The translations under genes and the position numbers were made by a program. A DNA stretch of 63,981 nt, counting the filler, from Reclinomonas americana ATCC 50394 (lineage: Eukaryota): assembly GCA_048213135.1 (NCBI GenBank). It is 4 parts of 3 records of this genome, joined end to end, with 100 filler letters (N's around TTAATTAATTAA, not from the genome) between each part and the next. Parts side by side here need not be neighbours in the genome. Positions count along the whole stretch, not along the records: positions 1 to 27,804 come from PS015280.1; positions 27,905 to 58,365 come from PS015280.1; positions 58,466 to 62,127 come from PS015281.1; 1 more part is not named here. One strand, written 5' to 3'. Positions 1 to 63,981 of this stretch are shown here, piece by piece. The notes below the pieces were generated by a model, which saw only the letters and a list, made by a program, of their open reading frames with translations, made no database searches and was not told the origin of the DNA. Each line of letters starts with the position of its first letter. The stretch's first letter is position 1.

Positions 1-2
1 AC

Positions 3-843
3 TATGAGCCGCGGCGACAGAGCTTCGACTTGCGGCGTGTCCACGGGAGCTCGTCACGACGCTGGTTCCTCATTCGTGAGAGCCTCGGTCTGGGCCATCG
101 GGACTCGCTCAACGCGCAGCGCGACTCGGCGACCAGTAGTCATCGCGACTCGCTGGCCAGTCGCAAGGGATCGAATCGTAGTGTGGTTGACACGTACATG
201 ACACTGCCGCCGCGTGCAGCAGCGGCAGCAGCTGCAGCAGTGGAAACTGGTCAACACTCGCAACTGTCCCCGGGCACGCCAGTTTTCGCTCTCGACTCGT
301 CGAGTGTTGTGTCCAGCGAGTCCACCGATTCTGGCGAGGAGTCGGACATGGAGGCGCTGCCATCGCCGATTGCAGCTCGTGATCGGGCAGATGGCGCTGC
401 GGAGTTTGGCGATCAGACGCTGGCGGATACGCGGCGCATGAGTCGCGCAACGTCTATAGCCACGCCTGGTACCACCGGCGGCGCATTCCAACGAGTTGAG
501 TTTGTGTGTTTGGTGGTGTGTTACAACCTGTCCCGTCGACTCATTCTGCATCAGACCAAGAATGCACTTCTTGTCACTACCACTCTCGCGGCGCAACGTG
601 AACACATGCAACTCTCAGACTTGCGTACTCGTCTGGCCTCCAGAGGTGCGGCGACGTCGGTGCGGTTGCGGCTGCAGACGGTGAGTACTTGTTTGTCACG
701 GGGCTGTTGTTTCGTGCTTGTCCTTATCTCACGAGCCGCAGTGGATCGTCCTGGCCATCATCTTCGGCGTAACGTTGGCACTCTTTGTGACCACATATAG
801 AACCACGCGATTCCAGCTGGCCATCGATGTGGACAGCGGCGTT
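3..843 (+). CDS. Partial membrane protein: Ser-rich low-complexity region followed by a TM helix; possibly part of a TmcB/C-like protein
   Basis: Open frame YEPRRQSF...GGAFQR, intron 495-554 (GTTGAG..CAG), TKNALL...RLRLQT, intron 681-740 (GTGAGT..CAG), then hydrophobic WIVLAIIFGVTLALFVTTY up to the N gap. Confidence 0.5.
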
Positions 844-1645
844 NNNNNNNNNNNNNNNNNNNNNNNNNNNNNNNNNNNNNNNNNNNNNNNNNNNNNNNNN
901 NNNNNNNNNNNNNNNNNNNNNNNNNNNNNNNNNNNNNNNNNNNNNNNNNNNNNNNNNNNNNNNNNNNNNNNNNNNNNNNNNNNNNNNNNNNNNNNNNNNN
1001 NNNNNNNNNNNNNNNNNNNNNNNNNNNNNNNNNNNNNNNNNNNNNNNNNNNNNNNNNNNNNNNNNNNNNNNNNNNNNNNNNNNNNNNNNNNNNNNNNNNN
1101 NNNNNNNNNNNNNNNNNNNNNNNNNNNNNNNNNNNNNNNNNNNNNNNNNNNNNNNNNNNNNNNNNNNNNNNNNNNNNNNNNNNNNNNNNNNNNNNNNNNN
1201 NNNNNNNNNNNNNNNNNNNNNNNNNNNNNNNNNNNNNNNNNNNNNNNNNNNNNNNNNNNNNNNNNNNNNNNNNNNNNNNNNNNNNNNNNNNNNNNNNNNN
1301 NNNNNNNNNNNNNNNNNNNNNNNNNNNNNNNNNNNNNNNNNNNNNNNNNNNNNNNNNNNNNNNNNNNNNNNNNNNNNNNNNNNNNNNNNNNNNNNNNNNN
1401 NNNNNNNNNNNNNNNNNNNNNNNNNNNNNNNNNNNNNNNNNNNNNNNNNNNNNNNNNNNNNNNNNNNNNNNNNNNNNNNNNNNNNNNNNNNNNNNNNNNN
1501 NNNNNNNNNNNNNNNNNNNNNNNNNNNNNNNNNNNNNNNNNNNNNNNNNNNNNNNNNNNNNNNNNNNNNNNNNNNNNNNNNNNNNNNNNNNNNNNNNNNN
1601 NNNNNNNNNNNNNNNNNNNNNNNNNNNNNNNNNNNNNNNNNNNNN

Positions 1646-4600
1646 ACTTTGCTGCACCAAAGCCACCCGCGGCCGCAGTGAGCGCGGCACCTGCAGAACT
1701 CGCAAGTGGCGACGTCGCAGTGGCCATCAGTGCCGGCGACGAGTCCGATGCGTGCTCGCTCTTGGGGCTCAATATGCCTCCAGGAGCGGCCAGCAGCGGA
1801 GTGGAGACGCCTACTGGGCACGCCTCATCGCCGCCGTCTCCGCCGTCTCCGCAGTCATCCTCGTCGTCATCCACATTGACTTCACGGGGCTGACTTGCCC
1901 AACTCGCATCCAATTCTGTCAGTCGGTACTCGTTGTCCTCATGAGCTCCGTCCTCTCGGGCAGGCAATCGCGGTTGTGCATCGTTCTGACGTCCAAGCAC
2001 CACTGGTAGATGCTGCAGCTGGCGAGCGAGCCACTCCGTGTCGCTCTCACCAGTTTCGGCTTCCGCATTCGCCGCAACGGGCGAACCGATCATCGGCGGA
2101 CTCCACGACGCACCGCCTACGATTGGCCGTCGGGTCTGCACAGGCGGCAAGCTGCGCACGTGGGTTGACGCCGAGGGGCGCCGCTCAGAGGGATCAGCCG
2201 CAGTCATGGATCTACGTCGCTCCATTGACTCTGCAGCGGCACCAGGTAGTGCCGCCTGATGCATCTGCTCTGGGATAGGTGGCAGTGGCGGTAGCGACTG
2301 CCCGTGCGTGACGTATTCTTCGCTCAGTGCCCCACCGGCCAGTGATTCGACTTCGCTGGCAGCGCTCTGCAGCATGCCAGGAAGTCTCGAGTCCGCGTGC
2401 GGTGCTCTGCCGGCCGCTGCGTTACTGTGTCGAGTGAAGGCGGGATTCAGCGACGGAGCAAGACGACGAAAGACGATGATGGCCTTGTACGCAACTCTTG
2501 TCGCCTTGCGGTGCCGTTGCGGCGGGTTCGACCACGGCCTCGCCGCTTGTCACGCTTCAGGTGCGACTCGGCTGCCGATTCTTCCTCAATACAATCGGCG
2601 TGACGCGCAACGAGTTTGGCGCTGAACGAACTGCGCAGAGTGCCGTGAGCAACCAGAAAAACACAGCTACAAAGCTGGTGGACGCAACTCGTGGTCAATC
2701 TCATCTAGATACTTGGCGTACGCTCGCAGTACGATTGTTGAACCAGAAGCGTCGCGCAGCAATCCGTCGAGCAGCTTCCGCGATTGTGAACCATAGAGTG
2801 CTGCGCGCACAAAAGGGGTGTGAGACAGAGGAATTGTATCCCTGCCGACGCGACAAAACTCTCACGCACCGAGCTTGCGTGTCACTTCGGTCATGCGATC
2901 CTCGTCGGCGTTATTGTGTGCCAAGAGATTCCAAAACTCCGTCATCAGCGACAGCAGTTGACCTTGAAGCTGCTTGGTCACCGCCACACGCTGTCGCACC
3001 GATTGCTCGAGCGATTGCGCCTCTGTAGTCGTGGCCAAGCGCTGCAATCGGTACGAACGAGCGAAAAAGTTGTAGTCCAGCGCCGACGAGACTGGGACGT
3101 CACTGAGCAGCTGCATGTATATCATCAACTAACAATGAGGAACAAGAACTGTGTGCACAGCTCACACGGTATCTGCAAAAACCAAACCGATAGCAACTTG
3201 GCGTCCACGGCGTATCGACTGTGCGGATCGGCAATCTCGTCCAAGTACTGAACTTGCAGCAAGTGGAGCGAGAAGGAGGCAGGATAATGGTGCAGCGCGT
3301 GCGCGAATACGGCGCGTACGGCTGCCGGGTCCATCGTGGCCAGCGAGAAACGCAGGCGCAGTTCCAGCTCCAACTCCGACTGCGCGTCCTCCACAAAGAG
3401 TCGACAAAAGCCATCGTCGTCTTGTGTAACAACTTTGTCTTCCCATGCTTGCGGCGCCTCGCTATCGGGCACCTGCAGAGGGCGCACGCGCCCACTCCTC
3501 TGCGAGCGCAGAGTCACTCACTCGCACCAAAGTGCACAAGCGAGCATGCTCAACACGTACCGTTGCGGTTAAACAAAAGGTGCTGATGGCGAGACGCCGC
3601 AGTACACCGCGTTCCCTCAACCTGATCAGCAGTGGTGCCACCTGCATGATGGGGAACAGAGTGTACATGAGTCTTTCGACGGAGTAGCATGCTCGGAGTG
3701 TGTGCAAGTGTACGCAACGAGTAGCGCCGCCACTACGGCAGCCCCTTGTGCCAGCGGTTGCCACAAGCTCAGCGCAATACCCGAGAAGAACTGATGGGCA
3801 AACACTGCGGCCGCCAGCATGTTGGATGCCGAGTAGGCAAAGGGGAGAGTGCGCGAACTGCGAGTAGATGGTGATGGTCAGCCAGCACACGCATCACCAT
3901 GGCAGCCACAACACGACGCAACGTATATATGGCACCCAGGGCACCACAGATGATCAAGCAGGCCGCCTGTGACATCATACACAAAAGGTGAGCAACAACA
4001 GGCGTCGACACGTGTGTCTCTTTTGCGGTACTCACCGTCGCTCCGCTGCCACCTTGCACCAGTTGGATCATGGAGCCTGCCGTGATGAGCTCCGCGATAA
4101 GCATCCACACAAGCACACGGCTTTGTGTCGGCACGTTGAAGAAGCCAGTGGGCAGTGCGGTGCGTCGCTGCATAAGGAGGGCGAAAACGGGCAGACCGAA
4201 GAACTGCAGCGGGAGCATGCCGCCGACGAGCAAGCCCAGCGCGAGATACCACAACCAGGCAGATGATGCGGCATGCGCGGCCGACAGAATCACCGTCAAC
4301 GAAAGAGAGAGGACCAGTGGCCAGATGGCGAACGCCACAGGCAGACCAATCGCCAGCAGATCGATAACCAATCGGGCACCGATCAACTCCATTCGAATGG
4401 CACGTCGCAAGGCGATCACCGTGAGCACCACACACAGGATTCCGGCCACCAGCACACACACGCCGAGTGCAACGCTCAGCATCGTCACCGCCCGCAACGA
4501 CATCACGAGCGAGGTCTCGAAGCGCGGCAGCAGCCACCACGACGACAGAACGAACACGAGTGACATGTGCACTGCCACACTGGCCGCCACGATCCACGAG

Positions 4601-4864
4601 GGGCGCTGTGTGTGGCACCGTCTGCGCGCGAGTGGCGGAGGGTGGTGAGCCAGGCAGAGAGATTCGACGAGACAACAAAGAAGGCGGACCTTGTCTGCCT
4701 CCACACGACCTCCTCGATGGCCTCGCGGAAACCAGGCGCACTTTCACAGTCATCCACGCCAATGACAGCTGTTGGACAAGAGCACTGTGAGACGCATATG
4801 TGTGGAGAGAAACGTGGAGGGGAGCGAACGCACGATGCAGTGGCCGGCCAACTGCCGTTTCCAT
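1646..4864 (-). CDS. Multi-pass membrane protein, TmcB/TmcC (tiny macrocysts)-like, 3' partial
   Basis: Several TM helices (ORF 3769-4704), then helical blocks typical of Tmc-type proteins: 'VFAHALHHYPASFSLHLLQVQYL', 'LDYNFFARSYRLQR', 'TEFWNLL', 'LLDGLLRDASGSTIVLRAYAKYL', 'ARHADCIEEE', then a long S/P/A-rich tail into the gap. Start codon and exact exons uncertain. Confidence 0.55.
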
Positions 4865-4915
4865 CTCGCAAACCGCGTGAAAAAATCTAATATCGCGCAC
4901 GCACAAAAACCGTTT

Positions 4916-5989
4916 CTATTTGAACGTTATGGGTCGTCGTCGGTCGAGTTCGTCGAGCAGCAGCACGCGACGATCGTGTACGTAGTGGTATCGGCATTGG
5001 TCGTCTGAGAAGCGCCATGCGCGCCCAATACGCCACGCATCGCGTGCACGAAGCCACTCCAACGCGGCCGACTCACTCGGTGGCGGCGACACGAGCTCCT
5101 GTTCGCGATGACCACTGAGCAACTGGCGCACAATGGCCGCGGCCGCTGCTTCGCCCTCCTCATCAGGGCAGTCACTGATCGCCGTGACAGTAGCGCTGGC
5201 CGGCTGCGACTGTGCAATCGTCACCACCGCTCGCAGCGAGATCCACGGACCGAATGTGGGGTGAATGCAGAGACCTGCGCGCGCGTGTGGGTGGGAGGTG
5301 AGCATGCATGCAGTGCAACAAGTGNNNNNNNNNNNNNNNNNNNNNNNNNNNNNNNNNNNNNNNNNNNNNNNNNNNNNNNNNNNNNNNNNNNNNNNNNNNN
5401 NNNNNNNNNNNNNNNNNNNNNNNNNNNNNNNNNNNNNNNNNNNNNNNNNNNNNNNNNNNNNNNNNNNNNNNNNNNNNNNNNNNNNNNNNNNNNNNNNNNN
5501 NNNNNNCAGCATGTACACCACCACCTGTGGACTGCGAGTAATACGCCAAGCCGCTGACATGCGCCGCGGTGCGTGCGGAGAACGCCTGCCCCGCCGGTCG
5601 CACCACATGCGCATACCGCACCTGCAGCGCATCACCACCACGTGCTGCTGTCGACACAGCGTGCTCCACAAACGCGTCCAGTGGATGCCGCGTCTGCGCA
5701 ATCCACTGCGCGCCACGCTCACGACAAAACGCCACAAAGTGCGGCCACATGGCGCGAGTGTTGCCCACCTGTGGCTGCCATTATCAGCAGTGAAAGCGAG
5801 AGTGAGAGAGGATCATGAGCGAACCAGCACGTGCTGTTTCGAATTCTCCGGCAACGCATACGCGGCGGCCACTGCGGCCGGAGCGTGTCTCCGCAGCTCT
5901 GCATTGTACTGCACCGCGCAGAACGGAGCACATAGGTCCATTCCGTGCGAGGCCAGTCGCTTGCCGAGCGCACTCACAGAGTTGTTCAT
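4916..5989 (-). CDS. MMACHC: Cobalamin-processing protein CblC (cyanocobalamin reductase / alkylcobalamin dealkylase)
   Basis: Motifs 'VGNTRAMW', 'HPLDAF', 'TAAHVSGLAYY', 'CIHPTFGPWISLRAVV', 'WLRARDA...RFSDDQCRYHY'; GT-AG intron between HVL and VGNT; internal N gap. Confidence 0.85.
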
Positions 5990-6369
5990 GCTTTTAATTA
6001 AAAAAAAAGGCCTTTTCTCTTTTTGATGGCACACCAGTGTGATTGTCGCAGTTGCCTGGCGAACCCAGTGCACACCTCCGCGAGTGCAAGTCTCCGAGTT
6101 GTGCTGAGAACGAAGCAATGGGTCCGAACCATGACGTCACACTGTCCCCGGCTGTCCCGCTTCCATACCGCCGCTGCATGTGAGTGCGCTTTTGTTGTGC
6201 TCTGCGTGTCTGTGTGTCTGTTTGCGTGTGCATATGTGTGTATATCATGCGATGCCTTGTGCGTGGGGCATGTTTTCGCGCGTGTTTGTGTGTTGTGCGT
6301 GACATGGGCAAACGTGGACATGCACCATGACAGCTCACTCTTGCTTGCTTGTCTGCACACACGCACAGT

Positions 6370-6402
6370 ATGTCATCGCCACCACCACCACCGCCTCCTG
6401 CT
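6370..6402 (+). CDS. Probable first codons of the RNPS1-like gene (MSSPPPPPPPA), cut by a gap
   Basis: ATG plus Pro run ending in A at the gap; joins naturally to 'AAAPAAAAASK' at the start of the reversed 6627-7310 contig. Confidence 0.4.
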
Positions 6403-6626
6403 NNNNNNNNNNNNNNNNNNNNNNNNNNNNNNNNNNNNNNNNNNNNNNNNNNNNNNNNNNNNNNNNNNNNNNNNNNNNNNNNNNNNNNNNNNNNNNNNNN
6501 NNNNNNNNNNNNNNNNNNNNNNNNNNNNNNNNNNNNNNNNNNNNNNNNNNNNNNNNNNNNNNNNNNNNNNNNNNNNNNNNNNNNNNNNNNNNNNNNNNNN
6601 NNNNNNNNNNNNNNNNNNNNNNNNNN

Positions 6627-7310
6627 GTGCGACACGGCGCGCAACTCCATTGAACCGCGTGCGAGCTTCAGTGGCCTGCTCATGAGTAGCGTACTCCACG
6701 TGCGCCACACCCGACGGGAACCCCTGTCGCATCTCCACATCTGCCGCCTTGATCTCTCCATATGCGCCGAAAATCTCCTCCAAGTGCGCCTTGGTCACTG
6801 CACAACGGAGGCAGTCAGCGCGGCGGGACGTGGGACACAGCGCAACGCAAAAGACAGACGGACCGCTTCGCGACAGGTTCTTGACGTAGACCTTGCGCGG
6901 CGGCGGCGAACGACTTCGCGAGCGTCGCGCGGCCGCCGGCGGTGGAGGCGATCGCTTCCGCGCGGCCGGAGATGGAGACCTGCACACACGCACATTGGCA
7001 CACACACTGTACAGACTCCGCTCGCTCTGTGTGTCTGTGTGACTCACCGGCGACGTGGCGGGGGCGAGCGCGACGATGACGAGAGCGAGCGGGAACGTGA
7101 TCTCCGTCCTGCGCCTGCTGTTGACGTGGCAGCTGCTGCGGATGCTCGCGGAGGTGGCGAGCGCGAGCGCGAGGAGAACGACGAGGACGAGGACGAGGAG
7201 GAGGAGCGTCGACGCGCAGGAGGAGGCGGGGAACGCGACGAGGACGAGGACGACCCCGAACGCGACCGTCTTGTTGTCTTGCTTGCTGCAGCTGCTGCTG
7301 GTGCTGCAGC
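6627..7310 (-). CDS. RNPS1: RNPS1/SR45-like RS-domain + RRM splicing factor, middle part
   Basis: Ser/Arg-rich segment, then RRM 'KVYVKNLSRSVTKAHLEEIFGAYGEIKAADVEM...GVAHVEYATHEQATEARTRFNG' after removing two GT-AG introns. Confidence 0.8.
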
Positions 7311-8204
7311 NNNNNNNNNNNNNNNNNNNNAAAGGGAGAAGGGGGTGAGAGGGGGAAAGAGGAAGGGGGTGAAAGGAGAAGGGAAGTGGAAAGGGTGGGA
7401 AAGGGAGGGAGAGTGAAAGGATTATGAGCGTCCGAGGTGTGGGAATGAGTGGGGAGGCACAGACAAACAGAGATAGAGCGTGCGTGTGCGTGGAGCAGCA
7501 AGTTTGGGGGTGGGGGTGGGGGGTGGGGAAGCTGGAATGTGCCAGTTGCAGAAACGATAGATGGAGAGAAACAAGTAGACTGAAGCGAGTGACAGCGAGA
7601 CAATGAAACGGGAATGGTGCAGAAAGGGAGACAGACGAAAGAATGAGAGTGGCAACATTGGAGTCTTTGAGAGAGGAAGGAAGAATAGAGACATATAGAC
7701 AGTTTGACAGAAGCGCAAGATGGTGGGCGGGAGTGAAAAAAGACAGGCGAGTGGGAGAGAAAGCAAGCAAGTGCCAGAAAGAGAGTCAGAGTTGTCACTC
7801 AAATATGTAAGTACAACGGCAGCAAGGAAGGAAGGGAAGTGAGCTAGTACGGGAGAGACAGAAGCCGAAATGGCGACTGAAACCAATCGTGAGAGAGAGA
7901 GAGATGGAGGGAGGGAGGAAGAATGCATGCAAGTGAGGGAGAAGCTTGAATGCGACTAAGAGAGAATTACGGAGGAGACAGATGGAAAGAAAGCAAGAGA
8001 AAGAGAGATGGCAGGGTGGGGAGAAATCAAGCAAGCACGAACGTGAGATGGACGAAAGAACGATGAGGAGACAAAGCTTACAAACAAACAGACGTGCAGA
8101 AAAACGAGGGAGAGAGCGAGAGTGTGCGAGAGAGCGAGAAAGTAGGATGCGGGGAGAGCGAGAGAAAGTGTGTGTTTAAGATGCTGACTCGCTGCTGTTG
8201 ACAG

Positions 8205-8385
8205 ACCACCGCGCAAGCGCACTCGTCGCTCGCCCTCGTACTCGTCGGCGTCGTCACGCTCGCGATCCATGTCGTCGAGCCGAAGCCGCTCTCCGTTGCG
8301 TCCCAGTTGCATGCGTTACAGGAGCGATGCGCTATAGCTTGCTCATCCTCTTTGTTTCTTTGCACGCAGACCGCCAAAGAAATAA
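8205..8385 (+). CDS. RS/P-rich terminal exons, likely the RNPS1 C-terminus
   Basis: Branch GCTGAC and acceptor CAG at 8204; PPRKRTRRSPSYSSASSRSRSMSSSRSRSP; intron 8295-8369 (GTTGCG..CAG); PPKK* with stop at 8383-8385. Confidence 0.6.
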
Positions 8386-8686
8386 GATGCCGTGCGACGC
8401 CCGCTCTCTCTCTTTCTCGACCTTTCCTTTTCCCCCCTTGTGCGAGGTACTGTTGCTATTGATCCCCATCTCCACACCCTCCTTTGTCTTTTGTTTTTTT
8501 CCCTTCTGGTCGTTGTTGTTGTTGGTTGTCGTCGTCGTCGTCGTCGTGTTGGAGCGATCTCTCATTGCAATAAAGTGTGTGAAGGCGGGAGAGAGAGGAC
8601 ATGTACGCTTTGTCACCACCACCACCATGTGTGAGTGTTTTTTACCAGCATCACGACAATGGAAATGGAGAAACGAGTGGGGGGCT

Positions 8687-9823
8687 CTAGCGGTTGCCTG
8701 CACTCATCATGGCGTGCTGGAGGGCTTGGAAGGTGTTCTGGATGTCCATGAGCTGCGGAAAGGGGATCAGTGAGAGAAGGGCGCCGCGAAGCGGGCAGTG
8801 GAGAAGCATAACAAAGACAGAGATGCAGAGAACCCCAGCAAGGACGCGCGCGCGCGCACGAGAGAGAGATCAACAGAAGAGTGCGATAACCTGGAAGTGG
8901 AGGGGGGAGCAAGATGAAAGACTAGCGAAGGCGAGAACAGAAGAACAAAAAAGAAGAGAGAGTTGCATGCGAGGCGGTGGGAAATGAAGCACCAAAGGAG
9001 AGAACGCAGCAGCGAACAAGGGGAGGATGCGAGAGGAGAGAATTGAGTTGTATGTGAAGCATATCGGAAAGAAGAACCACAGAGGAGGGGAGAAGATGCA
9101 CCAAGAGAAGAAGGAGAGAGAGGCGAAACGCAGAGCAAACAGGAAATGGAGAAAGAGAGCTGCAGAGATGTGAGGTGGGAAGCAGCATGAAAAGGGGGAA
9201 AGAAGAAGTAACAATAATGGGAAGGAGAGAGGCGAAACGAACAGCAAACAGGAAATGGAGAAAGAGAGCTGCAGAAATGTGAGGTGGTGAGACGTGGGAT
9301 GAAAGGGGGGAGAGAAGAAGAAACAATAATGGGAAGGAGAGAGGCGAAACGAACAGCAAACAGGAAATGGAGAAAGAGCTGAGATGTGAGGCAGTGAGAG
9401 GGAGGAAGAGAAGAAATAGAGAGGCGAAGAAGAAAATGCACACCGAGAGAAGAGAGAAAGGACGGCAGAAGCAACACAGGAACGGAAGATGAAGANNNNN
9501 NNNNNNNNNNNNNNNNNNNNNNNNNNNNNNNNNNNNNNNNNNNNNNNNNNNNNNNNNNNNNNNNNNNNNNNNNNNNNNNNNNNNNNNNNNNNNNNNNNNN
9601 NNNNNNNNNNNNNNNNNNNNNCCCTCTCCTTCCTCACACACACACACACACACACACTCACAAGTCATTCCGAATATACTCGATTCGATTACCGACCGTC
9701 TCCTGCGCCTCCGACACCTGCTGCAGCATCAAACACGGCCCAATCAACTTGTACAACTTGGTGTCACTCTCAAGTTGATCAAGTTCCTAAAAAACACAAA
9801 AAAAAACAAACAAACACAGTGAG

Positions 9824-9861
<38 letters not shown>

Positions 9862-10425
9862 CCACACACTGCTCTCTCTCTCACACACACACACTGGCAC
9901 ACACTCTCGCACACACACACACACTCTCTCTCTCTCACACTGGCACACACTCTCGCACACACACTCTCTCTCTCACACACACACTGCTCTCTCTCTCTCT
10001 CACACACACACAACACACACACACTTGCACACACTCTCACAATTACACACTCTTCTTCACATACACTCATTCACTCATTCAAACACACTTGCACACACTC
10101 ACACTCTCTCACACTCACTCCTCTCTCTCTCTCTCACACACACACACACTCTCTCTCTCACAGACAAGTCATTTGCTCATTGTTCTCCTCACGCAACAGC
10201 CTTGACCATGATATTCTCCTGCTCTTGCGTCTCCAGTCGTATGCGGTTGCTCAACAACTGCCCAATCTCTACACAAAACGCGTGTGAGTGAGAGAGAGAA
10301 GGCCATGCACGCGCGTGATCACACACTCTCTCTCTCTCTGTGTGTGACACACCCTTTTCCAGCTCGCGCAACCGTCGCAGCTCGTCCTCGCCCGCCTTCT
10401 GCAACTGCATCAACTCGGCCGCCAT
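8687..10425 (-). CDS. PFDN6: Prefoldin subunit 6 (beta type)
   Basis: Spliced MAAELMQLQKAGEDELRRLRELEK|EIGQLLSNRIRLETQEQENIMVKA|ELDQLESDTKLYKLIGPCLMLQQVSEAQETVGNRIEYIRNDL|gap|LMDIQNTFQALQHAMMSAGNR*; the 'LE.Q..EN..V..EL..L.....YKLIGP' signature is present. Confidence 0.9.
9115..9430. repeat. Degenerate ~110 bp tandem repeat, about 3 copies, in a PFDN6 intron
   Basis: GAGAGGCGAAACG(A)ACAGCAAACAGGAAATGGAGAAAGAG recurs near 9118, 9227 and 9339. Confidence 0.8.
9825..10165. repeat. (CA)n/(CT)n compound microsatellite in a PFDN6 intron
   Basis: Directly visible. Confidence 0.9.
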
Positions 10426-10492
10426 TCTCTCTTATGCACACACAAACACACAAAAACACCAATCGACTGACTTAGTGTTTCTGTTGCTCATA
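10426..10492. promoter_or_regulatory. Very short bidirectional intergenic region between PFDN6 and YAE1
   Basis: Divergent ATGs at 10425 (-) and 10493 (+), 67 bp apart. Confidence 0.55.
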
Positions 10493-12186
10493 ATGGACGA
10501 TGATTGGTGCGACGATGGTGGCGACGATGAGCATGAGCGACACTTGCGCGTAGTCGCCGAGCGAGCAGCTGAGGTAGTCACACGCAGTCTCTTCTTCTTC
10601 TCCTCGTCCTTCTTCTTCTTCTTCTTCTTCTTCTCCTTCTTCTTCTTCTTCTTCTTCTTCTTCTTCTTCTTCTTCTTCTTCTTCTTCTTCTCTCTCTCTC
10701 TCTCNNNNNNNNNNNNNNNNNNNNNNNNNNNNNNNNNNNNNNNNNNNNNNNNNNNNNNNNNNNNNNNNNNNNNNNNNNNNNNNNNNNNNNNNNNNNNNNN
10801 NNNNNNNNNNNNNNNNNNNNNNNNNNNNNNNNNNNNNNNNNNNNNNNNNNNNNNNNNNNNNNNNNNNNNNNNNNNNNNNNNNNNNNNNNNNNNNNNNNNN
10901 NNNNNNNNNNNNNNNNNNNNNNNNNNNNNNNNNNNNNNNNNNNNNNNNNNNNNNNNNNNNNNNNNNNNNNNNNNNNNNNNNNNNNNNNNNNNNNNNNNNN
11001 NNNNNNNNNNNNNNNNNNNNNNNNNNNNNNNNNNNNNNNNNNNNNNNNNNNNNNNNNNNNNNNNNNNNNNNNNNNNNNNNNNNNNNNNNNNNNNNNNNNN
11101 NNNNNNNNNNNNNNNNNNNNNNNNNNNNNNNNNNNNNNNNNNNNNNNNNNNNNNNNNNNNNNNNNNNNNNNNNNNNNNNNNNNNNNNNNNNNNNNNNNNN
11201 NNNNNNNNNNNNNNNNNNNNNNNNNNNNNNNNNNNNNNNNNNNNNNNNNNNNNNNNNNNNNNNNNNNNNNNNNNNNNNNNNNNNNNNNNNNNNNNNNNNN
11301 NNNNNNNNNNNNNNNNNNNNNNNNNNNNNNNNNNNNNNNNNNNNNNNNNNNNNNNNNNNNNNNNNNNNNNNNNNNNNNNNNNNNNNNNNNNNNNNNNNNN
11401 NNNNNNNNNNNNNNNNNNNNNNNNNNNNNNNNNNNNNNNNNNNNNNNNNNNNNNNNNNNNNNNNNNNNNNNNNNNNNNNNNNNNNNNNNNNNNNNNNNNN
11501 NNNNNNNNNNNNNNNNNNNNNNNNNNNNNNNNNNNNNNNNNNNNNNNNNNNNNNNNNNNNNNNNNNNNNNNNNNNNNNNNNNNNNNNNNNNNNNNNNNNN
11601 NNNNNNNNNNNNNNNNNNNNNNNNNNNNNNNNNNNNNNNNNNNNNNNNNNNNNNNNNNNNTCTTCTTCTTCTTCTTCTCCTCCTCCTCCTCCTCCTCCTC
11701 CTCCTCCTCCTCCTCCTCCTCTTCTTCTTCCACTTCTCACATTGTTTTTGCAGAATGCGTTTGTCGATGGTGCGGATGCTGGGCGACAACTGGGCGCACA
11801 GGAGGGCTTTGAGGCGGGTTTCCCCGTGGGCGCACGTGCAGGGTATCGCGTGGGTCGGCTCCGAGGCAATGCCGCGTTGCGTGTTGCTTGGAGGAGGTGA
11901 CAACTCTTTTCTGTCAATCGGTGCTCACTCTTGTGTGCTCAGTGCCTTGCGATTGCTTCGTGCTGCTGGTGGTGGTGGTGGTGAGGAGGAGGTTGATGCG
12001 TTGGTGCAGACGACGGGTAAGCGGAATCCGCGGTTATTGCCGCCGGCGATGCTGCAGGCGCTTGCGGCGGGCGGTGGTGGTGAGGCGGAGGAGGGAGGAG
12101 GAGATGGTAGTTTGCGCGTGTTTTACACGGAGCTGCGGGAGCGTGTGGATGCGTTGTTGGAGCGGAGTGGGGTGAAGCCGGAGTGA
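10493..12186 (+). CDS. YAE1: Yae1-family protein (Fe-S maturation adaptor for ABCE1/Rli1)
   Basis: MDDDW...AERAAE| intron with (CTT)n and gap |NAFVDGADAGRQLGAQEGFEAGFPVGARAGYRVGRLRGNAA: GX3 repeat with QEGF; intron 11876-11942; ends GVKPE*. Confidence 0.75.
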
Positions 12187-12419
12187 AGGTAGAGGTGGAG
12201 GATGAGAAGGGGAGAAAGGAGAAGCTGCAAGACAGGCCGGGGCTGGCAGTGCGAGTCAACAAGCTCGAAGCGATGATCAACGAGGGGAACGCAACGCACA
12301 CATGCACGGATCACAGTGACTACTGCAGAACAACGGATACTCGAGCACACAACAAGATCGCAACAAGCACAAGAGGTGCGGTGCGAGTCCCTCAGGCGCG
12401 ATGATCAAAAGGGGAACAG

Positions 12420-27904: not shown

Positions 27905-29786
27905 CCCCGCAGCTCCGACGTGGCCAAGGTGGTGGCCGAGGACGAGTACGAGACCGACTCCGACGCCGAGGACGACGACGACGACTTTATGGGCGGTCGC
28001 CCACCAGTGTCGGCGCCGGCACCCGCCGCCGTTTCATCGCCGGCTCGTGCTGCGCCCGCGGTGGCGGTGGCCTCCCCTGTGGCGGCGGCGGCGGCGGCGG
28101 CGCCCAAGAAGCCCGACCCGAAGGACTACATGTGGACGAAGAAGTCGGGCGAGAAGCTCGTCAAGCTCGCCGGCTCCATCAATGGCCAGCAGTTCGTACT
28201 GGAGGATCTCACCGACTGCGAGGTGCACCTGTTGGACCGCACCGGCCAGATCAACATTGATGCGTGCAAGGGCTGCAAGATTGTCGTCGGTCCCTCCAAG
28301 GGCAGCGTGTTCCCGCGCGACTGCGAGAACTGCGAGTTCCACGTCATTGCGCAGCAGTTCCGCACCCGCGACTGCAAGAACTGCAAGGTGTTCCTGTACT
28401 CGGCCACCGATCCCATTGTGGAGTCCTCCACCAAGATTGGCTTTGCGCCGTACGACGGTCACTACCCGAACTTGAAGCGCCTGGTGTCGGTCAGTGTGGC
28501 TTTGCGTGCACGCACTCCCCCAGCCGGCGCTGGTGCTGACTTCTTCTTGGTGGCGGGTGCGCAGGAGGTTGGCTTTGATCCGGAGGACAACCACTGGGAC
28601 GACGTGTTTGATTTCAGCCAGGACGACGATACGGTGCCAGCGCCGCACTGGTACATTCTGCCCGAGGCCGAGCGCACGGTTTGTGAAAGAGAGAGGGGGA
28701 GAGAGAGAGAGAGAGAGAGAGAGATTGAGAGAGATTGAGTGTGTGTGTGTTGTGACTGCTAGTGTTGTTTTCTATCCTTCACTCTTCTCTCAAGCCTGTC
28801 TGCTGTCAATAGTTTCTGTTTCAGTGCATCTTTCTCTCTCCCTCTCTCTCTTTCTCTCTTTCTGTGTGTGTGTGTGGTGTGCGTGTCTCACACTTCCGCG
28901 ATTCAGCCACTGGTGATTGACATCCCCGGACAAGCACCGGCGGATTCACCGTTCTCGGATCACCCAGCGCACCGCGAGCCAACCCGCCAGTATGGTCACA
29001 CTGGCCACAACGAGTACTCGTTCCCCGCCGGCACACCCGCCAACGAGGCGCAAGCAATTTTCGAGGCGGTTCGTCCTCTTGTTTTATCATATTCGACAAG
29101 TGGCCGTGTGTGCTGACGTTGATCACAGAATGAGGACGACGTGTTCGACGCGGTACCGGGTGGCGGCAAGGGTGGCGCGTCAGGCAGCGCGGCCGGAGGC
29201 ATGGATGGTGAGTGTCAAGGGAGGGTGGCTGAATGTGTTGAGTTGCTGACGAGAGAGACGGGCGGCAGATTTCATGGGCTTTGGTGGCGCGGCACCGGCT
29301 GGCGCAGGACACGGTCATGGTGCCGGCGCGCACTCTGACGAGGAGGAAGAGGAGGAGGAGGAGGAAGAGGAAGAGGAAGAGGTGCGATAAGAGAAAGATG
29401 CAAGAGAATGATGGTTTTTTATGTTGACTGTGTGGTGTGGCAGGCGGACTTTGCCACCACTCCGCTCGGCAAGTGGCAGCTGCAGATGCAGGAGCGCCTG
29501 CTCGAGCAAGCGCAGGCCGCTCGCATGGTACATGTCATCCATCGTTCGACATGTTCTCCCCTTTCGTGATGGTTCCTCACACTCTTGTCCCCAGACGAAA
29601 GAGGAGCGCCGCAAGCGCGCCCGCGAGTGGTTGGCCAAGTTCTACGCTGACCGCGATGCGCGCATCTCAGCGACGCACCGTGTGGTGACGCAGCAGGATG
29701 AGCAATTCTTTGGCAACCTGGCCCGCCTCATGACCGAGGTGAAGCCGCCGGCTCCGGAAGACCCGAATGCCGCTCGCACGTGGGCC
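27905..29786 (+). CDS. RP2: RP2-like TBCC-domain protein fused to a clathrin light chain-like domain; both ends partial
   Basis: 'KPDPKDYMWTKKSGEKLVKLAGSINGQQFVLEDLTDCEVHLLD...GPSKGSVFPRDC...QQFRTRDC...TDPIVESSTKIGF...DNHWDDVFDF' is an RP2-type TBCC domain. In-frame GT-AG introns lead to 'PLGKWQLQMQERLLEQAQAARMTKEERRKRAREWLAKFYADRDARI...QDEQFF...RTWA'. Confidence 0.85.
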
Positions 29787-30140
29787 GTTGCGTCTCGCGC
29801 ACCTACTGTTGTTGTCTCGTGTACATGCACGCTGAATGTATACNNNNNNNNNNNNNNNNNNNNNNNNGAGAGAGAGAGAGAGAGAAAGAAAGAAAGAAAA
29901 CGCAATGCAAACGATTATGAGCATCGGTAAGGTCTCCCAAGCCAGTCTGTTCACCAGAGACAAGGACAAAGCGCGCGAGAGGGAGAAGAACTAGGAGAGT
30001 ACATTTTCGAAATGGTCTCGCACAGCCCTTCACGAATCGCGAAACAACGTGTATGCACAACAGGCCGTCACTCACAGAGAAAGAGAACAGATCCCACACA
30101 GCTCAACGCGAATCACGAAACGCCATGTGCGCAAAGCTGC

Positions 30141-31030
30141 TCACCACACTGAGAGAAAGAGAGACGCCCAAACAAACGCCAGACGAAGCAAGGAACGCAA
30201 TACCAGTCCGCCCACAGCACTCTGCACACGACTGCCACTCACAACCACTCTTCCCCTCACAACACACCTGTTTCTAACGCGTCGCGAGAACCGCCGCTCC
30301 AAATCCTCATCGTCGACTCTGACCTGCACGCGACCACGACCGCGATCGGCGCCCGTGAGCCGTGCCTCTTCTGCTTGTGTGTGTTCACGCAGGTACATCA
30401 TGCGTGCTCGGACTGCACACCAACGTCGTGAGGCCGCCACCAAAAAATATAAAAAAAAAAAGGGGTGGAAACACCGCCCGCAACTGACAGCCGCCGAGGT
30501 CGCTTCGTCGGGTTCCGCACCGTTGACGGTCGACGAGTCGACTGCGGTGGGCTCGGTGGTGACCGCCGGTGGTGCGGCAGCAGAGCCGGCCGCCGCGGAA
30601 ACGGTGGTGCTGGTGGGCGACGACGAGGAGGAGGGTGAACCGTGGCCATTGGCGACAGTCGTCTCTCCGTCGGCGCCGCGAATCAGCAGGCCTGCTTTTT
30701 CGAGCGCCTGCAGGAGGTGCTCGGTCGGGCATTGGGCGAGAATCTTCGCCACATTGTCCTCCAACACAAAGACGAGCGAGATGAAGCCGCGCACAGAGAT
30801 CAGCGCATCCTGCACCTGCTTGCGCACTTCGGCTCGATGCAAATTCGTCAATGCAATAATCACCCATCGCCTCTCCTTGGAGAGCGAGCCACCCTCGCCC
30901 GCTCCTGCTCCCCGACCACTGGATGCCCGCCGCGCCTCCAACGCCTCTCGCTTTCGCCGCAAATCAATTCCCTGCGTCTCCAACACATACGCCTCCAGTG
31001 CCGGCAGATCCACGCCTCGTGGTCTCTCTG
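30141..31030 (-). CDS. ARMC1-like protein (HMA-like domain), 5' partial
   Basis: 'WVIIALTNLHRAEVRKQVQDALISVRGFISLVF...TEHLLQALEKAG' resembles the ARMC1 HMA-like domain; YL motif downstream and a hydrophobic end in W. Confidence 0.55.
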
Positions 31031-31037
31031 CGCGGGC

Positions 31038-31166
<129 letters not shown>

Positions 31167-32675
31167 NNNNNNNNNNNNNNNNNNNNNNNNNNNNNNNNNN
31201 NNNNNNNNNNNNNNNNNNNNNNNNNNNNNNNNNNNNNNNNNNNNNNNNNNNNNNNNNNNNNNNNNNNNNNNNNNNNNNNNNNNNNNNNNNNNNNNNNNNN
31301 NNNNNNNNNNNNNNNNNNNNNNNNNNNNNNNNNNNNNNNNNNNNNNNNNNNNNNNNNNNNNNNNNNNNNNNNNNNNNNNNNNNNNNNNNNNNNNNNNNNN
31401 NNNNNNNNNNNNNNNNNNNNNNNNNNNNNNNNNNNNNNNNNNNNNNNNNNNNNNNNNNNNNNNNNNNNNNNNNNNNNNNNNNNNNNNNNNNNNNNNNNNN
31501 NNNNNNNNNNNNNNNNNNNNNNNNNNNNNNNNNNNNNNNNNNNNNNNNNNNNNNNNNNNNNNNNNNNNNNNNNNNNNNNNNNNNNNNNNNNNNNNNNNNN
31601 NNNNNNNNNNNNNNNNNNNNNNNNNNNNNNNNNNNNNNNNNNNNNNNNNNNNNNNNNNNNNNNNNNNNNNNNNNNNNNNNNNNNNNNNNNNNNNNNNNNN
31701 NNNNNNNNNNNNNNNNNNNNNNNNNNNNNNNNNNNNNNNNNNNNNNNNNNNNNNNNNNNNNNNNNNNNNNNNNNNNNNNNNNNNNNNNNNNNNNNNNNNN
31801 NNNNNNNNNNNNNNNNNNNNNNNNNNNNNNNNNNNNNNNNNNNNNNNNNNNNNNNNNNNNNNNNNNNNNNNNNNNNNNNNNNNNNNNNNNNNNNNNNNNN
31901 NNNNNNNNNNNNNNNNNNNNNAGAGAGAGAGAGAGAAGAAAGAAGAGAAGGAAAGCAAGAACGGCTACTGAGAGCGATTGAGGATGGAACATGAGAGAGA
32001 GAGAGAGAGAGAGAGAGAGCTGACCTCTTGCACTCACACACGCACACATGAAGGAGACAACAGCTTGTGACACAAAGAATGCAGTGGATCCCTGATCACA
32101 CACACGTGCGCGCGAGACAACTCGCCTCAATCATGCACATTCCCACTCTGAGAAGACATGCGCACACACAGACACACACACACACACAGAGGACGAGAAA
32201 AAGAAAGAGAGAGACAGCTCTCTCCTTGCATCTCCTGCGTGCCTCTCTCTCACTCACACACACGCGCATCTCTCTCACGCAACTCCAGTCAACACTCCAC
32301 GTCGCACCACATATGGTTGTGCGGCCGGGTCCTTGCTCAGCTCACGCAACCGCTGTGAGATGTTGCGTGCGTCCATTGCGACAAAACACGCAGAGTGTGG
32401 CAACGATCGTCAATCAGATGAAATTTCGATTTGCGGTCTCGTGCAAGAGAGCGAAAGGGCAATTCGAAAGCCTGGTTTGTGGAAGTGCATCGTGGGATAG
32501 ACTAGTTTACCCTTTGTAGGACAAGGCGCAGATCAGCTTTATCCAACCGCCTGAACGAGTACGATGGGGCGATGTCGCAGGTCGGATCTGCAGAGGAGCC
32601 GGTTTTTGAATTCCATGCGCGTTGGATGGATCGGCTCGCACTGCAGTGTGCAGGCCCCTGACAGAACGAATTTTT

Positions 32676-32962
32676 TTGACCATGGACACTGCATGGTCAG
32701 TGGTCCGGTCCATGGACAGTTTATGGACACAGTCGAGGACCATAAATTTGTTCCGCACACCACTCACGCAATCGACGTGTGTTTTGTGCACCACGCACAT
32801 GGAACGAGTGAGGGGAGGGTGCTGAACGTTTTGCGCTGCAACAAAGTTGGTTTCCAACACCTCCATTTTTCACCCCAGGTGTCCATCGGTTTGGCATGGA
32901 CAGTGGCGTGTCCATGGTCCGGACCATGGACAGCGGCAGTCCATCGGTGGTCTTGTCCATGC
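32676..32962. repeat. Cluster of CCATGG/GTCCATGGAC palindromic motifs
   Basis: Repeated CCATGGACA, GGTCCGGACCATGGAC. Confidence 0.7.
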
Positions 32963-35234
32963 ATCGCCAAGCCAACTCGGTCGATTCAGTCGATTCAGTC
33001 GACTNNNNNNNNNNNNNNNNNNNNNNNNNNNNNNNNNNNNNNNNNNNNNNNNNNNNNNNNNNNNNNNNNNNNNNNNNNNNNNNNNNNNNNNNNNNNNNNN
33101 NNNNNNNNNNNNNNNNNNNNNNNNNNNNNNNNNNNNNNNNNNNNNNNNNNNNNNNNNNNNNNNNNNNNNNNNNNNNNNNNNNNNNNNNNNNNNNNNNNNN
33201 NNNNNNNNNNNNNNNNNNNNNNNNNNNNNNNNNNNNNNNNNNNNNNNNNNNNNNNNNNNNNNNNNNNNNNNNNNNNNNNNNNNNNNNNNNNNNNNNNNNN
33301 NNNNNNNNNNNNNNNNNNNNNNNNNNNNNNNNNNNNNNNNNNNNNNNNNNNNNNNNNNNNNNNNNNNNNNNNNNNNNNNNNNNNNNNNNNNNNNNNNNNN
33401 NNNNNNNNNNNNNNNNNNNNNNNNNNNNNNNNNNNNNNNNNNNNNNNNNNNNNNNNNNNNNNNNNNNNNNNNNNNNNNNNNNNNNNNNNNNNNNNNNNNN
33501 TGGGGGTGTGGGGGGGTGTGTTTGAGCGAAAATGTGAGTGTTTGTTGTTGTGTTGAGCACACTGTGCGTGTGGGGGTGTTTGCTTTTCCCCACGCGGGTT
33601 GCTCGCGCGCGGGAAAGTACTTAGAGATTTTTCTGACTGCTCCATCCTCGACTGCAGTGCCCTCAGAGACAACCATGCAAGGTATGATGGTGGTGGTGAT
33701 GGCTACTACCATGTGCCATGCCATGTTGGCTCAGCGTTGTTGGATTCTCGGTGGTGCGTCGCCTGATTGATGATGCCTTTGTCTTGCTTCCTTATCTCTC
33801 AATCTCTCTCTCCATCTCTCTCTCTCTCTCACACATCTGCCCTTGCAGTCGCCGCGTGGTGACTCGACGGCAAACATGCACAGCCCCTCCACCGTGCTTC
33901 AGGTGTGCTGTTGTTGCGCAGTGTGGCCGCTGATGCACTGTTCTCACGCTGAGTTCTTCCGATGACGCGTGCTGTTCTCTCCCCTCACAGGGCCGCAGCC
34001 GCTGTCGTCCACGGCGATGCGACTCAGTTCCGCAGAGCTGCTTGACGATCTGCAGATGCATCGATGCAGGTCTGTTTGTGTGAGTGGCATCGCACTGCCG
34101 ATCTCACTTGCTGACACTCATTGTGCATGACGCACACAGGTTGTCACCGGATGCATCGCGGTGAGTCAGTTCCCATGTGGCATCACTCTGTCTTGTGCTC
34201 ATCCGAGTGTGAAACAGGCACACAGGGAGTACGAGGAGCACTGCACCACGGCGTGTGGATCAGGAGGGCAGTCACCTGCTGGACGTGCGCAAGGTTCGTT
34301 GCCTTCTCACTCCACAAGGGCCATTGCACGTAGCGTCTCTCTCATTCACCATTCTGATGAGAGCCTGCGTTACTGTTGCTCATACATAGCCTTCCTCCTT
34401 GTTTCCTTTCCATGTCGCCTGCATTCTCTCTGCTAAGTGCCGGTGCCACGCTGAATCGTCATTCATCTCTCCCTGGCATGTACTGTATCTCTGGTGGCCC
34501 GCGCTGCACCTGCCTCATGAACTCTCTTCCTTTCTCTGCCACACGTCGTCGTTCCCTCTCCGCACTCCAACATCTTCCACTCTTTGGCGTTCTCACCACG
34601 TCAAGTGCTGTGTCGCTCACTGCCGTGATCATGCAGGGNNNNNNNNNNNNNNNNNNNNNNNNNNNNNNNNNNNNNNNNNNNNNNNNNNNNNNNNNNNNNN
34701 NNNNNNNNNNNNNNNNNNNNNNNNNNNNNNNNNNNNNNNNNNNNNNNNNNNNNNNNNNNNNNNNNNNNNNNNNNNNNNNNNNNNNNNNNNNNNNNNNNNN
34801 NNNNNNNNNNNNNNNNNNNNNNNNNNNNNNNNNNNNNNNNNNNNNNNNNNNNNNNNNNNNNNNNNNNNNNNNNNNNNNNNNNNNNNNNNNNNNNNNNNNN
34901 NNNNNNNNNNNNNNNNNNNNNNNNNNNNNNNNNNNNNNNNNNNNNNNNNNNNNAAACACCTACTGTGTGGTGTCGATGACGATGACGAGGATGGGAGCAC
35001 GACGAGGAGGAAGGTGAGAGGGAGGCGAGCAAGTGTGGACGGTAAGGAGGGAGGCATATTACTTTCCAGTGTGTCTGCATGTCGTTCAGTGAGACAGTGT
35101 GTGAGCGAGACGATTGTGTATGGTGTATTGGAGTTGGAGAGTACTTGAGTGAAAGCAGACGATTGTTGCTGTATGTGCTGCAGTGCGGGGGGCGGGGCGG
35201 GGCGGGGCGGGGAGGGGCGGGGGTGCGGTATAGA

Positions 35235-35575
35235 GCATGGACAGATGATGGACAGTGGATGGACACTGCATGGACACTGCATGGACAGTCCATGGGTGTC
35301 CATGGATGGTCCGACCAGAACCACTTTTGTGGTCCATGGACCGGACCGTGGACATGCAGTGTCCATGGACTGTCCGTGCCACTGTCCATCAGTGTCCATG
35401 GACAGTCCATGCAGTGTCCATGAAAAAGTCCATGGTCCGGACCAGTGTCCATGAAAAAGTCCATGGTCCGGACCAGTGTCCATGCATCGGACCATCAAGG
35501 GGAGTTGAATAAGGTGGTCCGGCTGCAATGGACAATGTATGGACAGTCCATGGACAGTCCATCAAGTGTCCATGG
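35235..35575. repeat. Dense array of GTCCATGGAC palindromic motifs
   Basis: Roughly 20 or more CATGGAC/GTCCAT half-sites, including an exact duplication of CAGTGTCCATGAAAAAGTCCATGGTCCGGAC. Confidence 0.85.
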
Positions 35576-35728
35576 TCTCCAGGAATCGTTCTGTCAGGGG
35601 GCCGTGGATCGCGGGGATCAGAGCTAGAACGAGTCGTTGGAGCGATGTCACGCATGTTATTCGAGGGAAGTGGGCCGGTTTTCAATCACGACTTCGAATT
35701 CGAATTCGGACTTGGCGAGCTGCGGATT

Positions 35729-36010
35729 CTGCACCTCAGCTCCTTCCGAGACATGCTTGCATGCTGCCTGGCTTTGTCGGTTTTCCATATGTCTTCTGAT
35801 ACCGGTACCAACACTTCTTGCTATCTCTCTGCGTTCCTTTTTGGAATCCGGCGTCCAATCCATGCTTGTCGACGTCACGAGCCGAAGTTTCTGTTACACG
35901 AACGCCAGCATCAGCCCTCTCGACTTTTCCTCGGATTTTCAGCGATGTCTGAGTTTCTGGTGTTCACTCAAGATGGTGATCATCATGCAACTGTGTTGCT
36001 GTTTGGATTG
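35729..36010. repeat. Dispersed repeat, copy 1 (copy 2 at ~41799-42073)
   Basis: CTGCACCTCAGCTCCTTCC...CATATGTCTTCTGATACC...ACTCAAGATGGTGATCATCATGCA...GTTGCTGTTTGGATT shared in the same orientation. Confidence 0.85.
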
Positions 36011-36377
36011 CTGCGCTGTGCTGGGCAAGAAGATGTCATCTTTATGGCTGATGTATGCCACAGACGGACGCCTACAAGATGACAGAAAGAGCTCGCTGGA
36101 GACGGCTGCTGAGATGGAAACGGAGAAGTATTGCGATCTGATGCGTGTCTTCTATACACTGGTGTTTGGCTCCGGTGGCATCGTCCCGAAACGGACTGGT
36201 GACAACGTGGCCGTTCACCTCAGGAGCGCTAGCGTCGAAGCAGTGACGACACGGATCGCATGCTGTCGAAACTGTGCAGCTGCGCTGCGCGCCACGACCA
36301 TTCTATCTGGTCGGCGCATTGTGGTGCCGTTGCCAGAATCAACAGATGGTAGTGACAACTCCCTCGAACAACCATCA

Positions 36378-37144
36378 TCAGCGACTCGAGCTGACGACAC
36401 TCTGCAGCTCACGGATATCCTCTTCCGTTTGGGCGTGTGCATGGCCAGGCAGCTTCAACGGCATTATGCCGTACAAGGTCTGCCACTCCTCCGCAGAGAT
36501 GGTCCCAACCTGCATGAAACACACACGTGTCAAATCTAGTTTCGACAACGTACCTGATTGAGTGGGTATTAGTGTGCTCACCTCTGCCTCCACCAACGAC
36601 TGTGCAACACGCTTGTCCGCTGCAGATCCAACGACATCGACTGACTTGCACATGGCAGTGCGCAACAGCCGGCGGCGCACAGCGTGAGGCGAAAAAACAA
36701 TGTGCGACACGGCCAGTTGAACAAGGTGCAGCTCTTCGACGACGAAGGCACTGATGGAGTAGCACTTCTCATCGTCGTCTGTGTCAGCGCAGCATAGTCA
36801 CAGACACTCAGTGACGAGTGTTGAATGCAAGTGGCGGCCACAGTCGGTGGCGTACCTCCAAACACGCTGTGGGCGACTCGCTTCACGAGAAGGGCGGCGG
36901 CGGCACCCTCCATCTCTTGAAGTTCTCGTGGGGACAGGTGTAGTAGATCAGCCAAGGCACGAGAAAGGCTGACGAGAGTCTCCACAGATTCGCCCACGTG
37001 CTCCCGCAACAGGTCATTCAAGTCCACGCCAGCGTAGTAGTGAGCAAACTCCTCGCTGTCGACCTCATCCAGTGCGAAGAACACGCGCCAGAAGTGGGCG
37101 GCATCCCGGTACGCGTGGACGTCAATCGGGCGAGCGTCGCTCAT
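36378..37144 (-). CDS. Hypothetical protein (exon structure unresolved)
   Basis: Globular-looking 188 aa ORF 'MSDARPIDVHAYRDAAHFWRVFF...' with coding-like composition; no family recognised. Confidence 0.35.
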
Positions 37145-38174
37145 GCACTTCGTTGTTGTGTGGCGAATGTGGTTGTCCTACGGATCGACGGCATGCAGAC
37201 GCACCACTACACCGGGTGCACGCTCCTTGGGAAGTACAGCGTGTGCGTTGGGATTGCTCAACCCACGCAGCGATGGTAGATCGTGTTGAGAGTCTCGACG
37301 TCGACTTGTACATTTTCGACGTTTCGAAGTTTGAGATGATCATGAATGCACACGCGCACACAGGCCGCCGTCAAGATGCATGTGCGAAGTGGCCACCAAG
37401 ACAACTGCGCTATCGTTTGCCANNNNNNNNNNNNNNNNNNNNNNNNNNNNNNNNNNNNNNNNNNNNNNNNNNNNNNNNNNNNNNNNNNNNNNNNNNNNNN
37501 NNNNNNNNNNNNNNNNNNNNNNNNNNNNNNNNNNNNNNNNNNNNNNNNNNNNNNNNNNNNNNNNNNNNNNNNNNNNNNNNNNNNNNNNNNNNNNNNNNNN
37601 NNNNNNNNNNNNNNNNNNNNNNNNNNNNNNNNNNNNNNNNNNNNNNNNNNNNNNNNNNNNNNNNNNNNNNNNNNNNNNNNNNNNNNNNNNNNNNNNNNNN
37701 NNNNNNNNNNNNNNNNNNNNNNNNNNNNNNNNNNNNNNNNNNNNNNNNNNNNNNNNNNNNNNNNNNNNNNNNNNNNNNNNNNNNNNNNNNNNNNNNNNNN
37801 NNNNNNNNNNNNNNNNNNNNNNNNNNNNNNNNNNNNNNNNNNNNNNNNNNNNNNNNNNNNNNNNNNNNNNNNNNNNNNNNNNNNNNNNNNNNNNNNNNNN
37901 NNNNNNNNNNNNNNNNNNNNNNNNNNNNNNNNNNNNNNNNNNNNNNNNNNNNNNNNNNNNNNNNNNNNNNNNNNNNNNNNNNNNNNNNNNNNNNNNNNNN
38001 NNNNNNNNNNNNNNNNNNNNNNNNNNNNNNNNNNNNNNNNNNNNNNNNNNNNNNNNNNNNNNNNNNNNNNNNNNNNNNNNNNNNNNNNNNNNNNNNNNNN
38101 NNNNNNNNNNNNNNNNNNNNNNNNNNNNNNNNNNNNNNNNNNNNNNNNNNNNNNNNNNNNNNNNNNNNNNNNNN

Positions 38175-39594
38175 GCTCTCCGCGCTCTTCAGCGCCAGCG
38201 CCGAGCTCGTCACCGACGCACTGAGCACACTGCCAGCCGAGTACGCACACGTCAGCAGTCTCGCCGCCCTCCCCGACGACGTGCAAGAGCGCCTCATCAC
38301 CACCCTCGCCACGCTCGTGTCAGGCGCAGCAGAGCAGCAGGACCAGGAGCCAGAGGATCGCTCACAAGTGCCTGTGCGTGCCTTGTTCACCTACGGCACC
38401 TTGCGCGGCGACTATGCGCCTGAGCAGGATGGCGATGGATGGGGCGTGTTGAAAGCGTTTCCCGGCTGCATGTGGTGGCATGCACGAGTGCACGGCTGGC
38501 GACTCTACCAGCAACCGTCGCTGACGTATCCATTTGTCTCTGCTGCGGCTGAGGATGAGAGTGTGTTCGGAACGGTGCTGACGTGGCCGCTCAGCGAGGA
38601 TGCCTTCTTTGGCGCACTACAACGCTGCAATGGGATCGAGGGATGGCGTGCGGATGGACGGGGTCTGTATCAGCGNNNNNNNNNNNNNNNNNNNNNNNNN
38701 NNNNNNNNNNNNNNNNNNNNNNNNNNNNNNNNNNNNNNNNNNNNNNNNNNNNNNNNNNNNNNNNNNNNNNNNNNNNNNNNNNNNNNNNNNNNNNNNNNNN
38801 NNNNNNNNNNNNNNNNNNNNNNNNNNNNNNNNNNNNNNNNNNNNNNNNNNNNNNNNNNNNNNNNNNNNNNNNNNNNNNNNNNNNNNNNNNNNNNNNNNNN
38901 NNNNNNNNNNNNNNNNNNNNNNNNNNNNNNNNNNNNNNNNNNNNNNNNNNNNNNNNNNNNNNNNNNNNNNNNNNNNNNNNNNNNNNNNNNNNNNNNNNNN
39001 NNNNNNNNNNNNNNNNNNNNNNNNNNNNNNNNNNNNNNNNNNNNNNNNNNNNNNNNNNNNNNNNNNNNNNNNNNNNNNNNNNNNNNNNNNNNNNNNNNNN
39101 NNNNNNNNNNNNNNNNNNNNNNNNNNNNNNNNNNNNNNNNNNNNNNNNNNNNNNNNNNNNNNNNNNNNNNNNNNNNNNNNNNNNNNNNNNNNNNNNNNNN
39201 NNNNNNNNNNNNNNNNNNNNNNNNNNNNNNNNNNNNNNNNNNNNNNNNNNNNNNNNNNNNNNNNNNNNNNNNNNNNNNNNNNNNNNNNNNNNNNNNNNNN
39301 NNNNNNNNNNNNNNNNNNNNNNNNNNNNNNNNNNNNNNNNNNNNNNNNNNNNNNNNNNNNNNNNNNNNNNNNNNNNNNNNNNNNNNNNNNNNNNNNNNNN
39401 NNNNNNNNNNNNNNNNNNNNNNNNNNNNNNNNNNNNNNNNNNNNNNNNNNNNNNNNNNNNNNNNNNNNNNNNNNNNNNNNNNNNCGGGTGATCGGCGTGC
39501 GTCGCGGGCGTTCATGTACGTGCAGCGTGCGGATCCGTCGGTGGTGGCCGCCAGTCGCTTCTTTGCGGATGGTGATTGGTTGAGGCGCGATGAG
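38175..39594 (+). CDS. Gamma-glutamylcyclotransferase (GGCT/AIG2-like) domain protein, partial
   Basis: 'LFTYGTLR', 'GWRLY...YPFV...VFGTV', 'CNGIEG...GLYQR', 'AFMYV...GDW'. Confidence 0.8.
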
Positions 39595-40134
39595 GTGCNN
39601 NNNNNNNNNNNNNNNNNNNNNNNNNNNNNNNNNNNNNNNNNNNNNNNNNNNNNNNNNNNNNNNNNNNNNNNNNNNNNNNNNNNNNNNNNNNNNNNNNNNN
39701 NNNNNNNNNNNNNNNNNNNNNNNNNNNNNNNNNNNNNNNNNNNNNNNNNNNNNNNNNNNNNNNNNNNNNNNNNNNNNNNNNNNNNNNNNNNNNNNNNNNN
39801 NNNNNNNNNNNNNNNNNNNNNNNNNNNNNNNNNNNNNNNNNNNNNNNNNNNNNNNNNNNNNNNNNNNNNNNNNNNNNNNNNNNNNNNNNNNNNNNNNNNN
39901 NNNNNNNNNNNNNNNNNNNNNNNNNNNNNNNNNNNNNNNNNNNNNNNNNNNNNNNNNNNNNNNNNNNNNNNNNNNNNNNNNNNNNNNNNNNNNNNNNNNN
40001 NNNNNNNNNNNNNNNNNNNNNNNNNNNNNNNNNNNNNNNNNNNNNNNNNNNNNNNNNNNNNNNNNNNNNNNNNNNNNNNNNNNNNNNNNNNNNNNNNNNN
40101 NNNNNNNNNNNNNNNNNNNNNNNNNNNNNNNNNN

Positions 40135-41550
40135 GGGCGCCACCGTCGCCCCCGGTGCCTCTGCCGCCACCGCCACCATCGCAGCAGGCTGTTGTTGAGG
40201 ATCCAATGGAGGCTCCGGAGGAGTGGGCGCGCAAGTGGTGCGCTGCGTGGACGCGGCATGATGTGGAGGAGGTGAGTGGAGAAGGAGAGGGTGGCAGGGG
40301 GAGGGACAGGTCGCACTCGCAGCAGCCTGTGGCCTGATGTGCTCTTCGCTTCGCCTCTGCCTTTAGCTTCCTCCTAAGACGAGCAACCCTCCCACATTGC
40401 GTCTCTGGATTCGAAGCCTTCTCTGGATATATTACTGCATCTCTTTCTCAACCTTCTATATTAGAGACGAAGTCTGTCTCCTCGCTTTGTCAGTGATCTC
40501 CGCCACCTCCTTTCTCATCTGCTCTCTGCGTTTCACTGTTCATCTTCCTCGACCTCCTTAGCAGAAAGTCCGCTTCCACATCCACTTTTGTCTCTGTCGC
40601 GGTATTCTCCTTTTTCCTCTTCATCTCTCTGCCTTTTCTGCGTCTCTTTCTCAATCCCCTTATTCGAGAAAGCCGCCGACGAAGTCTGTCTCCTCCCTCC
40701 CCAGTCGCCTTCCTTTTGTGCCCTCTTCCTCTCACTGCTTCTCTGTCTCGATCACTCAGCGCTGCGATGACGAAGTCGGCTTCCACACCTCCTTCTTACT
40801 CACTCCCATGTTGTATCTCCTGTGTCTCCTTCCTCTGCTGCTCTCCGTCATTCTGCTTCTTCTTGACAATGTTGCGCCTTTCCTGCCAGCTACCACGAAT
40901 TTTGCTTCCACATCTCCTTCTCTTTTCTCCTCCCACATTGCGTCTCTGTCGTTTACTTCTCCTGTCCCCTGTTCCTCTTCTCCTCGATCTTCCTCATTCG
41001 AGAAAGCAGTGGACTTCGTGCGGCGACGACTACATCTGCTTCCACATCTCCTTGTCTCTCCCCCTTCCTTTTCTAACGTCCCTCATTCAAAAATGTCACG
41101 CCCTCGCTCTACCCGTCTTTTCTCAATCACCTTGTTCTTCTCTGTCGTCGTCGTCGTCGTCGTCGTCCCTTCTCTCTCTCTCTCTCTCTTTCTCTTGCCA
41201 ACTCACCCCTTCCCTTTCCCAATAGGTCCTCTCACACTTCACCGACGACTGCGAGTTCACCTCGCCAAAAGCGCAGGCCACCGTTGGCAAGCCCACCGTG
41301 CACGGCAAGGACGGTGAGTGAGCACGCCCCCACTCACCTACATATCCCGTTTCCCTTCTCACTCGTTGCTGTCCAAGCAGAGCTGCGCGCGTACTGGAAC
41401 CGCGCACTGGCTAATCTCGCACCGCGTCGCCTGCGATTCAACCATGTTCCCCGTTGGTGCTCACTGTCTGCTGACTTTGTGCAAGGATGGAGGTCGTGTG
41501 TCGCCGGCAACGATGATGCACGTTCTTGGTGGAAGCAGTCTCTTCACTGA
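40135..41550 (+). CDS. SnoaL/NTF2-like domain protein
   Basis: Spliced EEWARKWCAAWTRHDVEE|VLSHFTDDCEFTSPKAQATVGKPTVHGKD|ELRAYWNRALANL; introns 40272-41225 and 41314-41380. C-terminal half not convincingly found. Confidence 0.75.
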
Positions 41551-41798
41551 GTCTTGCATGCTGCCCGGCTGCTTGTCTTCGGACGGCGGCCACCCTGAAA
41601 ATCCTCTTGAGCACTCGTTGGCTCGGTGGTGCACCTGCGATTGGGAAAAAGATTCAACCATGTTGCCCGTTGGTGCTCGCTGCCTGCTGAAGTGTGTCGA
41701 AGGAGGTCACGTGTCGAAGCCCATGGCACCACGTGCTTGCCCTCTCGAGCTCCGCTGTCAACGGATCCGGATTGGCCTCACCAACAACAACCACTCGA

Positions 41799-42073
41799 CT
41801 GCACCTCAGCTCCTTCCCGGACTTAATTGCATGTTGCCTGGCTCTGTTGGTTTTACATATGTCTTCTGATACCAACACCTCTTGCTATTTTTCTCGTTTC
41901 CTTTGTGGAATTCGGCGTCAAATCCATGCTTGTCATGAGCCGTGGTTTCTCTTGCAGAAACGCCAGCATTAGCGCTAGCCATCTCGACTTTTTCTCGCTT
42001 TTTTTCGTGATGTCTGAGTTTCTGGTGCTCACTCAAGATGGTGATCATCATGCAGCTGTGTTGCTGTTTGGAT
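41799..42073. repeat. Dispersed repeat, copy 2 (copy 1 at ~35729-36010)
   Basis: Colinear similarity with small indels. Confidence 0.85.
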
Positions 42074-42992
42074 TAAGTTGTTGTTGTTGTTGTTGTTGTT
42101 TCTATTATTTTTTCTTTGCAATTGTGTCGATGCCGTGGCGTGGAAAATTCGTACTTTGTGTTTCCTAATAAAGCCTGCAGCAGAACGATGTTTGCCGCTC
42201 TTGCCAGCACCGGTGCGTCTCCATCTCCCTCCCTCCCGTTTTCTCTGTTTTGTCTCCACTCTTTCTCGCGACGACATTGCTCATTCGAGGTCTTCTTCAC
42301 AACACCACCACAGGTCGGCTTGCTGCTATCACTGCTGCTGGATCCGGAGTGNNNNNNNNNNNNNNNNNNNNNNNNNNNNNNNNNNNNNNNNNNNNNNNNN
42401 NNNNNNNNNNNNNNNNNNNNNNNNNNNNNNNNNNNNNNNNNNNNNNNNNNNNNNNNNNNNNNNNNNNNNNNNNNNNNNNNNNNNNNNNNNNNNNNNNNNN
42501 NNNNNNNNNNNNNNNNNNNNNNNNNNNNNNNNNNNNNNNNNNNNNNNNNNNNNNNNNNNNNNNNNNNNNNNNNNNNNNNNNNNNNNNNNNNNNNNNNNNN
42601 NNNNNNNNNNNNNNNNNNNNNNNNNNNNNNNNNNNNNNNNNNNNNNNNNNNNNNNNNNNNNNNNNNNNNNNNNNNNNNNNNNNNNNNNNNNNNNNNNNNN
42701 NNNNNNNNNNNNNNNNNNNNNNNNNNNNNNNNNNNNNNNNNNNNNNNNNNNNNNNNNNNNNNNNNNNNNNNNNNNNNNNNNNNNNNNNNNNNNNNNNNNN
42801 NNNNNNNNNNNNNNNNNNNNNNNNNNNNNNNNNNNNNNNNNNNNNNNNNNNNNNNNNNNNNNNNNNNNNNNNNNNNNNNNNNNNNNNNNNNNNNNNNNNN
42901 NNNNNNNNNNNNNNNNNNNNNNNNNNNNNNNNNNNNNNNNNNNNNNNNCGTCGTCTCGTCGTCGTCGTCCGTTCCCCCCTCCCCCTCCCTCC

Positions 42993-43036
<44 letters not shown>

Positions 43037-43049
43037 CTCTTTCTCTTCC

Positions 43050-43800
43050 TCAACAGTGATCTCGCGGTCGGAACTCGGGTGTCTGTCGCCGCTTTTCTGT
43101 TTTTCTCTCTCCCTTCTGCGTTTATTACAGCGATCAAGCGATGGGCACATGTTTGGCTTGTCTCCAGAGTGCTACTCCGTTGTGTGTCTCTGCCGCGCCC
43201 TCTCTCCTTGTCACTGTTGACGTAATCGGCTGACTTGTCGTCTCCAAAGTGCTCTTCCGGAACGCATCGGGCCTTCTCTCTCGCTCTCTCTCCCCTCTCT
43301 TTGTCACCTGACATGTCACCCAAGTACTGTTCCGCCATGCATCGGGCGCTTTTGCTGCTTTCTCTCTAACAGCGATCGAGCGCTTGGAACTTGTGCGGTT
43401 GTCTTACTTCGAATCGGGTGTCTGTCGCTCCCTTCTCCCTCTCGCTCTCTCTCCCGCCACTCTTTCTCCCTCCCCCTCTATTTGTCACCAAACATGTCCC
43501 CCAAGTGCTGTTCCACCCCGCTTCTCCCTAACAGCGATCGAGCGCTTGGAACACAGGCAGTCTTGACTTGCTCCGCCCTGAATCGAGTGTCTGTCGCCGC
43601 CTTCTCTCTCTTTCTCTCCCTCTCTCGCTCTCCTTCCCTCCACTCTTTCTCCCTCCCCCTCTCTTTGTCACCTGACTTTCCCCCCAAGTGCTGTTCCACC
43701 CCACATCGGGCGCCTCTCGCTGCTTTCTCTCACTCACTCACGAGCGCATGGTAGTGGCGCGGTCTTGTCTTGCTCCGCCTTGAATCGGGCGTCTGACCTT
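43050..43800. repeat. Degenerate tandem repeat block
   Basis: Recurring ACAGCGATCGAGCGCTTGGAAC, GTGTCTGTCGCCGC, CTCTTTGTCACCTGAC, CCCAAGTGCTGTTCCACCC. Confidence 0.75.
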
Positions 43801-44025
43801 ACTTTCTCCCTCTACCCCTTCGTCCCTCGCCCTCTCCCCTTCCCCATTCCCCCATTTCCCCATTTCCCCTTCCCTTCGCCCCTTTCCCCCTTTCCCCCTT
43901 TTCCCCCTTTTCCCCCTTTCCACCTTTCCCCCGTACAGAAGAATCTTTTTCTTCTTCCTCCTGTCCTCGTTCCCCCAGCAGAGCACACACACATACCACA
44001 CACACCCTGCGACTCCCATGTGCCG

Positions 44026-44898
44026 ATGCACACGAGCCGCCGTTTCGCCATTGCCGCGGCGTTGCACGGCTTCCACTTGTTTCTCGGTTGCACACAGTCG
44101 GGGATCTTTGTGTACAACATCTACCGAGTGGCCACTCACCCTCTCGCGTGGAGACTGTGCGGTGGTGCCGTCAACCTCCTTCTCACATGCGTCTCCTCCG
44201 TGCTGTTGGTGTGGCTGTTCCGCAAGTGGGTGCGATTTTGGTGGTGTCTGTGGTGCAACAACAAGAACACGAGCAGCGGCAGCAGTGAGGAAATGTTCGA
44301 TCGTCAGCGTCTCGCCGCCGACGAGTACCTGCTCGGTCACTACAACCGCCGAAAGGTGCGTCTCTCTCTCTCTCGCTCTCTCTCTCCCCATCTCCCTCTC
44401 CCTCTCCCTCCCTCCCTCCTTGTTTTCCCGTCGAGACTGACCGGAAGGCCGGATCTTCCTTTCATACAATAGGGCGTCGCACCGCTGACGGTTCATGCAA
44501 ACTGGGCAGTTGCCATCCTGCAGTTCTGCACTGTCGCCGTGCAGTCCACACAGCTGGCCGCTCAGTGTCAGCCGCCAGGTGTGGCAGTTTTGGCTGGAAT
44601 CACCAGCGTGTCGTACATCAATCTGCTATTCAGGCTGCTGGTGAGCCGCTGCGCTCGGAAATCTGTTCTTTGGTCAACTGTCAACACATTGCGCCTCACT
44701 TCGGTTGCCACCCACGCACACATCATCTTGCAGACTGAGGTGTACCATCCCAAGTGGGTTCGCGATTCGCAACAAGGAGGAGCTGGAGGGCGACGCGCAT
44801 CTCGTCAGGGTCAAGTCGTCACGTCGTCGTCGGAGAGCGACATTGCAGCGAGTGCGACAATCAACGTCAACATGCCCGACCTCGCGATGGAAGAATGA
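44026..44898 (+). CDS. Hypothetical protein with about 4 TM helices
   Basis: MHTSRRFAIAAAL...HYNRRK|GVAPLTVHANWAVAIL...LLFRLL|TEVYHPKW...LAMEE*; two in-frame GT-AG introns. Confidence 0.6.
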
Positions 44899-45500
44899 AG
44901 TCAGTCTTCAGCGCTTCATGACGCTCCGAGTGTTCGATATGTTGCGCGGAATATCGATGATTGCATTTCGATATCCTCGACAAAACCGCTTTGACAGACT
45001 GCTCAGCAAATTGAGCTCGCGTCAACGAGAACATGCAGGCGAAGAGGCTGAGGAGAGCACGAGCAGCGCAAACCAGAGCTGCCATCGACGTCCGGTTGTC
45101 CAGTTTGTTTGATGAGGTTTTTCGATATCTCTGTCGAACATTACATTCACATCACACCGCTGCAAACGCTGGCGATATGCATCTCAGAAGCGACGTGTCT
45201 ACCACACCATCGTCACCGTGCACACGCATGCCTCATCGAATGCAAATATTTCCGATCTCCAACCGTCAGGCCAATTAGATTCAGACGACGGCTCACACCA
45301 ATACATTGTTTTGCACGTGCCCGAGAGCGCAGATCTCCTCCCTCACACCCTTCACGTACACACACACATACACGCGCACCCGCGCGCACACACACCCGCA
45401 CACACACATAGAAGCACATCCACCTCTGACATTGATCTGAGTGTGTGTTTGTCCAGCAAGTACTCTCTCTTTCTCTCTTTCCCTCTCTCTGAGCAACAAG

Positions 45501-48500
45501 ATGACGGGCATTCGTCACGCGACAGCAGTTTTTGCACTGCTGGTCATGATGCACGCGCTACTGGCACTTGGTGAGTGACGATGATACACTTTCTCTCGAC
45601 ACTCGCCAAAGTCAGTCGTCCCGTTTCTGTATGCTCCCTGACACGCTGATTTGTTGTTGTGCGCGAAGCGGCCAGTCCGACCGACATTGCGCTCTCGTCG
45701 ACCGTGTACCCGCCCTTTGGAGGCATGACGGTCGGTCAACTGTCTTCGACAGACGCAGGTGAGTGCCGGTGTGCATTTCCGACGACTACGGCAACAACCG
45801 TTGCTTCGTTAAAAAAACGGTCAAATACCAATGCGTTTCTTCCGAAAACGCTTCCTGCTGTGCAGATCAGAACGATACGTTCACCTACACGCTCTCCGGC
45901 GCCGATGCCGCCTTGTTTGAGATCAAAGGCAACAACTTGGCGCTCAAGTGCAGCACGCCGGTGCTGCCGTACATGGCCCCGAGTCCGCCCAATCCGCCGC
46001 AGCCGCCGATCACCCGGTGAGTCGTTTTGGCACTTGTCTGTGGGAGGTTATATGCGGTACTCACTAACGCGTGTGCCATTAACGCTCCACGGTGCAGCGA
46101 TCTCAACATCTCGATCACCAGCACCGACAGCATGAGCAACACCTTCACCAAGCAGTTCACGCTGGCCAATGGTGCGCACGTGCCCGTTACTTCTTGGCGC
46201 TCAACGCCTCTGCTTGCTCACTTTCCTTGTTGCAGGTGGTGCACTGTGGTCGCTGGCCGGCCGCCCGCCGAATGTAATTTTCAACAATCCCACCGATGTT
46301 GTCTGCAACACGCAGGGCGATAAGTTGCGCACGCGAACGCCTTCATCGCATGATCTTTGATATCGAGTGTTTGCAATGTCTCGATACTCTTCTCCCTCAA
46401 TCCTCACCCTCCTCCAGAACACGTTCCTGTCTTTAAAGACTAACTAGTTGATTAGTCTCCCCTCTCAGTTCACGTTCTTCCTGTTCTACTTCTCTCTCTC
46501 ACTCTCATTTATTCTTCTCTCTAGCCCTCTTCTCTTTCTTTTCTCTCGTCTTTCTTTTTCTCCTCTCTCGTCCTCTTCGTTTTCTTCTTTCCCTCTTGTC
46601 CTCTTCTATGTCTTCTCTCTCTCTCGCCCACTTCTCTCACCTTTCTCTCATCCTCTTATTATTCTTCTCCCTCTCCTTCTCTTCTTCTTCTCTCTCGCTC
46701 ACTTTTCCTTCTCTCTCGCCATCCCGTTATTCTTCTCTCTCTCCTTTTTTCTTCTTCTCTCTCCCTCGCCCTTTCTCCTTCCTCTCCCCTGTCATGCACT
46801 CATGTACTTTTTCGAATGACCACAGCAAGAAGTGCTGGGTGGCCGACACCGGCAACCACGTTGTCCGCGTCAACACAGCTGGCACCGGCGGTGAGCACCA
46901 TGCCAGCCTCTCCCACTCCTCCCCTTCTTCCGCCCCTATCTCATCTTCTATTTTTTTTCGCTGCAGACTACCCCGTCTTCTTCGGTTCGGCCGGCACCTC
47001 GGGCTCTGGCGCCAGCCAGTTGTCGTCGCCCGGTGGACTGGCCTACAACACGGCCACCAATGAGGTGTACATTGCCGACACGGCCAACAACCGCATTCTT
47101 CGTGTGCCGCGTGCTGGCGGCAACGCCACCGCGATCACCATCACCGGCGCCAGTGGCCAAGGTCTCAGCGCACCGTCTGGTCTGGCCTTGAGTGGCACCA
47201 TCACGTTTATGGGCGGCACCAACCGACTGGCCATTGCCGACACGGGCAACCACCGTCTGCTCATTGTCGACACCACCACGTGGGCCGTGGTGACCAACGG
47301 CGAAATCGGTCTGCGCGGCACGAGCGGCAGCGTGCAGGGCGACGCCACCACCACCCGCTTCAACAGCCTGCGTGGCGTGACTTTCCTCGGCACGACGCTG
47401 TACATTGTGGACTCGCTGAACCATCAAGTCCTGTCGTTTGACGGCACCAACACGGCCAAGGTCGCCGGTGTCGGCACCTCGGGATTCGTCGATGGAGCCA
47501 CGGGTAGCGCCAAGTTTGCCTCGCCGGCCAACATTGCGGCCGAGACCGTCAGCAACAATACGGTCCTCTACGTCTCCGATCCGGTAAGCAAGCTGTCACA
47601 ATCTCGCTGTGTGATTGTGCCTGTGCCACTCATGCATTCCTCTTTGTTGTGACGCGTAGGGCAACAATCGCCTCCGCAAGATTGCCAATGGTCAGGTGTC
47701 GACCATGGCCGGCGGCAGTGTCGCCGGCAACCGCGACGGCGCGCCGCTGTTTGCGCAAATGCAGGGACCCGCGGGCTTGACGCTCACCACCGGTCCCATC
47801 AGCGGTCGCACTATCATCTTCTTTGTCGAAAAGGACAGTCGCCTGGTGCGCGTGCTGGACACGATTGCACCAAGCGGCAACACGGTGGCATGCGGAGTCG
47901 AACCTCCTGTTGCGTGTGTGTGTGTGGCACGCGGCGCCGTCTTTCACGCCTGCGATCTTGATTTGCTTACCAACTTTTTCCCACACAGAACATTGTCTCC
48001 GGCACTGCCATGTCCCTGTTCGGCGCATCGCTCGTGGCCGCCTCCACCGAGGTGACTATCGAGGCCTCGTCGAACCAGGCATGTGCTGGTACCAATGCCA
48101 CTGGCCTTTCCATCAACACACCGTCGGAGGACGTCAACCAGCCCGGCCGCGTCATTTTCACACCGACGATTGCTGCCGGTGCGACTCTTTCGTTTGGCCA
48201 GTTCCGCCTCTGCGTGCGCTTTGGCGGCGCAGGCAACTGGATCCAGGCTGCCATCCTGTCACTTAATGGTGGCGCGCCGACTGACATCAAGCTCGACACC
48301 ATCTTCTACCCGCCGGCTCCGGGCGCCCTTGTCGGTGTTCTCACGGCCACCGATCCCGACCCCAACGACACATTCACCTTTGCGATCACTGGCGGACCCA
48401 ACGCCGACATGTTCCACATCTACAACAACAACATGCTGCAGCTCAACTGCAACGCCCAGGTGTTCCCCACCACTCAGGGACCGTGCAACGGAACGCCGAT

Positions 48501-51500
48501 GCAGTGCGGCAGCGCCACTCTGTCACTCAATTTGACAGTCCGCGACGCCACCGGCAACATGTTCCAGAAGATGATCTCGTTGAAGAATTCGCGCGGTGTG
48601 CGTACCGTGTGCGGCACTGGCACGCAGGGATTCTCCATGTTGCGTCACCTCTTTAACTATGTTGGCGCGAACCGCCAGTGCTCACTGTACGTTGCACACG
48701 CTGCAGTTCTGGTGCCTGCTCGACGCAGCAATTCAACTCGCCGACCGGCATGGCCTGGGTCCCCGGAACCAACGAATGTGCGTGCGCACACATGTGGCCT
48801 CTGTTTTTTTTTCTTCTCTCTCTCTCGCCGCTTCTCTAAACATCATCCGCTTCCTTATTGCAGTGTATGGAGTGGACTCGGGCAACCACGTTGTGCGCAA
48901 GACCATTGCCGGCGACAATGGTGTGTCGTCCGTCGTGGTGGGTCTGGGTGGCACCTCCGGTAACGTGCAAGGCCAGCCCGGCGTGTCGCGCCTCAACACG
49001 CCGACGGGTATCACGGTGAGCCGTGTGACACCACCACCATCTATGATTAATTTGGCACAGTGCCTCACTCTTCGCTGCGCAGTACGATCCGGCCACTAGC
49101 AATTTCTTCGTCACCGACAGCGGCAACAACCAAATCATTCGCTTCAACCGCAACGGGTAAGCTCACAGATTGGCCATCGCCGTTGTCACGCTTTTGCTGT
49201 TGCTGCTCACCACTTTCACAGCGGTGCGGTGGCGGTCTTGTCGTTGACGGGAATCACGCTCAGCAACCCGACTGGCATCTTTTTCATGGCCTTCAACGCG
49301 TTCGGCGGCTCGGGTCGCCTGGTGGTGGCCGACACTGGTAACAACAAGTTGCGTGCACGAATGATGCGGTATCGAGGTTTACGGTGCAGCCTTACCGACC
49401 CGATGCGTGTCACAGGGTGTACGTCCTGAACAACACGTCGGGCGACACGTGGGCGCCGACCTTGACCATTGGTGACGGCACATCGGGCCTCAATCGCGCA
49501 GCGGTGAGCATCACCATGGCGGGTCGCAGCTGAGAGATAATGACAGACTAACTTGTGTGTGTTTCGCTCCCGGCAGCCTGCGGCCACGAAGCTGAACGGT
49601 CCGACAGGTGTGGTGGCTGCTATTGTGAGCGGCACCGCATACATTTACATTTCAGACACTGGTGCGTTTGGGTGTATGTGTGCGTATGGTCCTTTGTTAC
49701 GTTGCCGACTGACATTATGCTCGCTTGCTGGCTATCAGGAAACCACGCCATTTTGCGTGCTACCGATCAGGCTGTGGAGCTGTTCAGCGGACCGACGGCG
49801 GCTACCGCTGGCTACGCCAATGGCGTGACAGCCAATGCGCGATTCCGATCTCCAGCGTCCCTGCACGCCAACCCGGAGCAGGGAGTGTTGGTGGTGGCCG
49901 ACAAGGTACGCGACGCCGAGACACGGACACATCTGCAGGGAAACAATGTGAGCCTCATCGCTCGCTCCCCGTGCACAGGGCAACAACGTGATTCGCACGG
50001 TGAAGCTGGCCGACGGCTCCGCCGACACGCTGGCTGGTGCGCCTCCGGCGCAGAACGGCGCAGCGGCGACCGCGGCTTTCAAGGACGGCTTCCTGAATGT
50101 GGCGCAGTTCAGCGCGCCGTCGCACGCAATTGCGATTTCGCTGCCGACTGGCGATCCCAATAGCCCCGACAACGTTTACGTGGTGATGGACTCTGCCAAC
50201 AATGTTGCGTGCTAATAGGCAAAGGATCGTTTTGAAGTTTTCAAAAACTCACTATTATCGCAGCGCATCCGCACGATTGAGATTGGTGGCTCCAAGCTGT
50301 TGCACGCACCGTGTGGCGTGGTGCCGGACAAGGTGACGGGCACGACTGACATTCAGATTCGCGGTATCAGCATGACCACTGGCGATGTTGCGTCAACGTG
50401 TTTCATGTTTTCACTTGATTCCTCCACGAGTGAGAGTGCTCATTCCCTCGCACTACACAGTCCTTTAGTTTCGAGACCGGTGACGGCGCCTGCACCGGCA
50501 CCTCTTCCACCGGTGTTACTCTCGGTCAGCTTTCGGCTGTCACTCCCAATGGCGGCGGCGAAGCGTACTTGACAGGCACACTGACGGTGGCCGACGCCGC
50601 GGCACGCTCCAACTACAAGGCCTGCGTGCAATACGCTGACGGAACTCGCGCTCGCTACAACTCCTTGGGCATCTTGATGGCGGGTACAGTCGGTGGTGGT
50701 GGCAACGCCGGCGGCGCCAACGGCCAAGGACCGGTGCAACCGACGCAAATGTTTGTTGGCGCGGCAGTCACTACCGTGACCATCAAGGGCACAAATATCG
50801 CTATCTCAGCGACGAATGCGTCATTCAGTCTTACTTTGGTGCCGCGCACGGCAACATGCGGAAGCACCACGCACGCAACCATCACGCTGGGTACACCGGC
50901 AGCTCCCACGGCGGATGCAACCGACCTCATCACGGTGACCGTGGTGGCCTCTGCACGAGGATGTTGCGTGCGCTACATGAATCGCGTTGGCTGTCGGCCG
51001 TTCTGTTGACATTATCCCTCTTCTAGATTTCAAGTTCTGCTTGAAGCGCCCCGGAGACGCCGCCTATACCGCCATCAGCGATTTCATTGTCTTTGCCAAC
51101 CCTCCTGGCTCAGCAGTTGCGCCTGTCACCAACACGACCGCTGTGTATTGCTTGTATATGCTGACGCTTTTTGCACTCCTCCCTCGCAGTCGCAGCCAAT
51201 GCCGGTTCCCCGTGGAATTCCAGTGTCGGTCAAGATCGTCGCGGCGGGATTCCACGCGCAAGATGTTATCACCGCCGTGGATGGTGGCACCTGCCAGCCG
51301 CTCGTGAATGGCCAGGTCTCATTCGCCGTCACTCCGTTTTCGCATATCTCATTTCCTCAGTGCTAACCCTGCTGCCTCAGGTGTCGGATCCAGTGGCCTC
51401 TCCCAATGTTACTGTGACTATGGGCACTATTTCTGCCACATCCATGTACGTGGGCATCACCTCGACGCTGCCAGTCTCGCGTAACTTCCGTCTCTGCATC

Positions 51501-54500
51501 AAGGCAAGTTTACACACACTCGACATGTTCTCCACCAACCGCGCTTCTGACACGATGTCACGCAACAGTACATTGGCTCGGACCGCTACGAGGACCTCAC
51601 GATGCTCCCAACGGACGTCGGTGCGTCGCTGTTTCTCGCTTTGTTCCCATCCGCCAAATCTGCGACTCATTCACCACGTTTGCCACACCTGCAGCTCAAT
51701 TCACCAGTTTGTCAAAGCAGTCGTTTGCCGCCAAGTCGGTCACCGACAAGATCACCATCAGGTCGAATGTCTTCCAGACCGAGTCCAGCGTCAGCGGCTC
51801 GTTCATTATCATCGCCAACACGGCTCAGTGCACGCCCACCGCGTCCGCACCGTCCGGCGTCAATCCGGGCACGATGAACATCATCTCGGCGACCGACGGT
51901 GTCGCCAACCTGTCGTACTCGGCTGCCGACTCTGGCCAGTTCCGACTGTGCTACCGCACTGGCGCCACCGACCCCGCAGTTGTCGACGTTCAGGGCGGTT
52001 TCTTCCAGGTCAATGGTGATGTCGCCAAGCCGCCGGAGGGCTCGATTCGCGGATTCGCGGTGGGTTTCCGCAAGTTCCGGTGAGTGCACACAATTTCCTG
52101 CCTCTGCGCGTCGCCAGCGTTATGCTAATCTTGTGCGGCAATTGCAGCATTGAGTGGACAGTTCCGCAAAGCTCGGACGCTGGAGTGGCGCCAAGTGATT
52201 TCAGCCTGTCGTTCCGCCAGTTCGGAGGGACAGCGCAGACCGCCATGGTCAGCAATGCATCGTTTTACGAATCGACACCTTTTGCTCCGGTACGCCATCA
52301 CATGCAGCGACTATTTCTCTGCAATCAACACTAACGCGAAACTGTGCAACAGTCGCTGGACCAACGCAAGATCACGGAAATCAAGATCACCGCGTTGAAC
52401 GGATCACTGAAGAGCCAGAGTGTGACTGTGCCGGATATCATTATTCCGGGTCTGAGCCAGCCGCAAGATGTCGCCTTTTCTGACGTGAGTGTCACACGCT
52501 TCATAATGCCTCATTCTTGTCAATGTGCGTCTCACAACAAACAAAATGTGCAGGGTTCTCGCGCCGGCCACACCATCATTCAAGTGATTTTCCCGGGTGG
52601 TGGAACCGCCGCCGGCGCCGGTCAACAGGGCCCGAGTAGTGGAACCGCTGCCGGTCAACAGGGCACGCAGACCAACCCCGACACTGCCAACATGCAGTGG
52701 AAGCTGGTGGTCGGCACCAGTGCCTCAACCGCAGCTGCCGACTCGAGCGCCGCAGCAGCTGGAAATGCGCAGGCCACTCTTACTGCCACGTTTAACACTC
52801 CCGACGCCAGCAGTTCGCTGTCGCGCCCCAACGGTTTCCTCGTCGACGTGCTCGACTCTGCGTGGGTTGGCCCGGTGCCAGGTACGATTGCGTCAGGCGA
52901 TGCAGGCATGACACGGACATGCACTCACCTCAATTGTACGCAGTCGCCACGTTGAAGATGAACAATGCCCAGCTGACGAGCCTGAAGCTGACGTACACGC
53001 TGGACGGCATCGAGTCGCCAGCCGTCTTCAAGCAGGTGAATGTCAAGCCGCCGACGGAGACCATTGCGGCTCCAGTGGCTCCAACGAATGGCCTCCTAAC
53101 TCCCGACGGCAACGGCATTCGCGTCTCGTGCGTGCTGTTTCCGCCATGTTTTCTTCATGTTTCGTGGACTGTGTCTGATTGTTCATCGGCAGGTGGACAC
53201 CGCCTTCGGCCGATCTGTCGGGCGGTGCTGCTGTGACGGGCTTCAAAGTGTCGCTGTCGATGACGCTCGGCACCACGCAGGCGGTGGAGCGTGTGCGCTT
53301 TGTGGACGGTGCCAACACTTCGTCTACATTGATCGACAAGGTCATTCCGGGCGCCGACGCCGTGCTGCGCATCTGGTCCACCAACTCGCAGGCGCAGTCC
53401 ACCACGCCATTTGAGCTGCGGACGTCGATTTCGAATGCCTGTTGCGTCATATGCCTGTTTGCATTCGCTTCTCCCCGGTCATTTATTTTGTCGCTCACGG
53501 CTCTTCAACGCCAGTGCCTCCGCAACCTGCCGGTCTCAGCCTGCTGTTCGACAAGGGCTCCGTCAAGTTCCAGTTCACCACGCCTGCAGACGGCACCAAC
53601 ATGGCGTACGCGTACTCGGCCACCATGTTGCGTCTAGATAAATCTACATTTGTCGACACCCTACATGGACTCACCTTCGCATCACTACAACAGCGATGGC
53701 TCCTCGACACCGTTCGACACCAAGGACTTTACCGATGTGATGCCCAAGCAGACTGTGACCATTCCGTGGTCCTCGATGCAGTTGGGAACGTGGAGCAAGT
53801 TGGCAGTGACGGCCAAGCTGCGCAACTCATCGGGCGTTCGCGAAGCCACCCTCAATCTGAACAACTTGGCGAACCTGTTCAACACTCCATCGACTGGTGG
53901 CAGCAACAATGGCACCGGCACTGGCAACGGCAACGGCACCGGCACTGGTACTGGCTCAGGCAACAACACTTCCAATCAACCAGCGCCCACGATCGACAGT
54001 TTCGTAGTTTTTTAAATGTTGGTGCTTGCAGTGCGTATGTCGATCACTTACTCATTTCCCCTGTAGAGCAACAAGTGCTCGATCTGTCACTCGGCAGCAC
54101 CGACGCCAACGGTACACCCGGTGCCATTGATGGTCTGAAGGGTGTGGTTGGCGCTGGCTGCAAGGATCGAGTCGGAGCGGAGTGCTCGCAGATTGCCATC
54201 GCCAACCGCAGCGACAATGTGAGTGGTATTGGCTTGCTCCTGTGTCACATTCTCTCTTACCCTCACCCCTCTCTCGTCGTCGCAGTCGATTGTGGTGGCC
54301 AACGCCACCGGTGACTCGACGGATCTTCCGACCCTGACCATGGTCATCAAACGTTGCGTACATGTGAGAGGAATGTGTAGTTAAATCGACCGCCACTCAC
54401 TCACGTATCTGCTCGCAGCATCGGATTACTTCCTGATCACCGACCCGAACGCCAAGTTCGGACTGTTCTACCAGACTGGTTCGGGCTCGTCGTCGTCGTC

Positions 54501-55218
54501 GTCGTCGTCAAACTCCAGCAGCAGTGGTTCTGGCTCTAGCTCTGGATCTGGTTCTGGTGCTGCCAGCGGCACTGGTGCTGCATCTGGAAACGGCACTCGC
54601 GCGCTTCGTCTGCTGGATGCCGACGGCCTCGACTACTCGTTCCGCGATCTGCAGACGGCTTCCAGCGGTTGCCCGTCGACGGATCAGGTCAATACATACG
54701 ACGCCAGCTCCCAGACGCTGACCACCACCGTGTGTCAGGCCGGTGCACTGGTTGTGCTGCAGATTGCCGGCAATCCAGGTTGGTGTCTCTCGCGACATCG
54801 TGAGAGCATTTTTTCAGTTGTTGAGTCTCATCGCCCACACGAATGTGCAGGATCAAGCGGTCGCTCGATGTGGGTGTGGCTCGGCCCGGTGATCGGTGGC
54901 ATTGTGGTTGTCATCAGCCTGCTGGTGGTGATCCTGGTGATCATGGTGCGCCGCCGTCGCTCCCCAGTCAAGTCCATCAACACCGATCTGCCCGCCGGCG
55001 GCAAGGCCACCGCTCGGGTCAAGAACAGCCCCACCAACAACCGCCCCGACAGCCGCCAGAGCAGCAGCAGTGCTGACTCGATGGTGGACGGCGAGGACAT
55101 GGCTCCATCGTGGAAGAAGGACGACCACGACGTGGAGATGGGCAAGCCGCAAGCACCAGCAGCGCCCACTGTGGGCACCGCTGGCAACTTCTTGGGCGCT
55201 CACTCGGGCGCCGCCTGA
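45501..55218 (+). CDS. Giant type I membrane protein: signal peptide, 2x (cadherin-like + NHL propeller), Cys-pair repeats, FN3-like domains, TM, short tail
   Basis: Signal MTGIRHATAVFALLVMMHALLAL; cadherin-like 'PTDIALS...VGQLSSTDADQNDTFTYTLSGADAALFEI' and 'PTDIKL...VGVLTATDPDPNDTFTFAI'; many NHL repeats (YIADTANNRI, IADTGNHRL, VDSGNHVV); FN3-like 'IEWTVP', 'VSWTPP'; TM 'WLGPVIGGIVVVISLLVVILVIMV' then RRRR; over 30 introns that join in frame. Confidence 0.88.
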
Positions 55219-55523
55219 GGATAGAAAAAGAATCGTGCGATTCTCTTTGCAGTGAGGTGAGCACGAAAACACAACAGAACTGCCTGCTAGCCGTCGTCGT
55301 CGATGACTAACCGGTGCCTGTGCTCGTGCAGATGAAAAAGAACCACCGGTGGCTCTCTCCAGGATGGGGGAGCACTGGAGGAGGGAGAAAAAAACACTGT
55401 AGTGAATCGCATGACGCATCGGAAAGAAAGCACGCCTCGCATCCACTTCAGCAACACAAAAGCAGAAGAAAAGAGAAAAACTGGTCTCAAATTTTCCGAT
55501 CCTCTCCTTCCCCTCCCCACGCC

Positions 55524-56634
55524 ATGGCAAGTGCCGGTCTCTCCACGCGCATTCTTCACGCATTCGCCGCGGTCCACGATGACGAAGATGCAGCAGCGGC
55601 ACAGTGGGACGACGACGACTTTGATGAAGAAGAAGGGGAAGAGTACGATCCACTGCAGGCACTGGCCGAGGCAGAGGCCGAAGAGGCCGACGAAGAGTAC
55701 GCATACGCTGTAGCAGCAGCAGGAGGAGGAGGAGGAGGAGGAGGCTCATCGTCGTCTGTAGCACACCCGCAGGAGTCGGCAATCACCGAGACGCAGTTGC
55801 TGCGCATGCTGGATGCAGTGCACGATCCGCATCTCGGTGCGTCCTCTCTTCCCTTCTCTTCCCTCCCTTCCTCTCTCACATGCTCGCTGCGCAGTGTGCG
55901 TGAACGCCTTCACACGCGACCATCCACCTGCACCGTCGTCGACATCAATCATCTCCGACGCGCACGTGAGCGAGTTGCGCGAACGCGGCTACACAGTGGT
56001 GGACGATGCAGTGTCGGCCGAGGTGATTGCAGAGATGCGTGCGGTGGCGATGCACTTGCGCGACAGCGGCCGTCTGCAGCCTCCACGCGCGAAAGCAGCG
56101 GGCGATCATGTTGGCGAGGACGAGGCCGCTGATGATCCGTATCGCGATGCGACCGCGCGCGACGATGTCATGTGCTGGCTCGAGGATCACAATGAGAGCG
56201 ACGAGGCAGTGCGGCTGCTGGCGCCGGTGTTGCGGGTGCTGGCCGATGTGCGACTGGAGATGGGACGGGTGCTGCGACTGCGCGGACACCACGAGATCCA
56301 GCTGGCGCTGTACGAGTACGACGAAGGGAGGACGAGTCATGCGCCGCGGTACGAGCGGCATCGTGATGCCATGCCGAGTGTGGGCGACGAGCACGACGAG
56401 GAGGACTTTGTGCAACGCCGGCTGACGGCGATTGTGTACTTGGGCGACCACACGGCGTTGCAGGGCAGCGGCAAGCTGCGGCTGTACCTGTCACCGGCGC
56501 AGGGCGGTGGCGAGGTGGATGTGGAGCCAGTGGCCGGTCGACTGCTGCTCTTTCTCAGTGGAGCGGTGGACCACGAGGTGCTGGCCGTCACCGCGGGATC
56601 GGCACCGCGGATAGCCATCACCAGCTGGATGTGA
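55524..56634 (+). CDS. 2OG-Fe(II) oxygenase, EGLN/PHD (prolyl hydroxylase)-like, acidic N-terminus
   Basis: 'RDDVMCWL', 'QLALY', 'YERHRD', 'RRLTAIVYL', 'GKLRLY', 'PVAGRLLLFLS...HEVL...RIAITSW' give the HxD...H triad and the 2OG-binding Arg; one intron. Confidence 0.88.
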
Positions 56635-56849
56635 ACGGACGATGGACGATGATGCCATCCATATATACAATAATGAAAGCAAGCGATACAATTGTTCATC
56701 AGTTTTTCTCCCATCACATCAAACACACACAAAAACAAAACACCATCTCTCCTGTTGCCGCGCATGACATGACTACGACGCTGTGCACAGAGAAGAGAGA
56801 GAGAGACAATGAGCAACTGGCAGACAATACATGCCAAAAACCTACACCA

Positions 56850-58327
56850 TCACTCACCATCCAACAACAAGGCAGTGCCGGCCAGAACCCATTTCGCCGC
56901 CTTTGCCTTGGTCTTCAGATTGGCGGTGCACACGTAGGTGGCACCGCGTTCTTGTGTCTTGTACACCGGGCACATGTACGAGTCCTTGAAGTCGGCCGCA
57001 TCCACAAACACAGCTCGCGCGTGGATCACCGGCATTGCGGGCGCCAGCTCTGTTCAGCAGCAACACAAAACAGTGAGACACACATTGACTCCGCCTTGGT
57101 TTCTCAATCTCGCTCACTCACCCTTCAGAGTCGCATCCTCCAGTACACCACCGGCCAGATCCCAGCCGGCGCCTTGCAGGAACAGACCGTGCACGTACCA
57201 GCCCTCACGAGCCGCGCTCTCAATCTGGTCCACTTGCTTCTTCGTGACATCGGTCACCAGAATCATCTTGTCCAGCGGCAGCTTCTGACGGCGAGCCGTC
57301 ACTTGCAGCACGGCCGTGACGAACGACTGCGGATTGAAGAAGCCCGGCAGCCATACGACCTTGGGCATCGCCAACTCGTTCACCCAGTCGGCCAGTTGTG
57401 TGTGGCGAGCATGCAAATCGATCACCCACATGCCGAGCGGACGCAGCGAGGCATACGCCACCGACTCCCACGACTCCGGAATGCGGTCCAGGTACAGCGA
57501 GTTCATCAGCTTCTCCATCTTCTCCGACATGGTCAGTTCGCCCTGTGGAGTGGAGAAGTGTAAGTCACTGGCAGATTCACACATACTATTCTTCTCTTCT
57601 ATGCAACGAACCGAAAGACCCATGGCCAGCTCATCCAGCGACCTCCTCATCTCGCTCAGCAGCTTGTTCATGCGTTCGCACTCTTGCATGAACACATTCT
57701 GGTACGGGTCGCGCTCCTCCAGGCGCTCGGCCAGCTCCAGCATGTTGAACTGCGGTGGCAGGCCTTCGTTGATCTCGGTGAGAATGTCGCGCGTCTTGTC
57801 GACGACGCTGATGCCGCCACTGGAGCTGCCACCGCGCGGCTGCAGTTCCATAATGTTGCGGAAGAGGTTCTCGCCCTGCGTCGTGCGGAAACCGATTTCG
57901 GCATTCGGCGGCAAGCCAAAGGCCTTCGGGGTCTCCTGCGCCAGCTCCACATCAATGTGCTCGCGGAACTCGGCCATGGTGGCCGTCGCGGGTGCGGGTG
58001 GCGAGAAGCCCTCGAAGAACTGCATGCTGCCGTCCACCAACTCGGAGCGAATGTACTCCTGCAAACCAGCACCACGCCACGTAAGTCATTCCGTCTCTGC
58101 GCATCTCTTTTTCCCACCCTCCTCCTCTTCTTCAGCAGCTCACCGTCAGGTAGGTCATGCACAGACGGCGATCCCAGTCGTCGGTAATGTGACCGCCGTA
58201 CATGATTTCGCCGAAAATGTATCTGAGATCCTCCCACGGCACTGGCCGCTCATCGAGGTAGTTGTTGACGACGGCCACGCAAGTGGTCAGATCACCAAAG
58301 TTGAACGGATAGCTGCGGTTCCAGCCC
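56850..58327 (-). CDS. Axonemal outer-arm dynein heavy chain, C-terminal part (AAA6 to end)
   Basis: '[10 protein letters not shown]', '[25 protein letters not shown]', '[11 protein letters not shown]', 'QECERMN', '[17 protein letters not shown]', '[21 protein letters not shown]...[11 protein letters not shown]' (DNAH9/11/17 type). Confidence 0.95.
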
Positions 58328-58409
58328 TGTCACCAAAACACACACAAAAGTAAGTCACCAAGCAGNNNNNNNNNNNNNNNNNNNNNNNNNNNNNNNNNNN
58401 NNNNNNNNN

Positions 58410-58421
58410 TTAATTAATTAA
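58410..58421. other. Artificial contig linker
   Basis: TTAATTAATTAA inside an N run. Confidence 0.95.
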
Positions 58422-58465
58422 NNNNNNNNNNNNNNNNNNNNNNNNNNNNNNNNNNNNNNNNNNNN

Positions 58466-61400
58466 GACCCAGATCCTTGGTCGTCTCCGTCTTGCCCGTA
58501 CCGGCGGGACCGGCAGGCGCACCACCCTGTTGTTGTGGGGGGAAAAGAAAGAAAGAGTGAGCTGCCGAAAGAAAAGTAACACTCTTCCACAAACAAACGG
58601 TTGACACACCTGCACCAAGCGCAGCGCCTGCGTCAGGGTAATGTAGCAGCGATCGGTCAGCGGCGTAATGACCAGGCAACCGCAGTTGCCAATGTACTCG
58701 TAGCCGTAGCGGAACTCGGCATCGGCCACCATGATGGTGCACTCGCGCAACTCATCATCCCAGGCCATGCGCAGCTGCGACTGCCACGCAAACACCAAGT
58801 GGTTCTCGGCGGCGTTGGTCACCAAGCTGGTGACCACATCACGAGCGTGCACCTCAATGGTGATCAGAGTGATGATCTTGCGGCGCTCGTCGCCAGTAAG
58901 CTCGCCACGGACCAGCGTGGCCAGCTTGCTCAGGTTCTCCACCTGCTGCTTGTTGTAGTCGCGGACGGCGTTGGCGTTGCCCTCCTCCTTCATGCCGAAC
59001 GCATTGTCGACATCGCGTGTCCACCAAATGCGCGACACAGCAGTGACAATCTGCGCCGGGTACGACTCCAGCCACGAGGCGAGGGCGGCCTCACGCTCGG
59101 GCTCGGCGTACGAAGTGGCGGCATCGGCCAGAATCTGGCGCAGTGTGTCGGCAATGTGCGCAATCAGGCCGTTCAGCCAGTCCTCGACAGCTCCCTCGCA
59201 GTTGAACGGGCTGCGGAACATGACCTGTGACAAAGGCAGAGAGAGTGGAGTGCATGAGTGACGACAGTTAAGCACACCACGGTCCCTCCACCATCACACC
59301 GGTACACACCTCTTCGCCTTCCTTGGAGATCATGCCAATGGCGATCTTGGACGGCTCGGCGCCCTCCGGCACCGACTGGAAGATGAGCGTGTCGAGCGAG
59401 TCGACGAGCTTGCCGATGTGGCGCATAATGAGGTGCGGCGTGCTGCCCTTGGACAGAATGTCGACCAGATCGGCAGGCGACACAAAGTAGAAGCGCGGGA
59501 AGATCTTGCGCTTCGTCTCCAGGTAGTCGGCCAAGGCCTTCTCGCACTTCTCCAACTCCGCCTCCATCTCGCGCAGCAGGGTCATAAAGTCCTTGCTCGA
59601 GTTCATCTTGCGCTGAATGGTGTCCTCGGCACAGGCCTCGACGACGTTGGTGACGCTCTTGGCCTGCTGCATAATGTCGCGGAACACGCGATCAATGCCT
59701 TCGAATCGGCGCGAGTCCTCGGGCAATTGCTCACTGCACACGCATGAAAAGAGGAGAGTCAGTGACGCGGTCGACCGCAGCGACGACAATAGCAGACACA
59801 CAAACCGAATATCGGCCGACAGCACGAAAATGGGGTACAGGTTGGACCACTTGCCCTGCACGTTGGTCCACAGGCGAATGCCCTCGTCGACAGCGCCGAC
59901 AATGTTGGACCACTTGGTCACCTCCTTCTCGAAGAACTCGACATTGCGGCTGCCAGCCATGCCTTGCAGCATCATCTACAAAACGCCAAGGGGGTCAGTC
60001 AGGGCAAAAAAGAATGCGGTCACTTGCACTATGCTGCGGCGCCGACGCAACTTGATGCTCCTCGACGGCCTCCATGATTTCGTCCGAGAGCTTCATGAGG
60101 TGCACCTTGAGCTCATCGCTCTCTTCGTACTCGAAGACGAGGATGGCCCACGCGTCCTTGATCTTTTGCAGATTCTTCTCAATGGCCAGCTCCTTCATGG
60201 CCTTGTCGACAATCGTCGACACCTCCTCCACGTACTCGTGCAGGCCCAGGTCGATGAGTTGCTGCAGGCAAAAGTCGTCGGCATCCGGGTTGATGGCTGC
60301 AGGAGGCGAGGCGAGTGAGAAGGGAGGGTGGAAACGGAGGCAAGAGGGAGACTATTGGAGCGCAACTGCCAGTCTTGTTGGTCTCGGTCAGCAGCTGCTT
60401 CCAGTGGCGCGCTCGCATTGCGGGGTTGCGCAGATCGGAAATCAGCGGCAGGGCGGTGAGCATGTTCTGCACCTCCGCGTCGAGGCCGTTGTAGACGTTG
60501 TAGCTCTTGATCTCCTTGTTGAAGGCGCGCATCAGCAGTTGCAGCTTGCGCGTCTCCTCCGTCAGCGAGTCGACCTCCACATTCTTGAACGCGGTGAGCA
60601 TCCACGAGTCGAACTGGTTCTTGACCAGCGCCGACATGTCCCACACTTGCTTGAGGTTGACCAGATCCGAGCGGCACATCTGCGCCAGACAGAAAAAGAT
60701 AGGGTGAGAAAAAGAAGAGAAAAGTGGAAGGGGCAGGATGACACACACCTTGAGCGAGCGGAAGTCGGTGGGCGACAGACCAAAGAGGCCCTGCAGGTTC
60801 TTCAGCTCCTCATTCTCGCGCTCCATGCGCACCAATTGCTGTTGCTGCACGTCGAGAGCATCGTAGGCCCTGTCGACGCCGACATTCCAGTCGAACGGTG
60901 CGTCCTGCTCGAACTTGCGGCGGAACGCCGTGACCTTTTCGGCAAACACATCCACCGACACCTTGATCTTCTCCGCCTCCTTGTCCTGCAGCGGGCTGAG
61001 CTCGGCACGCTTGTTCAGCACGCGAGTCTTCAGCTTGTTCCACTGCTGCGGGTAGTTCTCCAGTTGCGTGTACACCACGTCGGGCACGGGCGAGTTGCAC
61101 TTTTTCAAGAAATTGACTGCACACCACCAACCAACCATTCCATCAGTATCACCACCATATCCACACTCCTCGTGAAAAAAGAAAAAAAACTCACCAATAT
61201 TCTTCAGCGGCTCCCACATGGTCTCAATCGCCTCCTCGCGCTTGAGCACCTGGCGAATGTGACCCATGACCTCCTTCAACACGGCGAGGTTGTTGTCGGG
61301 CACGTCGACAGAGATGCCGCGGCTGACGGTCTCCATGAACTCGGCCAGCTCGTCGAGCGTGTTCTGCACGCGGCTCGACAAGTGCTCGGTGTAGTCGGCA

Positions 61401-62127
61401 CGCCACTTGGCACACAGAGTGGCCAGTGTGCTCTTCAGCGGCGAGGCATCCACGCGCAGCCAGCCAATGTCGGTGGCCTTCTTGAGGACGTGAATCTGCT
61501 TGAGCAGGCCCTCGTAGTGCGCAATCTTCTCCTCAAACGCCTCCAGCGACGGCTCCTCCGAGTTTGGTGACTCCTTCGGCGCCGTCTCGTAAAACTCCTG
61601 GAAGCTCTCCTCGTCGTTCTTGATCCACAAGAAGGAGAACTGAATGAAGGAGGAGCGGAAGGCCTTGCACTGCCCAATGTTGGTGTCGAGCAGGCGTTGA
61701 ATGTCGCTCGTCAACTTTTGAATGGCGGCATCGGTCTCCACCTCCGGCAGATAGTCGCCCTCGCCCGTGTCGAGGCGGCTGCCCAGCAGAGTGGCCACAT
61801 GGCGGAAATCGTCCAGCCAGCTCAGCACACGACCCTGCACACTCGGCTTGCCGTCACCTGCGATGAACACAAGGTAAAGGGTGGAAGGTGAGCAAAAGTG
61901 ATGCTAATGAAGGGAAAAGGAAAGGGGGAAGAAAATGCACGCACGATACTCTTGCACGTAGGGTGCAAACTCGGCAAAGTCCTCGTTCGGCTCCGTGTCG
62001 ACCTGCGCGTCGTAGCGCAGCGTCACCTCCAGCACCGGACCCGACTCGTCCAGCTTGCCCGACGCCGGGTCAAGAATGGCGCACAGCGTCGTCAATGAGG
62101 TGGCAATGGTGCGACACAGGCCCTCCA
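58466..62127 (-). CDS. Axonemal dynein heavy chain, tail/linker to AAA1
   Basis: 'GWLRVDASPLK', 'LRNPAMRARHW', 'KALADYLETKRKIFPRFYFVS', 'YGYEYIGNCGCLVITPLTDRCYITL', P-loop 'GPAGTGKTETTKDLG'. Confidence 0.96.
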
Positions 62128-62171
62128 NNNNNNNNNNNNNNNNNNNNNNNNNNNNNNNNNNNNNNNNNNNN

Positions 62172-62183
62172 TTAATTAATTAA
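62172..62183. other. Artificial contig linker
   Basis: TTAATTAATTAA inside an N run. Confidence 0.95.
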
Positions 62184-62339
62184 NNNNNNNNNNNNNNNNN
62201 NNNNNNNNNNNNNNNNNNNNNNNNNNNCGAAGCAAGAGAGACAACGGAAGATTGAAAGACGAGTGAAAGGAGTGATAGAGCACGAGGAAATGAGGCAGAA
62301 CGAAAGAACGATGAGGACAAAGAGGGGAGAGCGCGTGTG

Positions 62340-63150
62340 TGTGGCAGAGGAAGAGAGGAATCAAGAAGCACGTGAAAAGAGTGCGAGAGTGAGAGAAGAA
62401 TGCGAATGGAACAGAGGAAAGGTCGAGAAGCGAGCGAGTGAGAAGCACGATAGAGAGAGACTGGGTAAGAGTGAGTATGTGGTTGAAGAAGAGAGGAAGA
62501 GAGGAATCAAGAAGCATGTGACAGAGAGAGAGAGAGAGAAAGAAAGAAGAAGAGAGAGAGAGAGAGTAAGAGCACATGACAACGGAATGGAGAAAGATGT
62601 TGACGGAGCGAGCGATTGGGAAGCAGGATGGAGAGAGAAGGAGTAAGAGTGAGTATGTTGTCGAAGAGAGGAATCAAGAAGCATGTGATAGAGATAGAGA
62701 GCACATGAGAACGGAATGGAGGAAGATGTTGACAGAGCGAGCGAGTGGGAAGCAGGATGGAGAGAGAGGGGATAAGAGTGAGTATGTGGTTGAAGAAGAA
62801 AGGAAGAGAGGAATCAAGAAGCATGTGAAAGAGTGAGAGAGTGAGAGCAGAATGAGAATGGAACAGAGGAAAGGTTGAGGAGCGAGCAATTGGGAAGCAG
62901 GATGGAGAGAGAGAGAGGGGTAAGAGTTAATGTGTGGTTGAAGAAGAGGAATCAAGAAGCATGTGGCAGAGTGAGAGAGTGAGAGAAAGAGCACATGACA
63001 ACGGAATGGAGAAATATGTTGACGGAGCGAGCGAGTGGGGAGCAGGATGGAGTGAGAGGGGGGTAAGAGTGAGTATGTGGTTGAAGAACAGAGGAAGAGA
63101 GGAATCAAGAAGCATGTGACAGAGTGAGAGAAAGAGAGAAAGAGCACATG
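62340..63150. repeat. ~140-170 bp purine-rich tandem repeat, 5-6 copies
   Basis: GAGGAATCAAGAAGCA recurs near 62355, 62500, 62668, 62808, 62946 and 63099, with AGCACATGA, GGAAGCAGGATGGAGAGA and TAAGAGTGAGTATGTGGTTGAAGAA in between. Confidence 0.9.
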
Positions 63151-63476
63151 AGAACAGAATGGAGGAAGCGAGCGAGAGGAGGCGGGAGAGTGACAGAAAG
63201 TGACGAAACGAATGAAACAAAACTAGAAGCAAGAAGAGTGAAAGGAACCGAGAGCGTGAGGGACAAAGCAGGAGGAGAAATGACGGAGTGACAGAGAACA
63301 AGCAGCGCAAGAAAAGAGAGCTAGAGAGTGAGAAAGTCGGAGACCAACAATGAGACGCAGTGAGTGAGTATATAAGAGAGAGAGAGAGAGGAAGAGAGCA
63401 AGCCAGATGTAGATAAAACAAGAGAGTGAAAAGGAAACTATTCCATATATCTTTGCTTAGTAACCCCTCTCTGCAG

Positions 63477-63828
63477 GACCCGCGGCTGGTTCGACGGCGC
63501 TGGTCGCCACTGGGGCATCGACGGCGTGGTGATGCTGGAGGAGCGACCGGCGCTGACTGTCGTGCCGTCGCGCTTCGAGTTGGATGCTGGCGCGTCGCCC
63601 GCCTCGAGTGCAACGAACTTGCACGTGGCCACGTGTCCCGTGTGCCGCCTGCCGCTGTCGCAGCGACTGCGCGAGTCGCCGAGCTTGTGGATCTCGCCGG
63701 CGGGTGTGGCTGTGCATGCGGAGTGCGCCACTGGGTTTTATCGGCCGACGGCGGTGCCGAGTGAGTGGCCGCCGCGGTCTGCGTTGCAGTGGCTGGGTGG
63801 GAATGGTGCAGGTGCGGGGGCGAGGTGA
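63477..63828 (+). CDS. Terminal exon with CxxC...HxxC zinc finger (Vps39/TGFBRAP1 C-terminal-like)
   Basis: Acceptor CTGCAG at 63476; 'TCPVCRLPL...LWISPAGVAVHAEC'; stop at 63826-63828. Confidence 0.5.
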
Positions 63829-63981
63829 TTGTTGGTGTGGGGTGGATATCTACGTGGTAAATGTGGTTCTATTGTGTTACCGGGAGTGAGGGAGTCTGTG
63901 AGAGCAGGAGTTAGAGAGGAGCACGTCTGTTACTCTGAAGAGATGCTGCAGTTATGATCTTTTGTGCCTCTCTCTCTCTCT

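Follow-up and report, generated by a model that had tools for sequence, protein, structure and literature searches.

A second, offset class of predicted 5' splice sites, W/GTTGCG(T/C), in a 64-kb window of the Reclinomonas americana genome

Introduction

How is the 5' end of an intron marked when the exon cannot end in a G? The question is raised by a stretch of DNA from the intron-rich genome of Reclinomonas americana ATCC 50394 (63,981 nucleotides, filler included; assembly GCA_048213135.1; hereafter the window), for which a preliminary description listed 18 donors that carry GTTGCG or a close variant of it. To our knowledge, almost all that is known of non-canonical registers of U1 snRNA comes from a few rare sites in humans, each tested singly in minigenes. 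If the signal has truly slid by one base here, this rare human oddity would be a routine way of marking introns, and a genome with a fifth of its introns on offset donors would be a natural large-scale experiment. Such a genome could be used to address how U1 binding is uncoupled from the later choice of cleavage site by U6, U5 and Prp8, how important the exon-end G is, and how evolvable the 5' end of U1 is.

Methods

Introns were predicted with a gene finder that applies dynamic programming to codon usage, GT...AG ends, a score for branch site and YAG acceptor, and intron length (limit, 400 nt). In the donor-agnostic run there was no donor model beyond GT; in the refined run the same gene finder was used after a donor mixture had been learned from its own output. 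A stricter, supported set of 69 introns comprised 43 with standard donors, 16 with offset donors and 10 with neither. A YAG acceptor was a selection rule for this set, so its presence in 16/16 offset introns is expected. The standard and offset classes of the supported set were defined by our own patterns; the counts from the donor-agnostic run are the only ones that do not depend on such a definition. Throughout, a slash before GT marks the exon–intron boundary and negative positions are exonic.

Results

Existence and extent of the class

A second, discrete class of 5' splice site, W/GTTGCG(T/C), is present in the window beside the usual G/GTGAGT and G/GTGCGT. Judged from the DNA, its members are predicted to be donors of U2-type GT-AG spliceosomal introns. 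GTTGCGT was the top donor heptamer in the donor-agnostic run, at 10/115 donors compared to 29/7,199 GT sites of the window (binomial p = 5.7e-11). The plain GTTGCG hexamer was not enriched in the window (67 occurrences, against 51.5 ± 8.3 in shuffles), and the enrichment is thus specific to donor positions. An unsupervised mixture fitted to the donor-agnostic donors gave two components, ..G/GTGcGt (~48) and cA./GTTGCGT (~17).

All 18 listed sites had the sequence ascribed to them (16 GTTGCG, a GTTGAGT at 495 and a GTTTCGT at 53999), and their exon-end base was A, C or T at 18/18 and never G, as had been claimed. Most of them were upheld as donors: 11/18 were recovered in the donor-agnostic run and 15/18 in the refined run, the exceptions being 8295, 29787 and 495 (Table 1). 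The open + frame downstream of 8295 scores -24.8 bits by codon usage and therefore lacks coding support, and the 60-nt stretch at 495 is in frame without a stop, so that an intron is not demanded by the frame. Reading through the supported offset introns gave a stop or a frame shift in 16/16, and their flanking exons had positive codon scores. Ten further candidates lay beyond the original list, at 47909, 51116, 33913 and 21773 on the + strand and at 30484, 36666, 3922, 3718, 2688 and 2495 on the - strand. At 47909 the pick of the donor-agnostic run had been a GT without consensus, 12 nt upstream. At 30413..30484 (-) the frame could do without an intron; the candidates in 2425..3922 (-) have good branch sites and weak codon scores in the flanking exons, and 3922 was also a donor-agnostic pick. 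The interval 46324..46825 (+) appears most likely to be one 502-nt intron across a CT-rich stretch.

Offset donors made up 25/126 predicted introns (20%) and 16/69 of the stricter introns (23%), in line with the earlier estimate of roughly a fifth, with all donor counts coming from one 64-kb window and 12/25 offset donors lying within one gene. Their spread was uneven: in the refined run, 12/35 introns in one NHL-repeat gene were offset, compared to 13/91 elsewhere.

Table 1. Offset introns and candidates in the window, in order of position. DA, donor-agnostic run; R, refined run; S, supported set.
Interval	Strand	Donor	Length (nt)	Run or set	Gene and remarks
495..554	+	GTTGAGT			Listed site, unverifiable; only GAG variant proposed; in frame
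2425..3922	-			R	Four candidates in one gene, donors 3922, 3718, 2688, 2495
8295..8369	+				Listed site, unconfirmed; good intron signals
9787..10197	-	gct/GTTGCGT	~411		Prefoldin subunit 6; GA/GT microsatellites
11876..11942	+	cgc/GTTGCGT	67	R, S
20188..20276	+	aaa/GTTGCGT	89	R, S	Weak branch site
29787..29843	+				Listed site, unverifiable; coding segment ends 29786, putative intron meets N gap at 29844
30413..30484	-	tca/GTTGCGG	72	DA	In-frame candidate, newly found; CTCAC branch site
46324..46825	+	taa/GTTGCGC		R (split)	Proposed from the frame; split around 27-nt pseudo-exon, equal phases
47909..47988	+	cct/GTTGCGT	80	R, S	Newly found
48639..48706	+	cat/GTTGCGT	68	DA, S	CTCAC branch site 22 nt from end
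49348..49415	+	caa/GTTGCGT	68	DA	NHL-repeat gene
50204..50263	+	aat/GTTGCGT	60	DA	NHL-repeat gene
50387..50460	+	gat/GTTGCGT	74	DA, S
50963..51026	+	gat/GTTGCGT	64	DA, S	TAG acceptor; weaker branch site TTGAC
51116..51189	+	gca/GTTGCGC	74	R, S	Newly found
53441..53514	+	cct/GTTGCGT	74	DA, S
53627..53693	+	cat/GTTGCGT	67	DA, S
53999..54066	+	aca/GTTTCGT	68	DA, S	Variant
54353..54418	+	aac/GTTGCGT	66	DA, S
59976..60051	-	caa/GTTGCGT	76	DA	Dynein heavy chain
60297..60366	-	gca/GTTGCGC	70	DA	Dynein heavy chain

Junctions with protein-level support

Five offset junctions have protein-level support: two in dynein, one in prefoldin 6 and two in an NHL repeat motif. Across the 60366 junction the spliced dynein product aligns gap-free to its four nearest homologs (P0003, P0010, P0004 and P0001); 15/42 spanning HSPs are gap-free, and the others have an indel of 3 residues, which belongs to other forms of dynein. 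At the 60051 junction, 48/49 homolog HSPs have no gap within 5 residues, and the exon ends given by tblastn are concordant. In the prefoldin 6 gene, the exon downstream of the intron (9786-9679) has matches among the chains of prefoldin 6 in the PDB (E = 3e-4), the spacing from an E-N pair in the upstream exon to L (chain residue 47) equals that in the PDB chain, and an in-frame TGA lies 9 nt beyond the donor. The NHL motif, D-x-x-N-[NH]-[RKQ]-[ILV], occurs 4 times within exons and is completed exactly across the 49348 and 50204 junctions; once all predicted introns are removed, this gene has a frame of 2,278 codons with 0 stops.

Exon-end base and anatomy of the motif

The two classes differed sharply in the exon-end base. 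In the donor-agnostic run, G was found there in 0/12 GTTGCG donors and in 34/41 donors of the standard pattern (p = 1.9e-7). The refined run gave 0/23 compared to 58/73 (p = 1.8e-12), and the supported set 0/16 offset compared to 38/43 standard donors (p = 2e-10). Non-donor GTTGCG sites are preceded by G in 7/44 cases, against which 0/23 at donors is only modestly unusual (p = 0.019). Where the -1 base is not G, GTTGCG donors outnumber standard-pattern donors by 16 to 5 in the supported set. Offset donors most likely serve those places at which coding constraints leave the exon without a final G.

The conserved block of seven bases runs from -1 to +6 in standard donors, G/GT(G/A/T)(A/C)G(T/C), and from +1 to +7 in offset donors. 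As previously proposed, the G that standard donors carry at +5 is found at +6 in the offset class, although in the supported set the +5 G of the standard class, and the +3 T and +6 G of the offset class, are true by construction of the patterns. The +3 T is required: GTTGCG(T/C) served as a donor at 11/49 occurrences, compared to 1/79 for GT(A/C/G)GCG(T/C) (p = 1e-4). What found no support was the description of each variant as an ordinary donor with one extra T. The ratio of GCG to GAG was 11:0 in offset and 10:16 in standard donors (donor-agnostic run, p = 6e-4), and GTTGAG(T/C) yielded 0 donors among its 14 occurrences in the window in both runs. Standard donors vary at the positions that match G+4 and C+5 of the offset class (GA 14, GC 13, other 16; n = 43), whereas all seven offset positions, these two included, are nearly invariant.

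On the exon side, A at -2 was enriched (9/12 offset compared to 8/41 standard donors, p = 7e-4) and there was a tendency towards C at -3 (7/16). G is rare at -2 in standard donors (4/43), which matches its absence (0/16) at -1 in the offset class. The standard exon-end profile fitted offset exon ends best when slid by one base, at -86.9 bits; background gave -98.5 bits, and the profile kept in the same register gave -136.9 bits. The slid profile was better than background by 11.6 bits in the supported set and 5.2 bits over all donors, yet the -2 A fits the unshifted exon register. The first base of exon 2 was G in 1/16 offset and 18/43 standard introns (p = 0.011).

Proposed pairing with U1

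In the best explanation that we can offer, and one to which we give an even chance, base pairing of the U1 5' end at offset donors is displaced into the intron by one register. The +1 G of the intron would stand in for the exon-end G, the +3 U for the +2 U, and GCGU for the block from +3 to +6, while cleavage would still fall before GU, set later by U6, U5 and Prp8. The requirement for T at +3 is a prediction of this register, since the +3 U replaces the +2 U opposite A7 of U1. Two observations on the flanking exons speak against it: the enrichment of -2 A fits U10 of U1 in the canonical exon register, as a bulged duplex would have it, and the scarcity of G as the first base of exon 2 is not predicted by a register shift.

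The canonical U1 5' end forms no stable duplex with the offset motif in either register; energies were -0.6 to -1.4 kcal/mol, compared to -6.1 to -10.5 kcal/mol for standard donors. H/GUUGCGU pairs more weakly than H/GUGCGU (-2.3 kcal/mol) or H/GUGAGU (-6.7 kcal/mol), so pairing energy alone leaves the preference for an extra T after a non-G base unexplained. With GAG in place of GCG behind the extra T, the duplex would be stronger (-3.8 kcal/mol), yet GAG was used in 0/14 cases. Because GCG is near-obligatory and the canonical duplex is weak, a simple shift of ordinary U1 fails to explain the choice of GTTGCGT. To select this motif would take either a second U1 or one whose positions 5-6 can pair with G-C. 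For the same two reasons, U1 in this organism has probably departed from the canonical sequence at the two positions facing G-C. A search for snRNA genes within the window found none.

An unlikely alternative keeps U1 in its canonical exon-side and +1/+2 register, with a U at +2/+3 bulging out and GCGU pairing in the usual place from +3 to +6. UU at +2/+3 is found in all offset cases, exactly as in the human +2/+3 bulge class, and the -2 A and -3 C would fit U10 and G11 of U1 in the canonical register. However, a bulge at +3 makes no demand for U there, and yet donors with another base there are almost absent (1/79, as above). An exon-end G would also add a pair (-5.9 compared to -0.6 kcal/mol), which leaves its complete absence (0/23) unexplained, and the conserved footprint would be expected to span eight bases, not the seven that are seen.

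We think it quite unlikely that the reader of the motif is instead a further snRNA of the U1 type, or a U1 whose 5' end has been remodelled, with full complementarity to GUUGCGU, which would give the offset class a "canonical" register of its own. Such a partner would suit the seven near-invariant positions, among which G+4 and C+5 would face tolerant pseudouridines of canonical U1, as well as the bias of 11:0 for GCG over GAG, the near absence of a duplex with the canonical U1 end, and the excess of GTTGCG over standard-pattern donors after a non-G base. Against it, there is no sign of a second machinery in the branch site or the 3' end, and U1 5' ends rank among the most conserved RNA sequences. 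No less doubtful is the broader proposal of two parallel 5' splice-site codes in one spliceosome, G/GTRMGT read by ordinary U1 and W/GTTGCGT by a second or remodelled one, in which the choice would be set by whether the coding sequence supplies an exon-end G.

It is very improbable that the class is an artefact, either of gene-model errors or of a homopolymer overcall that turned GTGCGT into a sequence with TT in a draft of low quality. Assembly quality in the window is indeed poor (7,758 N in 21 runs), a dynein gene is without its motor across a gap, and 3/18 listed sites are unverifiable. However, the base at which the exon ends can have no influence on sequencing errors (0/23 compared to 58/73), 17 GTGCG(T/C) donors in the same run lack the extra T, five junctions are fixed by protein conservation, and the motif emerged from a donor-agnostic model.

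The rest of the intron

Beyond the donor, offset introns were ordinary. Median lengths were 67 nt (offset) and 69 nt (standard; p = 0.30), and the branch A lay a median of 19 nt from the intron end both in offset introns and in the 43 standard introns (p = 0.98). CTCAC was the top branch motif in both, and CTCAC, CTCAT, CTGAC or CTTAC was present in 14/16 supported offset introns. Local alignment of intron interiors scored 7.1 within the offset class, 7.7 within the standard class and 7.4 between them (253, 861 and 966 pairs), and comparison of 5'-3' end pairing and of folding showed no difference between offset and standard introns. U12 donors have a consensus of the ATCCTT type, and their introns carry a distinct branch motif near the 3' end. 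An abundant class with a rigid 7-base donor and no exon-end G does recall U12-type donors, but GTTGCGT is unlike ATCCTT, interior similarity is no higher within the class than outside it, and length, branch site and 3' end are ordinary, so that a separate intron type, be it a U12-like one whose consensus has changed or a mobile intron (introner) present as copies, is scarcely credible.

Discussion

Gene finders that use a single donor matrix would misplace about one in five exon boundaries in this organism. Our donor-agnostic run took a nearby consensus-less GT at 5/16 supported offset donors (11876, 20188, 33913, 47909 and 51116).

Shifted-register human 5' splice sites were reportedly described by Roca and Krainer in 2009. 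In the passages of PMC4856993 drawn on here, human U1 has both the shifted register and the +2/+3 bulge register as established modes of pairing, and validated non-canonical registers together account for 1.5% of 201,541 human sites. The offset donors resemble the human shifted-register sites in that the consensus block begins one base late, with G at +6 and not +5 and no exon-end G, and in that U1 would pair one position downstream, with cleavage at GU. Unlike the human sites, which are rare in that account, they make up 20-23% of the predicted introns in the window, and their sequence is almost fixed (GTTGCGT) and pairs poorly with the canonical U1 end. In the human class with a +2/+3 bulge there are 68 predicted and 54 curated sites (Roca et al. 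2012, via Table 3 of PMC4856993). This class shares with the offset donors two U at +2/+3 and a displacement of the remaining consensus by one base. As that table presents it, the human class differs from the one described here, which is abundant, strictly excludes an exon-end G and always has T at +3.

In C. elegans, the cryptic donor of unc-73(e936) reportedly lies at -1. The passages of PMC6140464 consulted here describe a G-to-U change at +1 in this allele, with use of the cryptic donor, and report that +6 G is common among slippery alternative donors. On that description, unc-73(e936) is a precedent for a spliceosome able to cleave at a GU that lies one base upstream of the original U1 register, although the site is mutant, inefficient and out of frame, whereas the offset donor is predicted to be a normal, in-frame donor of many genes.

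U12-type introns share with the offset class a rigid donor motif and the lack of a preference for an exon-end G; their donor sequence is unrelated, however, and the branch site of offset introns, and its distance, are as in the ordinary introns of the same genes.

"Left-handed" and "right-handed" donors have been linked to LUC7 proteins. Donors also show a "seesaw", in which -1 G and +5 G compensate for each other, exon side against intron side (cf. PMC8283771). Offset donors behave similarly in that, without the exon-end G, their intron side is stronger and more fixed. In contrast, the known compensation keeps the register, by a better match from +3 to +6, while here it takes the form of a single motif displaced by one base.

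Donor classes among predicted introns

Donors were sought with a dynamic-programming gene finder whose first run held no donor model. Codons were scored by the window's own usage; introns started with GT (or GC, penalised), ended with AG, and were scored only from a fixed CTNAY branch-site matrix, YAG and length. The locally better strand was taken by comparing smoothed scores, as shadow genes otherwise appeared on both strands. In this donor-agnostic run the top donor heptamer was GTTGCGT, at 10 of 115 GT donors compared to 29 of the 7,199 GT sites in the window (p = 5.7e-11), and the top hexamers were GTTGCG (12), GTGAGT (11) and GTGCGT (9). Unsupervised mixture modelling, which assigned ~43% to noise, split the donors into two types, ..G/GTGcGt (~48 sites) and cA./GTTGCGT (~17), where the slash marks the exon end. 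We refer to donors of the GTTGCG(T/C) kind as offset and to those of the GT(G/A/T)(A/C)G(T/C) kind as standard.

The preliminary description listed 18 offset sites, all of which carry the sequence given for them, with none preceded by G (0/18). The donor-agnostic run recovered 11 of them. A refined run, in which the learned mixture served as donor score, predicted 126 introns, recovered 15 of the 18 and added 10 candidate offset donors. We regard the observation as borne out, with 15 of the 18 recovered, 5 backed at protein level and three unverifiable. Site 8295 has no coding support downstream by codon-usage scoring, the putative intron at 29787 enters a gap, and that at 495 is in frame and without a stop. 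The share of offset donors, put at very roughly a fifth of introns, came to 20–23% of predicted introns in the window. It was 12 of 35 (34%) in the NHL-repeat gene and 13 of 91 (14%) elsewhere, with 12 of the 25 offset donors lying in that one gene. We conclude that the offset donor class is very probably real.

Exon-end G was seen in 0 of 12 GTTGCG donors of the donor-agnostic run compared to 34 of 41 standard-pattern donors (p = 1.9e-7), and in 0 of 23 compared to 58 of 73 in the refined run (p = 1.8e-12). A stricter set of introns had both flanking exons with positive codon score, a branch score of ≥3 bits, a YAG acceptor, a stop or frameshift upon read-through, and a length ≤250. Its 69 introns comprised 43 standard, 16 offset and 10 with neither pattern; the standard group was defined by G at +5, and the offset group by T at +3 together with G at +6, so these positions are invariant there by construction. 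Exon-end G was present in 38 of the 43 standard and 0 of the 16 offset introns (p = 1.9e-10).

Non-donor GTTGCG sites in the window are preceded by G in 7 of 44 cases, against which rate the 0 of 23 for donors gives p = 0.019. Because G is infrequent before any GTTGCG, the strong statement is that the usual demand for exon-end G is lifted in offset donors; that G is actively avoided is likely, but a less secure claim. Where an intron lies in phase 0, the exon ends on a third codon position, of which ~80% are G or C; even so, six of the seven offset introns of this phase had A or T there, which speaks for a real preference for these two bases. A at –2 was also enriched (9 of 12 offset, 8 of 41 standard; p = 7e-4).

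On the other side of the intron, the downstream exon of the stricter set began with G in 1 of 16 offset compared to 18 of 43 standard cases (p = 0.011). With G rare there and never at the exon end, offset introns sit in exon contexts without G on either side, which no U1 model predicts.

Genes of the window and conservation across junctions

The window contains 7,758 Ns in 21 runs. Third-codon-position GC is 0.77–0.86 in confident exons, and short introns are numerous. The main features are collected in the table.

Genes and other features located in the window (positions along the whole stretch)
Feature	Position	Strand	Remarks
Axonemal-type dynein heavy chain gene	56.7–62.1 kb (56741–62125)	–	N-terminal region 2, start of AAA1 and C-terminal domain present
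First dynein intron	61842–61949	–	Two competing models
Dynein 60366 junction	60297–60400	–	3-residue stretch nearby
Gap in dynein gene	58366–58465		
Large NHL-repeat gene	45.5–55.2 kb (45489–55215)	+	
2OG-Fe(II) oxygenase gene			
Adenylate kinase and zinc alcohol dehydrogenase genes	24.5–27 kb	–	
Prefoldin subunit 6 gene			Exon match to PDB chains
Predicted intron with hairpin	28679–28906	+	228 nt

Predicted dynein exons were joined in a script and the product was compared with homologs. At offset junction 60051, 48 of 49 alignments had no gap within five residues. Offset junction 60366 was gap-free in 15 of 42; every gapped alignment had one and the same 3-residue indel, a feature of other dynein forms. 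The homologs nearest to the product, four in number, aligned without a gap and were similar on both sides. Eight standard junctions, all following G, were gap-free in 32/33, 35/37, 55/55, 52/57, 38/38, 59/59, 60/60 and 59/59 alignments. Junction 61944, in an unconserved stretch, was gap-free in 3 of 14, and zero alignments spanned junction 56857.

The 3-residue stretch near the 60366 junction is common to Euglena, Trypanosoma, Angomonas and one JGI homolog, and absent from chytrid, algal and animal dynein homologs; this sequence pattern hints at Euglenozoa affinity or a shared dynein paralog. Among named relatives of the dynein, a Euglena gracilis transcript comes closest (49%). An ENA fragment has 75% identity over 57% of the C-terminal exon, six JGI metagenome loci (L001–L006) have 41–48% over the full match, and a seventh (L007) has 61% over 26 residues. 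Identity of the 2OG oxygenase to any match is ≤48%.

Two models compete for the first dynein intron, aga/GTATCGT (108 nt) and atc/GTGCGTG (87 nt). The former would make A, not T, the extra base of an offset-type donor; homology there (the 3 of 14 gap-free alignments) is too weak to choose between the two. The dynein gene passes from the AAA1 start to the C-terminal domain across the two 44-N runs of the gap, and several thousand codons, which make up most of the motor, are absent. The sequence is therefore collapsed or mis-joined there.

In prefoldin 6, PDB chains 6nr8_6 and 7wu7_6 match the exon downstream of the intron at 10197 (E 3e-4). Counted by hand, the distance between E-N of the upstream exon and the L that opens the alignment is the same as in the printed chain; phmmer with the 23-residue upstream exon gave zero matches. 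An in-frame TGA nine bases beyond the donor forbids read-through.

With all predicted introns removed, the NHL-repeat gene reads through 2,278 codons with no stop. Within exons, D-x-x-N-[NH]-[RKQ]-[ILV], the repeat motif, is present 4 times; joining the exons at one standard junction, and at offset junctions 49348 and 50204, also completes it exactly. This is one gene of at least 2,278 codons with 35 predicted introns, whose product combines NHL repeats with long stretches rich in Thr, Ser and Gly and, at the C terminus, a membrane span carrying a basic tail.

No snRNA or tRNA genes were found within the 64-kb window, only sub-threshold miRNA-family matches on a microsatellite hairpin. This long hairpin (–92 kcal/mol, z –5.5) pairs a (GA)n run with a (TC)n run within a predicted intron; a miRNA was rejected there, the matches to three plant miRNA families being a microsatellite artefact.

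Proposed pairing with U1 and alternative explanations

What could account for the offset donors? The best available model, which we infer and consider to have an even chance of being right, is a shifted register, in which U1 would pair one base further into the intron. Such a register is established for rare human sites, as described in PMC4856993. The conserved block is seven bases in both classes, –1 to +6 in standard and +1 to +7 in offset donors. Moved along by one base, the exon-end profile of standard donors describes the offset exon ends better than background does. Just as G is never seen at –1 in offset donors, it is rare at –2 in standard ones (4 of 43). In the donor-agnostic run, GTTGCG[TC] was used as donor at 11 of 49 occurrences compared to 1 of 79 for GT[A/C/G]GCG[TC]. 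T would be demanded as the extra base because, in the shifted register, the +3 U would pair at the place usually taken by the +2 U. A register with a bulged U is a possible but rather unlikely alternative: a simple bulge at +3 need not be T, yet non-T at +3 accounts for only that 1 in 79.

The shifted register does not explain everything. In the donor-agnostic run the block following the extra T was GCG in 11 cases and GAG in none, compared to 10 and 16 in standard donors (p = 6e-4). GTTGAG[TC] gave 0 donors among 14 occurrences, the sole proposed case being the unverifiable site at 495. The duplex of the canonical U1 5′ end with the offset motif is –0.6 to –1.4 kcal/mol, weaker than with motifs that lack the extra T (H/GUGCGU –2.3, H/GUGAGU –6.7 kcal/mol). 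The near-fixed GCG, the weak duplex and the –2 A and exon-2 G biases do not fit a simple shift of ordinary U1. The earlier reading of the class as a shifted register is partly supported: the one-base offset is exact and the extra base is T, but the GCG bias, the duplex and the –2 A enrichment do not fit it. U1 pairing with G–C at its positions 5–6 would account for the near-obligatory GCG. GAG may be absent because a second defect would not be tolerated once one, U opposite C8, is already spent.

Both the GCG bias and the weak canonical duplex would be accounted for by a second U1 that is complementary to the motif over its full length; we regard such a dedicated or remodelled U1 as improbable, slightly more so than the bulge. 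Standard donors at +4 (n = 43) have C in 21 and A in 16, and never G. C being as frequent as A would be unusual if U1 had pseudouridines at both positions 5 and 6, and hints that the U1 end of this organism is not canonical.

Offset and standard introns are otherwise alike. Median length is 69 nt in offset and 67 nt in standard introns (p = 0.30), CTCAC is the commonest branch motif in both, the branch distance is 19 nt in each (p = 0.98), and GC content, folding energy and pairing between the two ends are similar. Offset interiors are no more similar to each other than other introns are. A U12-like system at the branch site (motif and distance are standard), an introner family (interiors no more alike) and end pairing in the style of euglenid intermediate introns (5′–3′ duplex –6.6 compared to –7.0 kcal/mol, p = 0.53) are therefore ruled out. 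The two classes differ only at the donor and in the exon bases next to the intron, and another type of intron is a very improbable source of the class. An artefact is just as improbable, and a homopolymer overcall of T as the source of GTTGCGT was rejected: a read error would not follow the exon base before it (the 0 of 23 compared to 58 of 73), and 17 GTGCG[TC] donors of that run carry no extra T. Whatever likelihood these explanations leave falls to something else.

Comparison with known systems

The running text of the papers searched gave no printed description of a GTTGCGT/GUUGCG donor, only primers, guides and unrelated papers; some genome paper may have described it earlier. Among the closest known likenesses to the offset class are the human shifted and +2/+3-bulge registers reported in PMC4856993, the cryptic donor of C. 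elegans unc-73(e936) (PMC6140464), which lies upstream, and the way in which the exon and intron sides of donors generally compensate for each other in strength. According to PMC4856993, all validated non-canonical U1 registers make up 1.5% of 201,541 human donors. What is new here is how common the class is, at 20–23% of predicted introns in the window, together with its near-fixed donor sequence and its poor fit to canonical U1.
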